NCBI GenBank assembly: GCA_031549605.1
Contig: JAVBPM010000027.1
Coordinates: 1,338 to 65,337, forward strand
DNA: 64,000 bases
DNA from: Oscillospiraceae bacterium
GTDB lineage: Bacteria > Bacillota > Clostridia > Oscillospirales > UBA929
Direction of reading: 5' to 3'
Shown: positions 1 to 64,000 of the stretch, piece by piece
Layout: each line of letters begins with the position of its first letter
Position numbering within the stretch: position 1 is the first letter of the stretch
Translations under genes and position numbers: made by a program
Notes under the pieces: generated by a model
What the model saw: the letters and a program-made list of their open reading frames with translations, nothing else
Told to the model about the DNA's origin: nothing
Database searches by the model: none

Positions 1-69
1 CGTGGTGCCGCCGCAGCCGGTCAGGACCAGCAGCAGGCCGGAGAGTAAGCTGAAAATTATTATTCGCAT
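1..69 (-). CDS. putative lipoprotein, N-terminal fragment (gene runs off the left edge)
   Basis: Minus-strand ATG at 69-67 with GAGGA 7 nt upstream. It translates as MRIIIFSLLSGLLLVLTGCGGTT, a signal peptide plus lipobox. Confidence 0.45.
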   Translation of the reverse strand, partial: MRIIIFSLLSGLLLVLTGCGGTT

Positions 70-79
70 TGAGAAATCC

Positions 80-589
80 TCATTTCTTTAAGGTAAAGCC
101 ATCCAGCATAGCCTGAAGCGCAGCCGCGTGTTTGTTGTCGTTGTCCATGCAGGAGATGATGAAAAACCTGTCGCCGTCGCCGATGAGATACTGCACCAGA
201 TGGCCGGGTGAGCTGCGATAGGTGAGCTTGGCGGCGGTGTATGTGTTGACGCGCTCGTTGAGCGCCAGCTCGATGTCGTGTACGCCACTGGCCTGTCCCA
301 CGGTGTCGACGGTGTAGGTGGCGTAGCTGTCCAGCGTCTGGCCGCTGAGGTTATCCTCGTAGCTGATGTTCAGCGCGGCGCTGTTGTCGGCGGCGTAGGC
401 GGTAACAGTATTGTCCTCCTCGACCAGTCGCCAGCCGTCAGCCAGCGTCACGCGGTAGAGGTCGTCCTCCATAAGAACGGCGTTGGGGTCGACACTGGGC
501 AGTGTCGCGGGTGAAGACCGGCTGTCGGGCTGGCCGCAGGCGGCCAAGCAGAGCAGCAGCATCGGTAGCGCGCGCCATGATTTTTTCAT
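80..589 (-). CDS. hypothetical lipoprotein
   Basis: 169-aa ORF. The N-terminus MKKSWRALPMLLLCLAACGQ has a signal peptide and an LAAC lipobox. No recognisable catalytic motif. Confidence 0.6.
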   Translation of the reverse strand: MKKSWRALPMLLLCLAACGQPDSRSSPATLPSVDPNAVLMEDDLYRVTLADGWRLVEEDNTVTAYAADNSAALNISYEDNLSGQTLDSYATYTVDTVGQASGVHDIELALNERVNTYTAAKLTYRSSPGHLVQYLIGDGDRFFIISCMDNDNKHAAALQAMLDGFTLKK

Positions 590-631
590 GCAATCGCTCC
601 TATTGTGTCGTGTTGTCGTACAAATGATGCG

Positions 632-2035
632 CTAGTCGACCAACGCGCCTCGCATGGCGGCACAGCAGGTCTCGGCCAGCTGTTGAGATGGCATTTCGCT
701 GAAAATACGCAGCAGCGGCTCGGTGCCGGAAAAGCGGGCGATGACCCAGCCGCCGTTGGAAAAGGTAATCTTACAGCCGTCCAGCGTGCTGACCTGTTGC
801 ACGGCAACGGGAAACGCAGGCAGCGGCAGGTTGTTTAGTTTAGCCACCAACGCCGGCTTGTCGGCGGCGGCAAAGCACACGTCAAGCTCGGCAGTGCAGA
901 AACGGCCAAAACGCTCCTCCAGCTGTTGCAGCAGCTGGCTCAGCTTGCAGCGACTGACGGCCAGCATTTCGACCAGCAGCATGGCGGCGTAGATGCCGTC
1001 CTTGCCTTGGATGTGGCCGCGCACCGTCAGGCCGCCTGAGCTCTCGCCGCCAATAATCGCGTCGGTCTCAAGCATCTTGCCCGACACGTGCTTAAAGCCG
1101 ACAGGCACCTCATAGCAGCGCTGCCCGTGGGCGGCAGCCACCTTGTCAAGCAGGTGGGTGGTGGCGATGTTGCGCACGGCCGGACCGGTCCAGCCTTTGT
1201 GCGACAGTAGATAATCGTAAAGCAGTACCAGAATGAGGTTGGGGTGGACAAAGCGTCCAAGGTCGTCGATAATGCCCAGCCGGTCGGCGTCACCGTCGGT
1301 GGCAATGCCGATGTCGACGCCGTTTTCCTTGACAAAGGAGACGAGGTCGTCAAGTGTGTCGATGTTGGGTGCCGGCAGGCGGCCGCCAAACAGCGTGTCG
1401 TGCCGCTCGTGGATGGTGTCAACGTCGCAGCGCGCCGTCAGCAGTAGCGTTTGCAGGCTGGTCTTGCTGACACCAAACATGGGATCAAGCGCCACGCGCA
1501 GGTCGGCGCGGCGGATGGCAGCCATGTCAACGGAGCCGATGATGGCGTCGAGGTAGTCGTTTTGCGGCCTGATGACCACAATGCGGCCGGCTTGCAGCGC
1601 TTGCTCGAAGGGCAACTGCTTGATGGCACTGTCCGCTTGCAGCGCCAGCTTGGCCTCCAGCGCGGTCGTTATCTGTTCGTCGGCGTCGCGGCCGCCGGCT
1701 GTAAATAGCTTGATGCCGTTGTACACGGCGGGATTGTGGCTGGCGGTAACGGCCAGCCCGTAGGGCAGTTGTTTTTGCTTGACAACAAACATGACCAGCG
1801 GCGTGGGCGCCGAGCGGTCGATAAATTGTACGGTAATGTCGTTGGCGGCCAGCACCTCGGCGGCCCAGCCGGCAGCCTCGCGTGAGAGAAAGCGCCGGTC
1901 GTAGCCAATGACAATGTCGTGCCGGTGCTGCTCTCGCAGTGTGTCGGCCAGAGCCTGCGACAGGCGTTGGACGTTGCGCTTGGTAAAGCCGTCGGCGATG
2001 ATAGCACGCCATCCGCCGGTTCCGAATTGAATCAT
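632..2035 (-). CDS. phosphoglucomutase/phosphomannomutase family protein
   Basis: Active-site motif TASHNP (VTASHNPAVYNGIKL) and Mg loop ATDGDADR. Start moved to ATG 2035 (MIQFGTGGWRA), which has GGAGGTG upstream; the track's upstream extension looks non-coding. Confidence 0.85.
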   Translation of the reverse strand: MIQFGTGGWRAIIADGFTKRNVQRLSQALADTLREQHRHDIVIGYDRRFLSREAAGWAAEVLAANDITVQFIDRSAPTPLVMFVVKQKQLPYGLAVTASHNPAVYNGIKLFTAGGRDADEQITTALEAKLALQADSAIKQLPFEQALQAGRIVVIRPQNDYLDAIIGSVDMAAIRRADLRVALDPMFGVSKTSLQTLLLTARCDVDTIHERHDTLFGGRLPAPNIDTLDDLVSFVKENGVDIGIATDGDADRLGIIDDLGRFVHPNLILVLLYDYLLSHKGWTGPAVRNIATTHLLDKVAAAHGQRCYEVPVGFKHVSGKMLETDAIIGGESSGGLTVRGHIQGKDGIYAAMLLVEMLAVSRCKLSQLLQQLEERFGRFCTAELDVCFAAADKPALVAKLNNLPLPAFPVAVQQVSTLDGCKITFSNGGWVIARFSGTEPLLRIFSEMPSQQLAETCCAAMRGALVD

Positions 2036-2153
2036 GTCGCACCTCCTACCGCAGCTTTCAGTATAGCACAGGCGCTGTTTCTGCGCAATGGCGCGACCGG
2101 CGCAAGTTTGTGATAGCATTTTGCAGTTTACTGTGATACAATAGGAAAAACCT

Positions 2154-4664
2154 ATGCCAAGGACGTGTTTTTGTATGCCAAACGCCACCCCGGAGCAGCT
2201 GCTGCATTTTATTGATATGTTTGCCACGTGGGTCTTTGAGACCGACGAGCACTACGTCGTTACATACTGTCACAAAAAGCCTGATTTTGAAGCGACTGTC
2301 TCGGCCGAGGAGCAGATTGGCTTGGTGTTTGGCAGCAATCTGTCGCAGAATCAGGCCGAGCGCTTTATGTCGCTGTTTGAGGAAAATCGACAGCGCCGCA
2401 CGCCCACCTTTACCACCAGCTATATCAATCCGTTGGGCGACTTTTTTGTCATGTATCTGAGCAGCAAATGGGACGGCGACACCTTTAAGGGCTACCGCAT
2501 TGTGTCGGCCAACGCCACCCATCTGGTCAGGCAGGATCAGGCCGAGCAGCAGCTGACGCAGATGCTGCACTATCAGGACGTGTTGGCGTCGCTGTCGCTG
2601 GCGCTGACGACCGGCGACAGCTACGAGCAGCAGCTGGAAAACGCATTGATGATTGTCGGTGAGTTTTTGGATGTGTCGCGCATGGCCATAATCTGCCACG
2701 CCGAGCACAACGACCGCATGGAGACCGAGGTGCAGTGGAGTGTCGGCGACAGGCCCAGTGCCGATGTTGACCGCGCCGAGCAGGCGCTGCGTCACGCTGT
2801 GTCGGAAACGCTGCAAACGTCGTCGTGCCTGTGCCTTGAGGATGCCGAGGCCGAGGACAGTCCCGTTTGCCGGCTGGCCAGCGCCGCCGGCGTGCGCTCG
2901 GGTATGGCGGTGCCGATCAATGCCGATGGGCTGACCGCCACCTATCTGTGCGCCGAGTGCTTTGTGCAGCCGCACAACTGGAATGAATCGCAAATCAATG
3001 CCATGCGGACGACGGCGTCGATGTTGAGCGCGCTGTTGGCCAAGCGGCACATCGAGCGGCAGCTGGTGGACGCCATGCACCGCGCCGAGGACGCCAGCCG
3101 CGCCAAATCCGACTTCCTCAGCCGGATGAGCCATGAGATTCGTACACCGATGAACGCCATCATCGGCATGACCAAGATTGGCCAGACAACCAAGGATGCC
3201 GGTAAAATGCAGTACTGCCTTACCAAGGTCAACGAAGCAGGCAAACACCTGCTGGGCTTGATAAACGACATTTTAGATATGTCCAAGATTGAGGCCAACC
3301 GGCTGGAGCTGTATGAGGAGGCCTATAACTTCGAGACAATGCTGGAAACGGTGTGCAACGTCGTGTCGGTGCGGGCCGAGGAAAAGCAGCTCAATTTGTT
3401 TGTTGATATCAGCAACGAGGTGCCGGTCGAGGTCATGGGTGACGAGCTGCGTATGTCGCAGGTTTTCACCAACCTGTTGTCCAACGCCATTAAATTCACG
3501 CCTGAGCACGGCGCCATTTATCTCAATGTCAAGAAAATTCCGGCGCGGAAGGGCGCGCCCTGCATGGTGCGTGCCGACGTCATTGACACCGGCATTGGCA
3601 TCAGCGCCGAAAAGCAGAAAAAGCTGTTCACCTCCTTTGAACAGGGCGAGGGCAACATTGCGCGCCGCTACGGCGGCACGGGTCTGGGCCTGTCGATTAC
3701 CAAGAGCATTGTCGAGCTGATGGGTGGCACCATAGCCGTGACCAGCACGCCGGGCGAGGGCAGCTGCTTTTCCGTCACCTTCCCGCTCAAGCTGACCGAC
3801 AAGCTGCAAAAACGGCGTGGCTACGACAAAAGCATTTATCGCAATCTGCGTGTGCTGGTGATTGACGACGACCAGAGCGTGCTCGATTATTTCGAGCGGG
3901 CACTGGGCGAGTTTGGCATAAACAGCGACCTGATTTCAAGCGGCGAAGAGGGCGTTGAGCTGGTTAAGACCGCCGCCGATGCCGGCGTGCCCTACCAGAT
4001 TATTTTTGTCGACTATCTGATGGAGGGCATTGACGGCATTGAAACAACGCGCCAGATTAAGAAAATTATCGGCGACAGCGTCAATGTCATTATGATTTCG
4101 GTGTCCGACTGGAGCGTTATGGGCAAAGAGGCCGAGGCGGCCGGTGTGGTCAGCTTTATTCAAAAGCCGCTATTCCACTCCTCGATTTTCAACGCCATCA
4201 ACCAGCTGGTGATTAACCGCCGTATGCTACGGGAGACTAAGCCGGTGGAGATCGCCCGCCGGCAAAAGACCTTTAGCAAGTGCCGGCTGCTGCTGGTCGA
4301 CGACATAGAAATCAACCGCGAGATTGCCGCCACACTGCTGGAGGATACGCGCATGGTCATCGACTGTGCCGAAAACGGCCGACAGGCACTGGATCTTTTT
4401 GCCGCCGGTGCCGACAGCTACGATTTGGTGCTGATGGATATGCAGATGCCCGAGCTTGACGGCCTTGAGGCGACTCGTCGCATCCGTGCGATGGATGCCG
4501 GGCGCAGCGCCGACGTGCCGATTGTCGCCATGACGGCCAATGCCTTTAAGGAGGATGTCGACGCCTGTCTCGCCGCCGGTATGAACGACCACATCAGCAA
4601 ACCGATTGACGTCGAAGAACTGCTGGACAAGGTGTACCGGCATTTATCAGGCAAAGAGGATTAG
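2154..4664 (+). CDS. hybrid sensor histidine kinase/response regulator (two receiver domains)
   Basis: H-box [14 protein letters not shown]; N/G boxes [25 protein letters not shown]. Two REC domains follow (VLVIDDD...; [13 protein letters not shown]...[14 protein letters not shown]). Confidence 0.85.
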
Positions 4665-4677
4665 TCGCTAACATGAG

Positions 4678-4706
4678 CAGACCCGGCAGTGGCCGGGTCT
4701 GTTTTT
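4678..4706 (+). terminator. rho-independent terminator after the kinase gene
   Basis: Hairpin cagacccggc-agtg-gccgggtctg followed by TTTTT. Confidence 0.6.
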
Positions 4707-4754
4707 ACATTTTATGGGAATCTGTTTTTATTTTTTGCAGAGCAACATAGTGCA

Positions 4755-4783
4755 TTGACCGAGCGGTCAAAGTATCATACAAT
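4755..4783 (+). promoter_or_regulatory. sigma-A-like promoter with a palindrome over the -35
   Basis: TTGACC-17 nt-TACAAT. The -35 lies in the perfect palindrome TTGACCgagcGGTCAA (4755-4770). It sits 43 nt upstream of the 4826 start. Confidence 0.4.
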
Positions 4784-4825
4784 ACAGTATGTCGCGAAGC
4801 GATAGATAAAAAGGAGGACTGGGAA

Positions 4826-5359
4826 ATGAAAAAGTCAACTGTTCGCTGGATTGCGCTGATTGCCGGCATTTGCCTGCTGCTGCTGGGGTGCGCGTTGTTT
4901 GCCACGCCGGTGCTCAACTCGGTTGCGGTCGCCTATGTCGCCGTCGCCTTGATGTTGATTCACGGCGTGACGGAAATCTGCCACTATTTCACGAGCCGTA
5001 AAGAACAGGGTCTGTCGGGTTGGTCGCTAGCCGACGGCATTATTACCACCGTGTTGGCGCTGATGCTGCTGTTCCAACCGGGCGCCGAAATGTTCATGAT
5101 CTCATACATCTTTGCCTTCTGGGTTTTGTTTACCGGTGTTACCCGCACCAGTGCCGCCTTCACGCTACGTGATATCGGTGGCAAACGCTGGGGTTGGGTG
5201 CTGGCGGCCGGCATCATCGGTATCCTGCTGGGCGTGCTGGCACTGTTCAATCCGCTGTACGGCATTCTGGTTATCGGCTTTATGCTGCCCATGCTGTTTA
5301 TCATACAGGGTATCTCGGCCGTTGCCGTCTTCTTCGCCTCGGGTGACGACAAAGAATAA
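4826..5359 (+). CDS. HdeD/DUF308-like integral membrane protein
   Basis: 177 aa with about six hydrophobic helices in the repeated DUF308-like pattern. Strong RBS AAGGAGG. Confidence 0.5.
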   Translation: MKKSTVRWIALIAGICLLLLGCALFATPVLNSVAVAYVAVALMLIHGVTEICHYFTSRKEQGLSGWSLADGIITTVLALMLLFQPGAEMFMISYIFAFWVLFTGVTRTSAAFTLRDIGGKRWGWVLAAGIIGILLGVLALFNPLYGILVIGFMLPMLFIIQGISAVAVFFASGDDKE

Positions 5360-5376
5360 CGCAGGTTTATCATACG

Positions 5377-5406
5377 AAAGCGGACAGCCTCGGCTGTCCG
5401 CTTTTT
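5377..5406. terminator. bidirectional terminator between convergent genes
   Basis: Hairpin aaagcggacagc-ctcg-gctgtccgcttt with a T-run on the plus side and an A-run start. Confidence 0.6.
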
Positions 5407-6153
5407 CTAATGTGTATGCGCTGCCAGGAAGTCGTCTACAACGGCGTTGAAAATATCGGGCTGCTTGACCAGCGCAAAGTGGTCGGCATCGGGCAGAATG
5501 TCCAGCCGTGCATTGGGCAGCGATTGGGCAATCAGTCGTGTGTGCGACTCTTTGATGACGTCGTTCTGTCCGGCCACGACCAGCGTCGGCGTGGCGATGG
5601 CCGCCAGCTGCGCCGGTGCGATGTGTGGTTCGCGCAGCATCAATCGCAGCGTATCGCGGCTGTGCCGCGCTTTGGCCGAAAAGGCAAAGAGTTGGCACAG
5701 ACACACACCTAAACAGACGAGCAGCTGTGTCTGCGCTTTAACACCGCCGGGGTCGAGGTTAGCGCCCACCAGCGTCAGCGTGCATAGGCGCGAGGTGTCG
5801 CGCAGCGCGTAGAGTAACGCAATGTTGCCGCCATCGCTGAAGCCGAGCAGGTGGCAGTGGTCGATGTCAAGCGCTATTAGCGCCGCACCCAAATCAGTGG
5901 CCATTTGCTGCAATGAATAGGGTGCTGTGCCGCGCGGCGACTTGCCGTGACCGCGGCTGTCAATGGTAATGACGCGGTATTGATTGCAAAACAAGGCCAC
6001 CTGCGACGCAAACAGCCGCCCATCCTCACCGTTGCCGTGGAGCAACACCAGCGGTGTGCCATCGCCAAAGCTCTCATAGTACAGCCGCGTGTCGCCAACG
6101 TCCAGCCAGCCTTGGCTGTCGGGTGTCAAACCAGCGCCGTCAGTTGCTGGCAT
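5407..6153 (-). CDS. alpha/beta hydrolase
   Basis: Nucleophile elbow GFSDGG and an HGNG oxyanion region. The start may be the TTG at 6129, which overlaps the upstream stop as TTGA. Confidence 0.75.
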   Translation of the reverse strand: MPATDGAGLTPDSQGWLDVGDTRLYYESFGDGTPLVLLHGNGEDGRLFASQVALFCNQYRVITIDSRGHGKSPRGTAPYSLQQMATDLGAALIALDIDHCHLLGFSDGGNIALLYALRDTSRLCTLTLVGANLDPGGVKAQTQLLVCLGVCLCQLFAFSAKARHSRDTLRLMLREPHIAPAQLAAIATPTLVVAGQNDVIKESHTRLIAQSLPNARLDILPDADHFALVKQPDIFNAVVDDFLAAHTH

Positions 6154-7205
6154 AGCGCGTCAATGTCGGCGGTGGTGTTGCCACTGCCCAACGAGAGGCG
6201 CAGCGCCGACCCGGTGACCTCCGGCGGCAGCAGCATGTCGGCATATAATGACTCTTGCTTTCCCTTGCTGCACGCCGAGCCGGTCGACAGGCAGATGCCG
6301 GCGTCACTCAATCGCCGCACCAGCACCTCGCCCGGTTCCGAAGGCAGCGAAAAAGCGACGATATGCGGCGCTGTATGCGGCGGGATGATTACAACCTGAG
6401 ATATGACCGCTAATTTTTCCAATGCGTATTCTTTTAGCGCCGTCAATTGCGTCGGATAGGGCAGATGTTGCAATGCGACATTGAGTGCAGCAATGCCGGG
6501 CACGTTTTCAGTGCCGGGACGACTGCCGTTCTCCTGCGAGCCACCCTGCCACAGCGGCGACAACCGCGCACTGTGGCGCGCAATCACGGCGCCCACGCCT
6601 TTAGGAGCGCCCAGCTTGTGACCCGAAAGGCTGAGGGTCTGCGGTCGTTTGGGCAGGCTGACGTGACCCAGCGCCTGCACCGCGTCGCAGTGCAGCCACG
6701 CCGACGGACAAATCAGCGACATGGCGTTGGCAATGTCGTCAACCGGCGGCATTGCGCCGGTGACACTGCACACGGCGGTGCAGCAAACCAGCACGGTCTC
6801 GGGCGTCAGCGCCTTGGACAGCGCTTTCATGTTGAGCTGGCCCGTCTTATCGGGCGGGATGACAACAATGTCGTAGCCCTTGGCCTTATAGCTGTTGACG
6901 GCCTGCGACACCGAGGGGTGCTCTAAGGATGTGGTAATGATGCGACCGCGCGGCTTGCCGCGCAACGCCGATGCAATGGCCAGATTGTTGGCCTCGGTGC
7001 CGCCCGAGGTAAAGACAACGTCCTGTGCGCGTGCGCCGGTGAGGTCGGCCAGCCGATTGCGTGCCGCGGTCAGCAGCTGCGCGGCCGCCAGCCCCGGCGC
7101 GTGCTGCGACGAGGGGTTGCCGTAGGTGTCGGTCATGGCGTCAAACGCGGCCTGTGCCGCTTGCGGCAGAACTGGCGTGGTGGCGGCGTGGTCAAGATAA
7201 ATCAT
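6126..7205 (-). CDS. cysteine desulfurase (class V aminotransferase, NifS/IscS-like)
   Basis: N-terminus MIYLDHAATTP, PLP lysine in SGHKLGAPKG, and active-site Cys in STGSACSKG. Confidence 0.8.
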   Translation of the reverse strand: MIYLDHAATTPVLPQAAQAAFDAMTDTYGNPSSQHAPGLAAAQLLTAARNRLADLTGARAQDVVFTSGGTEANNLAIASALRGKPRGRIITTSLEHPSVSQAVNSYKAKGYDIVVIPPDKTGQLNMKALSKALTPETVLVCCTAVCSVTGAMPPVDDIANAMSLICPSAWLHCDAVQALGHVSLPKRPQTLSLSGHKLGAPKGVGAVIARHSARLSPLWQGGSQENGSRPGTENVPGIAALNVALQHLPYPTQLTALKEYALEKLAVISQVVIIPPHTAPHIVAFSLPSEPGEVLVRRLSDAGICLSTGSACSKGKQESLYADMLLPPEVTGSALRLSLGSGNTTADIDALCQQLTALV

Positions 7206-7254
7206 GGCAAGCCCTCCTAATGCGTCATCAAATGCGCTGCGGTACGTCGTGCTG

Positions 7255-9033
7255 CTATTTGAGATTGAGCTGAAGGTGCAAATCGGTCAGCTGGTGGTTG
7301 TCGACGTTGGCGGGGCTGTCCATCATCGGCTCGACGGCTTGCTGCGTCTTGGGGAAGGCCAGCACATCGCGGATGTTGTCGGTCTGCGCCAGCAGCATGA
7401 CGATGCGGTCAAAGCCAAAGCCGATGCCGCCGTGCGGTGGCACGCCATAGGTAAAGGCCTCAATCATATGACCGAAACGCGTTTTAATTTCGTCGTCGGG
7501 TAGGCCGAGCAGCTGGAACATACGCTGCTGCACATCGGCCCGATGGATACGAACCGAGCCGGAGCACAGCTCATAGCCGTTCATGACCATGTCAAAGGCC
7601 TTGGCGCGGCAAGCGCCGAGGTCGCTGTCCAGCAGCGCAACGTCCTCGTCCATCGGCGCGGTAAACGGGTGGTGGGCGGCGACGTAGCGGTTCTCCTCCT
7701 CGCTGTACTCAAAGAGCGGAAACTCGGTAATCCACAACGGTTTGTAGTCGTCGGGCTTAATCAGGCCAAGGCGGCGCGCCAGCTCGCAGCGCAGACAGCC
7801 CAGCACCGTCTTGACCAGCCGGTCGTTTTTGTCGGCGACAACAAAGAGAATGTCGCCGTCCTTGAAATCAGCGGCGGCAGTCAGTGCCGCCAGCTCGGTC
7901 TCACTCAATTGCTTGGCAAACGAGGAGGCGACGGTGCCGTCCACGCTCTTGTGCCAAGCCAGTCCACCGGCGCGCAGGCCGCGCGTGTACTCGACCAGAT
8001 TGTCAAGCTCCTTGCGAGTAAAGCGGCCGGCCAGGCCCTCGGCATTGATGAGTCGCACCGAGCCGCCGCCGTGGATGGCGTCGCCAAAGACGACAAAGTT
8101 CGTCTCTTTCAGACATTCGGAAACGTCAATCAGCTTGAGGTCGTAGCGCAGGTCGGGCTTGTCGGTGCCGTACTGCTCGATGGCGTCTTTGTAGGTCATG
8201 CGCGGAAAGGCGGGCAGCTCGACGTTAAGCACGCTTTTAAACAGCGACTGCATCATGCGCTCGTTAATGTCTAGGATATCGTCGATGTCGACAAAGGACA
8301 TCTCCATGTCAATTTGGGTGAAGTCGGGCTGGCGGTCGGCGCGTAAATCCTCGTCGCGGTAGCAGCGCGCCAGTTGGAAGTAGCGGCCGGTGCCGCCGAC
8401 CATCAGCAGCTGTTTATACTGCTGCGGCGACTGCGGCAGCGCGTAGAACTTGCCGGGGTGCAGGCGCGACGGCACGAGGTAGTCGCGCGCGCCCTCGGGC
8501 GTGGACTTGGTCAGCACCGGCGTCTCGACCTCGATAAAGCCCTCGGCGTCGTAGAAGTTGCGGACGGCCATAGCCGCTTTGTGGCGAATACGCAGATTGT
8601 GTTGCAGCGGCGCACGGCGCAGGTCGAGGTAGCGGTACTTGAGACGCAGCAGCTCATTGGCGTCGCTGTCGTCGATAATCTCAAAGGGTGGGGTCAGTGA
8701 TTTGGAAAACACCGTCAGCGCCGTCGCCAGCACCTCAATTTCGCCGGTCGGCATATCGGGGTTGATGTCCTTACCGTTGCGGCGGCTGACTTGGCCGGTC
8801 ACGGTCACGCAGTACTCGCCGCGCAGCGCGGCTGCCTGTTCAAACAGCGGCGCGTTTTCCGTCTCGTTAAAGGTGCATTGCACAATGCCGCTGTGGTCGC
8901 GCAGCTGTACAAACAGCAGGCCGCCGAGGTTGCGCGTGCGCGCAACCCAGCCGCACAGCGTGACGGTTTGGCCGGCGTGGCTGCCGCGCAGCGCGCCGCA
9001 CAGCAGGGTGGGGGTGTGTTGAAAATGAGGCAT
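7255..9033 (-). CDS. aspS: aspartate--tRNA ligase
   Basis: 592 aa, recognisable as a full-length class II AspRS (FVQLRD OB-fold, FRDEDLRADRQPEF-like motif 2, GGIGFGFDR motif 3). Confidence 0.95.
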   Translation of the reverse strand: MPHFQHTPTLLCGALRGSHAGQTVTLCGWVARTRNLGGLLFVQLRDHSGIVQCTFNETENAPLFEQAAALRGEYCVTVTGQVSRRNGKDINPDMPTGEIEVLATALTVFSKSLTPPFEIIDDSDANELLRLKYRYLDLRRAPLQHNLRIRHKAAMAVRNFYDAEGFIEVETPVLTKSTPEGARDYLVPSRLHPGKFYALPQSPQQYKQLLMVGGTGRYFQLARCYRDEDLRADRQPDFTQIDMEMSFVDIDDILDINERMMQSLFKSVLNVELPAFPRMTYKDAIEQYGTDKPDLRYDLKLIDVSECLKETNFVVFGDAIHGGGSVRLINAEGLAGRFTRKELDNLVEYTRGLRAGGLAWHKSVDGTVASSFAKQLSETELAALTAAADFKDGDILFVVADKNDRLVKTVLGCLRCELARRLGLIKPDDYKPLWITEFPLFEYSEEENRYVAAHHPFTAPMDEDVALLDSDLGACRAKAFDMVMNGYELCSGSVRIHRADVQQRMFQLLGLPDDEIKTRFGHMIEAFTYGVPPHGGIGFGFDRIVMLLAQTDNIRDVLAFPKTQQAVEPMMDSPANVDNHQLTDLHLQLNLK

Positions 9034-9046
9034 AGAAAAGCCCTCC

Positions 9047-10297
9047 TTAGTTGTGTATCATTGCGGCAATGGCTTGCGCGTCGAGCGCGCACGGCTGTTG
9101 CTCACCGGTTTTCATATGCTTGACCGCCACGGTGCCGCCGGCTACCTCGTCGTCTCCGATGACGACAACATAGCGGCAGCCCGACTTATCGGCCTGCTTC
9201 ATCTGCGCCTTGAGACTGCGGCCCATGGTGTCGCGCTCGGCCTTGACGCCCAGCTGCCGCAGCGCGTGCGTCAGCTGTAGGCAGGCGGTGCCGTCGACTT
9301 GCGCGTTGCAGAGGTAGAGGTCGCTGGCAGCGCTTCCGCCCAGCCGGATGCCCTGCGCCTCAGCCGTCATCAGCAGCCGTTCCAGCCCGCTGCCAAAGCC
9401 GAGTGCCGGCGTTGCCGGGCCACCCAGCGTCTCAATAAGGCCGTCGTAACGGCCGCCGCCGCAGACGGTGTCCTGTGCGCCCAGTCCGGGGGCCTTGAAT
9501 TCAAAGACGGTGCGGGTGTAGTAATCCAAGCCGCGCACCAGCAGCGGGTTAAGCTTGTAGCCAATGCCCATAGCCGTCAGGTGTCGTTGCAGCGCGGCAA
9601 AGTGATCGGCGCAGTCGCCGCAGAGGTGGTCGACCGAGTGCGGCGCCTGACGCGCTATCGCTTGACAGTCGGGGTTTTTGCAGTCGAGAATGCGCAACGG
9701 GTTGCGTTGGATGCGCTCATTGCAAAGGCCGCACAGCGAGTGCTGCGATAGATAGGCCTTGAGCGCGGCGTGGTACTGCGGTCGGCAGACGCTGCAGCCG
9801 ATACTGTTAAGCTCCAGTGATACGTCGGTCAGACCCAGCGCGCGCAGATAGGTGTCGGCCAGCGCAATGACCTCGGCGTCGGCGTCGGCACCCGACGGGC
9901 CAAAGCACTCGACACCAAACTGGTGGTGTTCGCGCAGTCGACCGGCCTGTGGCTTTTCATAGCGAAAGTTGGGCGCGATATAGTAGACCTTTTGCGGCAG
10001 CGCCTGTGCCAGCAACCCGTGCTCCAGCACGGCGCGGCAGACGCTGGCCGTGCCCTCGGGTCGCAGCGACAGGCTGCGCCCGCCCTTATCGGTAAAGGTG
10101 TACATCTCTTTTTGCACCACGTCGGTGGTGTCGCCGACGCCGCGCTCGAACAGCTCGGTGTGCTCAAAGGTGGGAAAACGGATTTCATGAAAGCCAAAGC
10201 TGTGCGCCACACGGCGCAGCGTTGCCTCCAGCGCCTGCCACGGCGTGCTGTCCAGCACGTCTTTGGTGCCCTTGGGCGCCTGTGTCAAAAGGGCCAT
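9047..10297 (-). CDS. hisS: histidine--tRNA ligase
   Basis: 416 aa class II HisRS (RPEGTA, FRYEKPQAGRLREHHQFG, GGGRYDGL motifs). Directly upstream of aspS, as in many Firmicutes. Confidence 0.95.
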   Translation of the reverse strand: MALLTQAPKGTKDVLDSTPWQALEATLRRVAHSFGFHEIRFPTFEHTELFERGVGDTTDVVQKEMYTFTDKGGRSLSLRPEGTASVCRAVLEHGLLAQALPQKVYYIAPNFRYEKPQAGRLREHHQFGVECFGPSGADADAEVIALADTYLRALGLTDVSLELNSIGCSVCRPQYHAALKAYLSQHSLCGLCNERIQRNPLRILDCKNPDCQAIARQAPHSVDHLCGDCADHFAALQRHLTAMGIGYKLNPLLVRGLDYYTRTVFEFKAPGLGAQDTVCGGGRYDGLIETLGGPATPALGFGSGLERLLMTAEAQGIRLGGSAASDLYLCNAQVDGTACLQLTHALRQLGVKAERDTMGRSLKAQMKQADKSGCRYVVVIGDDEVAGGTVAVKHMKTGEQQPCALDAQAIAAMIHN

Positions 10298-10385
10298 GGT
10301 GTTCCTCCTGCCGTTAAATAGTGATACACGTTAGAATATCACAGCTGCGCGGTAAAAAGCAAGCAAAAGACACGTAAAAGGCGGC

Positions 10386-10414
10386 TTGACAGAACGTAAG
10401 TTCCGTGATATTCT
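10386..10414 (+). promoter_or_regulatory. sigma-A-like promoter
   Basis: TTGACA-17 nt-TGaTATTCT (extended -10), upstream of the 10461 start. Confidence 0.45.
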
Positions 10415-10460
10415 CCACGTGAACCGATTGAATCGATTCAATCGAACGGAGGAACATACT

Positions 10461-10967
10461 ATGGCGGCACAGATCGTGAAGCGTTATGTTGAAGCGTTTC
10501 CGGCCATGCGGCTGATTGGGCGCTGTTACGGCGAGGCCGACCGTGTGGGCGGCGGCTTTGGCGCTAAATGGGGCGAGTGCTTTGCCACCGGCCATTTTGC
10601 GCCGCTGGAGGCGCTGCCCAAGCTGGCCGTTGAGGGCGATGCCTATGTCGGCGCTATGCGCGACAACAACGGCGCGTTTGAGTACTGGATTGGTGTGCTG
10701 GCACCGCAGGGTACGCCGGTGCCCGACGGATATGACAGCGCCGAGTTGGCCGCCTTTGAGGCCGTCACCTGCTATTTGTACGGCGATGAGAAAAGCGGCG
10801 AACTGTACGGCATGGCGGCGCATACGCTGTGTGTTCAAAGCACGGCCGAGCTGGGTCGCATACCCGACGCGGCGGGCTGGCGCATTGAGCGGTACAACTG
10901 CCCGCGCTTCACCGCGCCGGACGCGCAGGGCAAGGTCATTCTCGATTACAGTATCGCCGTGCAGTAG
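10461..10967 (+). CDS. GyrI-like/AraC effector-binding-domain small-molecule-binding protein
   Basis: Start moved to ATG 10461 (GGAGGA RBS). The ~168-aa product begins MAAQIVKRYVEAFPAMRLIG, typical of GyrI-like domain proteins. Family assigned from recall only. Confidence 0.5.
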   Translation: MAAQIVKRYVEAFPAMRLIGRCYGEADRVGGGFGAKWGECFATGHFAPLEALPKLAVEGDAYVGAMRDNNGAFEYWIGVLAPQGTPVPDGYDSAELAAFEAVTCYLYGDEKSGELYGMAAHTLCVQSTAELGRIPDAAGWRIERYNCPRFTAPDAQGKVILDYSIAVQ

Positions 10968-10973
10968 CAAGCT

Positions 10974-11010
10974 AAAAAAAACAGGCCGTCTGCGGTGGCA
11001 GACGGCCTGT
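10974..11010 (-). terminator. rho-independent terminator of serA
   Basis: 13-bp stem acaggccgtctgc/gcagacggcctgt, followed on the minus strand by a 7-nt T-run. Confidence 0.6.
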
Positions 11011-11026
11011 TATCTGTGACAAGCAG

Positions 11027-12190
11027 CTAGGCTTCAAGTACGCGGAGACGCAGGATGCCCTCCATCTCTGCCAGCTTGGCTGTGGCCTGCAGGTCAAAGG
11101 GTTCGCTTGAATCAAGGATGGTGAAGGCGTAGTCCTTTTTGGCTTTGTTGAGCATGTTTTCAATGTTGATGCCGTTGCTGCTGCACACGGCGATAATCGA
11201 CGACAGCATATTGGGGATGTTGCGGTGCGCGACACAGAGACGGTAGGGCGTCTCACGCGGCAGCGACACATCGGGGAAATTGACGCTGTTTTTGATGTTG
11301 CCGTTGACCAAAAACTCGCGCAGCTCGTCGGCGGCCATGACCGCGCAGTTGTCCTCGCTCTCGGGCGTCGACGCGCCGAGGTGCGGGATGGCCACAACGC
11401 CGGATTGACCCAGCAGGTGCTCGTTGGGAAAGTCGGTGACGTAACGGGCGATTTTGCCCTCGGCGAGGGCCGTCAGCACGCTGTCGTTGTCAAACAAGTC
11501 GCCGCGCGCCAGATTGATGATGCGCGGGCTGCGCGTAGTCAGATCAAGCGCTTCCTTGAGCAGCTTTTTGTTTTCGGCGTTGCTGGGGATGTGCAGCGAG
11601 ATGTAGTCGCACTCGGCAAACAGGTAGTTCTGGCTCGGCGCGCGCTTGACGGCGCGGCTGAGACCCCATGCGCCCTCGACGCTGAGGAAGGGGTCGAAGC
11701 CGTAGACCTCCATGCCCAGCGCGTAACCGGCGTTGGCCACCATCGCGCCGATGGCACCCAGACCCAGTACGCCCAGCTTTTTGCCGTACAGCTCGGGGCC
11801 GACAAACTGGCTTTTGCCCTTTTCAACGGCGGCGGCCACGCCCTCGGTACCTTGCAGCGTCTGCACCCAGGTCATACCGCCGGCGACGTCGCGCGACGCC
11901 AGCACCAGCGCGCAGATGGCCAGCTCCTTGACGGCGTTGGCGTTGGCGCCGGGTGTGTTAAAGACGACAACACCGGCTTCGCTGGCCTTGTCGACAGGTA
12001 TGTTATTGACACCGGCACCGGCGCGCGCAATGGCCTTGAGGCTGGCGTTCAGCGTGCCGCTGTGCATGTCGGCGCTGCGCACCAGCACGCCATCGGGGTC
12101 GGCGCAGTCGGTGGTGCAGGCAAAGCGGTCGGTTGGCAGTCGGTCGAGGCCAACCTGCGCGATTTTGTTCAGCAGTTGAATGTTAAACAT
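11027..12190 (-). CDS. serA: D-3-phosphoglycerate dehydrogenase
   Basis: 2-hydroxyacid dehydrogenase NAD fold GVLGLGAIG, with a C-terminal ACT-like tail. Overlaps serC as an operon. Confidence 0.85.
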   Translation of the reverse strand: MFNIQLLNKIAQVGLDRLPTDRFACTTDCADPDGVLVRSADMHSGTLNASLKAIARAGAGVNNIPVDKASEAGVVVFNTPGANANAVKELAICALVLASRDVAGGMTWVQTLQGTEGVAAAVEKGKSQFVGPELYGKKLGVLGLGAIGAMVANAGYALGMEVYGFDPFLSVEGAWGLSRAVKRAPSQNYLFAECDYISLHIPSNAENKKLLKEALDLTTRSPRIINLARGDLFDNDSVLTALAEGKIARYVTDFPNEHLLGQSGVVAIPHLGASTPESEDNCAVMAADELREFLVNGNIKNSVNFPDVSLPRETPYRLCVAHRNIPNMLSSIIAVCSSNGINIENMLNKAKKDYAFTILDSSEPFDLQATAKLAEMEGILRLRVLEA

Positions 12191-13274
12191 GGGCTACGCC
12201 TCCATTCTGCGCAGCAAAGGCGCACATAAATTGTGCCAGCGCTTCGACGCCGGCCATCGGCATGGCGTTGTAAATCGAGGCGCGGATGCCACCAACGGCA
12301 CGGTGGCCGGCCAAGTTAACCAGTCCGGCGGCGGCCGCTTCCTTGACAAACTGCTTATCCAGTTCTTCGCTGGGGCAGCGGAAGGTGATGTTCATCAGCG
12401 AACGGCTTGCTTTTTCGGCCACCGGCTTGTAGAAGCCGTTGGCGTCGATAACGCGATACAGCACATCGGCTTTTTTCTCGTTGTGCAGGCGCATGGCGGA
12501 CAGACCGCCCAGGTCGCGCACCCAGTCGAGCACCAGGCCCAGCAGATAGATGCCATAGGTGGCCGGCGTGTTGATCATCGAGTCGTTTTCGGCCTGGCCG
12601 GCGTAGTTCATGACGGTCGGTGTGTAATCTGCGGCCGTGCCCAGCAGGTCGTCGCGCACTATGACGACGGTCAGACCAGACGGGCCCATGTTTTTCTGTG
12701 CGCCGGCGTAGATAACGCCGTATTTGGAGACGTCAAGCTCGGTGCTCAAAATGCAGCTTGACATATCGCAGACGACGGGTACATTGCCCGTTTCGGGCAC
12801 ATAGTCCCAGCAGGTGCCGTAGATGGTGTTGTTGTGGCAGTAGTGGAAATAGGCGGCGTCGGCGCTGAGTGTCAGGTCACGCTGGCGGGGAATGGCGGCG
12901 TACGGCTTGGCATCGCAGGCGATGTTGACCTTGCCGTATTTCTGCGCCTCCTGCATCGCCTTTTTGCTGAACATACCCGTCACAGCGTAGTCGGCGCTGC
13001 CAGTGCGGCTCATCAGATTCATGGGCACGGCGGCAAACTGAAGCGTTGCGCCGCCCTGTAAAAAGAGCACTTTATAATTCTGAGGAATGGCCATCAGGTC
13101 GCGCAGCTTTTGCTCCACTTCCTGAAAAATGGCCAGATACATCTTTGAACGATGGCTCATTTCCATCACCGACATACCGTTCCCGCGGAAATCGAGCATC
13201 TCATCTGCTGCCTTTTGCAGCACCGGCTCCGGCAGAACGGCCGGACCCGCTGAGAAGTTGAATACACGACCCAT
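12183..13274 (-). CDS. serC: phosphoserine aminotransferase
   Basis: Start moved to ATG 13274 (MGRVFNFSAGPAVLPE, the canonical SerC N-terminus) with a GAGGAG RBS. Confidence 0.9.
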   Translation of the reverse strand: MGRVFNFSAGPAVLPEPVLQKAADEMLDFRGNGMSVMEMSHRSKMYLAIFQEVEQKLRDLMAIPQNYKVLFLQGGATLQFAAVPMNLMSRTGSADYAVTGMFSKKAMQEAQKYGKVNIACDAKPYAAIPRQRDLTLSADAAYFHYCHNNTIYGTCWDYVPETGNVPVVCDMSSCILSTELDVSKYGVIYAGAQKNMGPSGLTVVIVRDDLLGTAADYTPTVMNYAGQAENDSMINTPATYGIYLLGLVLDWVRDLGGLSAMRLHNEKKADVLYRVIDANGFYKPVAEKASRSLMNITFRCPSEELDKQFVKEAAAAGLVNLAGHRAVGGIRASIYNAMPMAGVEALAQFMCAFAAQNGGVAHV

Positions 13275-13410
13275 TGCTGTCACGCTCCTCTTTCTTGTAT
13301 TGGTATCCATTATAAGGAATGGCGCTCCGTCCGTCAAACAAAAGCGGTGGGTAAAAGCACCAAAACAGCGGGCATTTTAACAGGCATTTCAAGCGTTTTG
13401 TCTGGCGAGA

Positions 13411-13454
13411 TACAAAAAGCGCCGGGACCGTTTGAGGTTCGGTCCCGGCGCTTT
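13411..13454 (-). terminator. rho-independent terminator of the small basic protein gene
   Basis: 15-bp stem aaagcgccgggaccg/cggtcccggcgcttt, followed on the minus strand by TTTTTGT. Confidence 0.55.
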
Positions 13455-13455
13455 G

Positions 13456-13611
13456 CTAAGCCAGCGGCTCGGTGCGCTTTTTGCCCGACTTTTTGCTGTG
13501 CGGCAGCTCGGGCACCGGCGGCAGCTCGTTTTTGGGAATGTGCAGCTTTTGATTGCTCTCGGTGCCGTGCGGTTGTTTGGGGTCGGGCCGTCTCATACCG
13601 GCTTTGGCCAT
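13456..13611 (-). CDS. small basic hypothetical protein (51 aa)
   Basis: ATG 13611 lies 6 nt after GAGGTG, and the gene has its own strong terminator. Product: MAKAGMRRPDPKQPHGTESNQKLHIPKNELPPVPELPHSKKSGKKRTEPLA. Confidence 0.4.
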   Translation of the reverse strand: MAKAGMRRPDPKQPHGTESNQKLHIPKNELPPVPELPHSKKSGKKRTEPLA

Positions 13612-13717
13612 GTTCATCACCTCGGGGTTAGTCTGTCCGCCACAGCGCTTTCTTATTGCCAAGTACGGCGACTTGTGGCATGATGGACGTCAAACGACAA
13701 TGAACGGAGGCGGTCGC

Positions 13718-15784
13718 ATGGACGAGCAGCTGCGGCATGAGCAGGCGGTGCTGGACGCTACGCTGGTGAAGGTTGCGCATAATTTGGAACTGCTGACTCA
13801 GGATGAGCAGTCGCTGGCGGCCGATATTCAAAAGTTTTACGAGTCCTACCACGCCGGCGATGTGGAAAACACCAGCGACCTCTATGTCGCGCTGGACAAG
13901 CAGCGGTTGCTCGACGCGGCGCTGGCCGCCAACCGCGCGGCGCAGAGCAAGGCCTATTTCGGTAAGATAGACTACACCTCGCCGGAGCGTGACGAGCAGC
14001 TGTACATCGGCAAAAAGGGCGTGGCCGACCAGACGCGCCGTCCCGAGCAGCTGATTATCGACTGGCGCGCGCCGGTGTCGCAGCTCTATTACAGTGCCAC
14101 TACCGGAGCGGCCAGCTACACGGCGCCGCAGGGCGAAATCGGCGTCGATATCACGGCCAAGGCGACGCTGGAGGTGTCGGGCGACAAGGTCAACGCCGTC
14201 TACGACAGCCAGGTCGTGACCAACGACGCGCTGCTGGTGCAGTATTTGAGCAAGACCAAGGACGTGGTGCTCAATGAAATTGTCGCCACCATCCAAAAGG
14301 AGCAGAATGACATCATTCGCATCGCGCCGTGGAAGAATGTGCTGGTGCAGGGTGTGGCCGGCTCGGGCAAGACGACGGTGGCCATGCACCGCATCTCGTA
14401 CCTGCTGTATAACTACGCCAACCGGCTGACCTTTGCCAACATTTATGTCGTGGCATCGAGCAAGCTGTTTCTCAACTACATCACGGCCATGCTGCCCGAT
14501 CTCGACGTGCCCGAGGTGCCGCAGGGCACGCTGGCCGAGCTGCTGACGGCGCTGGTACAGCAGGCCGACAAGCGGATTAAACTAAAAACGGCGGTCTGGG
14601 CGCTGACACACGAGCAGCAGCAGGACGCCTGCGACAGCATCAAAAGCCGCGTGGCGGCCATCGAGCAGACAGTTTTTCCGCACAGCGCCGTGTCGTTGTT
14701 TGGTGTGACGCTGCTGCGGCCGGATGACATTGCCATTACGCAGCGGCGTGGCCGCAGCTTGTCGCAGCGCGCGGCGTTACTCGACCAGCGTGTCGACGAG
14801 GCCATTGAGCAGCGCAAGGGACAGATTATCGACGCGATTGTGGCCCGCCGCAACGACGCCGAGACGGTGGCGCTGGCACGGCAGCTGTTTGGGCTCAAGG
14901 GTGAGCAGGTGTGGGAGGTCGACTTGCAGAGCAGCTTCCGCAAGTGCCAGAACGCCTGTAAGCGCTGGTTTGGCAGACAGCTCAAGGCGTTTAAGGCCAG
15001 AGAGTTGGTCGATGATGTACTGCTGGCGGTCGCTCCCGACTGCGTGGGCCAGCCGCCCGACCTCGCCGTCATGGCGCTGACGGCGCTGGCCGCCGACCTG
15101 CTGGTTAAATCGCCGCTGGCCTCAACGGTCAAGCACATTGTCATTGACGAGGCGCAGGACTTTCCGCCACTGGTTTACCGCGTGCTGCGCTCGATTTTTT
15201 CCGACGCCACCTTTACCATTGTCGGCGATGTCTGCCAGAACATCAGCGCCGACGGGCTGGACAGCTGGCAGCCACTGACCGACGACATCTTTGCCGACAA
15301 CGTCGACTTTGCCAAGCTGGTCAAAAGCTACCGCAATACCATTGAAATCAGCAGCTTCGCCAACGCGCTGGCGGCGCCTTTTTTCGGCGGCGATTTTTTG
15401 GTCGAGCCGGTGGTGCGTCACGGCGCACCGGTTGGCGTCTACCCAAACGCCGACAAGGACAAGGCGCTGCGCCGGTTGCTGTCGCAGCTGGAGGAGCGGG
15501 CTTACCAGCTGTGCGCTGTCATCTGCAAGGAGCCGGACGAAGCGGCGCGGCTGGCAAAAAAGCTGGGGTTGACCCTGCTGGCCGGGGGCAGCGGCAGTCT
15601 CAGCCAAGGCACCTGCGTCGCGGCGCTAAAGGACACCAAGGGGTTGGAGTTTGACGCCGTCGTGCTGTACGACTTCGATGCGTACGATTTGTGTGAAGCC
15701 AGCGGCGACGCCAAGCGGCTGTACGTCGCCATGACGCGCGCGTTGCACGAGCTGCACCTGTTCAGCGACCGCGCCTTGCCGTAA
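13718..15784 (+). CDS. UvrD/HelD-like superfamily 1 helicase
   Basis: Start moved to ATG 13718 (GGAGG 7 nt upstream). Walker A GVAGSGKTTVAMHR, Walker B IVIDEAQDF, and a C-terminal LYVAMTRA motif. Confidence 0.75.
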   Translation: MDEQLRHEQAVLDATLVKVAHNLELLTQDEQSLAADIQKFYESYHAGDVENTSDLYVALDKQRLLDAALAANRAAQSKAYFGKIDYTSPERDEQLYIGKKGVADQTRRPEQLIIDWRAPVSQLYYSATTGAASYTAPQGEIGVDITAKATLEVSGDKVNAVYDSQVVTNDALLVQYLSKTKDVVLNEIVATIQKEQNDIIRIAPWKNVLVQGVAGSGKTTVAMHRISYLLYNYANRLTFANIYVVASSKLFLNYITAMLPDLDVPEVPQGTLAELLTALVQQADKRIKLKTAVWALTHEQQQDACDSIKSRVAAIEQTVFPHSAVSLFGVTLLRPDDIAITQRRGRSLSQRAALLDQRVDEAIEQRKGQIIDAIVARRNDAETVALARQLFGLKGEQVWEVDLQSSFRKCQNACKRWFGRQLKAFKARELVDDVLLAVAPDCVGQPPDLAVMALTALAADLLVKSPLASTVKHIVIDEAQDFPPLVYRVLRSIFSDATFTIVGDVCQNISADGLDSWQPLTDDIFADNVDFAKLVKSYRNTIEISSFANALAAPFFGGDFLVEPVVRHGAPVGVYPNADKDKALRRLLSQLEERAYQLCAVICKEPDEAARLAKKLGLTLLAGGSGSLSQGTCVAALKDTKGLEFDAVVLYDFDAYDLCEASGDAKRLYVAMTRALHELHLFSDRALP

Positions 15785-15831
15785 GAGGCGGTCGGTGGTA
15801 TACTCAAGCTACGACAACGAACGGAGGCACT

Positions 15832-17004
15832 ATGAAATACTTGACCCGAGTCGCACTACTGCTGTCGCTGACCGTTGGACTGACGGCGTGCGGACAGCCG
15901 CAGGCGGCGATGACCCAACCGACGGCCACTGCGGCGCTTGTCACAATCGCGCCGACAACGCCGTCAGCCACAAAGGCGCCGCCGACGGCACCGGCAACCG
16001 CTACGCCGACGCCGGTCGTCGACCGCAGCGTCTCGCTCTCCTTTGTGGGTGACTGCACCTTTGGCAGCATTAACGACACCGACAGTTCGCGCGGCTTTCC
16101 GGCACTCTACAAGGCCGCAGGCAGCTTGACCTATCCCTTCGATTTGGTTAAGCGCTATTTTGAAAGCGACGATTTGACAGTAATCAATTTTGAGGGCACG
16201 CTGACAACGGCCAGCCAGCTGGCCGACAAAGAGTTTCATTTTCGCGGCGACGCCGCCTATGCCCAGATACTGCCTGCCGCATCGGTGGAAGTGGCGCTGC
16301 TGTCCAACAACCATGCCCACGATTATCTGGAGCCCGGCTTTGCCGACACGCTGGCGGCCATGGACGCCGCCGGAGCGCCCGTTGTCTATCAGGACAAGCC
16401 GCTCGTCACGACTATTAACGGCGTGCAGGTGGTGGTCATCGGCGACTGCTCGGTCGTCGGTGAGAACACACCGGCCACAGAGGGCGTGGCCGAGCGCGTG
16501 ACGGCGCTGGTGCAGCGCTATCAAGCGCCCGACACCCTTGTCATTGTCGATATGCACTGGGGTTCGGAGGGCGACGCCGCGCCGACAGCGTGGCAGCAAG
16601 CGTCGGCACGCGCATGGATTGACGCCGGCGCCGACCTCGTGGTTGGCCAGCACGCGCACAACGTGCAGGGAATTGAAACCTACAACGGCAAGTACATCCT
16701 TTACAGTCTCGGCAACTTTGCCTTTGGCGGCAACGGGCTGGCTTTTTCCAAAGACAGCTTGATTGCCAACGTCGTGTTTACGCTGACGGCCGACGGTTCG
16801 CGCCGCGCGCAGCTGGCGGTGGTGCCCTGCTATATCACCTCGACCGACCAAAAGAACGAGCGCGGCGTGCTGTACAACAACTACCAACCGCTACCGCTGA
16901 CCGGCGAGGCCGCGACCGCGACGCTACAGCTGCTACTCGATCGCAGCAAGGTGCTGCAAAACGGCGTCACCGAGCTGACCGTGTGGTCACCCGAGACGCC
17001 ATGA
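15832..17004 (+). CDS. CapA-family (PGA_cap) metallophosphatase-like lipoprotein
   Basis: Lipobox LTACGQ. CapA-type motifs FVGDCTFG, NNHAHDY, MHWGSE and GQHAHNVQG. Confidence 0.75.
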   Translation: MKYLTRVALLLSLTVGLTACGQPQAAMTQPTATAALVTIAPTTPSATKAPPTAPATATPTPVVDRSVSLSFVGDCTFGSINDTDSSRGFPALYKAAGSLTYPFDLVKRYFESDDLTVINFEGTLTTASQLADKEFHFRGDAAYAQILPAASVEVALLSNNHAHDYLEPGFADTLAAMDAAGAPVVYQDKPLVTTINGVQVVVIGDCSVVGENTPATEGVAERVTALVQRYQAPDTLVIVDMHWGSEGDAAPTAWQQASARAWIDAGADLVVGQHAHNVQGIETYNGKYILYSLGNFAFGGNGLAFSKDSLIANVVFTLTADGSRRAQLAVVPCYITSTDQKNERGVLYNNYQPLPLTGEAATATLQLLLDRSKVLQNGVTELTVWSPETP

Positions 17005-17375
17005 TTACCATTGATCAAGCTGAGGTCATGCTCGACGAGCTGGCCAACGAGCTGCCGCCCGATTTTTTTGTCGGGCTGAACGGCGGCATTTGTCTGCTGC
17101 CCGAAATAAAAAGACACCCCGAGTCGGTCGGCGACAACCTCTACATCTTAGGGCAGTATCACCGAGACGCCATGGGGCGCTATATTACCATTTTTTTCGG
17201 TTCCTTTGAGGTGCTGTACGGCCGGCTGCCGCCGGCGCAGTTCAAGGAGCGGCTGCGCAAGACGCTGCTGCACGAATTTACGCACCACATGGAGTACCGC
17301 GCCGGACTGCGCGGCCTTGAGGTCAAGGACGAGCAACAGCTGGCCGAATACCAGCGCCGACAGCGGCGCGATTAA
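17001..17375 (+). CDS. small metallopeptidase-family protein (DUF1025-like)
   Basis: The ATG overlaps the capA stop (ATGA). HExxH in LLHEFTHHM, and the typical GLNGG...LYILGQYHRD pattern. Confidence 0.65.
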   Translation: MITIDQAEVMLDELANELPPDFFVGLNGGICLLPEIKRHPESVGDNLYILGQYHRDAMGRYITIFFGSFEVLYGRLPPAQFKERLRKTLLHEFTHHMEYRAGLRGLEVKDEQQLAEYQRRQRRD

Positions 17376-18328
17376 AATTCGTTTTTCAGGCTGCGGGTGA
17401 ACAGCGTTGTCAGCGCCGCCTGCGCATCAACGGCGCGATAAAGCACGTCGTAGACGGCCTGGCAGATGGGCAGCTCCACGTCACAGCGCTGCGCCAGCTT
17501 GATGAAGGCGGGCACGGAATTATAGCCCTCGGCCAACTGGTCGTAGGGCTTATTTTGGATAAAACACTCGCCAAAGTGACGGTTATGGCTGTACGGCGAA
17601 AACAGCGTCGCCTCGTAGTCGCCGAGGTGACACAGACCGTAGGCCGAACGCTCGTCACCACCCATGGCGCCGGTCAGACGCGAGATTTCACGCGCGCCGC
17701 GCGCCATCAGCGCGCCTTTTAGGCTGCCGCGCCCGGAGCCGTCCAGCATACCGGCGGCAATGCCGATGACATTTTTGGCAGCCGCACCCACCTCGTTGCC
17801 GATGAGGTCGTTGCCGTAATACAGGCGAATCAGTTGGCTGGAAAACTGCGATACCAGCTGACTTTTCAGCGCGTCGTTGTCACTGTCAATGACCATGCAG
17901 TTGGGCACGCCGGCGGCAAAATCCTGCGGGTGACCCGGACCCAGCCAAACGGCCACCGGCCAGTCACCGCCCAGACATTCGGCGGCCACTTGGCTCAAGC
18001 GCAGGCAGCTCTGCGTTTCCAGGCCCTTCATGCACAGCACAAAAGGAAGCCGAGGCCGCTGCTCGCTTGTCCACTGTGCCAGCACTTGGCGCAGCGACTG
18101 CGCCGCCACACTGACCAATACGACGTCGCAGCTATCCAAATCGGACATCCGATCGGTCAGCGATACGGTGCGCGGCAGCCGAATGGTGTCGTTCTCGTAT
18201 TGTTGGCGCAGCGCTGCTAACCGCGCCGAGCCGGGCCGGCCCCACAGCACGACCTCGTGGCCTACCCGAACGGCGTACCACGCCAAAAAGGTCGCCCAGC
18301 GACCGCAGCCAAGCACGCCGACGCGCAT
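17372..18328 (-). CDS. gpsA: NAD(P)H-dependent glycerol-3-phosphate dehydrogenase
   Basis: Start moved to ATG 18328 (MRVGVLGCGRWATFLA Rossmann N-terminus). GpsA-like AAKNVIGIAAG motif. Confidence 0.85.
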   Translation of the reverse strand: MRVGVLGCGRWATFLAWYAVRVGHEVVLWGRPGSARLAALRQQYENDTIRLPRTVSLTDRMSDLDSCDVVLVSVAAQSLRQVLAQWTSEQRPRLPFVLCMKGLETQSCLRLSQVAAECLGGDWPVAVWLGPGHPQDFAAGVPNCMVIDSDNDALKSQLVSQFSSQLIRLYYGNDLIGNEVGAAAKNVIGIAAGMLDGSGRGSLKGALMARGAREISRLTGAMGGDERSAYGLCHLGDYEATLFSPYSHNRHFGECFIQNKPYDQLAEGYNSVPAFIKLAQRCDVELPICQAVYDVLYRAVDAQAALTTLFTRSLKNEF

Positions 18329-18422
18329 CAGTGCCACTCCCTTCAAACGGGCGCAAGCCCGTAGTTGACAATTTTGGATGTTATTATAACATGACTTTTC
18401 CGGCAAGTCCAGCATTGACATC

Positions 18423-18451
18423 TTGTCATATACGGTCGAACACATTATAAT
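18423..18451 (+). promoter_or_regulatory. sigma-A-like promoter
   Basis: TTGTCA-17 nt-TATAAT, 31 nt upstream of the 18482 start. Confidence 0.4.
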
Positions 18452-18481
18452 ACAGCCACAACCAAAAGAGGGGGTGGCCGC

Positions 18482-19996
18482 ATGGTAGCGAAGATTAAGA
18501 CGCTGGGCGTGCAGGGCATTTATGGGTATCAAATTGACGTCGAGTGCCTAGTGACCGGCGGACTGCCCAATTTTGACATCGTCGGGTTGCCCGACGCCGC
18601 TGTCAAGGAGTCGCGCGAGCGCGTCCGCGCCGCCGTGCGCTGCTGCGGCTACGAATTTCCGGCGCGACGTATTGTTATGAATTTAGCGCCCGCCGACACC
18701 AAAAAGGTGGGCTCGCTGTACGATTTGCCTATGCTGCTGAGTTTGTTGCAGGCGATGGATATTGTGCCACTGCTGCCCGACAACGTCTACTTCCTTGGCG
18801 AGCTGTCGCTGGAGGGTGCGTTGCGCGGCGGGCCGGGCGTGCTGCCCATGGCGCTGGCATGTCCCAAGGACGCCGTTGTCTTCGTGCCGGCCGTTAATGC
18901 CGCCGAGGCAGCGTTGTGTGAGCATATTACCGTCATCGCTGCCGAGCACGCCAAGCAAATTATCGCCCATCTCAACCATGAGACGCAGTTGCCTGTTGTG
19001 ACGCCGGCCGCCGACGCCGAGCTGCCGGTCGAGCTGCTACCCGACTTCGCCGACGTGCGTGGGCAGGAGGCCGCCAAGCGGGCGATGGAAATCGCCGCCG
19101 CCGGCGGACACAGCATTTTACTGGAGGGCCCGCCCGGTTCGGGCAAGTCGATGCTGAGTACGCGACTGCCCTCCATTCTGCCGCCGCTCAGCTATGGTGA
19201 ATCGCTGGAGGTAACCGCCATTTACTCGGTGGCCGGTCAGCTGACCAACGGCAATCCCATTTTGCGCCGTCGACCCTTCCGCTCGCCGCACCACACCAGC
19301 AGCGATGTCAGCCTGGTTGGCGGCGGCACCTATCCCAAACCGGGTGAGGTGTCCTTGGCGCATCACGGCGTATTGTTTTTAGACGAGCTGCCCGAATTTT
19401 CGCGCGCGGCGCTGGAGGTGCTGCGCCAACCGTGGGAAAGCGGCGTGGCGCACATCAGCCGTGTCAGCGGCTCGCTCAGCTACCCCTGTCGATTTATGCT
19501 GGTGGCCGCCATGAACCCCTGTCCTTGCGGTTTTTTTGGCTTTCACGGCCATGACTGCACTTGCACCACCAATCGTGTGCAACAGTACCGTAGCCGCATC
19601 TCCGGCCCGTTGCTCGACCGTCTTGACCTGCGCGTGCCTGTGCCGCCGGTTAAGTTCGACGAAATCAGTCAGGCGACACCGGCCGAGCCGTCGGCGGCGG
19701 TACGGCAACGCGTTATTGCGGCGCGCGAGCGGCAAAAGGCGCGCTTTGGCGGTCAGGATGACACCAACGCGCACCTCGACGGCCAGCTGCTGCGCGAGAC
19801 CTGCGCGCTTGACGATCGCGGCTCGGCGCTGCTGCGCAACGCCTTTGAAAAATTTCATATGTCGGGCCGGTCGCACGCCCGCGTGCTGCGCGTGGCGCGC
19901 ACCATTGCCGATTTGGCGGGTGCTGAGGTCATTTCGCCGCTGCACTTATCGGAGGCGCTTCAGTATCGCGGTTGGAGCGAGGAGCCGGCGCAATAG
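18482..19996 (+). CDS. YifB/ComM-family Mg-chelatase-like AAA ATPase
   Basis: 504 aa. Walker A GPPGSGKS, Walker B VLFLDELPEF, and a C-terminal ChlI-like domain. Confidence 0.9.
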   Translation: MVAKIKTLGVQGIYGYQIDVECLVTGGLPNFDIVGLPDAAVKESRERVRAAVRCCGYEFPARRIVMNLAPADTKKVGSLYDLPMLLSLLQAMDIVPLLPDNVYFLGELSLEGALRGGPGVLPMALACPKDAVVFVPAVNAAEAALCEHITVIAAEHAKQIIAHLNHETQLPVVTPAADAELPVELLPDFADVRGQEAAKRAMEIAAAGGHSILLEGPPGSGKSMLSTRLPSILPPLSYGESLEVTAIYSVAGQLTNGNPILRRRPFRSPHHTSSDVSLVGGGTYPKPGEVSLAHHGVLFLDELPEFSRAALEVLRQPWESGVAHISRVSGSLSYPCRFMLVAAMNPCPCGFFGFHGHDCTCTTNRVQQYRSRISGPLLDRLDLRVPVPPVKFDEISQATPAEPSAAVRQRVIAARERQKARFGGQDDTNAHLDGQLLRETCALDDRGSALLRNAFEKFHMSGRSHARVLRVARTIADLAGAEVISPLHLSEALQYRGWSEEPAQ

Positions 19997-20107
19997 CCTG
20001 CTATCGGAATATAATTTACGCAAGCCATTGTCCTCGTCTATAGGGTGTGATACACTGGCAGTGGCAGGACTGCTGCTGCAACCGGAAAGGAGCTAGAAGA
20101 AGCTATT

Positions 20108-20479
20108 ATGAAAAAGTTTTTATTGTGTGCCCACTGCAAGAATTTGGTCGGCGTTATCAACGACAGCGGAGTCGACATCCTTTGCTGTGGCCAGCCCATG
20201 ACGCTGTTGACGCCCAACACAACCGATGCCGCGCAGGAAAAGCACGTGCCGGCGCTGACCCGCGACGGCAATTGCCTGACCGTTACGGTCGGGTCGGTCA
20301 CTCATCCCATGACGCCCGAGCATTTTATCGACTGGATTGCCGTTGAGCAGGGCGCCACCATGCAGCGCGTGAGGCTCGACGTTGCCGGCGCGCCGACCGC
20401 CACCTTTACCGTGGCCGACGGCCCACTGACTGTCTACGCCTACTGCAATCTGCACGGGCTCTGGAGCGCACAGGGCTAA
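20108..20479 (+). CDS. desulfoferrodoxin (superoxide reductase)
   Basis: N-terminal desulforedoxin CxxC...CC motif (CAHCKN...LCCG). SOR centre II residues EKHVP, HPM..EH and CNLHG. Confidence 0.85.
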   Translation: MKKFLLCAHCKNLVGVINDSGVDILCCGQPMTLLTPNTTDAAQEKHVPALTRDGNCLTVTVGSVTHPMTPEHFIDWIAVEQGATMQRVRLDVAGAPTATFTVADGPLTVYAYCNLHGLWSAQG

Positions 20480-20490
20480 GGTTTTCTCGT

Positions 20491-20524
20491 AAAAGCCGGT
20501 CGGCACACGCCGACCGGCTTTTCT
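20491..20524 (+). terminator. rho-independent terminator
   Basis: 14-bp stem aaaagccggtcggc/gccgaccggctttt running into a T-tract. Confidence 0.65.
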
Positions 20525-20601
20525 GTCTGCCTTTTGCTCTTGACGCTGCGGCTTGTCTTGTCTATACTGTTTATGTTAACCTCGAGTCAGGAGGCGTGCT
20601 T

Positions 20602-22116
20602 ATGAAATATGCCGTTCGCGCTATCGTTGCCATACTTGTCATCGCCGGCTTAGTGGCCGCGGTGGCGATTTTTGGCGATACCATTATGTTTAAGCTCAAC
20701 CGATGGCAGGCGGGCAATGCCGTTGAGGACGGCGATGTGTCGCTGGCCATTTCCAAGTATGAGGAGGCGCTTGACTACCGGCCCAAGGACACCGGCACGC
20801 GGGTTAAGCTGGCGCAGCTCTATCTGCAGAAGGACAACGGCGCGCGCGCGGAAAAAGTGCTGTTTGACGGGCTTAAACTGTTGCCGGGTGACACGGCGCT
20901 GCTAACGCAGCTGTCGGCCGCTTTTGTGCAGCAGGACAAGCTGTCCGACGCCGTTGAGCTGCTCGATCAGAACAATAGTCTGATTGGCGGACTACAGGAA
21001 CAGCGCCCGCAACTGCTGATTCCCAACGTCGATCCCGGCGTTTACAACAGCGAACAAAATATTACCTTTACACTGCCGGCCGACACGCGCGTTTACTATT
21101 CGACCGACGGCAGCTATCCATCGTCGCTGACTGAGGCGTACAGCCAGCCCATTCATGTGGGCAGTGGCGTCACGACGCTGATGGCGGTGGCCGTCAATAC
21201 CGAAGGGCTGGTCGGTGCGCTGTGGCAGGGAGAGTATACGGTGGAGCATGTGGTTATGCCGGTCGACTTTGTCGACGACAATATGGAGGCGCTCATCCGC
21301 AAGACGCTCGATTCGCCGACCGAAGCGCTGTACAGCAATGATCTGTGGGGCATCACTACACTGGACAATACAGGAACCGGTATTATTCCGGCGTCACTGG
21401 ACGACTTGCAGTGGTTGACCGGCCTTGAGTCGCTGGTTATTGTGGGCGACGGCACACAGACCTATGACCTGACGTCGCTGAAGACAGTGACGGCGCTGTC
21501 GAGCCTGACGCTGGACAACTGCAATCTTGACGCCACGGAGTTTGACACCATTGTCAGCTGTGGCTGGCTGACGCAGCTGCGGTTGCCGCGCAACCATATT
21601 ACGTCGCTGTCGCCGATTACGGCGCTGACGCGCCTGCAGCTGCTTGACGTCAGTGCCAACAACTTGACCGACATAGCGCCGCTGAGCGGGCTGACGACGC
21701 TGACATCGCTCAACCTCAGCGAAAACACGGTGTCCAGCCTGTCGGCGCTGGGTGGGCTGGTGCATCTGACCTCGCTGGGTCTAAAAGGTTGCCAGTTGGC
21801 CAACCTCAACGCGTTGACACCGCTGGTGGAGTTGGCGGCGCTTGACATCAGTGACAACAGCCTGACCGAGCTGGTGGGGCTGGAAGGGCTGGCAAAACTG
21901 GAAACGCTCAACCTTTCGCACAACAGCGTCGAGCAATTGCAGCCGTTGTCGGGCTTGCCGTCGTTGAAGACGCTGGACATTTCGCTCAACAAGGTCAAGA
22001 CTGTGGTGCCGTTATTTCAATGCCGCAATCTCAAGACGGTCAAGGCGTTTGGCAATGACATCACCGACAGTAGCACAACGCTGGTGACAGCGCCATTTGC
22101 GCTTGAGCGCAACTAG
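20602..22116 (+). CDS. membrane-anchored TPR + leucine-rich-repeat (internalin-like) surface protein
   Basis: ATG 20602 after AGGAGG. N-terminal TM helix and a YYSTDGSYPS chitobiase/FN3-associated-type segment. About ten 22-residue LRRs follow (LxxLxLSxNxI...). Confidence 0.7.
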   Translation: MKYAVRAIVAILVIAGLVAAVAIFGDTIMFKLNRWQAGNAVEDGDVSLAISKYEEALDYRPKDTGTRVKLAQLYLQKDNGARAEKVLFDGLKLLPGDTALLTQLSAAFVQQDKLSDAVELLDQNNSLIGGLQEQRPQLLIPNVDPGVYNSEQNITFTLPADTRVYYSTDGSYPSSLTEAYSQPIHVGSGVTTLMAVAVNTEGLVGALWQGEYTVEHVVMPVDFVDDNMEALIRKTLDSPTEALYSNDLWGITTLDNTGTGIIPASLDDLQWLTGLESLVIVGDGTQTYDLTSLKTVTALSSLTLDNCNLDATEFDTIVSCGWLTQLRLPRNHITSLSPITALTRLQLLDVSANNLTDIAPLSGLTTLTSLNLSENTVSSLSALGGLVHLTSLGLKGCQLANLNALTPLVELAALDISDNSLTELVGLEGLAKLETLNLSHNSVEQLQPLSGLPSLKTLDISLNKVKTVVPLFQCRNLKTVKAFGNDITDSSTTLVTAPFALERN

Positions 22117-22126
22117 CTGTAAATAT

Positions 22127-22252
22127 TTAACATTTATTTAATCTAAATGGTATTGAATGATAACATCTATGGTGTAGAATACAGGTGCCTAGAGCAAGAC
22201 AGCCTGTACGCAGTGCGATAGCGAGATAGGTTGTTGTTTTCTTCAATATCAT
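22127..22252 (-). CDS. possible small Cys-containing peptide (41 aa)
   Basis: GGAGG 6 nt before ATG 22252. Product: MILKKTTTYLAIALRTGCLALGTCILHHRCYHSIPFRLNKC. Below the track cut-off, and there is no homology evidence. Confidence 0.2.
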   Translation of the reverse strand: MILKKTTTYLAIALRTGCLALGTCILHHRCYHSIPFRLNKC

Positions 22253-22270
22253 CTTTCTCCTCCACATTCA

Positions 22271-22311
22271 TGCGAAAAAGGGCAGTGACGCACACACTGC
22301 TCTTTTTCGCA
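22271..22311 (+). terminator. strong hairpin, probable terminator
   Basis: 17-bp stem tgcgaaaaagggcagtg/cactgctctttttcgca (one G-U pair), 7-nt loop, then gaTTTTT. Confidence 0.4.
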
Positions 22312-22330
22312 GATTTTTATCAGTTTGCTC

Positions 22331-22358
22331 TTTACTTTTTTTGAAAGCTTGCTATAAT
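22331..22358 (+). promoter_or_regulatory. candidate tRNA promoter
   Basis: TTTACT-16 nt-TATAAT, 27 nt upstream of the tRNA 5' end. Confidence 0.35.
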
Positions 22359-22384
22359 AGATAAGCACGTTGTCAACGCGACAC

Positions 22385-22460
22385 GGGCGATTAGCTCAGC
22401 TGGGAGAGCGCGGCGTTCGCAATGCCGAGGTCAGGGGTTCGATCCCCCTATCGTCCACCA
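22385..22460 (+). tRNA. tRNA-Ala (anticodon CGC)
   Basis: A 76-nt cloverleaf folded by hand: acceptor GGGCGAT/ATCGTCC with the G3:U70 Ala identity pair, anticodon loop TTCGCAA, T-arm AGGGG-TTCGATC-CCCCT, and an encoded CCA. Confidence 0.95.
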
Positions 22461-22463
22461 AAA

Positions 22464-22504
22464 GAAAAACCTTACAACCCTTCGGTTGTAAGGTTTTTCT
22501 TTTG
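22464..22504 (+). terminator. rho-independent terminator after the tRNA
   Basis: 16-bp stem gaaaaaccttacaacc/ggttgtaaggtttttc, loop cttc, then TTTT. Confidence 0.7.
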
Positions 22505-22748
22505 GTGCAACAGATGGCTAAAACAGCCCCTATGCTAATATGTTTTAGCGGTTACATGGCTGCGGCTATTTAACTGTTATGCCAGATGGGTAAGCCATCC
22601 GTCCCCAATACGGTACGAGGAATGACACGACTTGGTAATGTCATTGTCGTGTGTAATAATACAGTTGTACACCGTGGGACTTTAGATGCAGGAATAACTT
22701 GGTCAAACATTTTCGGTCGGCAGAATCAAATCAATAACAATGTTTCTG

Positions 22749-23858
22749 CTACGGGCGCCAGTTGACCTTAACGCTGTCCTCGCGCTGCCAGCTCATGTCG
22801 TCCATGGCCTGTTCGATGATGCCGACGCTTTCGCCGCTCCAGCCGTAGCTGCCAAAGGCGATGCCGGTGCGGTTTTTGGGTGCCAGACCCTTGACGTAGG
22901 TCAGCAGACCGCCGATGGTGGCCATGACGTTGCGGTTGAGTGTCGGCGAGCCGATGGCGATGCGCTGCGCCTCCAGCATGGCGGTGATGGCCGTTGAAAC
23001 GTGCGTGTCAGCCATGTTGAGCAGCGTGACGGTCTCGCCGCGCGACTGCGCCTCATCGGCCAACCGCTGAGCCAGCATTTCGGTCGTTTTCCACATGGTG
23101 TCGTAGGCAATCACGGTTTTCTTGGGGTCGGTCTCGTTGTGACTCCAGCTTTGGTAGCGGCTGACAATGTCATCAATGTGCGTGCGCCACATAATGCCGT
23201 GGCTGGGGCAAATGACGTCAATGTCCAGCTTGCCGACCTGTTCCAGCAGCTTCTGCACCTGCATGCCAAAGGGCAGCACGATGTTGGCGTAGTAGTCGCG
23301 GGTGCGCTCGTCGAGCACTGCCATGCCGAGCTGATCGTCAAAGCGATACTCGCTGGCAATGTGTTGGCCGAAGGCGTCGTTGGAAAAGAGAATTTTCAGC
23401 TCGGGCATATAGCTGGCCATCGAGTCGGGCCAGTGCACCATCGGCGCGGGCAGAAATTGCAACGATGTGGCGCCGAGACGCAGCGTCTGGCCCGGCTGCA
23501 CGATGTTGATGTTGTCCATGCCGTGATAGGCCTTAATAATCTTGGCACCGTTGGCGGTGGCGTAAATCTTGGCCTGCGGCGCCAGCCGCGCCAGCTCGGG
23601 CAGGCTGCCTGAGTGGTCGGGCTCGGCGTGGTTGCTGATGATGTTGTCAATTTTGTCAAAGCCGGTCAGCTGCTTGATGTTGTCCAAAAACAGCGGTGTA
23701 AACGGCGCTTTGACCGAATCGATGACGGTAATCTGCTCGTCAATGACCAGATAGGCGTTGTAGGTGCTGCCCATGGGCGTCAGATAGCCGTGGAAATTAC
23801 GGATGGCGTAATCGTTGACGCCAATCCAGTAGATGTTGTCTTTAATCTTTTGAATCAT
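22749..23858 (-). CDS. FprA-family flavodiiron protein (metallo-beta-lactamase + flavodoxin-like domains)
   Basis: N-terminus MIQKIKDNIYWIGVNDYAIRNFHGY, di-iron motif HAEPDHSG, and a C-terminal flavodoxin-like segment. Confidence 0.8.
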   Translation of the reverse strand: MIQKIKDNIYWIGVNDYAIRNFHGYLTPMGSTYNAYLVIDEQITVIDSVKAPFTPLFLDNIKQLTGFDKIDNIISNHAEPDHSGSLPELARLAPQAKIYATANGAKIIKAYHGMDNINIVQPGQTLRLGATSLQFLPAPMVHWPDSMASYMPELKILFSNDAFGQHIASEYRFDDQLGMAVLDERTRDYYANIVLPFGMQVQKLLEQVGKLDIDVICPSHGIMWRTHIDDIVSRYQSWSHNETDPKKTVIAYDTMWKTTEMLAQRLADEAQSRGETVTLLNMADTHVSTAITAMLEAQRIAIGSPTLNRNVMATIGGLLTYVKGLAPKNRTGIAFGSYGWSGESVGIIEQAMDDMSWQREDSVKVNWRP

Positions 23859-23868
23859 TGTGTGCTCC

Positions 23869-26622
23869 TTACTCTTGGGCGCTGCCGCTCTCCATGCCGC
23901 AGCATTTCTTGTATTTCTTTCCGCTGCCGCACGGGCAGGGGTCGTTGCGTCCCACCTTTTGCGCCTTGCGCACGGTGGTGTTCTTCACGCGCTCGCCGCC
24001 GAGACTGGCGCCGGTGACCTTGGCCACCTGCTCGCGCTTGGGCGCTTCGGGCGTGCGCAGCTCGGCCAAAAAGACGGTGCGAACCGTGTTTTCGCGAATG
24101 GAATTAATCATCTCGTCAAACAGCTCAAAGCCCTCCTGCTTGTAGGCGACGACCGGGTCGGTCTGGGCGTAGGCGCGCAGGCCAATGCCCTTGCGCAACT
24201 CGTCCATGGCATCGATATGGTCCATCCAATAGCTGTCGACGGTGCGCAACAGCACGACACGCTCCAGCTCGCGCATGAGCGGCTCGGTGATGCGCAGTTC
24301 CTTGGCGTGGTAGGTGTTGTGCGCCGCGTCCTTGACGGCGTCAATAATGTCCTGGTCATCAACCTTGTTTTCGTCAAACTGGCCGGCGGTCAGCTGTCCG
24401 GCCGGGTAGAGCATGCCGTTGAACGGGTTAATCGCACGCGCCAGCTGCTCCGCGCTTTCAAAATAGTGCTTTTCGCCCAGCTCGCTCTTGACCGTGCGCT
24501 CAATCCACTCGTCGGTCATGGCGGTGATGTTGTCGCGCACATCGTCGCCGTCGAGCACCTTTTTGCGCTGGCCGTAGATAATCTCACGCTGGCGGTTCAT
24601 GACGTCGTCGTATTGCAGCACGTGCTTACGCGTCTGGAAGTTGCGCGATTCGACGTTCTTCTGCGCGCCTTCGATGCGGTTGGTCAGCATTTTGTTTTCA
24701 ATGGGCGTGTCCTCGTCAAAGCCGAGGCGCTCCATCAGCCCGGTGACGCGGTCGGTGCCGAATAGACGCATGAGGTCGTCGTCGAGCGCGAGGAAGAAGC
24801 GCGATTGACCCGGGTCGCCCTGGCGACCGGCGCGGCCGCGCAGCTGGTTGTCGATGCGGCGGCTCTCGTGGCGCTCGGTGCCGATGATGAACAAGCCGCC
24901 GGCGGCGCGCACACGGTCGGCCTCGTCGGCGATGGCCTTCTTGTGGGTGGCCAGCTGCTGCTGGTAGAACTCGCGCGCTTTGAGAATCTCCCCATTGTCG
25001 GTCTCGGCAAAGCCGATGGCCTCGACGTAGGCCTCCTCAGGCAGATTGAGCTTTTTCAGCTCGGCGCGCGCCATAAACTCGGCGTTACCGCCCAGCAGAA
25101 TATCGGTACCACGACCTGCCATGTTGGTGGCAATGGTGACCGCGCCGTAGTGACCCGCCTGCGCCACAATTTCGGCCTCTTTTTCGTGGTGCTTGGCGTT
25201 CAGCACGACGTGCTTGATGCCGCGCTTTTTCAGCGCCGAGGAAAGCGACTCGCTCTTGTCAATGCTGATGGTACCGACAAGCACCGGCTGGCCCTTTTCA
25301 TGGCACTCCTCAATTTGGTTGAGGATCGCGCGCGTTTTGCCGGCCTGATTTTTGTAGACCGAGTCGGGCAAATCCTCGCGCACCATCGGCTTGTTGGTGG
25401 GAATTTCAATGACATCCAGCTTGTAGATGGCCTGAAACTCCTCGGCCTCGGTCGTTGCCGTACCCGTCATGCCCGACAGCTTGTCGTAGAGACGGAAGTA
25501 GTTCTGGAAGGTAATCGTGGCCAGTGTTTTGGACTCGTGCTCGACCTTGACGCGCTCCTTGGCCTCAATGGCCTGGTGCAAGCCCTCGGAATAGCGGCGG
25601 CCAAACATCAGACGGCCGGTAAATTCGTCGACGATGATGACCTCGCCGTCCTTGACGACGTAGTCGGTGTCGCGGTGCATGACGCCGCGCGCGCGACTGG
25701 CCAAATTGATGTGGTGCAGCAGCGTTGTATTTTCGCCGTCGGCGAGGTTTTCTACGGCAAAGGCCTTTTCGGCCTTGGCCATGCCGCTGGGCGTCAGTGT
25801 GGCCGAGCGCGCTTTTTCATCGACCACGTAGTCGCCTTCGATGTCGTCCTGATCCTCTTTGGCCTCCAGCGTGCGCACGACGGTTTTACGCAGACCGGCG
25901 ACAAAGCGGTCGGCCTGCTCATACAGCGCCGTCGATTTTTCGCCTTGGCCGCTGATAATCAGCGGTGTGCGCGCCTCGTCGATGAGGATAGAGTCGACCT
26001 CGTCAACAATCGAGAAGTTGTGACCGCGCTGCACCATGTTCTCCTTATAAATAGCCATGTTGTCGCGCAGGTAGTCAAAGCCGAACTCGTTGTTGGTGCC
26101 ATAGGTAATATCGGCGTCGTAGGCGGCCTTGCGCGCCTCACCGGTCACGCCGTGCACAACCAGACCGACGGTCAGGCCGAGGAAGCGGTAGAGGTTGCCC
26201 ATCCACTCGCTTTGAAACTTGGCGAGGTAATCGTTGACGGTGACCACGTGCACACCCTTGCCGGACAACGCGTTGAGGTAGGCGGGCAGTGTGGCGACCA
26301 GCGTCTTGCCTTCGCCCGTCTTCATTTCAGCGATACGGCCCTGATGCAGCACGATGCCGCCGATAATTTGCACGCGGAAGGGCCGCATACCCAGCACGCG
26401 GTGCGACGCCTCGCGGCAGACGGCAAAAGCCTCGGGCAGAATGTCGTCGGTCGTCTCGCCGTTTTGTAGACGCTGCTTAAACTGTTCGGTCATGCCGCGC
26501 AGCTCGGCGTCGGTCAGCGCCTTAAATTTAGCCTCCAACGCCTCAACGGCATCGGCAATGGGGGTAATCCGTTTCAGCTCACGATTGCTGTGCGTGCCGA
26601 AAACGGCGGTAAAAATGCTCAT
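23869..26622 (-). CDS. secA: preprotein translocase ATPase SecA
   Basis: Start moved to ATG 26622 (AAGGAGG RBS; [18 protein letters not shown]). Walker A MKTGEGKT and DEAD-like [20 protein letters not shown]-terminal zinc motif [14 protein letters not shown]. Confidence 0.95.
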
Positions 26623-26663
26623 AGCTACTATTCCTCCTTGCAAGCACCAAATGCTCAACGTAC

Positions 26664-26691
26664 AGTATACCACGTTTTGGCAGTCTTGCAA
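26664..26691 (-). promoter_or_regulatory. candidate secA promoter
   Basis: Minus strand: TTGCAA-16 nt-TGgTATACT (extended -10). Confidence 0.4.
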
Positions 26692-26806
26692 CAGAAAGTA
26701 AATGGGGTCAATCTTTGCATAATGAAAAAATGTGCAAAAAAATGATGTATAGTTCAATATATGGCGTTAAACTACAATTTGCATACGGTTATTTGCGGAG
26801 TTTTCT

Positions 26807-26834
26807 TTGACATTCTGCTATGACCTGCTATAAT
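26807..26834 (+). promoter_or_regulatory. candidate promoter of the ABC uptake operon
   Basis: TTGACA-16 nt-TGcTATAAT (extended -10), 79 nt upstream of the 26913 start. Confidence 0.5.
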
Positions 26835-26912
26835 AAAAGAAAAGCCCAAAACCAGACTTTTGAGCCGCGCCAATATTGCCACACAAGCGCTAGAAAAAGG
26901 TAGGTTTCTATC

Positions 26913-29150
26913 ATGAAACTGTTCAAAAGAATAGCGGCAACCCTATGCGCCTCGTTGTTTTGCCTTATGGCCGGTTGCGGTCAAAAGGTGCCTGCGCCGT
27001 CGCCGTCCCCGTCTGCATCTGCGGACGGGGACGCCCCGGTCTACTTTACCGAAGCGCCGATGCCCACCACGCCTTCGGGCGAAATCCTGCGCATTTTGGG
27101 TGAGGTAGAAAACGGGTATGTAGTGGAATTTCTCGCCACGACCGACAGCGGATTTGGCGAAGTACACATTGGAACCGTCGATGACGGCTTGGGCGGCTTT
27201 CAGTCACGCCTTTCTCAAGACTTGGGGGTTGTGACCTCGTCACTGGACAAGCAGGGCCAGCTCTATGTTATCGACTTCATGAAAACGCTGCACATCTTCG
27301 ACAAGCAGTTTGCCCCGGTGAAGCAGATTGACTTGTCGGCGATTTCTGAACTCAGAGAAGAATTTGTCAACATGCCACCCATTGTGGTGGACAATCAGCT
27401 CTGGCTGATGACGCATGATGGCTATGTGCTGCTTGGCCAAGACGGCAAAGTGGCCGCTTCCGGAAAGTTGCCGATAGACGGCGACAGGTTGGGCGTTGTG
27501 ACCGACGGGCACGACCTCTATGTCGCGTCCGGAAACAGTCAGCGGCGAAGCCTGAAAAAAGTAAAGGCCGTTGACGCGTCTGTTGAATGGGAAACGGAGA
27601 TTGCCGCCAAAGACAGCTACAAAACAATGACTTTTGATGCAACCAACAAGCAAATACTCGTGTTGTCGGGCGACAGCATTTTGACTTACGGCGTCGACGG
27701 CTCCGAGCAGGGGCAGTTGCTTGATTTTACCGATCGCGACCTCTATAGAACCGAACGCACTAAGGCGCAGGAAGACGCCGTGGCAGTTTTCAACCAGCTG
27801 TACATCTCGCCGACCTCCGACCTGATGATTACCGCCAGTTTCTACGCGGAAGACAGCTTTGAGCTGCACGGCTGGCGCTACACCCGCATTGAAGGCGATG
27901 AGGCGCGTCAATTGATGGCCGCCGAGCAGGCCAAGACAAATGCCAAAACAAAGCTGAGCGTGCTGCTTCCTTACCCCAACTATACGGCCGATTATGTCGC
28001 ACAGTTGATGGAGGCTAACCATCCCGATGTCGATGTTGTGTTTACCTACATCAGCGAAACCAGCGACATTGCGCCCGAGGATTGCACCCAGCGCGTAAAC
28101 ACGTTGGTGCTGACGGAAAAAGCCAGCTTTGACGTGATGTTCACGCAACTCCTGCCCTATACCACCTATATAAAAAAGGGGGTACTGACCAACATTGACC
28201 AGCTCAAGGGTACGTCGGCATTGTCGGACGACAGCCGTTTCTACACCAACATGATTGACGCCTGCCGTCAGGACGGTGCGCTCTATTTTCTGCCGATACG
28301 CGCCTCCTTTGAAACGCTGTGCGTTCCGAAAACGGCCGACATCGCCCGAGAGGTCATGGAAAAGCAGGGCAAGCTGACTTGGCGGGAGCTGATTGACCTG
28401 CTGGGCACGGGCAATCAGCGTCGGCTCATTACCCGGTGGAACCCCTTTGTCGACGATGTGCGGCTCTACTATCCACGGCCGTATTATGAGTATTTGAGGA
28501 GAATTCTTCAGGGTGAGAATTTGGACGATCAACTCAAGGAGGCGCTGGAAATAGCGCACTTGATGAGCCGCGACGAGCTGTATACGCCCACAGTCGAGGA
28601 CGGCGTATTCACCTTTCTGTTTTCGGCCGATGTGAGCAACGGGATGGGTTTGTTTGATTACCTCAAGAGCCACCACATCACCAATGCGCCGAGCGTGGAA
28701 AGCTCTGCCAACGGCTTTTATTTACAGGAGTCGCTTGCGATTATGGCGTCCTCGACCCAAAAGGAGCTGGCGCTTGCGTTTATCTGCTGTTACATGGAAA
28801 ATATGAACGCCGACGACTCCATCTCACGCAACGACGCCACGCAGCTGAAGCGGAACCTGACGTCCAGTATGACGGATGGGAGCTATCAAACGCTCGACGC
28901 TCCGATTCGGCAGACCATCAGCGAGAAGGGAGACCAGCTTGTCGTCACGGCCGAGGACTTGGCCGAGCGGGACCGCATTGTGGCCGAACACACGGCCGCG
29001 AAGGAGGCGCTTAATACCGCTTACATCGGCGACAACAGCCTATACGCCAGCATTGAGCAGGTCGTCGACAGCTATTGCGGCGGTGGCATGAGCGTTGACG
29101 CGGCCGTCAGTGCCATTAAGGATAAAATCTGGTTCTATGCTAACGAGTAA
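26913..29150 (+). CDS. lipoprotein: ABC-type extracellular solute-binding domain with a long N-terminal extension
   Basis: Lipobox LMAGCGQ. The C-terminal ~400 aa resemble family-1 sugar-binding proteins. The N-terminal ~330 aa are of unclear fold. Sits immediately upstream of two sugar-type permeases. Confidence 0.55.
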   Translation: MKLFKRIAATLCASLFCLMAGCGQKVPAPSPSPSASADGDAPVYFTEAPMPTTPSGEILRILGEVENGYVVEFLATTDSGFGEVHIGTVDDGLGGFQSRLSQDLGVVTSSLDKQGQLYVIDFMKTLHIFDKQFAPVKQIDLSAISELREEFVNMPPIVVDNQLWLMTHDGYVLLGQDGKVAASGKLPIDGDRLGVVTDGHDLYVASGNSQRRSLKKVKAVDASVEWETEIAAKDSYKTMTFDATNKQILVLSGDSILTYGVDGSEQGQLLDFTDRDLYRTERTKAQEDAVAVFNQLYISPTSDLMITASFYAEDSFELHGWRYTRIEGDEARQLMAAEQAKTNAKTKLSVLLPYPNYTADYVAQLMEANHPDVDVVFTYISETSDIAPEDCTQRVNTLVLTEKASFDVMFTQLLPYTTYIKKGVLTNIDQLKGTSALSDDSRFYTNMIDACRQDGALYFLPIRASFETLCVPKTADIAREVMEKQGKLTWRELIDLLGTGNQRRLITRWNPFVDDVRLYYPRPYYEYLRRILQGENLDDQLKEALEIAHLMSRDELYTPTVEDGVFTFLFSADVSNGMGLFDYLKSHHITNAPSVESSANGFYLQESLAIMASSTQKELALAFICCYMENMNADDSISRNDATQLKRNLTSSMTDGSYQTLDAPIRQTISEKGDQLVVTAEDLAERDRIVAEHTAAKEALNTAYIGDNSLYASIEQVVDSYCGGGMSVDAAVSAIKDKIWFYANE

Positions 29151-30036
29151 AAAAGCGCCGACAGGCGTATTGCGCAAGGCAAAGCCGACACGCAGGAGCA
29201 AAGCCGCCACGGCGGTTTTCGCCCTGTGTTTTACCGGCTTTGCCTTTTTCTATCTGTTTCCGTTAATCATCGGCACTTACTGGAGTCTAACCGATATTTT
29301 ACCCGACCACGAGTTTGTTCTTTTCAAGCATTACAAGGCGCTATTTGCCTCGCCCGTTTTTGTCACGGCGCTGATCAATACGGTTGTGTTTACCGTATTG
29401 GCGCTCGTGTTCATCACGGTCTTTTCCTTTGGCATTTCCTATCTGCTGGTGTTTAAGCAGAAAGGGTCGCTGGGCAAGGCAACGCTGCTGGCGCTGCCTA
29501 TCGTCATTCCGTCGGTGGCCATTTCGGCGGTGTGGCAGATGCTGTTTCACCACAAGGGCTATTTCAATGGGCTTGTCCATCTGGTCGGCGGCCAGGGCAA
29601 CGCCGACATCCTGTCGGGCGCGTGGCTTTATCTGCCGCTGCTGCTGCTATTTCTTTGGAAATACGCCGGCTTTTCCATTCTGATTTACTGTATGGCCTTT
29701 CTCAAAATGCCCAAGGAGTATGTGGAAATCCACCGTCTGGAGGGCGGCGGCAGCTGGTCGCTGATGCGGCGTGTGCTCTGGCCCTACCTGTTCCCGCAGG
29801 TGGTGTTTACGCTGGTGCTCAACCTCTTTTTCTCAGCCAACATCTTCCGCGAGACGTACGCCGTGTGGAAGGATTATCCGCCCCGGCAGCTGTACATGCT
29901 GCAAAACTACATCTTCAATAATTTTCAAAAGCTGGAGTACGAGCGTGCGCTGGCCGCGTCGGTTATCCTCATCGCCTTGATTGCCGCCTTTATTAGCCTG
30001 CTGTTTTGGATTGAACGGAGGTGGTGGCGTCAATGA
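29137..30036 (+). CDS. carbohydrate ABC transporter permease (MalF/BPD_transp_1 type)
   Basis: Six TM helices and an EAA-like loop (EYVEIHRLEGGGSWSLMRRVLWPYL). Start taken at ATG 29137. Confidence 0.8.
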   Translation: MLTSKKAPTGVLRKAKPTRRSKAATAVFALCFTGFAFFYLFPLIIGTYWSLTDILPDHEFVLFKHYKALFASPVFVTALINTVVFTVLALVFITVFSFGISYLLVFKQKGSLGKATLLALPIVIPSVAISAVWQMLFHHKGYFNGLVHLVGGQGNADILSGAWLYLPLLLLFLWKYAGFSILIYCMAFLKMPKEYVEIHRLEGGGSWSLMRRVLWPYLFPQVVFTLVLNLFFSANIFRETYAVWKDYPPRQLYMLQNYIFNNFQKLEYERALAASVILIALIAAFISLLFWIERRWWRQ

Positions 30037-30869
30037 AGCCGATCAGACGCATGTTGTCCTTTGTGTTTTTTGCCCTTTTGTTTGTCCTTGCCTTTTATCC
30101 TATCCTACAGCTTATTACCTATGCCTTGCTGCCCGAGCAAAATGCCCGTATGCAGACGGACGCCCTCGTCAACCCGGCGGTGCAGTATCTGCCGTTTATC
30201 GGCGTGCCCAACGCCTTGTCATGGGATGGTCTTGCGGACGCTTTTTCGCCCCTGCTGCTGCGCCAGTACGCCAATTCGCTGTTCTATGCGCTGACCATAA
30301 CACTGTGCCAGCTCGTTATCTCTTTTTTTGTCGCCTTCCACCTCACCGTCTCGCGCTTTAAGTTCAAAAAGCTGTTCTTTTACGCCTATGTGCTGGCGAT
30401 GGTGCTGCCGTTTCAAGTGACGCTGGTTCCCAGCTATATGATTTTTGACGCCCTTGGCCTGCTTGACAGCGTCTGGGTCATTCTGCTGCCGGGTATGTTC
30501 TCGCCCTTTGGCGTGTTTTTGTTCCACCAGTTTATGAGGCAGGTCGACACGGAGGTGATCGACGCCGCCAAGCTCGACGGTGCAAATCTGTTTGTGGTGC
30601 TGACCCGTATTGTTGCGCCGATGGTCAGGCCGGGCATTGTTGTGTTTCTGCTGCTGTGCTTCAACATCAACTGGGCGGCCATTGAGCCGGCCATCGCTTT
30701 CCTGCGTACGGCGGAGAAGATGCCCTTTGGCATTGCGCTGCGCGACATGATGAATGCCAAGCCCTGGGCCGTTTACGCACCGTCGCTGCTGTATGTTGTA
30801 CCATCGCTGCTGCTCTACGGCTGGTTTGCCTGGTACCGGCGACGCCATGAATTTTCTATAGGTATGTAA
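30033..30869 (+). CDS. carbohydrate ABC transporter permease (MalG type)
   Basis: The ATG overlaps the upstream stop (ATGA). EAA loop IDAAKLDGANLFVVLTRIVAPMVRPG. Confidence 0.8.
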   Translation: MKPIRRMLSFVFFALLFVLAFYPILQLITYALLPEQNARMQTDALVNPAVQYLPFIGVPNALSWDGLADAFSPLLLRQYANSLFYALTITLCQLVISFFVAFHLTVSRFKFKKLFFYAYVLAMVLPFQVTLVPSYMIFDALGLLDSVWVILLPGMFSPFGVFLFHQFMRQVDTEVIDAAKLDGANLFVVLTRIVAPMVRPGIVVFLLLCFNINWAAIEPAIAFLRTAEKMPFGIALRDMMNAKPWAVYAPSLLYVVPSLLLYGWFAWYRRRHEFSIGM

Positions 30870-30996
30870 GTTCGCAAGCGCAAGCATGTGTGCCGAACGA
30901 TTGAATGGCATCACACGCCACGCAGGCGTTTTTTGCCTTGCCTTTTTGTCGTTGTTATATAATGTATAGCTGCCCCGCCAAAAGAAGCAAAATGTG

Positions 30997-31025
30997 TTGA
31001 CAAGGCTTGCCGTTGGTGCTATAAT
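30997..31025 (+). promoter_or_regulatory. strong sigma-A promoter of the rpmG-secE-nusG cluster
   Basis: TTGACA-17 nt-TGcTATAAT, a perfect -35 and -10 with an extended TG. Confidence 0.6.
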
Positions 31026-31115
31026 ACCGGTTACCTGTCAACGGGGGTCTTTTTTTTGTGCACAGAAAAAAAGAAGCGCCCGCAGGGAGGCAACAAGTTA
31101 AGGAGGTGCCGCACA

Positions 31116-31265
31116 ATGCGCGACAAAATTACGCTTTGCTGCTCGGAATGCAAACAGCGCAACTATGACACGAAGAAAAACAAAAAGAACGATCCCGACC
31201 GGTTGGAGATGAGCAAATACTGCCGCTTCTGCCGCAAGCACACGCCGCACAAAGAAACCAAGTAA
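31116..31265 (+). CDS. rpmG: 50S ribosomal protein L33
   Basis: 49 aa: [59 protein letters not shown]. Confidence 0.95.
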
Positions 31266-31280
31266 GGAGGCACGGAGATT

Positions 31281-31505
31281 ATGAGTATTAGTGATACCTC
31301 TGCCAAAAAGCCGGGTCTCTTTGGTAAAATCGGCAAGTGGTTCCGCGAAATGCGCTCGGAACTCAAAAAAGTGGTTTGGCCTACCTTTCCGCAGGTGCTC
31401 AACAACACCGGTATCGTACTGACGATGATTGTCCTTGTCGGCGCCATTATTGCTGGCTTCGACTTTGTATGGGGCAAAGTCGTTATGTGGATTATCAGCC
31501 TGTAA
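31281..31505 (+). CDS. secE: preprotein translocase subunit SecE
   Basis: 74 aa with SELKKVVWPT followed by a single TM helix. Conserved position between rpmG and nusG. Confidence 0.9.
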   Translation: MSISDTSAKKPGLFGKIGKWFREMRSELKKVVWPTFPQVLNNTGIVLTMIVLVGAIIAGFDFVWGKVVMWIISL

Positions 31506-31520
31506 GGATCGGAGATCATC

Positions 31521-32045
31521 ATGTCGGAAAACGCCAAATGGTACGTTGTGCACACGTATTCAGGCTATGAAAACAAGGTGGCTGCCACCATTGAGAAAGC
31601 GGTGGAAAACCGCAAGCTGCACGACTTAATCGTCGAAGTGCAGGTTCCCATGGAGCAGGTTACGGAAATTCAGGATTCCAAGCGCAAAACCGTGGAGCGC
31701 AAGATGTTCCCCGGCTATGTGCTGGTTAAGATGGTGATGACCGATGAGAGTTGGCACGTTGTCCGCAATACGCGCGGCGTGACCGGCTTTGTCGGACCGG
31801 CCTCCAAGCCGGTCGCGCTGACAGACAGCGAGGTCAAGGCCATGGGTGTGGAAAAAACCGAGCTGGTCATCGGCTATGCCGAGGGCGACAGCGTCAGAAT
31901 TACCGACGGACCGCTGGAGGGTTACTTCGGCGTCGTTGAGGAGATTTCCATGACCCGCAACAAGGTTAAAATCCGCGTCTCTATGTTCGGCCGCGAAACG
32001 CCGGTTGAGCTGGAGTTTGACCAGGTCGAGCTGGCCTCGGCCTAA
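31521..32045 (+). CDS. nusG: transcription termination/antitermination factor NusG
   Basis: KWYVVHTYSGYENKV N-terminus and a C-terminal KOW domain (GDSVRITDGPLEGYFGVV). Confidence 0.95.
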   Translation: MSENAKWYVVHTYSGYENKVAATIEKAVENRKLHDLIVEVQVPMEQVTEIQDSKRKTVERKMFPGYVLVKMVMTDESWHVVRNTRGVTGFVGPASKPVALTDSEVKAMGVEKTELVIGYAEGDSVRITDGPLEGYFGVVEEISMTRNKVKIRVSMFGRETPVELEFDQVELASA

Positions 32046-32077
32046 TCTTTCGTGTACAGTGAGGAGCAGTGTAGTAA

Positions 32078-32503
32078 ATGGCACAGAAAATTACCGGATA
32101 TATTAAGCTTCAGATTCCCGCCGGAAAGGCAACACCGGCCCCGCCTGTCGGCCCGGCTTTGGGTCAGCACGGTGTCAACATCGTCGCCTTTACCAAGGAC
32201 TTTAACGAGCGCACCAAAAATGAGATGGGTATGATCATTCCCGTCGTCATCACTGTGTACGCCGACCGTTCGTTCAGCTTTATCACCAAGACCCCGCCCG
32301 CCCCGGTGCTGATTAAAAAGGCCTGCGGTCTTGACCGCGCCTCGGGTCGCCCCAACACCGAAAAGGTGGCCAAAATCAGCAAGGCTGACGTGCGTAAAAT
32401 CGCCGAGACCAAAATGCCCGACCTCAATGCCGCCAGCATTGACAGCGCCGCCAGCATGATTGCCGGTACCGCGCGCAGCATGGGCATCACCGTCGAGGAA
32501 TAA
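32078..32503 (+). CDS. rplK: 50S ribosomal protein L11
   Basis: 141 aa: [26 protein letters not shown]. Confidence 0.95.
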
Positions 32504-32576
32504 GGTAAGTCCAAAAAACCCGGCATAATCGTGGGAGGACACAAGTCCGCTGACCACATGAGGAGGAAAAACAGTT

Positions 32577-33269
32577 ATGTTTCACGGAAAAAAGTATGTT
32601 GACAGCGTCAAGCTGGTTGACCGTACACTGCAGTACGAGCCGACCGACGCGTTTGATTTGACCCTTAAGACCGCCAAAGCCAAGTTCGACGAGACCGTCG
32701 AGCTGCACGTCAAGCTGGGCGTTGACTCGCGTCACGCCGACCAGCAGGTGCGTGGCTCGGTCGTGCTGCCGCACGGCACAGGTAAGACGATGCGCGTGCT
32801 CGTCTTTGCCAAGGGCGACAAGGCCAAGGAGGCCGAGGCCGCCGGTGCCGAATTTGTCGGCGCCGAAGAGCTGGTGACCAAAATCACGAGCGAGAACTTC
32901 TTCGATTTCGACGTCGTCGTCGCCACGCCCGACATGATGGGCGTCGTCGGTCGACTGGGTAAGGTGCTGGGTCCCAAGGGCCTGATGCCCAACCCCAAGG
33001 CGGGCACCGTTACGATGGACGTCACCAAGGCCATCAATGAGATTAAGGCCGGTAAGGTTGAGTATCGTCTCGACAAGACCAACATCATTCACTGCCCCAT
33101 CGGCAAGATCTCCTTTGGCGCCGAGAAGCTCAACGAGAACTTCACCGCCATTATGACCGCCGTTATCAAGGCCAAGCCGGCTGCCGCCAAGGGCACCTAT
33201 ATCAAGAGCTGCGTCGTCGCGTCGACGATGGGCCCCGGCATCAAGGTCAGCACCGCCAAGCTGGCGTAA
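32577..33269 (+). CDS. rplA: 50S ribosomal protein L1
   Basis: 230 aa: [22 protein letters not shown]...LPHGTGK. Confidence 0.95.
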
Positions 33270-33279
33270 CGACCCGGCC

Positions 33280-33789
33280 ATGAACGAGCGGATTGATAAG
33301 GTAAACTATTACCTCGACATCGCGCAAACGGTGTCCGAGCGTTGTACCTGTCTGCGCCGCCACTTTGGCTCGATTATCGTCAAAAACGATTCGATTGTCA
33401 GCACCGGCTATGTCGGCGCGCCGCGCGGCCGCATCAACTGCACCGACCGCGGCGTCTGCCTGCGCGACGAATTGAACATTCCGCGCGGGGACCGCTATGA
33501 GATGTGCCGCAGTGTCCACTCCGAGGCCAACGCCATTATCGCCGCGCCGCGCGAGCAGATGCTGGGCAGTACGCTGTACATGACCTGTGTTGACGCCCGT
33601 ACCGGCGAGCTGACAGCGGGCACTTCGCCCTGCTCAATGTGCCGGCGCATGATTATCAACGCCGGCATCGATACGGTCATTGTGCGCGAGACTAAGGATG
33701 ACTTCACCGTCTACTCGGTACAGGACTGGATTGACAACGACGAGAGCCTAACCGGCATCGGCGGCTACGCGCAGCCGAGAAAGGAGTAA
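33280..33789 (+). CDS. deoxycytidylate (dCMP) deaminase, ComEB-like
   Basis: Zinc motifs HSEANAI and PCSMCRRMIINAG. Confidence 0.85.
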   Translation: MNERIDKVNYYLDIAQTVSERCTCLRRHFGSIIVKNDSIVSTGYVGAPRGRINCTDRGVCLRDELNIPRGDRYEMCRSVHSEANAIIAAPREQMLGSTLYMTCVDARTGELTAGTSPCSMCRRMIINAGIDTVIVRETKDDFTVYSVQDWIDNDESLTGIGGYAQPRKE

Positions 33790-33793
33790 CAGT

Positions 33794-34084
33794 ATGAGCG
33801 AGGACTACGGCGCCGATTTTGTCACCATCGAGGACGAAAACGGCAATGAGATCGAACTGGAGCATATGGACACCATCCTCTTTGAGGAGCGTGAATATAT
33901 GGCCTTCACCCCGGCCGACACCGCGGAAGACGCGGAGGAGGTCGACCTGATTATCCTCAAGCTGGAGGAGGCTGACGACGGCGAGGACATTCTGGTCACC
34001 GTCGACGACGACGCCGAGCTCGAGCGCGTCTACGAAGCGTTTATGAAGCGCATCGAGGCCGAGGTCGAGGAAGACGACCAGTAA
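33794..34084 (+). CDS. DUF1292-family acidic protein
   Basis: 96 aa, very acidic. The FVTIEDENGNEIELE...FEEREYMAF pattern is typical of DUF1292. Confidence 0.6.
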   Translation: MSEDYGADFVTIEDENGNEIELEHMDTILFEEREYMAFTPADTAEDAEEVDLIILKLEEADDGEDILVTVDDDAELERVYEAFMKRIEAEVEEDDQ

Positions 34085-34101
34085 TCTGTTGATTTGCAAT
34101 C

Positions 34102-34133
34102 AAGCACCTGCACGATTTTCGTGCGGGTGCTTT
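34102..34133 (+). terminator. probable terminator
   Basis: 12-bp stem aagcacctgcac/gtgcgggtgctt (one G-U pair) followed by a short T-run. Confidence 0.45.
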
Positions 34134-34183
34134 GCTGTATAGACCACTGGAAAAAGATGGCACCTCAGCGGCTAGAATTCGTC

Positions 34184-34212
34184 TTGTTTTTTCGCCGTAC
34201 CGGTGCTACAAT
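34184..34212 (+). promoter_or_regulatory. candidate vanW promoter
   Basis: TTGTTT-17 nt-TGcTACAAT (extended -10). Confidence 0.4.
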
Positions 34213-34218
34213 AGAGAC

Positions 34219-34430
34219 AGCAAGTTCCCTGCTTGGTGCGTGACGGGTTCTTAAAAACCCACATTCCGTTAAAGGGACCTCAACCTCCCGCTGTGGCTTG
34301 CAGGCCTCCCGGATTCCCGGACGTTGGAAGCAGCAAAGCAGTGGGGCGGGGACCCACCTGCCATCTGTGCAGGTTTTTAACGGGCCTGCACGGCAAAAGC
34401 GGGGAACTTACATTTTATTGCGATTGGGTG
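34219..34430 (+). promoter_or_regulatory. long structured 5' leader of vanW (unclassified cis-regulatory candidate)
   Basis: ~210 nt between the promoter and ATG 34431. Several local hairpins, plus acctgc-catctgt-gcaggt-TTTTT (about 34356-34379) with a competing downstream cctgcac. Confidence 0.3.
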
Positions 34431-35264
34431 ATGCCGGTGGCGCGAAGACTGTTCAGCGAGCTGGGCCCGACGGCCTATAAAATTGCCGTGTGGCGCCGGC
34501 GCCGCCAGCGCAGTTTGGCCAATCTGGTGGCATTCCGCCAGCTGGCGCACCACAAGTCCACCGACCCGTTACCGGCTCTGATATACGCGCACAAATCACT
34601 CATTCGCCGACGACTGGGCAATGTTGACATGGAGCTGCAGGAGAACAAAGCTGTCAATTTAGCGCTGGCCGCACCGCATGTCCATGCCCTGCTCATTCGA
34701 CCCGGCGAAACCTTTTCCTTCTGGCATTTGGTGGGCAGCTGTACGGCGGCCAAGGGCTACCGCGAGGGTCTGACCATTTCGCGCCAAGGGCCGTCGCGCG
34801 GCATTGGCGGCGGCATGTGCCAGTTTACCAACCTGCTGCACTGGATGACGCTACATAGCCAACTGACGGTGACAGAGCACCATCACCACGACGGCGTCGA
34901 CTTGTTTCCCGACTTTAACCGGCAGGTACCATTTGGCGTCGGCACATCAATTTTTTACAACTATCTGGACTACCGCGTGACCAACAACACCGACAACACA
35001 CACCAACTGCTTGTTTGGGTGACCGACCAGCACCTGTGCGGCGAGCTGCGCGCTATGAAGCCGCAGCCGGTCAAGGTGCATATTGTCGAGGAAGACAGGC
35101 ACTTTGTTAAGCAGGGTGACGACTACTACCGCCGCAACGCGCTCTACCGTAACGTGGTCGACATGACAACCGGCAACCTGTTAGAGCACAAGCTGCTCAA
35201 GCGCAGCAACGCCAAGGTGATGTACGATCCCGACTTGATCGCCGCCGAATTGATACGACAATGA
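34431..35264 (+). CDS. VanW-family protein
   Basis: Start moved to ATG 34431 (MPVARRLFSELGPTAYKIAV matches the usual VanW-like N-terminus). Conserved GGGMCQFTNLLHW motif. Confidence 0.75.
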   Translation: MPVARRLFSELGPTAYKIAVWRRRRQRSLANLVAFRQLAHHKSTDPLPALIYAHKSLIRRRLGNVDMELQENKAVNLALAAPHVHALLIRPGETFSFWHLVGSCTAAKGYREGLTISRQGPSRGIGGGMCQFTNLLHWMTLHSQLTVTEHHHHDGVDLFPDFNRQVPFGVGTSIFYNYLDYRVTNNTDNTHQLLVWVTDQHLCGELRAMKPQPVKVHIVEEDRHFVKQGDDYYRRNALYRNVVDMTTGNLLEHKLLKRSNAKVMYDPDLIAAELIRQ

Positions 35265-35290
35265 CCGAAACGGTTTGTTTCGGTCTTTTT
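35263..35290 (+). terminator. rho-independent terminator
   Basis: gaccgaaac-ggttt-gtttcggtc followed by TTTTT. Confidence 0.65.
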
Positions 35291-35305
35291 ATATCGGCTT
35301 TTGTC

Positions 35306-35334
35306 TTGACAGTCACAAGGGTAGAGGGTATGAT
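35306..35334 (+). promoter_or_regulatory. sigma-A-like promoter
   Basis: TTGACA-17 nt-TATGAT. Confidence 0.5.
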
Positions 35335-35406
35335 AAATTGCATATGAAGTGATAGTGTGAGGAGGATTGCGCACCGGCACAGCACCGCCGCCGCGCAGCG
35401 ACCGCT

Positions 35407-36135
35407 ATGATTGGAGACAAACCCGTTGCCCTGGTGACCGGCGTGACCGGCGCCGTCGGCACAGATATGATTAAAAGCTTGGCCAACAGCGGTTACGCGC
35501 TGGCCTTTGCCGCCTGCGGCGACATCGACCGAGCCCGCGCATTGGAGCGCTTTTGCGCCGTTCAGGGCGTTGAAACGCTGCTGCTGACCGGCGACGTCAA
35601 CATTGCCGGCAACTGCGAGCAATGGGTGGCCGATACACTCAGCTTTTTTTGCCGGCTCGATGTGCTGTTGTGCAACATCGGCTACAACACTGACGACAGC
35701 ATGGTTTCCGCGCGCGACAGTGCCGACTTTATTCGGGTGGTACAGGCGGAAATTAACGGCCTGACCGAGCTGGCGCGCAACGCCGCCAAGCCGATGTCCA
35801 CGATAAAGCGCGGCCGCATTGTGACAGTGTCATTGCCCATAGGCTACCTCGACGCCGAGCGCCAGCGGCTGCTGTCGACCGCCGTCCGCGGCATGACCGC
35901 CGATTTGGCCGGTGAGCTGTGCAAAACCAATGTGACGGTCAACGCCGTCCTGCCCGGTTTTTTGGATACACTGCGCACGGCCAAGGGCGAAGAGGCCGCG
36001 CTGCTGCGGCAAATCCCGCTGGGTCGACAGGGCACGTCGGCCGACGTGGCGCAGGCGGTGCGCTTTTTGCTGTCCGACGCGGCGTCGTATATCACAGGCC
36101 ACACGCTGCCGGTGACAGGCGGTTTGGAACTGTAA
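35407..36135 (+). CDS. SDR-family oxidoreductase (FabG-like)
   Basis: VALVTGVTGAVG nucleotide-binding N-terminus and a C-terminal YITGHTLPVTGG. No SD directly upstream of the ATG. Confidence 0.8.
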   Translation: MIGDKPVALVTGVTGAVGTDMIKSLANSGYALAFAACGDIDRARALERFCAVQGVETLLLTGDVNIAGNCEQWVADTLSFFCRLDVLLCNIGYNTDDSMVSARDSADFIRVVQAEINGLTELARNAAKPMSTIKRGRIVTVSLPIGYLDAERQRLLSTAVRGMTADLAGELCKTNVTVNAVLPGFLDTLRTAKGEEAALLRQIPLGRQGTSADVAQAVRFLLSDAASYITGHTLPVTGGLEL

Positions 36136-36146
36136 CTCATCATGGT

Positions 36147-36182
36147 AACGGGCGGAAGAAGTCAGCTTCTTCCGCCCGTTTT
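36147..36182. terminator. bidirectional terminator (SDR gene / sigK 3' end)
   Basis: 15-bp perfect stem aacgggcggaagaag/cttcttccgcccgtt, loop tcag, T-run on the plus side. Confidence 0.7.
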
Positions 36183-36192
36183 ACTGTGTCCC

Positions 36193-36564
36193 TCACGTCC
36201 ACAGGCCGACGTCAAGGCAGCTTTTTTTGAGATGCTCCAGCGCCTTTTTCTCCAGCCGTGACACATAGCTGCGGCTGATGTTCAGTTCCTTGGCCACCTC
36301 GCGCTGCGTGCGCGGCTTGACGTTGTCCAGCCCATAACGCAGCGTAACAATCTCCAGCTCGCGACCGCATAGCAGCTGCTTAACCAGCGCATTCAGCTTT
36401 TGCTCGCGGTCAGTTTCTTCCACGCGTGCCAAATTGAAATCCTCCACGCTGATGGTGTTGCCGATTGGCAGCATGCCGCTGTCGTCCTCACTGTTAAAGC
36501 TCTCCTCAAAGGAGGTCAACTTAGGCGCGTGCGCCTCCTTGCGAAACTGCATGCGGAACTCATT
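36193..36564 (-). CDS. sigK: sigma-K gene, 3' segment (spoIIIC-like; regions 3-4)
   Basis: From codon AAT (36564-36562): NEFRMQFRKEAH...ELEIVTLRYGL...TQREVAKELNISRSYVSRLEKKALEHL, a sigma-70 region 4.2 HTH. The upstream part of the track ORF is an out-of-frame read of the recombinase gene. Confidence 0.85.
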   Translation of the reverse strand, partial: NEFRMQFRKEAHAPKLTSFEESFNSEDDSGMLPIGNTISVEDFNLARVEETDREQKLNALVKQLLCGRELEIVTLRYGLDNVKPRTQREVAKELNISRSYVSRLEKKALEHLKKSCLDVGLWT

Positions 36565-36573
36565 TGCAACCCT
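36555..36573. other. left attachment junction of the sigK intervening element (core TTT 36563-36565)
   Basis: SigK similarity ends at codon 36564-62. Aligning the two junctions gives G-N-AAA-N-G on the minus strand, with AAA shared. Confidence 0.6.
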
Positions 36574-38296
36574 CTCGCTGCGGCTCGTTTTCGACCTGTT
36601 GGGCAGTCGCGCCAATCGCTTGCAGCTCGGGTAATTCAATGTCGCCTTCCTGTGAGCCGAACAGGTAGACATGGGCGTTTTCGCCATCCCAGATGACTTT
36701 GCGGATAAAGGTGCGCAGCGCCGAGCGTTTTTCCTCAACACTCATGGTCTCAAGAGCTCCGGCAAAGGTGGACAGCAGGTCGCGTAGCAGGTCAAATTCG
36801 ATGTCGGACAGCTCGTGTTCCTTGGTCAGACTTTCGAGTTCAGTCAGATGCTGGGTGGTGTCGCGGTTCTGCTGTTGGAGCTGTTCGATTTCGGCGAGAA
36901 TGCGGGTGCTAACGGCGTCGTTGTCGGTTTTAGACAGTGTTGTCACCAACGTATCAATTTGCTTTTCGGTTTCCTTGATGTCTTTACGTAGTGCCGTTAG
37001 CTGGTTATCATAATCGCTGGTGTCACCGAGTATGGTCTTCTTGGCCTGTTCAAGTTGTTGAATAAAGGTGGAGCTGTCAAAGGACAACTTTTTGATTTCT
37101 TCGCAGACCAGCTTATCCAGCTGATTGCCGTTTGGGTTCTTGATGTCGCAGTTTTGACAACGGCTTTTTTCCTTGGTCTCGCAGAGATAGCTGTAGACAA
37201 GTTCGCCATCCTTGTTGGCACGGGTGGTCAACTTGGGTCGCAGGAAGTCACCGCAACGGGCGCAGAACAACAGACCCGACAGCAGCGCCACATTACTCTT
37301 GGGCTTGCGGTAGGATTTGGATTTGTTTTGGTCAAGCAGCTTCTGCGCCGCAATCCAGTCGCTGCTGCTAATCATCGGCGTATGCTTGCCAACGGCAACA
37401 ATCCACTCAACTGCCGGACGTTCTTCATGTGATTTGCCTGTCGACTGCACCGTCTTGTTGTAGACCATCATACCATGCTTGCCGTCAAAGTCTTTATCGT
37501 CGGCATATATCTCCATCTGCTTGGCTTGAAAGTAGCTCAACGCTTTGACATCAGCGGTCAGATAGACAGGATTTTGCAGAATGCTCTTAATGGCAAAGCG
37601 TGTAATGCGTTTGCCATTCTTTGTTTTGCTATGGTTTTGCTCAAAGAAGGTTTCGGTTTTAGTCAGTGACTTGGTTTCAAGGAATTTGCCAAAAATGAGT
37701 TCGATAAGAGCTGCTTCCTCTTTCACAAGGTCGAGCTTGTATGAACGGCGTTTTTTATCGTCAATTGTAATGGTATCAACAGGCACACTTTGATAGCCGG
37801 TGGGCGCAACGCCACCCAGCCAGCGCCCTGTTTTGGCCAGCTGCACCATGTTGTCGCGGATACGCTCGGCAATGGTCTCCCGTTCAAGCTGTGAAAACAC
37901 AGAGGCAATCATAATCATGGCGCGGCCTGTTGGTGTGCTGGTGTCGAATTTCTCCTTGAGAGAATGAAACTTTACATCGTAACGGTCAAGGTCGGCCATC
38001 AGATGGGCAAAGTCACCGATGTTGCGGCTGATACGGTCAAGCCGGTAGCAGACCACGGCATCAATCTGATTGCTGTGAATGGCTTGGAGCAAGGCTTGAA
38101 ACTGCGGACGCTCGGTGTTCTTTCCCGAATACCCTTCGTCCTCGTAGACGACAACACTGTCAAATGCGTCAGCGGCTATGTTTTGCTTGATGTACTGTTG
38201 ACACATTTCAATCTGATTTTCAATGCTCTCGCCCTTGCCGGTAAATCGCGATTTACGCGAGTAGATAGCAATGTTCCGTTTTAGTTCTTTCGGCAT
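36560..38296 (-). CDS. large serine recombinase (SpoIVCA-like)
   Basis: Start at ATG 38296 (MPKELKRNIAIYSRKSRFTGKGESIENQ; catalytic Ser in YSRKS; VVCYRLDRISRN). Also a recombinase domain, the zinc ribbon CARCGDFL...CQNCD, and a coiled coil. The stop TGA (36562-36560) lies in sigK DNA. Confidence 0.9.
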   Translation of the reverse strand: MPKELKRNIAIYSRKSRFTGKGESIENQIEMCQQYIKQNIAADAFDSVVVYEDEGYSGKNTERPQFQALLQAIHSNQIDAVVCYRLDRISRNIGDFAHLMADLDRYDVKFHSLKEKFDTSTPTGRAMIMIASVFSQLERETIAERIRDNMVQLAKTGRWLGGVAPTGYQSVPVDTITIDDKKRRSYKLDLVKEEAALIELIFGKFLETKSLTKTETFFEQNHSKTKNGKRITRFAIKSILQNPVYLTADVKALSYFQAKQMEIYADDKDFDGKHGMMVYNKTVQSTGKSHEERPAVEWIVAVGKHTPMISSSDWIAAQKLLDQNKSKSYRKPKSNVALLSGLLFCARCGDFLRPKLTTRANKDGELVYSYLCETKEKSRCQNCDIKNPNGNQLDKLVCEEIKKLSFDSSTFIQQLEQAKKTILGDTSDYDNQLTALRKDIKETEKQIDTLVTTLSKTDNDAVSTRILAEIEQLQQQNRDTTQHLTELESLTKEHELSDIEFDLLRDLLSTFAGALETMSVEEKRSALRTFIRKVIWDGENAHVYLFGSQEGDIELPELQAIGATAQQVENEPQREGCK

Positions 38297-38389
38297 TTCA
38301 TTCACCCTTGTCCAATGTGATGTATTAAGCTTAACACTATCGTTACGGCTTGACAAGGGTATTATATAGGAAAACAAGCGAATTCGCAA

Positions 38390-38420
38390 AAAGAAAAACA
38401 GGGCTGCTTTTGCAACCCTG
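38390..38420 (-). terminator. probable terminator of the 70-aa gene
   Basis: Minus-strand hairpin cagggttgc-aaaa-gcagccctg (one G-U pair) followed by TTTTTCTTT. Confidence 0.45.
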
Positions 38421-38440
38421 CCCAGCTTGATAATAGAAAA

Positions 38441-38653
38441 CTAGATGCCCTTGTACGAGTCGGTGATCTGCTGAATTAATTCGAGCGCCGTGGCGATATT
38501 TTCCCTGGCCAGTGGTGACAGTTCTTTGTTTTCCAGCATCAGACCCAGTGCCCAGACGGACATCGTCAGCTGCATGACATCTTCAGTCATATCCACCCCA
38601 CCAAAGACCACATCACGGTTTGCGCCTGTGTCCTCTCTCAAAATCTTGATCAT
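38441..38653 (-). CDS. hypothetical protein (70 aa)
   Basis: ORF with its own terminator. No recognisable motif. Confidence 0.4.
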   Translation of the reverse strand: MIKILREDTGANRDVVFGGVDMTEDVMQLTMSVWALGLMLENKELSPLARENIATALELIQQITDSYKGI

Positions 38654-38720
38654 ATGAACAACTCCAAATCATTAGTCTTGCATGGCAAGCTAACAATTCT
38701 GGTGGGCAGTGGCGGATTTC

Positions 38721-39947
38721 TTAGTTCACAGGAAATGTAATACTGACACCATCAGGGAACGGAAAGACGGCTGTAGTGGTCATAAATTCATTTCGCAATA
38801 TGTAAAGGCCAACAACATATCCTGAGCCGTTGAAATCGCTTGCTAGCACAGCGACATAGGTGTGTGCTGGCCCCGCAACGTCCTCTTGGGAATAAAACGC
38901 ATACGAGTATAAGTCTTCTGCTTCACCGGGGTCATAATAATCTGGATACCCCCACTTCTGAGTGAGTTGATCATACGTCGTTGTGCCGTCTACACCATTG
39001 ACGGAGTACCTTTGCTTGTAAAGGCTATTAAGATAATCGACATAAACTGCTTGAATCATGCTGGCCCCTACTCTATAGGCAATGATTAGCTGTCGCCCAT
39101 CGTACGTACTGCAATAGTAGCCGTTGGTGCTGTCAATGGGTAGGTCGTCGACATCTTTTCGATTTAGGGTGTGAAATACCGACGCGTCATAAATGGAAAT
39201 GTCAAGAAAGTTGACATCGACAGTTGACAGTGCGCTTGGTAATGCCGAATCACTGTGGTCGGCATCGGTTCGAATACGAACATCGGGCGCAGCGGCGTTG
39301 TCGTCTGTACTTCCCAATGTCGCATAGTACTCGAAACCATCCTTATAACAAACCAGTGTGCCATCAGCAATCGTACAATCGCCTAAGTATTCTTTCAACT
39401 GGCCTAAGGTTGGTGAACGCATGTCTTTGAACAGCAAGGAGGACTCCACCCATACAGCTTCAGGCAAACTGTTGTAGTATTCGTCAGTGCCCTTGCTGTT
39501 TTTTCTAGAGAAGTAAATAAAGACAAATCCGGGATCAGTGTAGCCCGGTAAACTGTATACATTACAGCCAAGCTCGGAGTAATCGCAATCAACAAGCCCA
39601 TACGAATCGTAAATTTGTCGGTAGGACATCTCAAGCAGGTGTGGCCATGAGTCAAACTGAAGTCCTTTAGTTGCTGTGGGTGATAACGCGGTCGGTTGTC
39701 GAGACGTGGCACTCGAAGGTGTTGGCGACGGCAACGTCTGCCCCGTCTTGTCCGACAGAGTGAAAAACAGCAACACAGCAATAGCTATCACTATGACGGG
39801 AATAACCGCCAGAAGCAAAAAACGCCACCAAGGCCGCCTAGCAACGGCGACCTCGGTTTCGTCTGTCAGTTTTGTCATGCAGTAAAGGCAGAAGTTGGCT
39901 TCCTGCGGCAGTTCAGCGTTGCAATGAGGGCATTGTTTCATGTGCAT
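38721..39947 (-). CDS. zinc-ribbon membrane-anchored protein with a large extracytoplasmic domain
   Basis: ATG 39947, 6 nt after GAGGTG. N-terminal CPHCNAELPQEANFCLYC zinc ribbon, one TM helix (FLLLAVIPVIVIAIAVLLF), then ~330 aa with no recognisable motif. Confidence 0.55.
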   Translation of the reverse strand: MHMKQCPHCNAELPQEANFCLYCMTKLTDETEVAVARRPWWRFLLLAVIPVIVIAIAVLLFFTLSDKTGQTLPSPTPSSATSRQPTALSPTATKGLQFDSWPHLLEMSYRQIYDSYGLVDCDYSELGCNVYSLPGYTDPGFVFIYFSRKNSKGTDEYYNSLPEAVWVESSLLFKDMRSPTLGQLKEYLGDCTIADGTLVCYKDGFEYYATLGSTDDNAAAPDVRIRTDADHSDSALPSALSTVDVNFLDISIYDASVFHTLNRKDVDDLPIDSTNGYYCSTYDGRQLIIAYRVGASMIQAVYVDYLNSLYKQRYSVNGVDGTTTYDQLTQKWGYPDYYDPGEAEDLYSYAFYSQEDVAGPAHTYVAVLASDFNGSGYVVGLYILRNEFMTTTAVFPFPDGVSITFPVN

Positions 39948-40113
39948 GTGTATCACCTCATAGGGTGATTATACAACATTTGAAATGAAAAGGAAATGTA
40001 ATGTCAATGGCAGGACGTGAGTACTATGCAAAGACTGGTAGTGTAAAACAAAGTGTGCTTTTGCCTTTTCTGAGGAAGTGGTATAAACTTAGAAACCCTT
40101 AAAAGCGAAAGTA

Positions 40114-40506
40114 TTAGCTGAATAATAAATCTATAAGACCTGAAAGCTTGTCACCAGTCATGGAAATACCATTTACGTTAGCACCGGCTACTGTAATGTG
40201 ATTGTCGTTATGCAATGTGAATACCATTGTAAATTCATAATCGTTTTTGCTTTTGACGCCGGTAAATGCCACTTCATATTTTACTTGTTTTCCGGCGCTA
40301 GTGCTTTCCCCAAGAGACCAACTCGGGCCGCGTGTTATTTCGTTGCCGGTCAGATAACTATGCAGTCCTTCTGCTATCGGCTTGTTAGGATAGCCAGCGA
40401 GACAACCATTTTTTACACTCCCCACTGGGTCTTTTGTGCCACTGGAACAGGCCGTTGTGGCGATTAGGAGGCAGAGGAAAATCGCTATAATTCGTGAGGT
40501 TTTCAT
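40114..40506 (-). CDS. hypothetical lipoprotein
   Basis: MKTSRIIAIFLCLLIATTACSSG: signal peptide plus lipobox. Confidence 0.55.
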   Translation of the reverse strand: MKTSRIIAIFLCLLIATTACSSGTKDPVGSVKNGCLAGYPNKPIAEGLHSYLTGNEITRGPSWSLGESTSAGKQVKYEVAFTGVKSKNDYEFTMVFTLHNDNHITVAGANVNGISMTGDKLSGLIDLLFS

Positions 40507-40568
40507 AAAATTATACTCCTTTTTACAAGTGCTTACAATACTTCCACATAGGATTTATCGAAGCGCAT

Positions 40569-40784
40569 TCATTTGCGATTGCCCTTTTTGACTTTTACGC
40601 CCATCATAACGAAATAAATGGTAACGAACAGCAGAATAACGCCAACAATGGGAACGACAATGGACAAGGTATCGAAAAGTGAAGCCCTAGCTTTTTCGTC
40701 AGCCATAAGTCCCGGCGAATATTGACTGGCACTTTCTATGACACCCCAGACTGCGCCTTTGCTGTATGAATTGTGCTCTGGCAA
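40569..40784 (-). CDS. small membrane protein (71 aa)
   Basis: C-terminal TM helix IVVPIVGVILLFVTIYFVMMGV followed by a basic tail. Confidence 0.4.
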   Translation of the reverse strand: MPEHNSYSKGAVWGVIESASQYSPGLMADEKARASLFDTLSIVVPIVGVILLFVTIYFVMMGVKVKKGNRK

Positions 40785-40889
40785 TATGTAAAAAAGTCAG
40801 GTCAGTAATGACGCCAGAGAAAATGTCCCTGACACAATGGAAAAACGAAGAAACTTGTTCATTCTTTTACACTCTTTTCTGTCATGTAA

Positions 40890-41195
40890 TTACGATCGGT
40901 TGCTTTTCAGACCCAAATAGGCTAGTACGCCTGCACCAAACAGACCCAGCGCACGAATGGTCATGGCGATGCCACCATAGATACCGCCCAGCTCGGTGTA
41001 GTATGCCTCCTCTAAGGTCTTGCCGCCGACTGATTCAATCAGAGAAATCTCTTCGCCGTGGCTGGCTATCTGCCCTGCTGCTACCATGCAGAGCACCAAA
41101 ACAATAACGGCTAGAACGCAAAATATGATGAGCTTAAGCGGATTGTTTTGTTTGGCCGGTGGGAATGGGGTGGGCGCAAATGTTGGTTGGTTCAT
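40890..41195 (-). CDS. small membrane protein (101 aa)
   Basis: Two predicted TM helices. AAAGGAG RBS. Confidence 0.45.
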   Translation of the reverse strand: MNQPTFAPTPFPPAKQNNPLKLIIFCVLAVIVLVLCMVAAGQIASHGEEISLIESVGGKTLEEAYYTELGGIYGGIAMTIRALGLFGAGVLAYLGLKSNRS

Positions 41196-41223
41196 AATGA
41201 TGACTCCTTTTCTGAAATGTGTT

Positions 41224-41283
41224 TAGTGTCGTAACGACGTTTTGTGCCATAATGGGCTGGTATTGAGGCGTGTATTGGGGTTG
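41224..41283. repeat. 60-bp direct repeat, copy 1 (intergenic)
   Basis: 58/60 identical to 42748-42807, compared base by base. Confidence 0.9.
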
Positions 41284-41285
41284 CT

Positions 41286-41843
41286 TCATTGTTTTATGTA
41301 CTTGCTTATGTACTCAACAATCTGATTACGGCTGTTTTTAGGTTTTGATGTAAATGGGTTTGGGCTGTTGCATGCAAATTTGTATCTTTCGCCGTATCGC
41401 GTAGCTATTTCGAGGCCCGCGGCGGCAAGTGCCTTTGAGAAAGTAACATACGTAATGTCTTGTAGTGGTATGGCTAAATCAGTATTATTGCTTGCCAAAG
41501 ATAATAGCCCTTTGCCGACTGCATTTATGGCGGTGCTTTTTTCCCAAAGTAGACGCATATTTGTCAGAATTATATACCCGCTGTCTCGAGTGCCCTTGTA
41601 AATCGTACACAGCTGCTTGATAATAACGGCTTCACCCTGATAGAGAGGCGTCTTAATATTGGGCGCAATATAGCTGGCAGGCTGCTGCTGTTGAGTCGTT
41701 GCGCTAGCTTGTTCTGTGCTGTTTGCTGGAGCAGCTTGTTGTTGAATCGCTGTAGTATTGGGTTGCCTAATCTTTGTTCCACATTCTATGCAAAAATTAG
41801 ATGTGTCATTTAGTTGTGTTCCACATTGTTGACAAAATGGCAT
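41286..41843 (-). CDS. zinc-ribbon protein with a PH/GRAM-like C-terminal region
   Basis: MPFCQQCGTQLNDTSNFCIECGTKI zinc ribbon, a Q/A/T-rich linker, then a ~110-aa soluble domain. Confidence 0.5.
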   Translation of the reverse strand: MPFCQQCGTQLNDTSNFCIECGTKIRQPNTTAIQQQAAPANSTEQASATTQQQQPASYIAPNIKTPLYQGEAVIIKQLCTIYKGTRDSGYIILTNMRLLWEKSTAINAVGKGLLSLASNNTDLAIPLQDITYVTFSKALAAAGLEIATRYGERYKFACNSPNPFTSKPKNSRNQIVEYISKYIKQ

Positions 41844-41916
41844 ACATAACTATCCTTTCGATATATTAATCGGGTTTAACAACTGTCTATGATATTATGA
41901 GATGAGAATTGCAGAG

Positions 41917-42327
41917 TTAGTTATAAAGGCTTGTGCCGCAGCTTTGGCAAAATAATGAGCCTTTGTCATTTCTGACGCCGCATTGTGTGCAGTAAACAAA
42001 TGGATTGGTATTATTGTTTAAGGGCAAAATCGTGGGGGCACTTGAGGCGAAGGTGTGGTTTTTTCTGCTTCGTCGGGAAAACGCCATAATCAAAAGTACA
42101 ATGCTTGAGATTACGAAGAAGATGCAGAGCACATAAAACGCATTATAAAGAAAAATAATAGTATCCTCTTTGGAGGTGTCACCGAAAGCCTCAGCCAATG
42201 CATAGGTAGATCCAGAGACACGTTGTGAATATGCGGCAGCATAGCCAAAGAAAGACCCAATTGCCAAAAGAAAGGATATGCCTGACCACATGAATAGATT
42301 CTTTGGTTTTCTTCTCATATATGACAC
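41917..42327 (-). CDS. membrane protein with a C-terminal zinc ribbon
   Basis: Two TM helices, then YCTQCGVRNDKGSLFCQSCGTSL. Confidence 0.45.
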   Translation of the reverse strand: MSYMRRKPKNLFMWSGISFLLAIGSFFGYAAAYSQRVSGSTYALAEAFGDTSKEDTIIFLYNAFYVLCIFFVISSIVLLIMAFSRRSRKNHTFASSAPTILPLNNNTNPFVYCTQCGVRNDKGSLFCQSCGTSLYN

Positions 42328-42369
42328 CTGCTTGTACAGTGGAAATTAAGTATATGTTGTAGTGCTGAG

Positions 42370-42939
42370 CTAACGCACAGCTTGCCGTGCAACAAACCCT
42401 TGCTCTATTTGCAGGAAAGTCGCTTGGTTGCTCATTGCATAGTTGCGGACGGTAAAATCATAAATGGAGCCGGCGACTGCGATGATGCCGCCAAAGATGA
42501 GGTTGTATAACAACGTGGCAACCAAAGGCCCGACCGGCGTGTATTTAGCGACAATGCCCACTGGTCGTTGTAGGATTTCCGCCGAATAGGCTCTGTCCTT
42601 GCCGGAAAGAACAATGTTGACCACGCCAATGGCAATGATAATGCCTCCGCTAATCTCGTCTACCGACATTAAGAGAATGCCGCCTATTGCCAACTGCAGG
42701 ATGCCAATAATGAGCCATATCGTAGCCGATGTTTGAAGTTTTCCCGATAGTGTCGTAACGACGTTTTGTGACATAACGGGCTGGTATTGAGGCGTGTATT
42801 GGGGTTGGTACGGCTGCTGATACGGCTGCTGATACAGGGGAACGGGGGGTGGAGCGGTGGCGCTTTGTGATGCAACGCATTGTTGGCAGAGCGTGCCGTT
42901 TGAATTGAGCGATGTACCGCAGCTTGTACAGAATGGCAT
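42370..42939 (-). CDS. zinc-ribbon membrane protein
   Basis: ATG 42939 (AAAGGA 8 nt upstream). MPFCTSCGTSLNSNGTLCQQC, a PQY-rich linker, and three or four TM helices. Confidence 0.5.
   Translation of the reverse strand: MPFCTSCGTSLNSNGTLCQQCVASQSATAPPPVPLYQQPYQQPYQPQYTPQYQPVMSQNVVTTLSGKLQTSATIWLIIGILQLAIGGILLMSVDEISGGIIIAIGVVNIVLSGKDRAYSAEILQRPVGIVAKYTPVGPLVATLLYNLIFGGIIAVAGSIYDFTVRNYAMSNQATFLQIEQGFVARQAVR
42748..42807. repeat. 60-bp direct repeat, copy 2 (inside the CDS)
   Basis: Pairs with 41224-41283. Here it encodes ...PQYTPQYQPVMSQNVVTTL. Confidence 0.9.
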
Positions 42940-43076
42940 GGTGTTCATCCTTTCTACATATAATCTATTTGTCAAACTGTATCATATATAATTCCTATAG
43001 TCAATATTTACTTCTTTTAATTCATTACTCGACATGACGAAATCCGATATAATCAAACCTCAAGGGGGTGCAGGTG

Positions 43077-43403
43077 ATGTTTGACTATATCGCGTTGGGT
43101 GCTCGTATACGGACAAGTCGGACCAAAGCCGGGATGACGCAAGAGCAGCTTGGCGAGGCGACCGGTTTGTCCACCGCATTTATTGGCCACATTGAGCGCG
43201 GCACACGCAAACTGTCGGTTGAGTCGCTGGTTCAAATTGCCTCCTGTCTATCCGTCAGCGTCGACTATCTGCTACTGGACATGGCGCAGCCGGACAATCT
43301 GTTCAGCACTATATCGGCCAAGCTTGCCGCCACCAGTGCTGAGAAGCAAAAAGCTTTTTTGACCATGGTCAAGGCGATGGCTGAAAAAATTGACGAAATA
43401 TAA
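43077..43403 (+). CDS. XRE-family HTH transcriptional regulator
   Basis: MTQEQLGEATGLSTAFIGHIERGTRKLSVESL, an HTH_3-type motif. Confidence 0.7.
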   Translation: MFDYIALGARIRTSRTKAGMTQEQLGEATGLSTAFIGHIERGTRKLSVESLVQIASCLSVSVDYLLLDMAQPDNLFSTISAKLAATSAEKQKAFLTMVKAMAEKIDEI

Positions 43404-43482
43404 ACCGCCCTTGATGACAATATCATCTTGGGCGGTCTTTGTTACTTAGCTGTCTGTTTAGTAAACAATGGGCACAGGTGAG

Positions 43483-44181
43483 CTATAATGCTCGACGGAG
43501 CGAGAGTGCGTCTGAGAAGCGTTCTTCGGGGCTGGGTTGTACGCAGCGACGGATAATTTTTCCCAGCCGTCCGCGCGCACGCTGCTTGCTGTAATGCTCA
43601 CCGGTTAACATGACATTCATCAGCATGCCCAGCGCATATATGTCCGTCCGCTCGTCGGACTCCTTAAAACCGTATTGTTCCGGCGCAGCATATCCGGCCG
43701 TGCCAAGTAGCTGTGTATCCTTGCTTTGCGCTGGCTTCACCAGTCGACAGGCGTTGAAGTCAATCAGCTTAGTCATGCCGTTACAATCAACCATTACGTT
43801 CTCAGGTTTAATGTCTCGGTGGACGATACCCAGCGAGTGCAGCGCGGACAATGCATCGCAAAGCTGCTTGGACACCTGTCGTGTGCCCCGCTCGGTGTAG
43901 TGGCCCGTCTCCAGCACTTGGGCAACGGTACAGCCGTCTATGTATTCCTCCAGCACGGTAACGATGTTTTCACGCTGCACAACTTCGTAGATGCGCGGCA
44001 GGTGCGGGTGTGTGACGTTCAGTAAATGCCGATAGACTTCAGCGCTGCCCGTGAAGGTGCGCTTGACGATTGGCCAATGCAGCGTCTTGTGGCGAAGTAG
44101 CAGCACTTGAGACGAAGGCGTCTGCTTCAATGCCGTCACAAGCGTATATTGTTTATCTAAGGCGTCATTTAGCCAGTCCAT
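43483..44181 (-). CDS. stand-alone Ser/Thr protein kinase domain protein
   Basis: Start ATG 44181. Hanks motifs HRDIKPENVMV, DFN (DFG-like) and GTAGYAAPE. No sensor or TM region. Confidence 0.8.
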   Translation of the reverse strand: MDWLNDALDKQYTLVTALKQTPSSQVLLLRHKTLHWPIVKRTFTGSAEVYRHLLNVTHPHLPRIYEVVQRENIVTVLEEYIDGCTVAQVLETGHYTERGTRQVSKQLCDALSALHSLGIVHRDIKPENVMVDCNGMTKLIDFNACRLVKPAQSKDTQLLGTAGYAAPEQYGFKESDERTDIYALGMLMNVMLTGEHYSKQRARGRLGKIIRRCVQPSPEERFSDALSLRRAL

Positions 44182-44236
44182 CTTTTCACCCACTGTCGAT
44201 TCATGGTATACTGACATCATACTAGGAGGCGATGTA

Positions 44237-44659
44237 ATGGTCAAGAAGTCAACCGACGATTTGCTGGCAGAGTTGCAGGGGCAAAAACCGCTGGAGGCGT
44301 ACATCGCCGACAACCAGGACGCTTTCTATTCGAAGCAGCTGGCGCAAGTGCTGTGTCAGTTGGTGGAGGAAAAGCAGACAACCAAATATGAGGTCATCAA
44401 ACGTGCTGAGCTGACCGAGGTGTATGGCTATCAAATCTTTGCCGGGAAGCGGCTACCCTCGCGGGATAAGTTGCTCTGTTTGTGCATAGGGCTGGGTCTG
44501 TCAGTCGACGAAACCCAGCAACTGCTGAAGCAGGTGGGCATGGCGCCGTTGTATGCAAAGCTGAAGCGGGATAGTATTATTCTGTATGAGGTTGGCCACG
44601 GGCAGAATGTGGTGGCGATTAATGAGCGGTTGTATCTTGAAAATGAATTAACGTTATAA
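44237..44659 (+). CDS. HTH-domain protein (XRE-like)
   Basis: 140 aa. The segment KRAELTEVYGYQIFAGKRLPSRDKLLCLCIGLGLSVDETQQLL matches a common clostridial HTH family. Divergent from the kinase gene. Confidence 0.55.
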   Translation: MVKKSTDDLLAELQGQKPLEAYIADNQDAFYSKQLAQVLCQLVEEKQTTKYEVIKRAELTEVYGYQIFAGKRLPSRDKLLCLCIGLGLSVDETQQLLKQVGMAPLYAKLKRDSIILYEVGHGQNVVAINERLYLENELTL

Positions 44660-44724
44660 TAAGACTGTGCAAAACAGGCATCTCCCACAAACTGAAGGAG
44701 ATGCCTGTTTTGTTTTATTACCAT

Positions 44725-45453
44725 TTATTCATAGTCTTTAGACTCTACTTCAAAGCGCCTGAGGTCTTCCTGTTCTTCGGCGTCCAGTTGAGCCATTTTA
44801 TTGGAAACAGCTTCCATTCGTCTTCCCACCCGTTCGAATAGTGCAATAATATCATGTTCTTGATTCCTTGCAGCATAGCTATCTTTGTTCTTTTTATACA
44901 TTTCTTTGATAAGCTTCAAGACATCGCCAACGCAACTGTTCAGAGCATAGCCTAATAATAAATCGTTGTTCGCAAGCAAAGTGGCAAATTTGACATCAAT
45001 ATCACCATTGCTTTTGATTCTTGCCGAAGGTACAAATGACGTACTATAAGCGTATATTAGGTCGAAAAGTGCATCAGCAATTTCTTTGTTTTCTAATATT
45101 ACGTCCACCATGTCAAGACGGTGCTCGTTTTCTTTACGATTGACGGTAAGCCAGTTAATGGACTCATTTTTTAGACCTGTTTTGTCGTGTGCCTCAACAT
45201 TTTCAGGGGCAATACCAGTAAACAGCTCATCAATTGAAATGCCAAAAAATTTGGCGATGCAACTGAGATGGTACGCTGTGTACCTTGTGTCTCCATCCAA
45301 CAAGTTGTGGACAGTAGAGGGATCAACGCGTAAGTACGCTGCAAGATTGTTTTGTGCTATTCCGCCCCGTCTTAAATAACTGGATATAGTGTTGCTAATG
45401 GTTTTTTGTATTGCGGTGAGCTTGTCCTCGCGTTCAAGTAGACTGTCTTTCAT
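44725..45453 (-). CDS. XRE-family repressor-like protein
   Basis: N-terminal HTH (IAQNNLAAYLRVDPSTVHNLLDG) and a ~150-aa C-terminal domain. Divergent from the primase module, as for a phage cI. Confidence 0.65.
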   Translation of the reverse strand: MKDSLLEREDKLTAIQKTISNTISSYLRRGGIAQNNLAAYLRVDPSTVHNLLDGDTRYTAYHLSCIAKFFGISIDELFTGIAPENVEAHDKTGLKNESINWLTVNRKENEHRLDMVDVILENKEIADALFDLIYAYSTSFVPSARIKSNGDIDVKFATLLANNDLLLGYALNSCVGDVLKLIKEMYKKNKDSYAARNQEHDIIALFERVGRRMEAVSNKMAQLDAEEQEDLRRFEVESKDYE

Positions 45454-45593
45454 GATGGTTACCTCCTGAATTGTTGATGGTTTATAAATTATTGAGTGTT
45501 ATAAAAATCATATTGTGGTTTTATGACCTAGAGTCAAATGTGTGCTACTCTGCACTTGGTACAGGCAGTATTTATAGTGTTAGGAGGAAGAAG

Positions 45594-45770
45594 ATGGAAA
45601 ACGTTTATTTCTACGATGCAAAGCGCAACTGCGTAATTCCGCAGGTCATTAATCTTGGGGATCTGGGGGAGGATGAAAACCTATGGAAGTGGTTGAGGAT
45701 GGAAAGTGAGGCAATTATCAAGAGAGGCAGCAATGATAGTAATTGTCAGGGTGATTGCCATGAGGCGTGA
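45594..45770 (+). CDS. small hypothetical protein (58 aa)
   Basis: AGGAGG RBS before ATG 45594. Occupies the position of a cro/early gene. Confidence 0.35.
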   Translation: MENVYFYDAKRNCVIPQVINLGDLGEDENLWKWLRMESEAIIKRGSNDSNCQGDCHEA

Positions 45771-47133
45771 GACGTATCAGGATAATCCTGCAGTTTATGT
45801 CACAAAGGATGGGCGGGTTGTAGTTCTGCCACAAGAACGATACAAGCAGATAAAACAGGAGTACGACATCCGCAAATCGGACAAGGCGAACATCTGGGTC
45901 TATGAGAAATCGGGCGTTCATAGACTATATAGCGCATATGAAATGATGGCACTGATAAAAAGTACATTACCAGTAGAGTATCGCAGTGCCCATGATTGGA
46001 AAGCGGTTTACGATGAGTTGTTGACCGACAGGGCAAATGTCTCTGAAAGTGACTTCAATAATGATGAAAATATCGTCAATTTCCGAAACGGGGTTTTGGA
46101 CATTAGCACAGGGCAACTGTCACCCCATAACCCCAAGTACTTATCAACGATTCAGATTCCGTGCAATTACATACCATCCTCAACGTTGCAGGATTGCGCG
46201 ACTTTTAGCGCGTTTCTTGATCATCTCTGCGCCACTGATTGCGTGACAATTACTTTTTTGTTGGAGTTTTTAGGCGCAATTATTTCCAATGCAAAAGGAT
46301 GGCGTTTTAAGAAGATGCTACTGCTAGTCGGGGCAGGAAACACAGGGAAATCGGTTTTCCGAGAATTGGCAATGCATCTTGTGGGTTTGGAAAATTGTGT
46401 TTCTATTGATTTGAAGAAGCTTAATGAACGGTTTGGTACATCGGCACTGTACGGAAAACGTCTTGCTGGTAGTGGAGATATGGCATTTGTTGAATTGCCC
46501 GAGGTCAACATTTTAAAACAGTTGACAGGCGGAGATGAGTTGTTTGCAGAGTACAAGGGAAAAGATAGCTTTACGTTTCGATATGACGGGTTTATTTTTT
46601 GCAACTGCAATAAACTGCCTTACTTTCGATCCGACAGAGGAGCTCATGTTTACGAGCGGTTCTTAGTCGTTTGCTGTTCCAATGTAGTACCAGCGGAAGA
46701 GCGTGATCCCAAACTGCTTGACAAGCTTTTGGCTGAGAAAGACGCTATTGTGAGTGTGGCGATCAAAGAGTTTATGTCTGTCATTCAAAACGGGTACAGG
46801 TTTACCGAAAGTGAGGCTATGCAGATTGGCCGCGACTCGTATGAAATTGAGAACAACAGTCTTTTAACGTTTGTAAATGAGTGCTGCGAGCGGGGAGATA
46901 GTGTCATTAAGCGGTCAGAGTTTGGTAGGTATTACGCTAAATGGTGCAAAGCAAATTTTGTGCAAGCTGAACGGGCACGAGACATCGAACCACAGTTAGT
47001 GAGATTCTTTGGCATACAGTCGCATAAGCGAAATGGATACTATGTCTTCACTGGACTGGAAATTCGGATTGAAGTCGTTGATGAACTTGACGATGTGATG
47101 TATCCGGACAGTACGCGAAATCGTCGTAAATAG
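45733..47133 (+). CDS. phage/plasmid primase, P4-family (D5-like SF3 helicase C-terminal domain)
   Basis: Walker A LLLVGAGNTGKSVF and Walker B-like FIFCNCNKLP. Start at ATG 45733 (AGAGAGG RBS) preferred over 45706. Confidence 0.7.
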   Translation: MIVIVRVIAMRRETYQDNPAVYVTKDGRVVVLPQERYKQIKQEYDIRKSDKANIWVYEKSGVHRLYSAYEMMALIKSTLPVEYRSAHDWKAVYDELLTDRANVSESDFNNDENIVNFRNGVLDISTGQLSPHNPKYLSTIQIPCNYIPSSTLQDCATFSAFLDHLCATDCVTITFLLEFLGAIISNAKGWRFKKMLLLVGAGNTGKSVFRELAMHLVGLENCVSIDLKKLNERFGTSALYGKRLAGSGDMAFVELPEVNILKQLTGGDELFAEYKGKDSFTFRYDGFIFCNCNKLPYFRSDRGAHVYERFLVVCCSNVVPAEERDPKLLDKLLAEKDAIVSVAIKEFMSVIQNGYRFTESEAMQIGRDSYEIENNSLLTFVNECCERGDSVIKRSEFGRYYAKWCKANFVQAERARDIEPQLVRFFGIQSHKRNGYYVFTGLEIRIEVVDELDDVMYPDSTRNRRK

Positions 47134-47291
47134 GCTAGTTCGGGGTGGCAGGGGCAAAGTGGAAACTACTTCTTTAAATAATTGACTTTTAATTGGTGCC
47201 AAGCTTTTATTTCTTTGCCCTCAGAACCCTGTTGCGGCTTGTTGTAGTCATTGGAGTGATAAAGCATTTTTGATAGAAAGGGGGGCAGGTA

Positions 47292-47459
47292 GTGAAAGTG
47301 ATAGTACACAGGTCGGAAAAGCTAGAAGATAGAGATACGCTAACTGAAATAGTTTCGCATATATATGGTTTAGCAATAGCGAATTATTTACATAAGCTGC
47401 CTTGTCCTCTGGATCAAAAGGTAAGTCTGCTAAAGTTGCTGCAGGATAAGCACAGGTGA
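47292..47459 (+). CDS. possible small protein (55 aa)
   Basis: GTG 47292, 6 nt after AAAGGGGGG. VKVIVHRSEKLEDRDTLTEIVSHIYGLAIANYLHKLPCPLDQKVSLLKLLQDKHR reads more protein-like than the track's antisense ORF 47248-47511. Confidence 0.25.
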   Translation: MKVIVHRSEKLEDRDTLTEIVSHIYGLAIANYLHKLPCPLDQKVSLLKLLQDKHR

Positions 47460-47515
47460 AACAGATTGCTCGAAATAAATAACGTCCATCAATTGATGCT
47501 AAAGATAGCACAATA

Positions 47516-47560
47516 AAGTGGGTGTAATACTAAGCTGACAGCTTAGTATTACACCCACTT
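47516..47560. repeat. perfect 22-bp-arm palindrome/hairpin
   Basis: aagtgggtgtaatactaagctg-a-cagcttagtattacacccactt. Sits at the left edge of the AT-rich island. Confidence 0.9.
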
Positions 47561-47618
47561 AGCTTTGCCGATCCATGTGCGATGCCAAATGTTGTCGAAA
47601 TATGAGGAGAAAAAAGTC

Positions 47619-47647
47619 TTTTCATACCGAAATACATCGTATATAAT
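47619..47647 (+). promoter_or_regulatory. candidate outward promoter facing IR-L
   Basis: TTTTCA-17 nt-TATAAT, 76 nt upstream of IR-L. Confidence 0.35.
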
Positions 47648-47722
47648 AAATGGTAATTAGGTTACAGTTCTATGTGCAAAAGGGCTTGTAATTCTGGCAG
47701 TGCAAAATGAAGATTTAAAAGT

Positions 47723-47780
47723 CAATGCAGGATAATACCAGATTATCTATTGTTTACAGGTCAAATAATTTGTAATTATC
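47723..47780 (+). repeat. 58-bp inverted repeat, left copy (IR-L)
   Basis: caatgcaggataataccagattatctattgtttacaggtcaaataatttgtaattatc. Its reverse complement equals 52819-52876 exactly (58/58, checked base by base). Confidence 0.95.
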
Positions 47781-47795
47781 CTTATAAAAGAGAGG

Positions 47796-49475
47796 ATGTT
47801 AAGTTTGATATCACTTGGAATTAACATTGGACATGATCAGGGTGCCGCAGTTGTAAAAGACGGCATTTTGGTTGGGGCAATCGCTCAAGAAAGACTAAAT
47901 AGAGTAAAGCATTCTGCTTCAACAACATTGCCATTTATAGCTATAGATAATCTACTAGATTACTTGGAAATAGGTATTAACGAAGTAGATTGCATTGGGT
48001 TCTCTTCTACTGCTGTTAATATCAATGAATTAAATTCTTATGTTGCTGATAGTCTTACAAACTACTATGATATTAATGATCCACATATCATTCCTGTATC
48101 ACATCATCAAGCTCATGCAGAAAGTGCTTACTTTACTTCAAATTTTGATGAAGCAATAACGCTTATTGCTGATGGTGGCGGTGAAATGTTAGGCGTAAAG
48201 GAAGAAGCAGAAAGCATATTTTACTGCAGAAACGCAGAGGTTACATTAATGGAACAACGTTTGCAAAGTAATAATGTACATGCTTTTGCTCGTCCGCACA
48301 ATTATTTAATCCCGTTTATGAACAAAAAACAATTTAGTGAACAAATTAGCCTTGGTAAAAAATATGAACAGGTAACTAGTTTGCTATCTTTTGGCGCAAA
48401 TGGTGCTGGAAAGACGATGGGCCTTTCAGCCTATGGGAAAAGTTTAATTAGTACAAATGCAGTTCCTGTAACCGATCCATTGGCTTTCAATCTTGATTTT
48501 CAAGATATTTTGCAACCATATTATTCATTGTACGAGCATTCTGGGGAGAATTACTTTGATTTCATGAAAAAGCATCAAGCAGATATAGCGAGGACCTTAC
48601 AAGATTATACAGAAAATCAAGTATTAGAAATCATTGAATACATACTGTCAAAGTACAAAGTATCACAAATCTGTTTAGCCGGAGGGCTGTTTCTCAACTG
48701 TCCTATTAATCACAAAATTTTAGAAAAGTATCCACAAGTGTCATTGCATATCTGTCCTGCTGCAGGTGATGATGGACAGGCAATGGGAACTGCATTAGCA
48801 GCGTATAGAACAGTCTCTTCAGATCTATATCCGAATTCATCCTGCCTACCGTATCTTGGTATAAGTTATACAAATGCTCAAATAGAGCAAGCTATAAAAT
48901 CGCGAGGACTACATTATCACTATTATGATGATGTAAGTATTGCGAGTCTTGTAGCAGAAAAAATATATAATAACAAAATAATCGGATTTTTGCATGGGAG
49001 AAGTGAAATTGGACCAAGGTCATTGTGCCATAGGAGCATACTTGCTAATCCAACTGTACCAAATATGAAAGACTATATCAATGCAAAAGTAAAGCACAGA
49101 GAAAATTTTCGTCCATTTGCACCAGTGGTTGCTGCAGAAAAACAATTTGAATACTTTTCTTTATTACAAGAGTCGCCGTATATGCTCTTGGCAACTACTG
49201 TAAAAGATAAATTTGTAGAACAATTACCTGCAATAACCCACGTGGATGGAACTGCGAGAATTCAATCGGTTAAAGCCGAAGATGATCCATTTGTACACCG
49301 AATACTTATTGAATTTGAAAAACTCTCTGGATTTCCAGTATTACTAAATACTTCATTTAACGATTGTGGAGAGCCTATTGTAGAAACACCAAGTGATGCA
49401 ATAAAAACTTTTCTGACTACAGAAATAGATATTCTTGTTATGGAAAATTATATATTATTTAAAGATGAACAATAA
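47796..49475 (+). CDS. NodU/CmcH/TobZ-family carbamoyltransferase
   Basis: Motifs GINIGHDQGAA, HHQAHAESAYF, ICLAGGLFLNCPINHKI, FRPFAPVV, HVDGTARIQSV and LNTSFNDCGEPIV. The true start may be TTG 47805, because the SD AGAGAGGA abuts ATG 47796. Confidence 0.85.
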   Translation: MLSLISLGINIGHDQGAAVVKDGILVGAIAQERLNRVKHSASTTLPFIAIDNLLDYLEIGINEVDCIGFSSTAVNINELNSYVADSLTNYYDINDPHIIPVSHHQAHAESAYFTSNFDEAITLIADGGGEMLGVKEEAESIFYCRNAEVTLMEQRLQSNNVHAFARPHNYLIPFMNKKQFSEQISLGKKYEQVTSLLSFGANGAGKTMGLSAYGKSLISTNAVPVTDPLAFNLDFQDILQPYYSLYEHSGENYFDFMKKHQADIARTLQDYTENQVLEIIEYILSKYKVSQICLAGGLFLNCPINHKILEKYPQVSLHICPAAGDDGQAMGTALAAYRTVSSDLYPNSSCLPYLGISYTNAQIEQAIKSRGLHYHYYDDVSIASLVAEKIYNNKIIGFLHGRSEIGPRSLCHRSILANPTVPNMKDYINAKVKHRENFRPFAPVVAAEKQFEYFSLLQESPYMLLATTVKDKFVEQLPAITHVDGTARIQSVKAEDDPFVHRILIEFEKLSGFPVLLNTSFNDCGEPIVETPSDAIKTFLTTEIDILVMENYILFKDEQ

Positions 49476-49477
49476 AT

Positions 49478-52400
49478 TTACACACCAAAGGGTATATAAA
49501 AATCGGTAAAAGTATCGCGAACCGAGTATAGAATATCTTTACCTACAAATAACAATCTACCTTTTTTAACTGATTCATAGTTTTTCTTAAATACGTCTAT
49601 ATTTCGCTGGCAAGAGTAGAAGCAAGATTTGTTTTTATCACACTTGAAATCACAAGTCCCATTACTTCCGTAGTATTTAATTTCACTTAGGAACTGATAA
49701 ACTTCACTTTCCAATCCATATTCGCATAGAAAAATAGCATAATTTGTAAGCAAAATAATATTGTTATAAGTAAAATCAAGTGCTCCAAGAAAAAATTGAT
49801 CACACTGTCTCATATGATGAAGCATGGTCTGAAAGTATTTATAAATTGTTTCTGATGATGAACCGTCGCTGGCAGCGATTATTGCACGAAGGCAATATAA
49901 TGACGGCATCATTTTAGCTATCCCGTTTTGTATACTGTCGGATATTCCAGCGTCTATGTGCTTTTTTGCTTGTTCTCTTTCCTCAGTACTGTTTCCAATA
50001 TAATAAATCGCAGCTAAGAGGTAATGACTACGGATAATAGCTATCGGGTACTCTACTTCCATGGCTAATTCAAGAAGTCTTTGCCCTTCATTTTTAAAAT
50101 AATTTAGTTTATCAAATTTAGTAGAATCATTAACTATGTTTGCTGTTAAAATACCAAGATCATTGTGACAACTAATTCTTGGTGATACATCTGATGAAAG
50201 AAGCGCTTTTGCTTCATTCATCAAGGCAAGAGCCTCTTGAAAATCTCTATAAAATCTTATTTTAGCTGATAATATTTTACTTAATGTCAATAACTTTGCA
50301 TCTTGCAACCGTTCAGCAATCTTGTATGAAAGCTGATTATAAAGCATCGCTAATTCCTTATGGTTTTCTTGTATATACACGCTAGAGATCCGGTCAAAAA
50401 GATCAAAACGTGTTTCATCATTAAAAAGAGCTTCATCTTTACGCTCTTGTGCAAGAAGTTCCAACAATAGTTTTTTTGCTTGTGATATACGGTCTGATTG
50501 CATAAACAGATGTGCTTGCATTTGCATAGCTGTTAGATGTAATGGCATATCATTTGCATGATGTTCTTTTATTATTTCTAGTATCTTCTCTATGACAATA
50601 CCACCACGGGCAACAGATAAGCTGTGTAAAGCGATATACATACTAGCTAATAATGTGTTTCTTTGAAGATTCAAGTTATTATTTTTAGAAGCAATTTCAT
50701 AAATAGTCTCGTATGTTTCAAAATATTTAGGAGTTAAATTGCATGAAGAAATATTTTTTATGTTGCTAATTTCAGTAATGGCTATTTGTAATAAACTCTC
50801 GCTTCTGTGAAAGTCGCCAACATGAAAATAAATTACTGCTTTTTGTAAATCAGAATACTGCTCTAATAATTCATTGCAAGAAACAAGGAAATCAGCTACT
50901 TTCTCAATTGTATTTTTAGATTTAAGAATTTCTCTTATAAACAAGAAAATATTTTCATGATCAAAAGTGATGTTATCATTATGAGTTATCTTGAGAAAGT
51001 GCCTTTTGTATAAAATATTAATGGTTTCAAAATTCTCATCCCCAAAATACAAATTATAAATTCGTTTGGGAGCTTCAATTCCATATAAACCGAGTAAAAG
51101 CAAAAATAATTGCAAATCTGTTCCGTTTGTCAAATCTGCAATGTTATCAAATCTTGCTCTTATTAAGTCCTGAACAGAAGAAGGGATGTATAATTTCTTC
51201 GCAAAAGTTGTTACATTAGTTATTCCCACTGCATTTCTGTTCATCAAATACATTAATTTTGTCTCCAACATATATTCTATAAATTGGCACACATAAAATG
51301 GATTGTTTTCAGATGCTTTATGAATCTTATTTATTACATATTCAGGTGCTTCGATAATTATTGACCGAATCATATTTTTACACTCAACATCAGTTAACTT
51401 TTTAATTTTATAGTTATTAATATTTTCGTTTTTCTCGTTTTCTAGCCATGATAAATAAGTAAAATAACTCTGATTGTAAACGCTATAGTCGTCCCGACCT
51501 GCAGTAATAATAATAAAAGGAGTATAGAAATTACTTGTCGAGAATTTCTTCAACAATGAAAAAAGGCTTTTATCTGCATTATGTATATCCTCAATAACAA
51601 TAGCATATCGGTTAAAATGCATTGGAATATTCGTTAAATCTATTAGAGCTCTTAATTTGTATTGCGGGATGCTATCAGCAATATAAGAATTAAGCAGTTC
51701 TTCGGTAGATTTTGTCTCATGTTCCGTGCATATAAAGTGAAATATCTTAATTCCACTTTGAGAAATTTTTTTACTCGCTTCATCTAATATTCTTGTTTTT
51801 CCAATTCCGGCTTCTCCACGAAGGTTAATCATGTGGAAATTAGTATTATTTTGCCCCCTTGAAACAATACTACTTATTATTTCTTTGTGATAAGTGCCTA
51901 CAAGAGGTGTTTCAAAATCATAATCAACAAAACGACCATTGATTATAATTTTTTTTAAATTTTCATTCAGCATAACATCAACTAAAATATCATCAATACC
52001 ATCAAAATATTCTTTTGTTACTCCGATACATTTGCAAATGCTATTGCCAGCATCTAGAAAAACTTCAAACTGTGTTTCAGATAATAGCCAGTTTCGATCA
52101 GATTTAAGTTGGAATTTGCATATTTGGGGATTTTCCGAATAATTGCGAAAACGCAAATATAATTCTAAATATGGCAAACCATTTCTCTTGCCGTGATTAA
52201 GTTGATAATCAGCCGATAGTTCAAAATGTTCTAGAGGCAAAGCATAATTTCCGAAAAGGGCATTATGAAAATCTAAAAACTTTGCTAAAATAAATTGGTC
52301 TACTAGAAAAAATTCATATCCATTTTCTATTGCATTATGGTTGGCTTCGTAATGCGAAAATGGAACGATGGTTTGATTGGTAATTAAAATGAAATAATCA

Positions 52401-52744
52401 ATTCCGCTATGATTTGCAAGAAGTATATTCTTTGAAAACTTGTCAAGACCAATTTTATTATTATTTGAGCTTTTAAATTCTATGTAAATGCAAATACTGC
52501 TTTTACCCTTTAAATCAAACTTTTTGCCAAAAAGAGAAAAAGGTACTATTGATCTAATAATTAAATCCTTACCACTATCCCTTGTGCGAGGGGTTCGTTC
52601 AATTTTTAATTCTTTTTCATAATATTCAGCTAACGAATACTCAATCACTGATGACACATGCTCTTCAAATTCAAAGCCAGACATATTTAGGTCCCACTTT
52701 TGACTATTAATATTCGGCGTAATATAATTAACGCTACCTAGCAT
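49478..52744 (-). CDS. Mrr-like nuclease / STAND P-loop NTPase / TPR-like repeat protein (Avs-like architecture)
   Basis: GAGGGAG RBS. Residues ~20-160 carry a PD-(D/E)xK pattern (GFEFEEHV, DSGKDLII, IYIEFKS, GIDYFILITN). Walker A GEAGIGKT (residues 310-317) and Walker B AIVIEDIH. About 650 aa of helical repeats, then a C-terminal Cys cluster. Confidence 0.8.
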   Translation of the reverse strand: MLGSVNYITPNINSQKWDLNMSGFEFEEHVSSVIEYSLAEYYEKELKIERTPRTRDSGKDLIIRSIVPFSLFGKKFDLKGKSSICIYIEFKSSNNNKIGLDKFSKNILLANHSGIDYFILITNQTIVPFSHYEANHNAIENGYEFFLVDQFILAKFLDFHNALFGNYALPLEHFELSADYQLNHGKRNGLPYLELYLRFRNYSENPQICKFQLKSDRNWLLSETQFEVFLDAGNSICKCIGVTKEYFDGIDDILVDVMLNENLKKIIINGRFVDYDFETPLVGTYHKEIISSIVSRGQNNTNFHMINLRGEAGIGKTRILDEASKKISQSGIKIFHFICTEHETKSTEELLNSYIADSIPQYKLRALIDLTNIPMHFNRYAIVIEDIHNADKSLFSLLKKFSTSNFYTPFIIITAGRDDYSVYNQSYFTYLSWLENEKNENINNYKIKKLTDVECKNMIRSIIIEAPEYVINKIHKASENNPFYVCQFIEYMLETKLMYLMNRNAVGITNVTTFAKKLYIPSSVQDLIRARFDNIADLTNGTDLQLFLLLLGLYGIEAPKRIYNLYFGDENFETINILYKRHFLKITHNDNITFDHENIFLFIREILKSKNTIEKVADFLVSCNELLEQYSDLQKAVIYFHVGDFHRSESLLQIAITEISNIKNISSCNLTPKYFETYETIYEIASKNNNLNLQRNTLLASMYIALHSLSVARGGIVIEKILEIIKEHHANDMPLHLTAMQMQAHLFMQSDRISQAKKLLLELLAQERKDEALFNDETRFDLFDRISSVYIQENHKELAMLYNQLSYKIAERLQDAKLLTLSKILSAKIRFYRDFQEALALMNEAKALLSSDVSPRISCHNDLGILTANIVNDSTKFDKLNYFKNEGQRLLELAMEVEYPIAIIRSHYLLAAIYYIGNSTEEREQAKKHIDAGISDSIQNGIAKMMPSLYCLRAIIAASDGSSSETIYKYFQTMLHHMRQCDQFFLGALDFTYNNIILLTNYAIFLCEYGLESEVYQFLSEIKYYGSNGTCDFKCDKNKSCFYSCQRNIDVFKKNYESVKKGRLLFVGKDILYSVRDTFTDFYIPFGV

Positions 52745-52818
52745 ATAACTCCCTCTTTTTACATTAGTTGCAATAAACAGTTATCCATTATTTACTGTTT
52801 TTTCAATGATAAACAATA

Positions 52819-52876
52819 GATAATTACAAATTATTTGACCTGTAAACAATAGATAATCTGGTATTATCCTGCATTG
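52819..52876 (-). repeat. 58-bp inverted repeat, right copy (IR-R)
   Basis: Exact reverse complement of 47723-47780. Lies 75 bp upstream of the 1088-aa gene start and 44 bp from the recombinase stop. Confidence 0.95.
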
Positions 52877-52920
52877 GCTTAAACGTGAATAGTGACCCCA
52901 TGAATGAGGCCACTACTATT

Positions 52921-53841
52921 TTAAATAACTATTCGATTTCTAGGATGCTTTGTGTCTAATATCTCTTTTTGCTTTTTTAAACTCACATGTGTATATATCT
53001 GTGTCGTGGTAATCGAGCTATGTCCCAGAATTTGTTGTATATACCTGATATCAACACCTTCATCCAGTAATAGAGTTGCAAAAGAATGTCTAAACATATG
53101 TGGGGTTATATTAAGTGCAATTCCAGCTTGATTCGCATACTTTCGTATCATAAACCGTACAGATTGCTCAGATAGCCTGTTATTACAGCGGTTTAAATAA
53201 AATTGCTTTGCATTATTAACGTCTTTTTCTTCTCGAACTATACCATAATTATCTAACGCAGATAAAACCTCATCATTGCCAATTCTGATAATTCTCTCTT
53301 TCGCACCCTTTCCATAGATACAGGCGGTTTTTTCGTGGAAATTAATATCGCAACAATTTAATGAGCACAGCTCGGAAACACGCATGCCCGTTGCAAAGAG
53401 CAGTTCAAGAACGGCAATGTTACGAATTGTCATTCTCTTTTTATAATCTGTAGAACTGATTGACAATTCTGTATATGCGCATCTAAGGATGGCCTCAACA
53501 TCGGTCAATGATATAGTTCGTGGTAAAATCTTAGGCTCCTGAAACTTAGTTCTAACTTTAGCAAAATGGTCTTCATCAATTATATTTTCAAACTGTAAAT
53601 AATTAAAAAAAGCCTTTAGCGAAGCAATTTTGCGTTTAGCGCTTTTAGGCTTGTATTTTGTATGTAATGTAACAATATATGCATTAAGCACTTCTTTCAT
53701 TGAGCTGCTTTCGGACAGTTTTGCGTGCTGCCTAAATTGTTCAAGATCAATTCGGTATGCTTTAATTGTGGGCGCACTCAACTTCTTTTGATTTGCGCAA
53801 AAAGAAAGATAAGGACGGATTAACGATTCAGTAATTATCAC
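52921..53841 (-). CDS. tyrosine site-specific recombinase (XerC/XerD-like)
   Basis: GTG start after GGGGG. Core-binding N-terminal domain (APTIKAYRIDLEQF). Catalytic ATGMRVSEL, HMFRHSFAT and LGHSSITTTQIYTHV (R..HxxR..Y). Confidence 0.85.
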   Translation of the reverse strand: MIITESLIRPYLSFCANQKKLSAPTIKAYRIDLEQFRQHAKLSESSSMKEVLNAYIVTLHTKYKPKSAKRKIASLKAFFNYLQFENIIDEDHFAKVRTKFQEPKILPRTISLTDVEAILRCAYTELSISSTDYKKRMTIRNIAVLELLFATGMRVSELCSLNCCDINFHEKTACIYGKGAKERIIRIGNDEVLSALDNYGIVREEKDVNNAKQFYLNRCNNRLSEQSVRFMIRKYANQAGIALNITPHMFRHSFATLLLDEGVDIRYIQQILGHSSITTTQIYTHVSLKKQKEILDTKHPRNRIVI

Positions 53842-53975
53842 TTAAAAAACCCCCATAAGTATTTTCTGAACCATTATGGAGGAGTTGTCGCATTTTGTCG
53901 ATCACTTACAACTTGAGATTGCGGCATGCCATCCCGAGCGTCGTATGATTCCTCTTTAGGAAAGTCCTACCGCAC

Positions 53976-54004
53976 TTTACTTGTGCTTGTCTATGGTGTA
54001 TAAT
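53976..54004 (+). promoter_or_regulatory. candidate promoter of the AAA ATPase gene
   Basis: TTTACT-17 nt-TATAAT. Confidence 0.4.
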
Positions 54005-54072
54005 AGACATGTTAAATATAAAAAATGCAGAAATTATTACGTTATCTTCTACGTAAAAACGGGAGGTGTCAC

Positions 54073-55374
54073 TTGAAACGCATATTAAGCGACCAGCTAT
54101 TGTCTTGGAAAACGCAGAGCGACCGAAAACCGCTTATTCTAAAAGGCGTACGTCAGTGCGGTAAAACGTATTTGCTCAAGGAGTTTGGTGAGGCGCACTA
54201 CGACGACGTTGCCTACTTTAATTTTGAGGGCAACGACGCCTTGCAAGCGCGGTTTGATGTTGATTTGGATGTTGACCGAATCATTGCTGAACTGGGTATC
54301 CTGCGACGCAAAGCCATCGAGCCGGATAAAACGCTGATTATCTTTGATGAGATTCAGTTTTGTAACCGTGCTTTGACGGCGTTGAAATACTTCTGCGAGA
54401 ACGCGCCACAGTTTCATATTGTCTGTGCCGGGTCTCTTTTGGGCGTGGCGCTTAGTAAGCCGTTGTCATTTCCCGTGGGTAAGGTTGATTTTCTCACATT
54501 GCGGCCGATGAACTTCTATGAGTTTTTGCTGGCAAACGGCGAAGATTTACTGTGTGATTATTTGAACAAGCTAACCACCGGCGAAAAGGTGTCGGCATTG
54601 TTTGCCGAAAAGCTGGAGCAGTTGCTTCGGACGTATTATATCACTGGCGGTATGCCGGAGGCCGTGGATATATGGCTAAAGACGCGTGACATCGGCAAGC
54701 TGGAGGAGGTGCAGCAACGCATCCTTGACAGTTATGAGTTGGACTTTGCTAAGCACGCACCGAGTAAAGACTTCCCGAAACTGTCGGCGATTTGGCGGTC
54801 AATTCCTGAACAATTGGCCAAAGAGAACAGCAAGTTTATTTTCAGTCAGGTCAAGAAAGGCCTCCGCGCCAAAGACTTAGAGGATGCCTTGGAGTGGCTT
54901 CTGAGTGCCGGACTGGCCTTTAAGGTTATGAAAATTGAAAAGCCATTTTTGCCGCTGTCTGCCTATGCTGACGCGACGTTCTTTAAGCTCTACATGTCTG
55001 ACGTGGGCTTGCTTCGAAAGATGTCAAAGCTACCTGCAGAGGCGTTACTGGCGAAGAGTGAGCTATACACTGAGTTCAAGGGCGCATTGGCTGAGAATTA
55101 TGTGCTGACTGAGTTGGTCAACTTGCAGGGCGACACGCCGTATTACTGGAAATCGGGAAATATAGCCGAGGTCGATTTTGTCGTTCAGCAGGACATGGAC
55201 ATCATTCCTATTGAGGTCAAATCCGAGCGGAACGAACGCGCGCGGTCGCTGTCGGAGTATCGGAAAAAGTATAACCCACGTGTGGCGGTGATTACGTCGA
55301 TGAGTAATGTGTCTGGCGGCGAGGTTAGGAATGTGCCGTTGTATATGTTGTGGAGGTTGGTGGCGTATGTATAG
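54073..55374 (+). CDS. AAA-family ATPase with DUF4143-type C-terminal domain
   Basis: TTG 54073, 6 nt after GGGAGG, gives the family-typical N-terminus (L)KRILSDQLLSWKTQSDRKPLILKGVRQCGKTY (Walker A). Walker B LIIFDEIQ. Confidence 0.7.
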   Translation: MKRILSDQLLSWKTQSDRKPLILKGVRQCGKTYLLKEFGEAHYDDVAYFNFEGNDALQARFDVDLDVDRIIAELGILRRKAIEPDKTLIIFDEIQFCNRALTALKYFCENAPQFHIVCAGSLLGVALSKPLSFPVGKVDFLTLRPMNFYEFLLANGEDLLCDYLNKLTTGEKVSALFAEKLEQLLRTYYITGGMPEAVDIWLKTRDIGKLEEVQQRILDSYELDFAKHAPSKDFPKLSAIWRSIPEQLAKENSKFIFSQVKKGLRAKDLEDALEWLLSAGLAFKVMKIEKPFLPLSAYADATFFKLYMSDVGLLRKMSKLPAEALLAKSELYTEFKGALAENYVLTELVNLQGDTPYYWKSGNIAEVDFVVQQDMDIIPIEVKSERNERARSLSEYRKKYNPRVAVITSMSNVSGGEVRNVPLYMLWRLVAYV

Positions 55375-55449
55375 TGGTGGTGGAGATATTAATTGTTGTT
55401 GCCGTCTTTATTTATCGAAAAGATAAAATATGTAGCTGGGGGAAATTAA

Positions 55450-56235
55450 GTGATACGATACAGTAAATGCAAAGAAGCAAGGAAAACAATCGAAGATGTA
55501 TATAATCATCCAGAGAAATATTTAATTATCCATTATTCATGTGAGAGCTTTATGGACAAGCCTGATGGCGGGACACCAAGGATAACCTCAATTGCGGTAA
55601 GATTTTGTAGCACTTCACAGACAAAGTCTTTTTCAATACATAAAATTGCAGAGCAAAAGCATATGGATTGGAATAAACTTCAAGATAATTACGATATTTG
55701 TGAAAGAGAAATGTTGAAGGATTTCTTTAAATTTGTGAGGGAACACAAAACTTTTGTATGGTTACATTGGAACATGAGAGATGAAAATTACGGGTTTTAT
55801 GCCCTTGAAAACAGGTTTAAGGTTCTTGGTGGAACACCAATTTGTGTTGAGGACAACAGTAAAATAGATATCGCAAGATTATTTGTTAAACGATACGGGA
55901 AATACTATATTCAAAATCCGAAAATTGTCAATTTAGTTCAAAAGAACGGTATGTCACACATGGATTTCTTAACAGGACAAGAAGAGGCAGACGCCTTCGT
56001 AAATAGAGAATACATCAAACTTCACAAATCAACATTGAGAAAAGTTGACCTGTTTTCAAATATGCTGATTGCATCTGCAGAGAAGACACTAAAAACCAAT
56101 GCAAAATGGAAAGATATGTATGGTGTTTCCCCTCAGGGGTTGTACCAGGCTGCAAAAGATAATATATGGTATAATATAGCAGTAGGTGTTGTTGTTTTGC
56201 TTCTTGGTGCTATGCTGGGGCAATTATATAACTGA
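55450..56235 (+). CDS. hypothetical protein with a C-terminal TM anchor (261 aa)
   Basis: GTG start after GGGGGA. Soluble ~225-aa domain with no motif I recognise. C-terminal helix YNIAVGVVVLLLGAMLGQLY. Confidence 0.45.
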   Translation: MIRYSKCKEARKTIEDVYNHPEKYLIIHYSCESFMDKPDGGTPRITSIAVRFCSTSQTKSFSIHKIAEQKHMDWNKLQDNYDICEREMLKDFFKFVREHKTFVWLHWNMRDENYGFYALENRFKVLGGTPICVEDNSKIDIARLFVKRYGKYYIQNPKIVNLVQKNGMSHMDFLTGQEEADAFVNREYIKLHKSTLRKVDLFSNMLIASAEKTLKTNAKWKDMYGVSPQGLYQAAKDNIWYNIAVGVVVLLLGAMLGQLYN

Positions 56236-56326
56236 TTTATTACGCATACGCCCATTTTGTTGCTTTCACCTTAAATGAAAAACCCAAATAAGCCAGTTAT
56301 AACACGCTACGTCGAACACAGGCCGT

Positions 56327-56818
56327 TTATATCTCGAGATACTGCCTACTTATCCCAACATAGTTCTCCTTAAGTAATGTAGTGAATCCTGTCTCCCACC
56401 TTTTCACTGTGCCATGATGCACGCCCAAAACTCTGGCCAACGCAGGTCGCGACAGCCTATTAGCCTTCCGCAATTCTCGAATCTGCTCAGCTTGTCCGTC
56501 GTACAGAAACCTATGGTACGAATCGAGTAAATCAACCACAGCCACCCCAAACAACGCCGCAGCAACCCCCAGCTTGTCCAACGGATACACCGAAATACCA
56601 CGCTCCCAACGTAGATAGGTGCCGGTGTCGATACCAATAGCCGCTGCCACATCTACCTGCCTCAACCTACACTGCCTCCGATAATAACGAAGCTTGTCCG
56701 CCACGGACGCATCAGCCTCCGGCACAACCACGACCTCCACAGCGCCGCTGTATTGTTCCTGTTTGATGACATGGACATACAGCGGCGCATATTTTGTTTT
56801 GCCCTTAACCGTACACAT
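56327..56818 (-). CDS. XRE-family regulator with two HTH domains
   Basis: Two HTH_3-like motifs (RLRQVDVAAAIGIDTGTYLRWERG; RLSRPALARVLGVHHGTVKRWETG). The start is uncertain: ATG 56818 or 56911, neither with a clear SD. Confidence 0.55.
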   Translation of the reverse strand: MCTVKGKTKYAPLYVHVIKQEQYSGAVEVVVVPEADASVADKLRYYRRQCRLRQVDVAAAIGIDTGTYLRWERGISVYPLDKLGVAAALFGVAVVDLLDSYHRFLYDGQAEQIRELRKANRLSRPALARVLGVHHGTVKRWETGFTTLLKENYVGISRQYLEI

Positions 56819-56917
56819 ATAAATAGCGAGCGTATTGCTCACCGCCCACGCCAACCGCCACGGCGATAAATGGGGTGCGTGGTGCGCTGTGTCGCGTTCC
56901 AAAGTTCCCATTTTGAT

Positions 56918-56938
56918 AGTATTGCTTTTTCAATACAT
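56918..56938. other. right attachment junction of the sigK intervening element (core TTT 56927-56929)
   Basis: SigK similarity ends after codon GAA (56931-56929). The local dyad gtattg-cttttt-caatac spans the junction. Confidence 0.6.
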
Positions 56939-57267
56939 CGGCAGGCGTAGGTGGCGAAGCGGGCTCCTTTTTCGGGGTCAAAGGTGAGCACTGCCTTGAT
57001 GAGGCCAATGTTGCCGCTGGACAGCAGGTCCTCGTAGTCGCTTTCGCTGGCGTAGAATTTGCGTGCAATGTGCGTGACCAGCCGCATGTTGTGTTCGATA
57101 AGCGCGTCCTGCGCGCGTTTGTCGCCCTGCTTATAGCGCAGCCACAGCGCCGACTCCTCCTCGCCGGTCAATCGTCGCGGGAAAGAGCCACCACGGCTGC
57201 TCAGTCGCAGGCTGAGGTACAAACTGTGCACCATGAGGGCCAAAGTAATGGAAATTATAGGAAACAC
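56929..57267 (-). CDS. sigK: sigma-K gene, 5' segment (spoIVCB-like; pro-sequence + regions 1.2-2.4)
   Basis: Hydrophobic pro-sequence (M)FPIISITLALMVHSLYLSL, then GDKRAQDALIEHNMRLVTHIARKF and SGNIGLIKAVLTFDPEKGARFATYACRCIE. Similarity stops at E113. The start codon (GTG 57267) is uncertain. Confidence 0.85.
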
Positions 57268-57282
57268 CTCCCAACTCGTTTC

Positions 57283-57313
57283 AGTTTATGAGGTGCCGTT
57301 TTTGTCCTATGTC
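57283..57313 (-). promoter_or_regulatory. candidate mother-cell (sigma-E/sigma-K-type) promoter of sigK
   Basis: Minus strand: GACATA-17 nt-CATAAACT, resembling the CATA-type -10 of sigma-E/K promoters. There is no TTGACA/TATAAT pair here. Confidence 0.3.
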
Positions 57314-57477
57314 TGCTATTTATGCAGGAATTGTCCTAGTTTAGGTTTGGTTTTTGCGCACGTCCTTTCGCGGCGTCCACTCCGACGCGACATTTATACT
57401 TGAGATTTGACGACAATTGCTGTATTATGGTACACAGCGATTTGTGCTGATTTTGGGCATGGGAGGATTATTGGTTG

Positions 57478-59268
57478 ATGGATATGCTGTTTACCATTAT
57501 TTTGCCGTTGCTTGGCGGCGTCGCCATTTTTATCTACGGCATGAACCTAATGTCGGCCGGGCTGGAAAAACTGGCCGGCAGTAAGCTGGAGTATATACTC
57601 GAGCGATTGACCCGCAATCTGTTTACCGCACTACTGCTGGGCATGCTTGTCACGGCGGTCATCCAGAGTTCGTCGGCCACGACGGTTATGGTTGTCGGCT
57701 TTGTCAACGCCCGCATGATGAAGCTCAAGCAAGCGGTCGGCGTCATTATGGGCGCCAACATCGGCACCTGCGTGACCTCGCTGCTGCTGGGGCTGGGCGA
57801 CATCGACAGCAAAAGCGGCGTGCTGGCGCTGATTAAGCCGACCAGCTTTGCGCCCGTCCTGCTGGTAATCGGCGTCGTGTTGTTGATGACGGCCAAGCGC
57901 GGCTTCAAGCGCGACCTGGCCGGTATTTTGCTTGGTTTTGGTATTTTGTTTACCGGCATGCACCTCATGGAGATTGCCGCGGCGCCGCTCAAGGACAACG
58001 AGGGCTTCCGCAACCTCTTTACCATGTTCACCAACCCGCTGCTGGGCATTGCCGTTGGCGCGCTGGTCACGGCCATTATCCAAAGTTCCTCGGCGTCGAT
58101 TGGTATTTTGCAATCGTTCAGCTCTCTGGGCATCATTCCGTTTTCGGCGGCGGCACCCATTATTATGGGCCAAAACATCGGCACCTGTGCCACGGCCATG
58201 CTGTCGAGCATCGGCGCCAACCGCAACGCCAAGCGCGCCGCGCTGGTGCACCTGTATTTCAACCTCATTGGCACCGGGGTTTTTATCGCGCTGTTGTACG
58301 CGCTACACTCGATTATTACGCTGCCGTTTTGGAATGACTCGGTCAACCGCACCGGCATCGCCATGTTTCACCTGGTGTTCAATCTGGTCAACACCGTTGT
58401 GTTGCTGCCGTTCACCGGCCTGTTGGTCAAGCTGGCCAAGCTGACGCTGCCCAGCTCGGAGGACAAGCGCGCCGAGAGCAGCCTGCTGGACGAACGCTTT
58501 TTGACCACGCCGTCGCTGGCACTTGACCGCGCCCGTGCTACGACGGTGGATATGTCGCTGCTGGCTATGGACAACTACCACAGCGCCGTATCGTTGCTGT
58601 GGGATTATGACGAGAAAAAATACCGCAAGCTGATGGAAAACGAGGCCTTGATGGACCGCTACGAGGTCAAAATCGGCCAGTATCTGCTCAAGCTCAACAA
58701 CCACGAGCTGTCGTACGAGGAAACGCGCATGGTTAACGAGCTGCTGCGCAGCGTCGGCGATATGGAGCGCATCGGCGACTACGCTGTCAACGTGGCCGAG
58801 CAGGCCGCCGACAAGCACAGTGCCTTTGTCGGCTTCTCCGATTCGGCCAACCGCGAGCTGGTGCTGATAACCGACGCGGTCGAGGAGCTGTTGGACATCA
58901 CCTGTCAGTGCTACAGCCAAAAGGACGCCGAGCTGGCCGCCAACATCGAGCCGCTGGAGCAGACGGTCGACATGATGACCAGCGAGCTCAAGGAACGGCA
59001 CATAGCCCGCCTGCAACAGGGTCGGTGTACGGCCGAGACGGGCGCGCTGTATCTCGAGCTGCTGATCAATTTGGAGCGCATTGCCGACCACTGCTCTAAT
59101 CTGGGCGTGGCGGTGGTACAAGGCTACGGCCTTGGCCATCAGGGTAGCATTTTTGATACCCACGAGTATATCCGTAAGCTGCACGCGGGCGGCGACAAGG
59201 TGTACGACCGCGTGTATGCTCAGTACACAGAGAAATACGTCGGCGCTATGGAGAAAATTACGCTGTAG
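57478..59268 (+). CDS. Na/Pi cotransporter family protein with PhoU-like C-terminal domain
   Basis: Duplicated NptA motifs (QSSSATTVMVVGF; QSSSASIGILQ) and a C-terminal PhoU-like helical repeat. Confidence 0.85.
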   Translation: MDMLFTIILPLLGGVAIFIYGMNLMSAGLEKLAGSKLEYILERLTRNLFTALLLGMLVTAVIQSSSATTVMVVGFVNARMMKLKQAVGVIMGANIGTCVTSLLLGLGDIDSKSGVLALIKPTSFAPVLLVIGVVLLMTAKRGFKRDLAGILLGFGILFTGMHLMEIAAAPLKDNEGFRNLFTMFTNPLLGIAVGALVTAIIQSSSASIGILQSFSSLGIIPFSAAAPIIMGQNIGTCATAMLSSIGANRNAKRAALVHLYFNLIGTGVFIALLYALHSIITLPFWNDSVNRTGIAMFHLVFNLVNTVVLLPFTGLLVKLAKLTLPSSEDKRAESSLLDERFLTTPSLALDRARATTVDMSLLAMDNYHSAVSLLWDYDEKKYRKLMENEALMDRYEVKIGQYLLKLNNHELSYEETRMVNELLRSVGDMERIGDYAVNVAEQAADKHSAFVGFSDSANRELVLITDAVEELLDITCQCYSQKDAELAANIEPLEQTVDMMTSELKERHIARLQQGRCTAETGALYLELLINLERIADHCSNLGVAVVQGYGLGHQGSIFDTHEYIRKLHAGGDKVYDRVYAQYTEKYVGAMEKITL

Positions 59269-59289
59269 CGGGTAGCGTTTGCCGTCTGT

Positions 59290-59325
59290 CGACCAAGGGC
59301 CGTTTGGCGCTTGGTCGCTGTTTTT
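59290..59325 (+). terminator. probable terminator
   Basis: cgaccaag-12 nt-cttggtcg followed by ctgTTTTT. Confidence 0.5.
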
Positions 59326-59353
59326 CCTGAGAAGAAACATAGGAGTGGTTGGC

Positions 59354-60052
59354 TTGCAGCAAATTCTCAGCTTGGTGCGTCGTTGCGTGCAGGAATACAA
59401 TATGATTGGTGCCGGAGACGGCGTGGCTGTCGGGCTGTCGGGCGGCAAGGACTCGTTGCTGCTGGTGCAAGCGCTGGCGCTGTTGCGTCGGTTTTACCCC
59501 GTGCCCTATTCGCTGCAGGCCATTACCATTGACAATGGCTTTCCCAATGTCGATTTTACGCCGCTGGCCGATTTCTGCGCGGCGCTGGAGGTGCCCTATA
59601 CCATTGTCAAAACCGACATTGCCGAGCTGATCTTTGACATCCGCAAGGAGTCAAATCCCTGCTCACTGTGTGCCAAGATGCGGCGCGGTGTACTGCACGG
59701 TGCTGCTGTTGAGCGTGGCTGTCGTGTTGTTGCGCTGGGTCACCACTATGACGACGCCGTGGAGACGGCGCTGATGAATCTGTTGTCGGGCGGGCGGTTT
59801 GCCTCCTTTGCGCCCAAGAGCTATCTCAGCCGCCGCGATGTCACGCTGATTCGGCCACTGCTGTATGTGCATGAAAAGGACGTCGTGCCACTGGCGCGCA
59901 CGCTGCCGGTGATGAAAAGCCCTTGCCCGGTCGACGGAAAGACCAATCGCGAGGACACCAAGCAGCTGATTAAGAGCCTGCAAAAAACCTATCCGCAGAT
60001 TAAGCAGCGCATCTTTCATGCGCTGCAACAGATGCCCGAATGGAAAAAATAG
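59354..60052 (+). CDS. TtcA-family PP-loop ATPase (tRNA 2-thiocytidine synthase-like)
   Basis: PP-loop GLSGGKDS and CSLCAKMRRG. Start set at TTG 59354 (AGGAG 8 nt upstream), because the track start overlaps the terminator. Confidence 0.7.
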   Translation: MQQILSLVRRCVQEYNMIGAGDGVAVGLSGGKDSLLLVQALALLRRFYPVPYSLQAITIDNGFPNVDFTPLADFCAALEVPYTIVKTDIAELIFDIRKESNPCSLCAKMRRGVLHGAAVERGCRVVALGHHYDDAVETALMNLLSGGRFASFAPKSYLSRRDVTLIRPLLYVHEKDVVPLARTLPVMKSPCPVDGKTNREDTKQLIKSLQKTYPQIKQRIFHALQQMPEWKK

Positions 60053-60087
60053 CAGCTGTGCATCTGCACTGTAGTACAACATGATAA

Positions 60088-60117
60088 AACAGCGGCGGTC
60101 ATCTGACCGCCGCTGTT
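60088..60117. terminator. bidirectional terminator (ttcA-like / rpoD)
   Basis: 13-bp perfect stem aacagcggcggtc/gaccgccgctgtt, loop atct. Confidence 0.7.
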
Positions 60118-60151
60118 GCTATGTACACCGTTGGCGCGTGCACCAAACGGC

Positions 60152-61264
60152 TTAGTTAAGGTAGTCGCGCAGCTTGCGGCTGCGGCTGGGGTGGCGCAGC
60201 TTGCGCAGCGCCTTGGCTTCAATTTGGCGGATGCGCTCGCGCGTGACATTAAACTCGCGGCCGACCTCCTCCAGCGTGCGCGTGCGGCCGTCCTCAATGC
60301 CAAAGCGCAGCTTGAGCACCTTTTCCTCGCGCGGGGTCAGCGAGCCCAGCACATCGAGCAGCTGCTCTTTGAGCAGCGTGTAGCTGGCGGCCTCGGCCGG
60401 TTCGCTGGCGGCCTCGTCGGGGATAAAGTCGCCCAGATGGCTGTCCTCTTCCTCGCCGATTGGCGTTTCGAGCGACACCGGCTCCTGCGCGATTTTCATA
60501 ATCTCGCGCACGCGGTCGACGCTCATGCCCATCTCCTCGCTGATTTCCTCGGGTGAGGGGTCGTGACCCAGCTCCTGCAGCAGCTGGCGCGACACGCGGA
60601 TGACCTTGTTGATGGTCTCCACCATGTGCACAGGGATGCGGATGGTGCGCGCCTGGTCGGCAATGGCGCGCGTGATGGCCTGACGGATCCACCACGTCGC
60701 GTACGTGGAGAACTTGTAGCCCTTGGTGTAGTCAAACTTCTCAACAGCCTTGATCAGGCCGAGATTGCCCTCCTGAATGAGGTCGAGAAACAACATACCA
60801 CGGCCGCCATAGCGCTTGGCTATGCTGACAACCAGACGCAGGTTGGCTTCGGCCAGCTTTATTTTGGCGTTTTCGTCGCCCTCACACATACGGCGCGCGA
60901 GGTCAACCTCTTCGTCGCCGGTCAGCAGCGGCACTTTGCCGATTTCCTTGAGGTACATACGAACAGGGTCGTCTAGGTTAAAGCTCTCGGCCAGCAGGTC
61001 GGTGTTGGCCAGTTCCTCGCGTGGAATTTCCTCGACCTCACTCAGTTCGATGGGCGCATCCTCACTGGGTTCGGCCAGCTCTTCGCCATCACTGAGCTCA
61101 ATGCCGCAGCCCTCGAGATTTTCATACAGCCGGTCAATCTGTTCCGTTTCAATGTCCAGTTCTTCCAGCGCGTCGGCGATATCCTTGTTGGACAGGCTGC
61201 CCTTGCGCTTACCCATCTCAATCAGCTCAAGCATGGCCGAGTGTTTGTCCTGCTGGTCACTCAT
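60152..61264 (-). CDS. rpoD: RNA polymerase primary sigma factor
   Basis: 370 aa with regions 1.2-4.2 ([60 protein letters not shown]). Confidence 0.95.
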
Positions 61265-62975
61265 CGTTGTTTCCTCCGTATCCTTTTTTGTTTCGTACTT
61301 GGTTCATCATAATTCTCAGCTGCTCGTCGCCGTCGGCGGTATGTAGCGCCCGCTGGCTCTGCAGCGTTGACACGCAGTCGTGCAGCGCCTGCCGGTTGGC
61401 GGCCTGCGACAGCGGCTTTTGCATCAGCCGCGCCAGCCGTCCCGACTCCTCCGAGGACAAGTCGAGTGCCGCCAGGCCGGCCTGTCCACCCAGCGCATGC
61501 AGACGGGCGAAGATGTCCTTGAGAAAGGGGTCGGTAAAATCGTCGGCCGTCAGGTCGGGTGGCAGCTGTGCCCACATCGAGCTGTCAAGCAGCAGGATGC
61601 GCAGCAAATCCTCCTCGGCCGTCAGCGCCTTGGCTTGTGCGCGCTGGGGGCCGGTGCGGCCGTCGGGGTTTTGCAGCAGCTGGCGCGTTTCCTTCCGCTG
61701 GCGCTGCTTCAGCCTCTTTTTGATTTCAGCGGCCACAACATCGACCGAAACGCCGGCCACCTGCGCGGCGCGGCCGGTGTAGATCTCGCGCTCGATGGGA
61801 CTGCTCAGCGCCACAATGGTCTCAACAGCTTCTTGCAGGTATGCCACGCGGCCCTCGTCGGCCGTCAGGTCGTGGCGCGCCTGCACGCTGGTCAGCGCGT
61901 GGTCGGCATGGCTCTTGGCGTTGTCCAGCAGCTTGGCAAAGGCTTCGCGGCCAAACCTCTGGATAAACTCATCGGGGTCTTTGGCGCCGGTCAGCGATAG
62001 TATGCGCACGTTCAGCCCCGCCTTTTGCAGAATGGGTGCAGCGCGCGCCGCCGCCTTTTGGCCCGCCTCGTCGCTGTCGTAGGCGACGACCGCCTCCCGC
62101 ACATAGCGGGCAATCAGCGCGGCGTGCTGGCCGGTCAGTGCCGTGCCCAGACTGGCGACGGCCGAGTCAAAGCCGGCCTGATAGAGCGCCAGCGTGTCGA
62201 GGTAGCCCTCGGTCAGCACAAAGCGGCCGCTCTTGGTGTTCTTGGCCTCGTGCAGCGCGTACAGCTGTCGGCTCTTGGAAAACAGCAGCGTCTCGGGCGA
62301 GTTGAGGTACTTGGGCGGCGTATCGTCCAGCGAGCGCCCGCCAAAGGCAATCACCCGCTTGCGCACATCGAGGATGGGAAACATCAGCCGGTTGCGGAAC
62401 TTGTCGTAGAAACCGCCCTTGCTGTTCTGCACCAGCAGGCCGGCGGCCAGCAGCTGGCCCTTGTCATGCCCCAGCGCCGTCATGGCGCGCAGCAGACCAT
62501 CCCAGCCGGACGGCGCAAAGCCGACGCCAAACCGCTTGACCATAGTCGGCGACAGGCCTCGCTTTTGCAAGTAGGCGACCGCCGTGTGACTGCCCGGCCC
62601 CGAAAGCTGTGCGTGAAACCAGCGCGCGGCGTCGCGCATGATGGTAATCAGCTGGTCGGTCTGCTTCTGGCGCACGTCGTTGGAGTCCTCGGGCATGGTC
62701 ATGCCGGCGCGCGTGGCAAGAAACTCGATGGCCTCAATAAAGCTGAGGTTTTCGGCCGCCTTGACAAACTGCACAGCGCCGCCGCCGGCTCCGCAGCCAA
62801 AGCAATAGTACATCTGCTTTTCCGGCGTCACGTGGAAAGAGGGCGTTTTTTCGCGATGGAAGGGACACAGTCCAACCCAACTGCCGCCCTTGTGCTGCAA
62901 CGTCGAGTAGCTGCCGATTAGGTCGAGAATATCTGTTTTCAGAATCACCTCGTCTATAAAAGACGTGGGCAGCAT
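61257..62975 (-). CDS. dnaG: DNA primase
   Basis: Zinc finger [13 protein letters not shown]...CFGCG and Toprim EGYLD...DSDEAG. Overlaps the rpoD start (the macromolecular synthesis operon arrangement). Confidence 0.95.
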
Positions 62976-63034
62976 CGGCTCACCACCTTGATAATATTAC
63001 CATTCCAACTATTTATATACGGAAACGTCGAAAA

Positions 63035-64000
63035 TCAGACGTTTGTCCAGCCTTGCGGCACAAAAAGCTCGATATATTTGTTGACGGCGAAGCGGTCTGT
63101 CATGCCGGCAATGTAGTCGCAGGCAGCGCGCCGCACATCGGGCTCAAGCGCGACATACTCTTGCGGCAGCTCGCTCTGGTGGTTTGTGTAGTAGTGAAAC
63201 AGCTGCGCCACAAGCTCTTGCGCCTTTTTCTCCTCGACCTTGGCAATCGAGCCAAAGTAGATGTTGTCAAACAGATAGCGCCGCAGCGCCATCATGGCCT
63301 GCTCGACCTCGGCCGACATGGCGATGTCAGGCTGTCCGTCACTGGTGGCAATCACGTCGCAAATCATGCGGTCAATGCGCTTGCCGTGGCTGTCGCCCAG
63401 CACGGCAATGCAGTCGCGCGGCAGGTCGGACGGCGCAATCAACTCGGCGCGCAGCGCGTCGTCGATGTCGTGGTTGATGTAGGCAATGCGGTCGGCTTTG
63501 TGCACCAGCCGACCTTCCAGTGTGTCGGCCTTGATGGGCCCGGTGTGGCAGAGGATGCCGTTGCGCACCGCTTGCGTCAGGTTAAGCCCGGCGCCGTTTT
63601 TCTCTAGCCGGTCGACAACGCGCAGGCTCTGCTCATTGTGCTTAAAGCCGCCGCAGTCGGCCATCAAAGAGGCCAGCGTCGCCTCGCCGGTGTGGCCAAA
63701 GGGCGTGTGCCCCAAATCGTGACCCATGGCAATGGCCTCGCACAAATCCTCGTTGAGCGACAGCGCGCGCGCCATGGTGCGCGCAATGCGCGACACCTCC
63801 AGCGTATGTGTCAGCCGCGTGCGGTAGTGGTCACCCTCCGGCTTGAGAAAGACCTGCGTCTTATGCATCAGTCGCCGAAACGACTTGCTGTGTGTAATGC
63901 GGTCGATGTCGCGCTGAAAGGCGGTACGGGTGGGACAGGGCGTCTCGGGGCGAGCCCGTACATCGCCCTGTTGGCTGGGCAATCCAACGCGCGACAGCGT
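63035..64000 (-). CDS. dGTP triphosphohydrolase-like HD-domain protein (5' end beyond the window)
   Basis: RTAFQRDIDRITHSKSFRRL, HD motif HDLGHTPFGH. The frame stays open to the window edge, so the track's TTG 63982 start is probably not the real one. Confidence 0.8.
   Translation of the reverse strand, partial: TLSRVGLPSQQGDVRARPETPCPTRTAFQRDIDRITHSKSFRRLMHKTQVFLKPEGDHYRTRLTHTLEVSRIARTMARALSLNEDLCEAIAMGHDLGHTPFGHTGEATLASLMADCGGFKHNEQSLRVVDRLEKNGAGLNLTQAVRNGILCHTGPIKADTLEGRLVHKADRIAYINHDIDDALRAELIAPSDLPRDCIAVLGDSHGKRIDRMICDVIATSDGQPDIAMSAEVEQAMMALRRYLFDNIYFGSIAKVEEKKAQELVAQLFHYYTNHQSELPQEYVALEPDVRRAACDYIAGMTDRFAVNKYIELFVPQGWTNV

Follow-up and report, generated by a model that had tools for sequence, protein, structure and literature searches.

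Does a sigma factor gene that is found in two pieces some 20 kb apart still specify sigma-K, and what keeps the pieces apart? The question is raised by a 64,000-nucleotide stretch of DNA from an Oscillospiraceae bacterium (hereafter the window), which a preliminary description had proposed to contain a sigK gene split by a skin-like intervening element of ~20.4 kb. Following up this proposal computationally, we favor the reading that sigK is interrupted here by a skin-type element, in the chromosome of an Oscillospiraceae-like member of the Clostridia, and that it is reconstituted by recombinase-mediated excision (a reading to which we assign a probability of about 0.8).

The 5' segment of sigK (56929..57267, minus strand) comprises codons 1-113, which specify the pro-sequence and sigma regions 1.2-2.4 and end ...ATYACRCIE; the 3' segment (36193..36564, minus strand) comprises codons 114-236 and the stop codon, and specifies regions 3-4.2 (NEFRMQFRK...SRSYVSRLEKKAL...). 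Translation of the two segments agreed with the halves originally proposed, and fusing them in silico at the shared A-run gave, as had been claimed for a join at the shared AAA, an uninterrupted open reading frame (711 nt, 236 codons, frameshift-free) that reads CRCIE-NEFRM. Note that a GGAGG Shine-Dalgarno-like motif overlaps the GTG at 57267, which leaves the exact start codon uncertain. When the joined product was aligned with nine intact SigK orthologues, a check that the preliminary description had suggested, the alignment ran end to end and was gapless at CIE|NE; the closest intact orthologue (P0001) was 78% identical in this alignment, and 64 columns, drawn from both halves, were invariant among the ten sequences. 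Matches whose sources are named were SigK proteins of Intestinimonas, Pseudoflavonifractor, Oscillibacter and Dysosmobacter (46-50% identity over >90% of the length), and the hydrophobic N-terminal pro-sequence aligned with that of the named SigK orthologues. At the level of DNA, an intact orthologue (L001) matches the window from 57246 to 56927 and then, at once, from 36564 to 36230. On the strength of its in-frame, full-length sigma-K join, as predicted from the DNA, the window contains a sigK-intervening (skin) element. (As the one indirect pointer to excision in the sporulating mother cell, an ATA-N17-CATAAACT motif, likened by eye to what we take to be the sigE/sigK consensus, lies upstream of sigK and also upstream of L001.)

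We entertained the idea that the two halves are instead the remains of a dead gene, interrupted by a mobile element in a non-sporulating lineage and never excised developmentally. The top NCBIfam matches of the joined protein were SigK models (profile positions 9-227 of 235), and its scores fell under the curated cutoffs (199.8 vs 252 bits for NF004471, 189.3 vs 298.65 for TIGR02846), with SigE models close behind (178.7 bits vs 199.8 for SigK). Moreover, other sporulation genes were not recognised among the flanking ORFs that were scanned, and the available text of a survey of skin elements counts some Oscillospiraceae (Flavonifractor, Oscillibacter) as non-spore-formers despite their many SpoIVCA-like recombinases (10.1101/2022.02.25.481979). 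Against a dead gene, both halves are full length, free of frameshifts and stops, and keep all 64 invariant columns. The dN/dS values relative to L001 were 0.025 for the 5' segment and 0.145 for the 3' segment, as would suit two functional halves; since dS is saturated in this comparison with the only close orthologue, these low values mostly record the history before the insertion, and are compatible with a recent inactivation. The 64-kb window holds no second sigK, and the only other sigma factor match within it was rpoD.

What separates the halves is an element measured at 20,364 bp, in keeping with the size first given, that sits between codons 113 and 114 (CIE|NE). Its G+C content of 30-52%, compared to ~58% in the flanks, points to a foreign origin. 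At its edge, directly upstream of the sigK 3' fragment, lies a gene for a large serine recombinase of 578 aa (36560..38296, minus strand) with Resolvase, Recombinase and Zn_ribbon_recom domains (PF00239, 4.3e-38; PF07508, 1.9e-17; PF13408, 1.1e-8); the SpoIVCA-like enzyme that had been placed there is thus present with all three domains. Its YSRKS serine motif is invariant in the 15 relatives of the family alignment, and its PDB matches were TP901-1, SprA and other integrases. The stop codon of this gene, TGA (36562-36560), is built from sigK bases, namely the T of AAT and the GA of GAG. Upstream of the recombinase gene (38361..38423, minus strand) are a hairpin (38423-38396) in which 15 nt of the predicted attP core recur exactly (AGGGTTGCAAAAGCA) and, downstream of the hairpin, a sigma-70-type promoter-like site (TTGCGA-17-TATAAT, 38389-38361). 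A directionality factor was not recognised in the element; a 70-aa ORF upstream of the recombinase, considered for this role, had no homologue in the other loci.

The two ends of the element have the form expected of serine-recombinase attachment sites. The attL site (56900..56945, minus strand) consists of a sigK side (...CGATGTATTGAA) and an element side (AAAGCAATACTATCAAAATGG), with the crossover in the A-run at 56930..56926; its element arm GCAATACTATC recurs in a contig that carries the attP form (L026), and the attL junction was recovered in an independent Logan assembly (L002). In attR (36545..36590, minus strand), the element arm GAGCCGCAGCGAGAGGGTTGCA encodes the C-terminus of the recombinase, EPQREGCK, and the sigK side is AATGAGTTCCGCATG. 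The predicted attB junction of the restored sigK is ...CGATGTATTGAAAATGAGTTCCGC..., and that of the circle is ...GAGGGTTGCAAAAGCAATACTATC.... The common core is the A-run, and the reconstructed attP (...GGGTTGCAAAAGCAATAC...) has TTGC/GCAA symmetry; imperfect inverted repeats thus flank a short common core, as expected of a skin element. The element-side arm GAGCC..GG(A/T)T(A/T)GC(A/G)AA is kept in ~60 loci.

The same arrangement recurs across genomes. The sigK 3' half is directly downstream in ~70 of 79 genome loci with recombinases 50-60% identical to that of the window; in 65 loci besides the window, its first residue is precisely the N of CIE|NE, and in 16 of these a 5' half ending ...CIE was found 2.6-10.1 kb upstream. 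In two loci of opposite orientation (L091 and L094), Bacillus-like ends (...ATYAARCIE/D) are cut at the same point as in the window; in such opposite-orientation relatives the recombinase has its own stop ~30 nt before the junction. As judged from these sequences, the recombinase clade is tied to this sigK codon family-wide. A dead gene is hard to reconcile with the persistence of this split in dozens of species that belong to several families, which is difficult to explain without recurrent reconstitution, or with a recombinase and two att arms that are intact and fit the family consensus; we therefore regard a dead sigK as improbable.

If the element is excised, sigK may not be the only reading frame that is restored, a possibility that the preliminary description did not raise. 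Directly downstream of the sigK 5' segment, in the same direction and open from the first base past the junction, is an ORF of 199 codons plus stop (56327..56926, minus strand), designated X-HTH, whose product would consist of a conserved three-strand beta domain (X) followed by two XRE-type helix-turn-helix motifs. Across the reconstructed circle, the recombinase and X-HTH are in frame, such that attP lies inside a reading frame of ~778 codons, and excision would fuse the two into a protein of ~778 aa. Of 65 analysable loci (window included), 64 lack a recombinase stop within the element, and in 47 the stop is the sigK TGA. In some relatives the start codon of X-HTH, like the stop of the recombinase, is also taken from sigK. 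Reconstruction of attP gave an unbroken ORF in the window, L005, L054, L075 and L079, and likewise, judged by inspection, in L012; in L054 both sides of attP have moved together to another frame. Naturally fused forms also exist, namely P0222/L082 (773 aa), P0359 (760 aa) and P0413 (823 aa), the latter two with recombinases 40% and 50% identical, respectively, to that of the window. In a further sequence, L026, the portion before the junction shares 93% identity with integrated Flavonifractor loci, and the portion beyond it runs on into X-HTH. The X domain is translated, as judged from a dN/dS of 0.149 in L075-L079, the one unsaturated pair. Note that no copy of the X domain diverges more than that of the window, in which a stretch of the otherwise conserved FRF..PH..TEA..F..PDP segment has been replaced; this stretch is modelled with low confidence.

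This continuity could be a by-product of att arms that happen to lie in coding sequence, where any tail on the recombinase is tolerated and X-HTH is always a separate protein. We take this possibility seriously, at somewhat under even odds. X-HTH is missing from 12 of the 17 family members with both junctions visible, and the read-through tail in those 12 is 1-46 codons long. As called, the majority of X-HTH homologues stand alone, with lengths of 190-212 aa, and the fusion may for that reason be incidental; gene callers place their starts near or just upstream of the junction, relatives use an ATG at the sigK CG-ATG-T (giving MYRKS...), and in the window an internal GTG (at VADKLRYY) is preceded, at a distance of 11 nt, by a GGAGG. 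What a by-product does not readily account for is that the frame is unbroken in 6 of 6 integrated loci and 4 of 4 natural attP-form sequences, down to a recombinase identity of 40%, that the frame of L054 shifted on both sides at once, that purifying selection on the X region begins at the junction itself, and that 64 of 65 recombinases are without a stop of their own.

Our preferred reading, excision of a skin-type element, can be set out as follows. The element's own recombinase would have inserted the 20,364-bp foreign segment by recombining attP with attB at the AA core. In the integrated state, the sigK TGA ends the recombinase and X-HTH lies directly downstream of the sigK promoter. The same recombinase, probably together with a directionality factor, would then recombine attL with attR, restoring the 236-codon sigK and releasing a circle. 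From the precedents of B. subtilis and C. difficile, we infer that excision and its timing would be specific to the terminally differentiating mother cell, with the consequence that the element would be kept in the germ line; also as in C. difficile, the logic may be that of a constitutive recombinase with a separate factor that confers cell-type specificity. By its position, X-HTH is a candidate directionality factor, and, driven by transcription from the sigK 5' segment, it might trigger or lock excision. Any role of the recombinase-X-HTH fusion is likewise inferred. In its strongest form, which we consider doubtful, one excision event would assemble two genes reciprocally (sigK and that for the ~778-aa fusion), both of which integration splits; transcription of the split sigK in the mother cell would yield the excision trigger, and the fusion would behave as a built-in integrase-RDF that makes the event irreversible.

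The preliminary description had characterized the cargo as a defence-type island, a kinase and a primase. The kinase (43483..44181, minus strand; Pkinase domain) and a P4-family primase/helicase (45706..47133, plus strand; D5_N and DUF5906, with TIGR01613 above cutoff) are indeed present, whereas the defence label stands at candidate level only: PADLOC matched an ATPase with AAA_14 and DUF4143 domains (54025..55374, plus strand) to the candidate defence family PDC-S01 (E 1.4e-173), and the kinase to PD-T4-6 and MADS6 via the generic kinase fold. Beside this ATPase gene are those for a 261-aa protein (55450..56235, plus strand) that matches phrog_8766 (E 2.4e-87) and has a weak Pfam match only, and for a XerC/XerD-like tyrosine recombinase (52921..53841, minus strand). 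The latter adjoins a 5-kb cassette (47719..52880; G+C ~30-35%) that is probably invertible, in which two inward-pointing genes are enclosed by 62-nt inverted repeats (47719-47780 and 52819-52880) that are 98% complementary. The cassette genes encode a carbamoyltransferase (47796-49475, plus strand) and a 1088-aa protein (49478-52744, minus strand) with weak Mrr_cat and AAA_16 matches, which are the remaining basis of the defence label; neither these two proteins nor the primase had a match in PADLOC, nor did the 1088-aa protein in the PDB. The remainder comprises two XRE/HTH regulator genes within 44237..45453 (44237-44659, plus strand; 44725-45453, minus strand) and, at 38721..42975 (minus strand), a cluster of small zinc-ribbon/membrane proteins with one lipoprotein-like ORF. 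Virion, packaging and lysis genes were absent from ten cargo proteins searched against PHROGs, which returned primase and regulator families only, and Pfam gave none either; by this measure the element does not classify as a prophage. The novelty that had been claimed for this cargo is weak: according to the available text of 10.1101/2022.02.25.481979, published skin elements share only the recombinase gene, and thus unusual cargo is the rule.

The P4-type primase/helicase and three XRE/HTH regulators, combined with the lack of virion genes, led us to consider that the element is mainly a self-mobile integrative replicon, satellite- or plasmid-like, for which sigK is only a safe attB, whose own XRE-type regulators trigger excision, and whose link to sporulation is incidental. 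Relatives in the attP form do exist as free contigs, one of which (L082) carries a gene for a rolling-circle Rep and a module of the ImmA/IrrE type, the promoter-like site upstream of the recombinase is of the sigma-70 type, and sigK is a known integration site of infectious phages (PMC3442830, PMC13141910). Such mobility is nevertheless compatible with developmental excision, since SPbeta is described in the accessible part of PMC4191935 as doing both. Moreover, many family members are 2.6-4 kb and have little beyond the recombinase, which argues that mobility functions are not what holds the family in sigK, and transfer or packaging genes were not recognised among the cargo proteins scanned. 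We think it unlikely that the element is mainly such a replicon.

A split sigK belongs to an already known class, to which the window adds one more member, from a poorly studied lineage of gut Clostridia. The more consequential point would be the family-wide architecture, in which attP lies in the recombinase's own frame, the host gene supplies the stop when the element is integrated, and a longer form with HTH motifs is regained upon excision. Were the truncated and the fused recombinase to differ in directionality, the direction of a serine integrase would be switched naturally by the state of the DNA, which would bear on the irreversibility of developmental excision and on the design of integrase tools. 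For annotation, a recombinase of this clade that lacks a stop before AATGA can serve as a marker of a split sigK.

Among known systems, the window element resembles the B. subtilis skin (spoIVCB - skin - spoIIIC, with SpoIVCA and Skr) in the split sigK, the recombinase at the edge, precise excision (predicted for the window) and the pro-sequence. Its insertion point, ...ARCIE|NE..., is what we take to be the B. subtilis position. The spoIVCA promoter is sigE-dependent, whereas the promoter-like site in the window is of the sigma-70 type. The B. subtilis skin is a 48-kb defective prophage; the window element is 20.4 kb, with virion genes not recognised. The recombinase gene of the window is codirectional with sigK and adjoins its 3' half, whereas the B. 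subtilis int is opposite to sigK (PMC3442830). In B. subtilis, the RDF Skr is encoded in overlap with the start of spoIVCA, at its 5' end (PMC6957869), and no clear Skr equivalent was found in the window.

Like the window element, skinCd of C. difficile (recombinase CD1231, RDF CD1234) intervenes in sigK without being a functional phage. A pro-sequence, present in the sigma-K of the window, is missing from that of C. difficile. CD1234 is a small sigE-controlled protein, whereas the window's candidate is the 199-codon X-HTH behind the sigK promoter. Expression of the C. difficile recombinase, from a sigA-type promoter, is constitutive, and it is a separate factor that confers cell-type specificity (PMC5025042). 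Insertion of skinCd, skinCt and phiS63 is near nt 427 of sigK (PMC3442830), compared to nt 339-342 in the window. Galperin et al. (bioRxiv 10.1101/2022.02.25.481979), in the available text, describe skin elements of 2.6-48 kb in 15 Firmicutes, in which spoIVCA invariably marks the edge, in most cases directly before the 3' fragment, and is the only shared gene; the window fits this description exactly, and the same text mentions neither an X-HTH module, nor a reading frame that crosses attP, nor a recombinase whose stop comes from sigK.

The closest parallels to an att site within a reading frame lie elsewhere. In SSV-type ('suicidal') archaeal tyrosine integrases, as the available portions of PMC7253208 and PMC8371274 describe, the site is within the integrase ORF, such that the gene is broken by integration and made whole again by excision. 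There the catalytic protein is destroyed by integration, whereas in the window the 578-aa part, with all canonical domains, stays intact and only the C-terminal X-HTH extension is lost. In engineered integrase-RDF fusions (phiC31, Bxb1, SprA-SprB), an accessory protein at the C-terminus sets directionality (PMC12286644), and a SprA(YokA)-YotN fusion has been solved (PDB 9dxd). Those fusions are artificial and their partner is a proven RDF; the fusion predicted from the window would be natural and conditional on excision, and its partner, X-HTH, is an RDF candidate by position.

The gene sigK is split by a 20.4-kb skin-like element, and its two halves can be rejoined in silico without loss of the reading frame. 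In particular, the 5' half (57267..56929, minus strand) encodes a hydrophobic pro-sequence and then sigma regions and ends ...FATYACRCIE, beyond which the frame continues for 29 unrelated codons until a stop. The 3' half (36564..36193, minus strand), at a distance of 20,364 bp, encodes NEFRMQFRK...ISRSYVSRLEKKALEHLKK.... The DNA at the two breaks reads ...TGTATTGAAAAAGCAATAC... and ...GGGTTGCAAATGAGTTC..., and joining inside the shared A-run yields a 711-nt ORF of 236 codons that reads CRCIE-NEFRM (the in-silico junctions being ...GCCTGCCGATGTATTGAAAATGAGTTCCGCATGCAG... for the predicted attB, that is, rejoined sigK, and ...GAGCCGCAGCGAGAGGGTTGCAAAAGCAATACTATCAAAATGG... for the predicted circle junction). 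The top two NCBIfam matches of the joined protein are SigK models, both of which score under their curated cutoffs (NF004471 gives 199.8 bits over profile positions 9-227 of 235); SigE models are next, at ~178 bits.

A search of 5.8 billion proteins identified intact relatives of 229-235 aa. The orthologue P0001 shares 77% identity with the joined protein by BLASTP and 78% in the alignment, P0003 shares 63%, no intact orthologue above 79% identity was present among the protein search matches, and numerous matches with 46-50% identity carry the name SigK (from Intestinimonas, Pseudoflavonifractor, Oscillibacter and Dysosmobacter). Nine intact orthologues align with the joined protein from end to end, ungapped at the joint, 64 invariant columns are found on both sides of the joint, and CIENEFRM is the same in the closest orthologue. 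Moreover, the DNA of an intact orthologue on the metagenome contig L001 corresponds to window positions 57246..56927 and then, unbroken, to 36564..36230. Compared with this orthologue, the 5' half has a dN/dS of 0.025 and the 3' half one of 0.145, values that reflect mainly long-term history because dS is saturated. The junction at the sigK 5' half (attL) recurs in an independent Logan assembly (L002) with 99-100% protein identity, and thus the split is not an assembly artefact. Within the window sigK is represented by these two pieces only, the sole other match to the joined protein being rpoD. These findings confirm both the observation and the interpretation of the preliminary description, which had proposed a sigK split by a skin-like element, a join at the shared AAA that restores an uninterrupted 236-codon ORF, and a SpoIVCA-like large serine recombinase at the element edge. 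Since skin elements have been described in B. subtilis, C. difficile, C. tetani and the C. perfringens phage phiS63 (PMC3442830, PMC5025042, PMC6957869), the split sigK belongs to a known class. A survey of 15 Firmicutes gives sizes of 2.6 to 48 kb for skin elements; spoIVCA is at the edge in every case and most often directly upstream of the 3' fragment (10.1101/2022.02.25.481979).

The start codon of pro-sigma-K in the window is uncertain: the GTG start overlaps a GGAGG Shine-Dalgarno-like motif (GGGAGGTG, 57258-57275, minus strand), and the ATG start of the orthologue aligns with ATA/ATT three codons downstream of this GTG. Upstream of sigK (window 57280-57320, minus strand; L001 ~120-170) we spotted by eye a shared promoter-like motif, CATAGGACAAAAA and, ~9 nt after it, CATAAACT or AATAGTAA; automatic alignment of the upstream regions was poor. 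The motif, ATA-N17-CATA..., resembles sigE/sigK-type mother-cell promoters.

The G+C content is ~58% in the flanks versus 30-52% within the element. The flanking genes are ordinary chromosomal ones: one flank has dGTPase, dnaG, rpoD, ttcA and Na/Pi symporter genes, the opposite flank has genes for an SDR reductase and a VanW-like protein, and secA, aspS and helD are more distal. (Note that the dGTPase gene, which is 85% identical between window 63684-63946 and L001 1039-1301, is downstream of the intact sigK in L001 and upstream of sigK in the window, so that local gene order differs between the two.)

The recombinase (38296..36560, minus strand; 578 aa) abuts the sigK 3' half and contains Resolvase, Recombinase and Zn_ribbon_recom domains. 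NCBIfam matches it best to large serine recombinases of the CcrB and XisF types, and in PDB it is related to TP901-1 integrase and SprA. Its identity to cultured phage integrases does not exceed 40%; metagenomic matches number in the thousands, the best 120 listed being 53-60% identical, and no recombinase with more than 60% identity was found among the protein search matches. Using an alignment of 15 recombinase relatives, we took 79 loci from species-representative genomes. Immediately downstream of the recombinase, ~70 of the 79 carry a sigK 3' half, whose first residue is precisely the N of CIE|NE (the cut between codons 113 and 114 of sigK in the window) in 65. A 5' half ending ...CIE is visible 2.6-10.1 kb upstream in 16 of them. 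Hosts include Oscillospiraceae, Lachnospiraceae (Lacrimispora), Christensenellaceae, Defluviitaleaceae and others. In attR, the junction at the sigK 3' half, the arm on the element side is conserved as GAGCC(G/A)....G.G.GGATAGC(A/G)AA. The element's anatomy, the intact recombinase and the conserved att arms are established from sequence. Recombinases 41-49% identical to that of the window, on two IMG/VR prophage contigs (L091 and L094), use the same sigK codon in the opposite orientation and have their own stop ~30 nt ahead of the junction. (On these contigs, at ~11645-11677 of L091 and ~11579-11610 of L094, the recombinase converges on a sigK 5' half with a Bacillus-like ...ATYAARCIE/D end.)

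The recombinase of the window ends ...EPQREGCK, and its stop is a TGA from sigK's AAT-GAG (36562-36560). Exactly this sigK-derived TGA is used in 47 of 65 analysable loci, the window included. Thirteen others read 20-119 nt further into sigK in the same frame, mostly where sigK has AAC as the Asn codon, and four, in another frame, terminate 10-13 nt within sigK. A recombinase stop inside the element occurs in just one of the 65; the remaining 64 lack one. A recombinase stop supplied by sigK is a useful annotation signature for split sigK.

At the other end of the element, a 199-codon ORF that we call X-HTH (56926..56327, minus strand) is open from the first base past the attL junction, the in-frame stop ahead of it being the TGA of sigK's ATT-GAA. 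(Note that sigK of the window has ATT instead of ATA, so that a TGA arises at that site.) A conserved N-terminal region of ~75 aa (F..W+L..S.N.Y.L...Y.P.YIH.F+F) precedes two XRE-type HTH motifs. The AlphaFold model (mean pLDDT 80.7) has three beta strands and then ten helices, with two helix-turn-helix domains; a fold search with it matched solely XRE-type HTH repressors (DdrO, SinR and P22 c2) and returned no PDB relative of the N-terminal beta domain. Homologues occupy the same position in five relatives (L005, L012, L054, L075 and L079), where ADKLRYY lies 225-246 nt from the junction and the reading frame is invariably open as far as the junction. For L075 and L079, the sole unsaturated pair, dN/dS was 0.149 in the N-terminal region and similar, 0.104, in the HTH part; the N-terminal region is therefore translated. 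In several relatives the ORF starts MYRKS or MHRKS, its ATG or GTG being located within the Arg-Cys codons of sigK itself, and there sigK may supply the start codon of X-HTH on one side and the recombinase stop on the other. (On the attL side of L075, L079, P0244-P0246 and P0255, ...CG ATG TAT AGA AAA AGC encodes MYRKS.) Neither cultured phage genomes nor plasmids yielded an X-HTH match; two IMG/VR contigs that carry it have neither a recombinase nor sigK next to it and are uninformative.

Linking the two ends of the element in silico to rebuild attP, the circle junction, placed the recombinase and X-HTH in a single continuous ORF in the window and in four relatives. In the window 625 codons are open before the junction and 200 after it (~778 aa from the recombinase ATG), and the corresponding figures are 596 + 199 for L005, 578 + 203 for L075, 577 + 209 for L079 and 583 + 210 for L054, in which the frame is different and both sides of attP are shifted jointly. 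Recombination of attL with attR thus reciprocally completes two ORFs. The joined form also occurs naturally. P0222 is a called 773-aa gene on an 11.2-kb Logan contig (L082) with sigK on neither side. The recombinase 3' end on the 2.8-kb contig L026 is 93% identical to the integrated Flavonifractor loci L020, L022 and L024 until ...GATAGCAAATG, past which those loci enter sigK and L026 enters CAATACTATCG... and X-HTH. Exhaustive searching of 1.8 billion cluster representatives with a profile gave two further fusions, P0359 (760 aa) and P0413 (823 aa), whose recombinases are 40% and 50% identical, respectively, to that of the window; the other matches listed are mostly stand-alone proteins of ~110-230 aa. 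This reading-frame architecture across attP is family-wide, is not described in the literature that we searched, and is the part that merits further work. (L082, from SRR25229948 and in the attP form, also encodes a rolling-circle Rep (REP_ORF2-G2P), a Dam-type methyltransferase and an HTH-Peptidase_M78 protein (ImmA/IrrE-like), gene content which suggests that some members of this sigK-targeting family may live as free replicons.)

The preliminary description had regarded the cargo, given as a defence-type island, a kinase and a primase, as what was new. The Ser/Thr kinase was confirmed and the P4-type primase/helicase matched TIGR01613 above cutoff. The defence label is plausible but unproven owing to the pattern of matches: a DUF4143 ATPase matches the PADLOC candidate family PDC-S01, and a 1088-aa protein has weak Mrr_cat and AAA_16 matches and none in PADLOC, NCBIfam or PDB. 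The cargo further includes several XRE regulators, a zinc-ribbon and membrane protein cluster and a NodU-like carbamoyltransferase, with no virion genes among the proteins scanned. It is no real novelty, in that the skin elements of the survey share no genes besides the recombinase (10.1101/2022.02.25.481979). Inverted repeats of 62 nt, 98% complementary (47719-47780 and 52819-52880), surround a 5-kb cassette that is the lowest-G+C part of the element (~30-35%) and holds two inward-pointing genes, for the carbamoyltransferase and the 1088-aa protein, each with the same 62-nt leader ahead of it. A XerC/D-like tyrosine recombinase gene (52921-53841) adjoins the cassette, which looks like an invertible, phase-variable switch. 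We had entertained a nested insertion of this low-G+C island and sought flanking direct repeats; none were found, the repeats being inverted instead. (A 60-nt direct repeat, 97% identical, occurs in the zinc-ribbon/membrane gene cluster at 41224-41283, and again at 42748-42807, one copy being in a 201-aa ORF and the other just downstream of a 185-aa ORF, a pattern that points to a recent partial duplication.)

By analogy with SpoIVCA/Skr and CD1231/CD1234, excision would take place in the mother cell and require a directionality factor (RDF), and pro-sigma-K would be made and processed after excision. A 70-aa ORF upstream of the recombinase, considered as an RDF candidate, had no homologue in ~160 related loci. 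Small ORFs in another frame overlap the recombinase 5' end in Lacrimispora-type loci (the window version has 31 codons) and may merely reflect the conserved N-terminus. A terminator-like hairpin (38396-38423, minus strand) just upstream of the recombinase's promoter-like site contains AGGGTTGCAAAAGCA (core 38405-38419), a perfect 15-nt copy of the attP core; the attP core itself is expected only after excision, and ~0.16 matches would be expected by chance with 2 mismatches allowed. As a family feature this copy was rejected, being found in one of 57 loci (the window) and absent in 56 relatives; possible explanations include a recombinase operator and a relic attP.

No element gene other than X-HTH lies directly behind the sigK promoter, and this position makes X-HTH a candidate for the factor coupling excision to sigK transcription. 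Because artificial C-terminal integrase-RDF fusions drive attL x attR recombination (PMC12286644; PDB 9dxd), we speculate by analogy that the recombinase-X-HTH fusion, formed only after excision, could lock the excised state. Against these ideas, X-HTH is missing in 12 of the 17 elements whose two ends can be seen, the X domain of the window is more divergent than every other copy, and X-HTH homologues are mostly called as separate genes.

Upstream of the recombinase is a sigma-70-type promoter-like site (TTGCGA-17-TATAAT, 10/12 matches), similar to the situation of C. difficile CD1231, which has a constitutive promoter and derives its specificity from the RDF (PMC5025042). For a recombination site within an integrase ORF, the closest analogues are the SSV-type archaeal tyrosine integrases (PMC7253208, PMC8371274).

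What the first reader, a model, noticed from the sequence alone, without database searches (positions are those of the whole stretch)
47723..53841. IR-bounded carbamoyltransferase + Mrr-nuclease/STAND/TPR gene pair next to a tyrosine recombinase: candidate undescribed defence module
**Seen in the sequence.**
- One gene (47796/47805-49475, +) is an unmistakable NodU/CmcH/TobZ-type carbamoyltransferase.
- The other (52744-49478, -) encodes 1088 aa. It has an N-terminal PD-(D/E)xK Mrr-like pattern, a P-loop (GEAGIGKT / AIVIEDIH) and ~650 aa of TPR-like helical repeats.
- The two genes converge with 2 bp between their stops.
- Each gene is preceded by the same 58-bp sequence.
- A XerC/D-like recombinase starts 44 bp outside the right repeat.
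- The block is far more AT-rich than its host element.

**Inference.**
- Effector-NTPase-sensor is the architecture of Avs/AVAST antiviral STAND proteins.
- I know of no described defence system in which such a protein is paired with a carbamoyltransferase.
- That enzyme family makes carbamoyl-adenylate intermediates, so it could generate or modify a nucleotide or nucleic-acid ligand.
Basis: partly seen in the sequence, partly recalled or inferred. Interest (0 to 1): 0.9.

Follow-up and report, generated by a model that had tools for sequence, protein, structure and literature searches.

The report
Flip switch: immune sensor or carbamoyltransferase
The two genes sit on a 5.1-kb DNA segment that the neighbouring recombinase flips end-for-end, so a fixed outside promoter probably drives either an NLR/Avs-like nuclease sensor or a sugar-type carbamoyltransferase; this conserved either/or switch appears to be undescribed.

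Summary
In detail: a TobZ/NodU-type carbamoyltransferase (CT) and a 1088-aa nuclease-STAND-TPR protein (ST) converge with 2 bp between their stops, are bounded by 62-nt inverted repeats (IRs), and lie beside a XerD-like recombinase.

The IRs are not just shared upstream sequence. They carry a 17-18-nt recombination core, GATAA(T/C)-N5-(A/G)TTATC.

In about 50 related loci the same ST/CT pair is flanked by the same core. Eight lineages show both orientations of the cassette between flanks that are at least 99% identical (95.6% for one outer piece).

The core usually lies only 5-35 nt before each ATG. One flank often carries a near-consensus promoter abutting the core.

The best reading is a Mu-G-segment-like switch that expresses CT or ST alternately.

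ST resembles Avs3/Avs4 in structure but matches no PADLOC model.

More distant ST relatives use the same switch opposite other sugar- or cyclitol-tailoring operons.

The idea that the two genes act together is weakened.

Inversion in the family is shown. Alternate expression and antiviral function are inferred.

The parts
47619..47647 (+). Predicted sigma-70-type promoter (TTTTCA-17-TATAAT) on the flank away from the recombinase. It faces the cassette and, in this orientation, CT.
   Evidence: One search gives 10 of 12 matches. The opposite flank scores 8. This is a consensus match only. A score of 10 or more occurs in 14% of random 150-nt windows.
47719..47780 (.). Left inverted-repeat arm (62 nt).
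   Evidence: pair I1: 98% complementary to 52819-52880.
47730..47747 (+). Left recombination core, GGATAAT-ACCAG-ATTATC. It has two inverted half-sites and an asymmetric 5-nt spacer.
   Evidence: 0.02 matches expected by chance. The same core architecture is found at the cassette boundaries of all related loci examined.
47764..47781 (-). Second, degenerate core-like palindrome (GGATAATTACAAATTATT) inside the IR. It may be an accessory binding site.
   Evidence: 1 mismatch. On the ST side it is followed by the repeated ATTATCTATTGTTTA (pair I22). Its function was not tested.
47796..49475 (+). O-carbamoyltransferase (CT) of the NodU/CmcH/TobZ family. The likely start is TTG at 47805.
   Evidence: Pfam. 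PDB sequence search hits GdmN, TobZ and NovN at about 1e-62 to 1e-65. Catalytic motifs are invariant in 18 family members.
49478..52744 (-). ST: an Avs-like protein.
- PD-(D/E)xK (Mrr-like) nuclease, about aa 1-165.
- Beta-sandwich, about aa 176-268.
- STAND P-loop NTPase with a winged helix.
- Alpha-solenoid (TPR-like), about aa 610-1020.
- C-terminal Cys4 cluster.
52819..52880 (.). Right inverted-repeat arm (62 nt).
   Evidence: pair I1.
52852..52869 (-). Right recombination core. Its sequence and spacer are identical to the left core, in inverted orientation.
52921..53841 (-). XerD-like tyrosine recombinase, the presumed invertase. It reads toward the cassette, with its stop 40 nt outside the IR. 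R, HxxR, H and Y motifs are visible in the sequence (ATGMR, HMFRHS, LGHSS, IYTHV).
   Evidence: Orthologues at 46-56% identity lie next to the cassette in about half of the related loci, including most of those with flanks longer than about 2 kb.
53873..53901 (-). Predicted promoter of the recombinase gene (TCGACA-17-CATAAT).
   Evidence: 10 of 12 matches. Consensus match only.

Best explanation
Window 47719-52880 is a programmed-inversion gene-swap switch.

**Proposed mechanism.**
1. The XerD-like tyrosine recombinase at 52921-53841 pairs the two inverted cores (GGATAAT-ACCAG-ATTATC). It exchanges strands in the asymmetric spacer and flips the 5.1-kb cassette.
2. The two cassette genes point inward. 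They have little or no promoter space between core and ATG, and no terminator between their stops.
3. A promoter fixed outside one core (here probably 47619-47647) therefore transcribes whichever gene faces it.
4. That transcript then runs antisense through the other gene.
5. In the window's present orientation CT faces that promoter, and ST lies downstream of the recombinase gene.
6. A clonal population would thus split into a CT phase and an ST phase.

**Likely roles of the two products.**
- ST is most likely an Avs-like antiviral sensor-nuclease.
- CT most likely O-carbamoylates a sugar-like acceptor, such as a surface glycan or a nucleotide/cyclitol-type small molecule.

**Shown or inferred.**
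- Shown: the IRs, cores and recombinase; conservation of the whole architecture; both orientations in nature, in relatives.
- Inferred: that this particular copy flips; orientation-dependent and mutually exclusive expression; the antiviral role of ST; the CT substrate.
For: **Inversion.**
- The same cassette lies in opposite orientation between flanks and cassettes that are about 98-100% identical (95.6% for one outer flank piece).
- Six pairs show this directly by blastn: L033/L034, L050/L049, L062/L063, L072/L079, L092/L093 and L077/L088.
- In the P0019/P0125 lineage each of two flanks is joined to ST in one record and to CT in another.
- L073 is a further lineage, seen in the configuration opposite to L072.

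**Recombination site.**
- Every locus has the half-sites GATAA(T/C) and (A/G)TTATC.
- At least 16 different 5-nt spacers occur across lineages, and the spacer is always identical in the two copies within a locus.

**Recombinase.**
- A recombinase 46-56% identical to the window's is adjacent in 32 of about 65 related loci, including most with flanks longer than about 2 kb.
- It is found upstream of ST in some loci and upstream of CT in others.

**Assembly signature.**
- About 25 of 74 ST clusters have a longest contig of 5.0-5.4 kb, which is the cassette length.
- At least 15 contig ends fall on an IR.

**Expression logic.**
- The core is 5-35 nt from the ATG in many lineages.
- In L001 the IR includes the RBS and ATG of both genes.
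- In L099 the core's terminal ATG is itself the start codon.
- In 7 lineages a promoter scoring 10 or more ends within 25 nt of one core and never both. The null rate is 0.034 per flank, so about 1.2 are expected in about 34 flanks.
- The stops are 2 bp apart or overlapping, and no terminator is predicted between them.

**Proteins.**
Against: - Only one contig carries the window's own copy, so inversion of this copy is not observed.
- No transcript data are available, and the promoter calls are consensus matches in AT-rich DNA.
- In the window the best flank promoter lies 83 nt from the core and scores only 10 of 12. That score occurs by chance in 14% of windows.
- In the window, 74 nt separate the IR from the ST start. 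This could hold a promoter of its own.
- In many lineages the recombinase gene abuts the other core with no terminator. Read-through could give low expression of the second gene, so a ratio switch is possible rather than strict ON/OFF.
- Strict co-inheritance and co-divergence of ST and CT suggest a functional coupling that simple bet-hedging does not explain.
- ST matches no PADLOC model, and no phage phenotype is known.
Confidence: 0.68

Rival explanations
1. Cooperative two-gene defence system. CT and ST are expressed together from identical upstream sequences, and CT makes or modifies a ligand or substrate that ST senses or needs. Inversion would be incidental.
For: - Linkage is strict and the two genes co-diverge. 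ST identity to the window runs from 28% to 59% as CT runs from 47% to 72%.
- The upstream sequences are identical.
- ST is Avs-like.
- A candidate defence gene is adjacent.
- Recombinase read-through plus the far-flank promoter could express both genes.
Against: - The cores sit 5-35 nt from the ATGs, so the shared sequence is mostly a recombination site plus RBS rather than a promoter.
- Both orientations are maintained in eight lineages.
- Convergent genes with overlapping stops and no terminator interfere with each other's transcription.
- The same switch pairs ST-like proteins with unrelated enzyme sets.
Confidence: 0.18
2. Write/read antagonistic pair. CT writes a carbamoyl mark on DNA, on nucleotides or on a phage-borne component. 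The Mrr-like ST reads that mark. The switch enforces mutual exclusion, so phage produced in CT-phase cells is marked and then destroyed in ST-phase siblings.
For: - Mrr-type domains are typical of modification-dependent nucleases (established knowledge of the family).
- A TobZ-family enzyme carbamoylates 5hmC in DNA (PMC8670742).
- The architecture is mutually exclusive.
- The two genes co-diverge.
Against: - CT is only 25% identical to the 5hmC enzyme, no closer than it is to other family members.
- A cell switching from CT to ST would carry the mark on its own genome and be attacked.
- The other arms (DegT, radical-SAM, acetyltransferase, inositol-1-P synthase) look like sugar or cyclitol chemistry rather than DNA chemistry.
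Confidence: 0.1
3. Mobile cassette. The IRs are the ends of a transposon-like or integron-like unit that the recombinase moves between genomes, and inversion is a by-product.
For: - The cassette occurs in unrelated contexts:
  - a serine-integrase element here;
  - ICEs;
  - a polysaccharide locus;
  - proteobacterial DNA.
- Its GC content is far below that of its host element.
- L001 has a third, directly oriented site heading a truncated ST.
- L043 has an extra site.
Against: - The recombinase lies outside the repeats.
- Two inverted sites can only invert the segment, not excise it.
- There is no transposase inside the cassette.
- Flanks stay identical while only the orientation changes.
- This rival explains spread but not the conserved convergent design.
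Confidence: 0.08

Closest known systems
Phage Mu G segment / Gin and P1 C segment / Cin (own knowledge)
   Same: - An invertible segment is bounded by short inverted recombination sites.
- The recombinase gene sits just outside the segment.
- Convergent alternative genes lie inside.
- Expression signals are fixed outside one end, so orientation selects which gene set is expressed.
   Different: - Those systems use serine invertases with Fis-dependent enhancers. Here the enzyme is a XerD-like tyrosine recombinase.
- Their alternatives are paralogous tail-fibre variants. Here they are two unrelated proteins, an enzyme and an NLR-like sensor-nuclease.
- This cassette is chromosomal or ICE-borne and was not found on viral contigs.
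Tyrosine-recombinase invertons of Type I R-M hsdS genes (S. pneumoniae cod/SpnD39III with PsrA/CreX; PMC4948785, PMC7096588, PMC7672463)
   Same: - An adjacent tyrosine recombinase, inverted repeats and phase-variable output.
- A defence-related locus.
- Found in host-associated Firmicutes.
   Different: - Those inversions shuffle target-recognition domains of one gene family and change specificity.
- Here whole, unrelated genes are swapped behind a promoter.
Avs3/Avs4 (AVAST) antiviral STAND NTPases (PDB 8dgc, 8dgf)
   Same: - The same tripartite plan: N-terminal nuclease, STAND NTPase and a C-terminal helical-repeat sensor.
- Full-length Foldseek alignments at E 8.5e-9 and 2.5e-8.
- In the wider family the N-terminus is not matched by the ST profile in several distant relatives.
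   Different: - No PADLOC model, AVAST models included, matches at E up to 0.01-0.1.
- The protein is shorter (1088 aa).
- It has an extra beta-sandwich domain and a C-terminal Cys4 cluster.
- Its trigger is unknown.
- It is embedded in an inversion switch, which has not been reported for Avs proteins.
TobZ / GdmN / NovN / NodU O-carbamoyltransferases, and the phage 5hmC carbamoyltransferase (PMC8670742)
   Same: - Both Pfam domains are present.
- The metal- and nucleotide-binding motifs are conserved.
- The chemistry is presumably carbamoyl-AMP transfer to a hydroxyl group.
   Different: - The gene is not in an antibiotic, Nod-factor or phage hypermodification cluster.
- It is only 25% identical to the 5hmC enzyme.
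- The acceptor is unknown.
- In some lineages the partner is a membrane-anchored PRTase-fold protein or a PfkB kinase.
RecV switches of C. difficile and promoter invertons of Bacteroides (PMC2784873, PMC7446863, PMC5903667)
   Same: - A tyrosine recombinase acts on short IRs to give ON/OFF heterogeneity in gut bacteria.
   Different: - Those systems flip a small promoter or 5'-UTR element of about 150-300 bp.
- Here the promoter stays fixed and a 5-8 kb coding cassette flips.

Membership tests
Programmed site-specific DNA inversion switch | A pair of inverted recombination sites bounds the segment. | tested here: met
   - 62-nt IR, 98% complementary.
- A conserved 17-18-nt core with matching spacers in all relatives examined.
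Programmed site-specific DNA inversion switch | A dedicated site-specific recombinase is encoded next to the segment. | tested here: met
   - Phage_integrase 4e-41.
- Orthologues lie next to the cassette in about half of the related loci, including most with long flanks.
Programmed site-specific DNA inversion switch | Both orientations occur between otherwise identical flanks. | tested here: met
   - Met for eight related lineages.
- Not testable for the window's own copy, which is known from a single contig.
Programmed site-specific DNA inversion switch | Orientation changes gene expression. | tested here: inconclusive
   - Geometry and promoter statistics favour it.
- No transcript data are available.
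Avs / AVAST antiviral STAND proteins | Tripartite architecture: effector, STAND NTPase and helical-repeat sensor. | tested here: met
   - Pfam Mrr_cat and AAA_16.
- Invariant D-ExK and Walker A/B residues.
- AF2 model and Foldseek hits to 6mfv, 8dgc and 8dgf.
Avs / AVAST antiviral STAND proteins | Sequence match to the family's profile HMMs (PADLOC). | tested here: not met
   No PADLOC hit for the window protein, and none to an AVAST model for three further homologues.
Avs / AVAST antiviral STAND proteins | Activation by a conserved phage protein, and protection against phage. | not testable with these tools
   Needs phage challenge and co-expression assays.
NodU/CmcH/TobZ O-carbamoyltransferases | Carbam_trans_N plus Carbam_trans_C domains above the curated cutoffs, with intact catalytic motifs. 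| tested here: met
   - 101.6 and 221.6 bits against cutoffs of 24 and 27.
- H10, D11, H100, H101, H104, D123 and D322 are invariant.
- PDB homologues at about 1e-62.
NodU (nodulation) equivalog | Score above the NCBIfam equivalog cutoff. | tested here: not met
   155.5 bits against a cutoff of 1000. The protein belongs to the family but is not NodU.
XerC/XerD chromosome-dimer resolvases | Score above the equivalog cutoffs. | tested here: not met
   - 251 and 243 bits against cutoffs of 329.6 and 335.
- The site is unlike dif (own knowledge).
- The protein is XerD-like but not XerD.
Mrr-type (Type IV) modification-dependent restriction | Mrr_cat PD-(D/E)xK core. | tested here: met
   - Borderline Pfam hit, 21.3 bits against a cutoff of 21.
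- Invariant D56, D60, E89 and K91.
- PF04471 is precomputed for several homologues.
Mrr-type (Type IV) modification-dependent restriction | Cleavage depends on modified DNA. | not testable with these tools
   Needs biochemistry.
TIR-bounded transposon | A transposase is encoded between the terminal repeats. | tested here: not met
   Only CT and ST lie inside the repeats. The recombinase lies outside them.

The most novel reading that the evidence does not exclude
The switch enforces mutual exclusion because the two arms are antagonistic. The enzyme arm (CT here, DegT/radical-SAM/acetyltransferase elsewhere) writes a chemical mark that the NLR-like ST arm detects.

- The mark could be on DNA, on nucleotides or on a glycan carried by virions.
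- A clonal population would then consist of 'markers' and 'readers'.
- Phage or mobile DNA leaving one phase would be recognised and destroyed in the other.

This would be population-level immunity built from a single invertible cassette.
Probability: 0.1. Interest if true: 0.95.

Novelty: new variant of a known kind. Interest (0 to 1): 0.84.

Why it matters
Programmed inversions are known to vary surface structures, tail fibres and R-M specificities. They normally choose between paralogous variants of a single function.

Here a conserved cassette chooses between two unrelated functions:
- an NLR/Avs-like nuclease sensor;
- a sugar-tailoring enzyme or enzyme set.

The cassette is widespread. 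The ST family has 164 representative clusters at E up to 1e-30. It occurs in gut Firmicutes and in at least one locus with LuxI/LuxR-type neighbours (Proteobacteria inferred from those genes).

If the inferred expression logic holds, three things follow:
- It would be the first phase-variable STAND immune receptor.
- It would be a clear case of anti-correlated deployment of two strategies within a clone.
- It offers a directly testable system, using orientation-locked strains, for asking why an innate immune sensor must not be co-expressed with a given modification enzyme.

It also flags a family that current defence-finder models miss.

There is a practical point as well. Assemblies routinely break at these repeats, so the module is fragmented in metagenome-assembled genomes.

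Tried and rejected
- **PADLOC.** Searches of CT, ST, four further family members and the accessory proteins gave nothing meaningful.
- **ST profile against PDB sequences.** Only a weak NB-ARC hit to ZAR1, E = 0.004.
- **Genome-contig scan.** Using the whole ST alignment, it was swamped by the generic P-loop pattern and gave only 2 true loci. A C-terminal alignment solved this for the metagenome scan.
- **Phage or plasmid origin.**
  - CT has only cyanophage-type relatives at 33% identity or less in the phage collection.
  - ST has no match in plasmids.
  - ST has no relatives in viral contigs.
- **Relation to the phage 5hmC carbamoyltransferase.** Only 25% identity, no closer than to TobZ or GdmN.
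- **RNA elements.** Rfam and tRNA scans of the region were empty.
- **Literature.** Six full-text searches found no description of a CT/STAND pair or of an invertible STAND cassette. The library lacks most subscription journals, so absence is not proof.
- **IR as transposon ends.** Rejected: there is no transposase inside, and flanks stay fixed while the orientation changes.
- **Polysaccharide-locus context of L033 as a general rule.** Rejected, because other contexts are ICEs and unrelated genes.
Full report
**1. What is in the window**

- The CT ORF at 47796-49475 (+) carries both carbamoyltransferase domains: Carbam_trans_C at 6e-66 and Carbam_trans_N at 8e-29.
- CT is a clear homologue of the solved O-carbamoyltransferases GdmN, TobZ and NovN, at about 1e-62 to 1e-65.
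- The 1088-aa ORF at 49478-52744 (-), called ST here, gives only weak Pfam hits: Mrr_cat at 3e-4 and AAA_16 at 5e-4.
- Three further results support the ST assignments.
  - In 22 homologues D56, D60, E89 and K91 are invariant. So are the Walker A motif (G310-K316), the Walker B residue D386 and a C-terminal cluster of four cysteines.
  - An AlphaFold2 model has pLDDT 82.6. It shows an alpha/beta nuclease domain, a beta-sandwich, a P-loop NTPase with winged helix, and a roughly 400-residue alpha-solenoid.
  - Foldseek places the model next to a STAND-TPR protein (6mfv, 2e-12), Avs3 (8dgc, 8.5e-9), SAMD9, Avs4 (8dgf, 2.5e-8), plant NLRs and Apaf-1.
- The two stops are 2 bp apart.
- The inverted repeat is 62 nt and 98% complementary, with arms at 47719-47780 and 52819-52880.
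- A XerD-like tyrosine recombinase (REC, 52921-53841, -) ends 40 bp outside the right arm and reads toward the cassette.
- GC content is about 30-36% in the block. It is 42-47% in the surrounding element, which carries a large serine recombinase, a D5-type primase and a Ser/Thr kinase. It is about 60% in the host.

**2. The pair is a conserved module**

- A search with ST found 74 clusters. A search with CT found thousands, but its closest hits share 'longest contig' sizes with the ST hits.
- A metagenome scan with a C-terminal ST alignment returned 50 loci.
- A tblastn survey showed the same convergent arrangement, ST followed by an oppositely oriented CT, in every locus long enough to show it apart from a few degraded copies.
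- ST is 28-59% and CT 47-72% identical to the window proteins, and the two identities fall together across loci.
- Two CT hits chosen only for their long contigs (P0125, P0169) also turned out to sit opposite an ST gene or in the same cassette.

**3. The repeats are recombination sites and the cassette flips**

- Each IR contains a palindromic core, GGATAAT-ACCAG-ATTATC. The pattern gives 5 matches in the window against 0.02 expected.
- Every related locus has the same half-sites at both cassette ends: GATAA(T/C) and (A/G)TTATC. In many loci the IR is no more than this 17-26-nt core.
- The 5-nt spacer differs among lineages, with at least 16 variants. It is identical in the two copies within each locus.
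- That pattern is expected if strand exchange by a tyrosine recombinase needs matching overlap regions. This last step rests on established knowledge of the enzyme family.
- The spacer is asymmetric and the copies are inverted, so recombination should invert the segment rather than delete it.
- Inversion is seen directly. With the cassette aligned in the same sense (99.3-100% identity), the flanks align in the opposite sense at 98-100% identity, except for one outer piece at 95.6%. This holds for L033/L034, L050/L049, L062/L063, L072/L079, L092/L093 and L077/L088.
- A seventh lineage gives the same result through its junctions.
  - Both the recombinase flank and an HD-protein flank are joined to ST in some records (L029, L028).
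  - The same flanks are joined to CT in others (L089/L090, L091).
  - Homology starts exactly at the core.
  - Within one genome assembly and within one metagenome sample the junctions are mutually consistent, and the two sources are in opposite states.
- L073 adds an eighth lineage. It is seen in the configuration opposite to the L072 lineage.
- REC orthologues at 46-56% identity lie next to the cassette in 32 of about 65 related loci, including most with flanks longer than about 2 kb. They sit upstream of ST in some loci and upstream of CT in others.
- Assemblies break at the repeats.
  - About 25 of the 74 ST clusters have a longest contig of 5.0-5.4 kb, which is the cassette length.
  - At least 15 contig ends fall on an IR, including SPAdes contigs whose k-mers probably exceed the IR length (the k-mer sizes were not checked).
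  - The second point suggests mixed orientations within samples. This is an inference.

**4. Why orientation should matter**

- The core lies only 5-35 nt upstream of the ATG in many lineages, which leaves room for an RBS but not a promoter.
- In L001 the 86-nt IR includes the RBS, the ATG and the first codons of both genes.
- In L099 the last three bases of the core are the start codon of one arm and are in frame with ST on the other side.
- In 7 independent lineages a promoter scoring at least 10 ends within 25 nt outside one core, and never outside both. Examples are TGTTATAAT, TGATATAAT and TTGAAA-17-TGATATAAT.
- The chance rate for such a promoter is 0.034 per flank. About 1.2 would be expected among about 34 flanks, giving a Poisson tail of about 2e-4.
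- Some lineages place an intrinsic terminator between REC and the core (L072, L073 and L079; read directly from the sequences).
- The convergent genes have stops 2 bp apart or overlapping, and no terminator is predicted between them. The active transcript should therefore run antisense through the silent gene.
- In the window the better promoter match is TTTTCA-17-TATAAT at 47619-47647, on the flank away from REC. It lies downstream of a strong hairpin at 47516-47560 (-37 kcal/mol, z = -9.5).
- The sequenced copy is therefore probably in the CT-on state, with ST downstream of REC.
- This part is inference. The window promoter is not significant on its own, and REC read-through could give some ST expression.

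**5. The wider family**

- A profile search of 1.8 billion representatives found 164 ST relatives at E up to 1e-30.
- Distant members (P0322, P0339, P0318) share the NTPase and solenoid. In P0322 and P0339 the profile match begins near position 275, so their N-termini are not covered.
- These distant members sit in the same architecture.
  - The core is the same (GATAAC-TAGAA-ATTATC or GATAAC-TCTGG-ATTATG).
  - A REC gene lies close by.
  - Cassette-sized contigs occur.
- The opposing arm, however, is a DegT-type aminotransferase, a radical-SAM/SPASM enzyme and an Acetyltransf_6 protein, with or without myo-inositol-1-phosphate synthase.
- One of these loci has LuxI/LuxR neighbours and GC-rich DNA, which suggests a proteobacterium.
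- Within the CT class, some lineages add a second gene to the CT arm.
  - One is a membrane-anchored protein with a phosphoribosyltransferase fold. It has no Pfam hit, and Foldseek matches OPRT/APRT at about 1e-6.
  - The other is a PfkB-family kinase.
- The constant partner is thus the STAND protein. The variable partner is always sugar-, cyclitol- or nucleotide-tailoring chemistry.
- Carbamoyl-adenylate chemistry as such is not the point of the module.

**6. Mechanism and rivals**

- The best-supported model is a Mu-G-segment-like gene-swap switch. It is run by a dedicated tyrosine invertase and splits a clone into an 'enzyme' phase and a 'STAND' phase.
- My estimates for the individual steps are:
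  - inversion in the family, about 0.95;
  - this copy being competent (intact cores, intact REC with R, HxxR, H and Y motifs), about 0.85;
  - orientation-dependent, largely exclusive expression, about 0.65;
  - ST being antiviral, about 0.5.
- The CT acceptor is open. A surface glycan is the conservative guess, and a nucleotide- or cyclitol-type small molecule is an alternative.
Linkage and co-divergence are strict and REC read-through might express both genes, but the geometry argues against it.
- A write/read antagonism, in which CT marks and the Mrr-like ST reads, would explain why exclusion is enforced.
  - It is supported only by analogy, namely a TobZ-family 5hmC-DNA carbamoyltransferase (PMC8670742) that is just 25% identical to CT.
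  - It also has a self-targeting problem at the moment of switching. I put it at about 0.1.
- A purely mobile-cassette reading explains the varied contexts and the extra sites (L001, L043). It does not explain the design. I put it at about 0.08.

**7. Comparison with what is known, and novelty**

- The switch logic matches Mu Gin/G and P1 Cin/C (own knowledge). The enzyme class matches the hsdS invertons and RecV-type switches (PMC4948785, PMC7096588, PMC7672463, PMC2784873).
- The protein architecture of ST matches Avs3/Avs4, but it fails the HMM membership test in PADLOC.
- Six full-text literature searches found no description of a CT/STAND pair or of an invertible STAND cassette. The library is incomplete.
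- I rate it a new variant of a known kind. The mechanism of switching is familiar, but three things appear new:
  - a choice between two unrelated functions, one of them an NLR-like immune sensor;
  - conservation of this design across phyla;
  - interchangeable enzyme arms.

**8. Limits**

- There are no expression data, phenotypes or biochemistry.
- The window's own copy is known from a single contig.
- Promoter calls are consensus matches in AT-rich DNA.
- Lineage counts come from metagenome contigs, whose strain relationships are inferred from identities of 99% or more.

Noticed in passing
window 54025-55374 (+): The gene immediately beyond the recombinase is a DUF4143/AAA_14 ATPase. It matches the PADLOC candidate defence family PDC-S01 at 1.4e-173. 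The cassette therefore sits in a defence-island-like stretch of the mobile element.
   Followed up: partly
window 47516-47560: A perfect 21-bp-stem hairpin (-37.4 kcal/mol, z = -9.5) lies between the D5-primase gene and the predicted far-flank promoter. It may be an insulating terminator. On the + strand it is not followed by a clean T-run.
   Followed up: partly
window ~36500-57300: A lower-GC (42-52%) mobile element lies in a host of about 60% GC. It carries:
- a large serine recombinase (36560-38389);
- several zinc-ribbon proteins;
- a Ser/Thr kinase (43483-44313);
- a D5_N/DUF5906 primase (45706-47133);
- HTH regulators.

Its ends and att sites were not mapped.
   Followed up: partly
window 55450-56235 (+): A 261-aa protein has only a weak DNA_pol_B_exo1 hit (1.2e-3) and a hydrophobic C-terminus. 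It has no PADLOC or NCBIfam match, and its function is unknown.
   Followed up: no
L001 12538-12625 and 11650-12546: A third, directly oriented copy of the 86-nt repeat heads a truncated ST remnant (first ~110 aa, then frameshifts and Ns) inside an ICE. This suggests past deletion or duplication events between sites.
   Followed up: partly
L028/L029/L089-L091 (P0019/P0125 lineage): In this mouse-gut lineage, IS elements (an IS256-type Transposase_mut and what looks like an IS3-type integrase-core remnant, read from the translation) are inserted between the ST and CT stops. This splits the cassette in assemblies, but both inversion states are still seen.
   Followed up: partly
ST residues 1028-1047 (window ~49600-49660): A nearly invariant cysteine cluster, C1031-x3-C1035-x5-C1041-x3-C1045, lies at the C-terminus. 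It may bind metal. The AF2 model has pLDDT below 50 there. Some distant subgroups match the profile only up to about position 1033.
   Followed up: no
L099 7891-7907 and 14490-14506: In a GC-rich locus with LuxI/LuxR neighbours, the 17-nt core ends in ATG.
- That ATG is the start codon of the DegT arm and is in frame with the ST-like gene.
- The 'AG' just outside one core completes an AGGA Shine-Dalgarno-like motif on one flank only.
- This hints that translation signals are also split across the recombination site.
   Followed up: partly
window 52921-53841: The public annotation of this contig carries a 259-aa version of the recombinase, whereas the full ORF is 306 aa. An identical 306-aa protein exists on a separate 1.3-kb Logan contig.
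   Followed up: no

What the first reader, a model, noticed from the sequence alone, without database searches (positions are those of the whole stretch)
47723..52876. Perfect 58-bp inverted repeats bracket a 5.0-kb segment: putative gene-swapping inverton
**Seen.** 47723-47780 is the exact reverse complement of 52819-52876 (58/58). The 5038 bp between them (47781-52818) contain only the two convergent genes, each with its own RBS. A tyrosine recombinase gene sits immediately outside IR-R.

**Established.** Tyrosine-recombinase genes next to inverted repeats drive phase-variable inversions, as in fim, the C. difficile switches and hsdS shufflons.

**Inference.**
- Flipping would exchange which gene faces the candidate external promoter (47619-47647) and which lies downstream of the recombinase gene.
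- That would make it a switch between, or re-balancing of, the two genes.

**Alternative.** The repeat may simply be a duplicated promoter/operator. A TTGTTT-18-TGtAATTAT promoter-like element lies inside it.
Basis: partly seen in the sequence, partly recalled or inferred. Interest (0 to 1): 0.8.

Follow-up and report, generated by a model that had tools for sequence, protein, structure and literature searches.

The report
Flippable, swappable two-gene defence cassette
The 58-bp inverted repeats are real recombination sites for the neighbouring Xer-like recombinase, which flips (and in relatives also swaps) a two-gene immune-type cassette, and this design is widespread in gut, oral and other bacteria but appears not to have been described.

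Summary
**Observation: confirmed.** The arms are 58/58 perfect (62 nt with one mismatch) and lie 5038 bp apart. They enclose two convergent genes, and a tyrosine recombinase gene sits 40 nt outside the right arm.

**Interpretation: largely supported, by comparison rather than directly.**
- Each arm carries a dif-like core, GATAAY-N5-RTTATC. In 64 kb this motif occurs only in the two arms.
- Every complete locus of the same gene pair that I recovered (39-69% identical) is bounded by an inverted pair of this core.
- Both orientations exist in nature. Two metagenome contigs carry the same flanks with the cassette inverted (99.95% identity). Short-read contigs from many samples end exactly at the sites.
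- The recombinase co-varies with the cassette (51-56% identity).

**Wider pattern.**
- Orthologous recombinases in 80 metagenome loci, and in plasmids of cultured Streptococcus salivarius and Aliarcobacter, sit beside the same site pairs.
- These pairs enclose other convergent, promoterless gene pairs: STAND NTPase plus a transferase or ligase, or Thoeris ThsA/ThsB.
- Identical flanks and sites can hold unrelated cassettes.

**Likely mechanism.** Site-specific inversion changes which gene joins a single external promoter. The expression consequence is inferred. Inversion of this particular copy was not observed.

**Classification.** New variant of a known kind.

The parts
47719..47780 (.). IR-L, left arm of the inverted repeat (perfect from 47723)
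   Evidence: 62 nt, 98%; sequence
52819..52880 (.). IR-R, right arm of the inverted repeat (perfect to 52876)
   Evidence: sequence
47731..47747 (+). Core recombination site L, GATAAT-ACCAG-ATTATC: two 6-nt inverted arms around a non-palindromic centre
   Evidence: Exact motif match. The same motif bounds every related cassette. Position counts.
52852..52868 (+). Core recombination site R, GATAAT-CTGGT-ATTATC: the exact reverse complement of site L
47764..47780 (+). Second, degenerate core-like site (AATAATTTGTAATTATC) at the inner end of IR-L. The repeat ends exactly at its last base. Its mirror copy is 52819-52835.
   Evidence: One-mismatch match. The mismatch is at a position that is G in 71/71 aligned sites, so the site may be a relic. 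Tandem double sites recur in L086, L128, L081 and L006.
47796..49475 (+). O-carbamoyltransferase (TobZ/GdmN/NodU type). Faces the left flank. Probable true start is TTG 47805.
   Evidence: Pfam Carbam_trans_N/C; PDB GdmN and TobZ at E about 1e-62 to 1e-65; convergent partner conserved in relatives
49478..52744 (-). NLR/Avs-like protein of 1088 aa: N-terminal Mrr-type PD-(D/E)xK nuclease, STAND P-loop NTPase, helical-repeat sensor, C-terminal Cys cluster. Faces the recombinase flank.
   Evidence: Pfam Mrr_cat and AAA_16; invariant D56, E89, K91 and the GxxGxGK P-loop motif at residues 310-316 in 19 homologues; AlphaFold2 model pLDDT 83; Foldseek 6mfv, Avs3, Avs4 and plant NLRs
52921..53841 (-). 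Xer-like tyrosine recombinase, the proposed invertase
   Evidence: Phage_integrase 4e-41. XerD model scores 251 bits, below its 329.6-bit cutoff. Catalytic R154, H248, R251, H274 and Y283 conserved. Orthologues lie beside related cassettes.
52888..52917 (-). 13-bp hairpin between the recombinase stop codon and IR-R: a likely terminator or insulator that makes this flank the low-expression side
   Evidence: dG -18.1 kcal/mol, z -3.7. Hairpins at the same position in L067, L068, L086, L115, L123, L136 and L024, read by eye.
47619..47647 (+). Candidate external promoter (TTTTCA-17-TATAAT) reading into IR-L
   Evidence: 10/12 match. Consensus match only; the region as a whole is not enriched for such matches.
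47516..47560 (.). 22-bp perfect palindrome (21 pairs in the predicted RNA fold) upstream of the candidate promoter: a likely bidirectional terminator insulating the left flank
   Evidence: I2; dG -36 and -39 kcal/mol, z about -7.9; terminator-like on the minus strand

Best explanation
The segment 47731-52868 is a programmed invertible cassette.

**Recombination (inferred from the anatomy and from relatives).**
- The adjacent Xer-like tyrosine recombinase (52921-53841) would bind the two 6-nt arms of each 17-bp core, GATAAT-ACCAG-ATTATC.
- It would exchange strands across the non-palindromic centre.
- Because the two cores are inverted, the product is inversion of the 5.1-kb cassette, not deletion.

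**Expression (inferred).**
- The two cassette genes are convergent and their stop codons are 2 nt apart. In this window any promoter of their own lying inside the cassette could only be the weak 9/12 element within the repeat, so they most likely depend on transcription entering through the sites.
- The left flank has a terminator-like palindrome followed by a promoter-like element.
- The right flank is the recombinase gene followed by a hairpin.
- In the assembled orientation the carbamoyltransferase therefore faces the promoter, and the NLR-like nuclease/STAND gene faces the quiet flank. Inversion would swap them.

**Family context.** The element belongs to a widespread family in which the same recombinase and site pair bounds other two-gene, mostly immune-type cassettes. 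In that family whole cassettes are also replaced between identical sites, which resembles recombinase-mediated cassette exchange.

**Shown:** the repeat, the sites, conservation of the architecture, both orientations and cassette replacement in relatives.
**Inferred:** catalysis by this recombinase, inversion of this copy, and the effect on expression.
For: 1. **Repeat and anatomy** are confirmed.
2. **Core motif.**
   - It occurs only in the arms within the window.
   - It has 98 occurrences in 1.01 Mb of recombinase-orthologue loci against 0.4 in shuffles, and 0 in 575 kb of unrelated loci.
3. **The same gene pair** is bounded by an inverted pair of the core in L006, L013, L022, L024, L025/26, L028 and L029. 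The perfect repeat there is as short as 20 nt.
4. **Both orientations in nature.**
   - L025 and L026 have both flanks reverse-complemented while the 5138-bp cassette is collinear, at 99.93-99.98% identity. All four junction classes are present.
   - L013 vs L014 and L001/3 vs L002/4 show the same cassette end joined to different flanks.
   - Logan contigs end exactly at the outer edges of 20-26-nt repeats, which is shorter than k = 31. L023 is reported from 7 samples.
   - The k = 31 behaviour is checked by L187, which ends exactly 30 nt into the window's perfect repeat.
5. **Recombinase.** Orthologues of 51-56% identity lie beside the pair in L002 and L024, and the catalytic residues are intact.
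6. **Generality.**
   - 33 of 80 orthologue loci have an exact inverted site pair, and 52 of 80 have a site within 600 nt of the gene.
   - At 66 of 70 cassette ends (35 loci, including the window and the gene-pair relatives) an ORF of at least 100 aa starts 2-121 nt inside the site, median 35.
   - The convergent genes mostly overlap or abut at their 3' ends.
7. **Promoters (34 loci, including the window).**
   - The better flank scores a mean 9.76 against 8.43 for the control; the weaker flank scores 7.35 against 7.08.
   - 14 of 34 loci have exactly one flank above the 95th percentile, and none has both.
   - Hairpins follow the recombinase gene in the window and in seven relatives (read by eye).
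8. **Cassette replacement at identical sites and flanks.**
   - L109/L113 vs L111, and L124 vs L125.
   - Five S. salivarius/S. equinus megaplasmids hold three different cassettes.
   - Two Aliarcobacter plasmids hold different cassettes.
Against: - **This copy was never seen inverted.**
  - Only one assembly exists.
  - The one extra contig breaks for a trivial reason: the repeat is longer than k.
- **Promoter calls are weak evidence.** They are consensus matches in AT-rich DNA. The region holds 24 matches against 33 expected.
- **The window does not show the one-flank signal.**
  - In the flank test the window scored 8 and 7, which is background.
  - Its candidate promoter lies 84 nt from the site, outside the 90-nt test window.
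- **Either/or expression is hard to reconcile with some cargo.** Thoeris ThsA and ThsB must act together, yet they form the cassette in L114, L115, L118 and L138.
- **Exceptions to the one-promoter rule.**
  - L138 shows similar promoter-like elements on both flanks.
  - 20 of 34 loci have no flank above the threshold.
- **No local recombinase in one inverting locus.** L025/L026 invert with no recombinase gene found within 10 kb, so an enzyme acting in trans has to be assumed.
- **The window's repeat may hold a weak internal promoter.** It is 38 nt longer than the core and contains a 9/12 promoter-like match.
Confidence: 0.72

Rival explanations
1. Cassette-exchange platform, with inversion as a by-product. 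The inverted sites exist mainly so that two-gene cassettes can be swapped in and out without being lost by excision, as in recombinase-mediated cassette exchange. Flipping is then an unavoidable side reaction. Convergent promoterless genes let both genes be read from the two flanks in either orientation. This is not exclusive with the best explanation.
For: - Clean cassette replacement between identical sites and flanks appears in metagenomes.
- It also appears in complete plasmids of isolates, where homology breaks within about 10 nt of the sites.
- The cargo is very diverse.
- Two-component cargo such as Thoeris needs both genes at once.
- In loci where the recombinase gene reads towards the site, its own transcription could feed the adjacent cassette gene.
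Against: - Usually only one flank has a strong promoter-like element, and none of 34 loci has two.
- Several loci have hairpins between the recombinase gene and the site.
- The 3' ends of the convergent genes overlap and leave no room for a terminator, so simultaneous transcription from both sides would collide.
- The central 5 nt differ between most loci, which limits exchange to partners with the same centre.
- Contig breaks in many samples suggest that inversion is frequent within samples.
Confidence: 0.3
2. Duplicated promoter or operator. On this reading the repeat is a regulatory sequence copied in front of both genes for co-regulation, and it does not recombine.
For: - A weak promoter-like element lies inside the window's repeat (TTTACA-18-TATCCT, 9/12).
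- The 15-nt unit ATTATCTATTGTTTA occurs twice on the right-hand side (I22).
Against: - In relatives the repeat is only the 17-20-bp palindromic core.
- Start codons can lie 2-20 nt inside the site, and in L024 the RBS lies inside the repeat itself.
- Both orientations and cassette swaps are observed exactly at these sites.
- Treating the site's GATAAT as a -10 element finds no matching -35 (mean 2.7 of 6).
Confidence: 0.04
3. Inversion by general homologous (RecA-type) recombination between the repeats, with the neighbouring recombinase unrelated to it.
For: A 58-bp perfect repeat is long enough for occasional RecA-dependent exchange (my own knowledge).
Against: - Relatives invert with repeats of 20-37 nt. 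The repeat of the inverting pair L025/L026 is 37 nt at 92% identity.
- The conserved palindromic core, with an invariant GATAA / TTATC, would have no reason to exist.
- The recombinase is syntenic with the sites and co-varies with them.
Confidence: 0.04
4. The repeats are the terminal inverted repeats of a transposon, or of a non-autonomous element moved by a transposase.
For: - The cassette has a much lower GC content (32%) than its surroundings (45%) and the host (about 60%).
- Cassettes occur in many genomic contexts.
Against: - There is no transposase inside the cassette.
- There is no target-site duplication; the flanks TTTAAAAGTC and GGCTTAAACG only continue the imperfect inverted repeat.
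- The recombinase lies outside the repeats.
- Replacement happens within a fixed docking locus rather than by insertion at new sites.
Confidence: 0.03

Closest known systems
Mycoplasma agalactiae vpma / M. bovis vsp switching by the adjacent Xer1 (Mbr) tyrosine recombinase (PMC2268961); likewise the Ureaplasma mba locus (PMC3047005, PMC3599477)
   Same: - A Xer-like recombinase gene lies beside the locus.
- The recombination sites lie in the 5' untranslated region of promoterless genes.
[quoted passage not shown]
   Different: - There the cargo is a family of paralogous surface lipoprotein genes with several sites. Here there are exactly two unrelated, convergent genes of immune type in a compact cassette.
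- The hosts differ and the site sequence is unrelated to what I could compare.
- Orthology to Xer1 was not tested.
- Whole cassettes are also replaced here.
Invertible G, C and P segments of phage Mu, P1 and e14/Qin (Gin, Cin, Pin; PinQ in PMC12529663)
   Same: - A segment of a few kb lies between short inverted repeats.
- The recombinase gene lies just outside one repeat.
- Convergent alternative gene sets inside are read from outside.

(The Mu and P1 details are from my own knowledge.)
   Different: - Those use serine invertases with Fis and an enhancer.
- They swap variants of one protein (tail fibre C-termini) fused to a constant part.
- Here a tyrosine recombinase acts on dif-like sites and whole unrelated genes are swapped.
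pdif / dif modules of Acinetobacter plasmids (PMC9947245, PMC13141974)
   Same: - Discrete gene modules are bounded by inverted Xer-type sites.
- Modules are found inverted and shuffled between related replicons.
- The window's core resembles the centre of dif (ATAA-N-TTAT).
   Different: - dif modules use 28-bp XerC/XerD sites and the host's XerC/D, with no dedicated recombinase (my own knowledge).
- Here a 17-bp symmetric core pairs with a dedicated adjacent recombinase.
- The gene architecture is fixed: convergent and promoterless.
- The hosts are Bacillota and Campylobacterota.
Type I restriction hsdS 'epigenetic invertons' (PMC7672463; survey in PMC9881135)
   Same: A tyrosine recombinase lies next to a defence locus, and inverted repeats and inversion create heterogeneity in a defence function.
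   Different: There the repeats lie inside coding sequences and reshuffle domains of one protein. Here the sites lie upstream of whole genes.
Integron cassettes
   Same: A platform recombinase with promoterless, exchangeable cassettes read from a platform promoter (my own knowledge).
   Different: - Integrons use IntI, folded single-stranded attC sites and direct arrays.
- They have no inversion and no convergent pairs.
- The NCBIfam integron-integrase model scores only 113.9 bits against a 265-bit cutoff.
Avs / bacterial NLR-like STAND defence proteins (for the 1088-aa cargo gene)
   Same: - N-terminal nuclease effector, STAND NTPase and helical-repeat sensor.
- Foldseek hits to Avs3 (8.8e-10) and Avs4 (1.6e-8).
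   Different: - No PADLOC defence model matches.
- It is obligatorily paired with a carbamoyltransferase, which is not a feature of the Avs systems I know of (my own knowledge).

Membership tests
Programmed inversion switch (inverton) driven by a tyrosine recombinase | A pair of inverted repeats bounds the segment | tested here: met
   58/58 perfect, 62 nt at 98%
Programmed inversion switch (inverton) driven by a tyrosine recombinase | A site-specific recombinase gene with intact catalytic residues lies nearby | tested here: met
   Phage_integrase 4e-41. R154, H248, R251, H274 and Y283 are conserved in three orthologues. The gene lies 40 nt from IR-R.
Programmed inversion switch (inverton) driven by a tyrosine recombinase | Both orientations coexist in populations | tested here: inconclusive
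   Met for homologous loci: L025/L026, L013/L014 and L001-L004, plus contig breaks at repeats shorter than k. Not observable for this copy.
Programmed inversion switch (inverton) driven by a tyrosine recombinase | Inversion changes expression or coding | not testable with these tools
   Only inferred, from promoterless genes abutting the sites and one-sided promoter-like elements
Xer1/vpma-type expression-site switching | Recombination sites lie in the 5' UTR of each switchable, promoterless gene | tested here: met
   ORFs start 2-121 nt inside the site at 66 of 70 cassette ends, median 35. In the window the values from the core-site end are 48 and 107 nt.
Xer1/vpma-type expression-site switching | A single active promoter serves the locus | tested here: inconclusive
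   14 of 34 loci have exactly one strong flank and none has two. In the window there is one 10/12 candidate on the left and a hairpin on the right. These are predictions only.
Xer1/vpma-type expression-site switching | The cargo is a family of paralogous surface-antigen genes | tested here: not met
   The cargo is two unrelated genes, a carbamoyltransferase and a STAND/nuclease protein
pdif (dif) modules | The module is bounded by inverted Xer-type sites, and the same docking positions hold different modules | tested here: met
   Inverted dif-like cores. Cassette replacement in relatives.
pdif (dif) modules | Sites are 28-bp XerC-6-XerD sites used by the host's chromosomal XerC/XerD, with no dedicated recombinase | tested here: not met
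   The core is a 17-bp 6-5-6 symmetric site. A dedicated recombinase is adjacent and scores below the XerC and XerD cutoffs.
Integron | IntI-type integrase and attC-bounded cassettes in a direct array | tested here: not met
   The integron-integrase model scores 113.9 bits against a 265-bit cutoff. The sites are inverted short palindromes.
Serine-invertase G/C/P segments | A serine (resolvase-family) invertase | tested here: not met
   The adjacent enzyme is a tyrosine recombinase. The only serine recombinase in the window (36560-38389) is a large integrase type at the edge of the island.
Avs (antiviral STAND) proteins, for the cargo gene | Effector, STAND NTPase and repeat-sensor architecture | tested here: met
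   Pfam Mrr_cat and AAA_16; AlphaFold2 model; Foldseek Avs3, Avs4 and 6mfv
Avs (antiviral STAND) proteins, for the cargo gene | Sequence membership in a described Avs family, and anti-phage activity | tested here: not met
   No PADLOC hit at E <= 0.01. Activity is not testable here.

The most novel reading that the evidence does not exclude
**Proposed reading.** A dedicated Xer-like recombinase and a 17-bp dif-like site pair form a natural 'flip-and-swap' docking platform for two-gene immune modules. It is spread across Bacillota and Campylobacterota, on islands, conjugative elements, prophage-like contigs and plasmids.

**What it would do.**
- Inversion would give mutually exclusive, or re-weighted, expression of the two partners. 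Examples are an NLR-like sensor against a small-molecule transferase, or ThsA against ThsB.
- Double recombination at the same sites would exchange whole modules between replicons.

**Two further implications.**
- It would add a third mode of cassette-based defence-gene turnover beside integrons and mobile-element hotspots.
- It would define a set of uncharacterised 'STAND plus transferase/ligase' immune pairs. The partners seen are carbamoyl-, glycosyl- and pyruvyl-transferases, ATP-grasp enzymes and an aminotransferase.
Probability: 0.45. Interest if true: 0.9.

Novelty: new variant of a known kind. Interest (0 to 1): 0.8.

Why it matters
**If the reading holds:**
- It gives a function to recombinase genes that sit beside defence genes and are often dismissed as prophage markers (as PMC12529663 notes).
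- It shows that complete two-gene immune systems, not only promoters or specificity subunits, are under programmed inversion in gut and oral commensals.
- It reveals a cassette-exchange route for defence genes that works on the same principle as engineered recombinase-mediated cassette exchange.

**Practical consequences:**
- **Search handle.** An orthologous recombinase plus an inverted GATAAY-N5-RTTATC pair is a simple, specific signature for finding new candidate immune modules.
- **Assembly artefact explained.** Many of these loci fragment into cassette-sized contigs of about 5 kb in short-read assemblies.
- **Testable in culture.** Cultured carriers make it directly testable: S. salivarius megaplasmids and A. 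cryaerophilus ATCC 43158.
- **Possible tool.** The 17-bp site and its 306-aa recombinase could become a compact tool for inversion or cassette exchange.

Tried and rejected
- **Known defence system?** PADLOC gave no hit for either cassette gene of the window. Hits appeared only for the neighbouring DUF4143 ATPase (PDC-S01) and, in relatives, for Thoeris.
- **The window's own proteins in public assemblies.**
  - The 1088-aa and 559-aa proteins are not on record.
  - The recombinase is on one 1.3-kb Logan contig, which stops 30 nt into the repeat. That is the trivial break for a repeat longer than k = 31 and says nothing about orientation.
- **Genome-contig scan with the STAND alignment.** It returned only two full-length relatives (a Lachnospiraceae genome and an uncultured Mollicutes genome) plus distant P-loop matches.
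- **Is the site's GATAAT the -10 of a split promoter?** Rejected. The -35 match at the right spacing is at background level, mean 2.7 of 6.
- **Internal promoter in the window's repeat.** Only a 9/12 match. It is not excluded, but it is not needed either.
- **Transposon reading.** There is no target duplication and no transposase.
- **L091.** It has the same site centre as the window, but its downstream region looks degraded and was uninformative.
- **Literature.** Ten full-text searches found no description of this system. Three papers searched for key terms gave the same result.
  - I searched combinations such as carbamoyltransferase, STAND or Thoeris with inversion or invertible.
  - This is absence in the held library, not proof that it is unpublished.
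- **Sequence search of the STAND profile against PDB.** Only weak P-loop matches, ZAR1 at 3e-3. Fold comparison was needed to place it.

Full report
**1. The observation**

- The repeat finder reports arms 47719-47780 and 52819-52880: 62 nt, 98% complementary, with 5038 nt between them.
- Between the arms there are only two long ORFs, and they are convergent. Their stop codons are 2 nt apart.
  - 47796-49475 (+), 559 aa
  - 49478-52744 (-), 1088 aa
- A 306-aa tyrosine recombinase gene, 52921-53841 (-), ends 40 nt outside IR-R and points towards it.
  - Pfam Phage_integrase scores 4e-41.
  - The best NCBIfam model is XerD at 251 bits, below its 329.6-bit cutoff.
- The cassette and the recombinase gene have 30-37% GC.
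  - They lie inside an island of 43-47% GC, in a host of about 60% GC.
  - The island runs from about 36.5 to 57.3 kb. It carries a large serine recombinase, a P4-type primase, a Ser/Thr kinase, HTH regulators and a DUF4143 ATPase.

**2. What the two genes are**

- **The 559-aa protein** is an O-carbamoyltransferase of the TobZ/GdmN/NodU type.
  - Pfam Carbam_trans_C scores 6e-66.
  - PDB GdmN scores 1e-64 and TobZ 2e-62.
- **The 1088-aa protein** has four parts.
  - An N-terminal Mrr-type PD-(D/E)xK nuclease, with D56, E89 and K91 invariant in 19 homologues.
  - A P-loop STAND NTPase with the Walker A motif GEAGIGKTR.
  - A long helical-repeat region.
  - A conserved C-terminal cysteine cluster.
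- An AlphaFold2 model (pLDDT 83) matches a STAND-TPR protein (6mfv, 1.6e-12). It also matches Avs3 (8.8e-10), Avs4 (1.6e-8), SAMD9 and plant NLRs.
- So this protein works like an Avs/NLR-type immune sensor with a nuclease effector. No PADLOC model matches either gene.

**3. The repeat is a recombination site, not just a repeat**

- Homologues of the 1088-aa protein (73 full-length, 30-69% identical) keep the convergent carbamoyltransferase partner.
- Every locus with both ends available has an inverted repeat around the pair: 20 nt in L022, 26 in L013, 32 in L006, 37 in L025 and 46 in L024.
- All of these repeats share one core, GATAAY-N5-RTTATC. It consists of two 6-nt inverted arms around a non-palindromic centre. 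This is the layout of a tyrosine-recombinase core site, and it recalls the centre of dif.
- In the window the exact motif occurs twice, at 47731 and 52852, once in each arm. With one mismatch allowed it occurs twice more, at the inner ends of the arms. The expectation is 0.27.
- The window's 58-bp repeat is therefore an unusually long version made of two tandem core-like sites. The inner one has A where 71 of 71 aligned sites have G, so it may be a relic.

**4. Both orientations exist in nature**

- **Full reciprocal inversion.** L025 and L026 are two Hadza gut metagenome contigs that each span the cassette and both flanks.
  - The flanks are reverse-complemented while the 5138-bp cassette is collinear, at 99.93-99.98% identity.
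  - A junction-class analysis recovers all four junctions.
  - Both record names end in '2317', which may mean the same subject. That is only a reading of the names.
- **Partial cases.** L013 vs L014 and L001/L003 vs L002/L004 show the same cassette end, 100% identical, joined to two different flanks.
- **Contig breaks at the sites.**
  - About 25 of the 73 homologue clusters have a longest contig of 5.0-5.4 kb.
  - The Logan contigs I fetched end exactly at the outer edges of the repeats, even where the repeat is only 20 nt (L023) or 26 nt (L016-19). L023 is reported from 7 samples.
  - Logan uses a 31-mer graph (my own knowledge). This is corroborated here: L187 stops exactly 30 nt into the window's perfect repeat.
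  - A repeat shorter than k cannot break such a graph unless two different junctions are present in the same sample.

**5. The recombinase belongs to the system, and the system is general**

- The recombinases beside the pair in L024 and L002 are 56% and 51% identical to the window's. The catalytic R, H-x-x-R, H and Y residues are conserved.
- A scan of metagenome contigs with their alignment returned 80 loci with orthologues of 35-56% identity.
  - 52 of the 80 loci have a core site within 600 nt of the gene.
  - 33 have an exact inverted pair enclosing 0.8-6.7 kb.
  - Many short contigs end at the site.
- The motif occurs 98 times in that 1.01 Mb, against 0.4 in shuffles. It occurs 0 times in 575 kb of unrelated loci.
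- The cargo is almost never the window's pair, but the architecture is the same.
  - The genes are convergent.
  - An ORF of at least 100 aa starts 2-121 nt (median 35) inside the site at 66 of 70 cassette ends. These 70 ends come from 35 loci, including the window and the gene-pair relatives.
  - The 3' ends overlap or abut.
- Cargo seen:
  - STAND-like AAA_16/AAA_22 and TPR proteins of 800-1134 aa. Their partners are GT4 (including the 'GT4-conflict' family), GT2 and ATP-grasp or D-Ala-D-Ala-ligase-like enzymes. One further cassette (L109) carries a pyruvyl transferase, a GT2 and an uncharacterised 436-aa protein.
  - Complete Thoeris systems in L114, L115, L118 and L138. ThsA scores E = 6.6e-182 and is paired with a TIR protein.
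- Orthologues also occur on about ten IMG/VR viral contigs.
- They also occur on plasmids of cultured bacteria.
  - Five S. salivarius/S. equinus megaplasmids.
  - Three Aliarcobacter plasmids, each with an inverted site pair around a convergent cassette.
  - In two of the Aliarcobacter plasmids the outermost G and C of the motif are changed, giving AATAAT-AGGAT-ATTATA.

**6. Cassettes are also replaced**

- L109/L113 and L111 share both flanks (83% and 95% identity) and the same sites, but hold unrelated 3.4-kb cassettes. Homology ends at the sites. L124 and L125 behave in the same way.
- The five streptococcal megaplasmids have identical sites (GATAATAAATTGTTATC / GATAACAATTTATTATC) and homologous flanks.
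  - They hold three different convergent pairs: FPP synthase plus a hypothetical protein; a hypothetical protein plus a methyltransferase; an aminotransferase plus a 759-aa TPR protein.
  - Homology stops about 10 nt past each site.
- Two Aliarcobacter plasmids share the recombinase on one side and DUF4172/AAA genes on the other, with different cassettes between the same repeats.
- This is what double recombination at two inverted sites would produce. It is the principle of engineered recombinase-mediated cassette exchange (inference).

**7. How expression probably depends on orientation**

- In L022 and L024 the start codons lie 5-23 nt inside the core site. In L024 the RBS is inside the repeat itself. 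Transcription must therefore enter from outside.
- I scored the 90 nt outside each site for sigma-70-type promoters, using cassette interiors as the control. The 34 loci scored include the window.
  - The better flank averages 9.76 against 8.43 for the control.
  - The weaker flank averages 7.35 against 7.08.
  - 14 of 34 loci have exactly one flank above the 95th percentile, and none has both.
- In loci where the recombinase gene reads towards the site, a hairpin often separates them. I read this by eye in L067, L068, L086, L115, L123, L136 and L024.
- The window's flanks would fit this pattern, although in the flank test itself the window scored at background (8 and 7), because its candidate promoter lies outside the 90-nt test window.
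  - **Right flank:** a 13-bp hairpin (dG -18.1 kcal/mol, z -3.7) lies between the recombinase stop codon and IR-R, and there is no good promoter match.
  - **Left flank:** a 22-bp perfect palindrome (dG -36 and -39 kcal/mol, z about -7.9) is followed by TTTTCA-17-TATAAT at 47619-47647, a 10/12 match.
- As assembled, the carbamoyltransferase would therefore be on the expressed side and the NLR-like gene on the quiet side. Inversion would reverse this.
- With no room for a terminator between the genes, transcription of one gene would run antisense over the other, which would reinforce exclusivity (inference).

**8. Caveats**

- Promoter matches in AT-rich DNA are weak evidence. The region holds 24 matches against 33 expected.
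- 20 of 34 loci show no strong flank, and L138 has similar elements on both flanks.
- Either/or expression is hard to square with Thoeris, whose two proteins act together. In 4 of 4 Thoeris cassettes ThsA faces the better-scoring flank (by eye). The switch may therefore change stoichiometry, or turn the system off as a whole, rather than choose between alternatives.
- L025/L026 invert without a recombinase gene within 10 kb.
- Inversion of the window's own copy was not observed.

**9. Comparison with what is known**

- **Closest by mechanism:** the Xer1/vpma (Mbr/vsp) switches of mycoplasmas. There an adjacent Xer-like recombinase inverts DNA at sites in the 5' UTRs and links silent genes to a unique promoter (PMC2268961).
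- **Closest by layout:** the serine-invertase G, C and P segments.
- **Closest by modularity:** Acinetobacter dif modules (PMC9947245, PMC13141974) and integrons.
- The element is not a member of any of these. The cargo, the site, the recombinase class or the dependence on host Xer proteins differs in each case (see the membership table).
- The literature searches and paper look-ups found no description of this recombinase/site/cassette family or of the STAND-carbamoyltransferase pair.

**10. Verdict**

- The inverton interpretation is well supported by comparative evidence.
- The finding opens onto a larger, apparently undescribed family of invertible and exchangeable two-gene immune cassettes.
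- I classify it as a new variant of a known kind, of high interest. Recombinase dependence and the expression logic remain to be shown experimentally.

Noticed in passing
window 36560-57300: The cassette sits in an integrated element of about 20 kb with 43-47% GC, in a host of about 60% GC. The element carries a large serine recombinase (36560-38389), several zinc-ribbon proteins, a Ser/Thr kinase (43483-44313), an HTH repressor-like gene (44725-45453), a P4-type primase (45706-47133) and HTH genes at 56327-56911. Host genes resume at 57475 with a Na/Pi cotransporter.
   Followed up: partly
window 54025-55374: A DUF4143/AAA_14 ATPase lies divergent from the recombinase gene. It matches the PADLOC candidate defence family PDC-S01 at 1.4e-173. 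A protein with the same domains also lies beside the recombinase in L024 (7090-8301), so it may be a conserved neighbour.
   Followed up: partly
window 47516-47560: A 22-bp perfect palindrome with a 1-nt centre (RNA dG -36 to -39 kcal/mol, z about -7.9) lies just left of the candidate promoter. It is probably a bidirectional terminator, but a protein-binding or attachment site is not excluded.
   Followed up: partly
window 52805-52868 (minus strand): On the STAND-gene side the 15-nt unit ATTATCTATTGTTTA occurs twice, 33 nt apart. One copy spans the inner edge of the repeat. This suggests that the long repeat arose by a local duplication or by a past recombination between two sites.
   Followed up: no
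L028 12184-12620: A third core site (12604) has the same centre as the cassette's sites. It is followed by a fragment encoding an N-terminal Mrr-like domain (45% identical to residues 1-114 of the window's protein). It lies 7.5 kb from the cassette, beyond conjugation genes (LytTR, DUF5697, DUF6100, TraG/VirD4). This could be a relic of an earlier cassette or part of a multi-site arrangement.
   Followed up: no
L025 9478-9602 and 15091-15215: A 126-nt direct repeat (91% identical) lies on both sides of the invertible cassette, outside the sites, within a polysaccharide-synthesis locus (Wzy, GT2, ABC transporter, RmlD). Its role is unknown; a duplicated promoter or an old insertion scar are possibilities.
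   Followed up: no
L013 5477-6325 (and L016-L019): In one branch of the family the invertible segment also carries a Zeta-toxin-domain gene upstream of the carbamoyltransferase, which makes the cassette 6.2 kb. A third core site at L013 7608 bounds the neighbouring 1.2-kb segment, and a contig also breaks there (L014 starts at it).
   Followed up: partly
L086 5353/5387 and 12015/12049; L128 11059-11111 (second motif GATAATTAGTAGTTATC 36 nt outside the site at 11095); L081 13785/13849; L006 6702/6750: Tandem double core sites with two different centres in one arm recur, as in the window. Two heterospecific site pairs around one cassette resemble engineered two-site designs. Their natural role is unknown.
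   Followed up: no
L180 9936-9952 and 13756-13772 (A. cryaerophilus ATCC 43158 plasmid): The inner arm of the site here reads ATTATG, so the ATG start codon of the YbaK-like cassette gene lies inside the recombination site itself.
   Followed up: no
L179, L181-L184 (S. salivarius / S. equinus megaplasmids): The docking locus always lies next to a pezAT toxin-antitoxin pair on the recombinase side. The same plasmid family carries three different cassettes. These are complete genomes of cultured strains and are suitable for experiments.
   Followed up: partly
window 22385-22460: A single tRNA-Ala (CGC) gene lies far from the island, so it is not its integration site.
   Followed up: no
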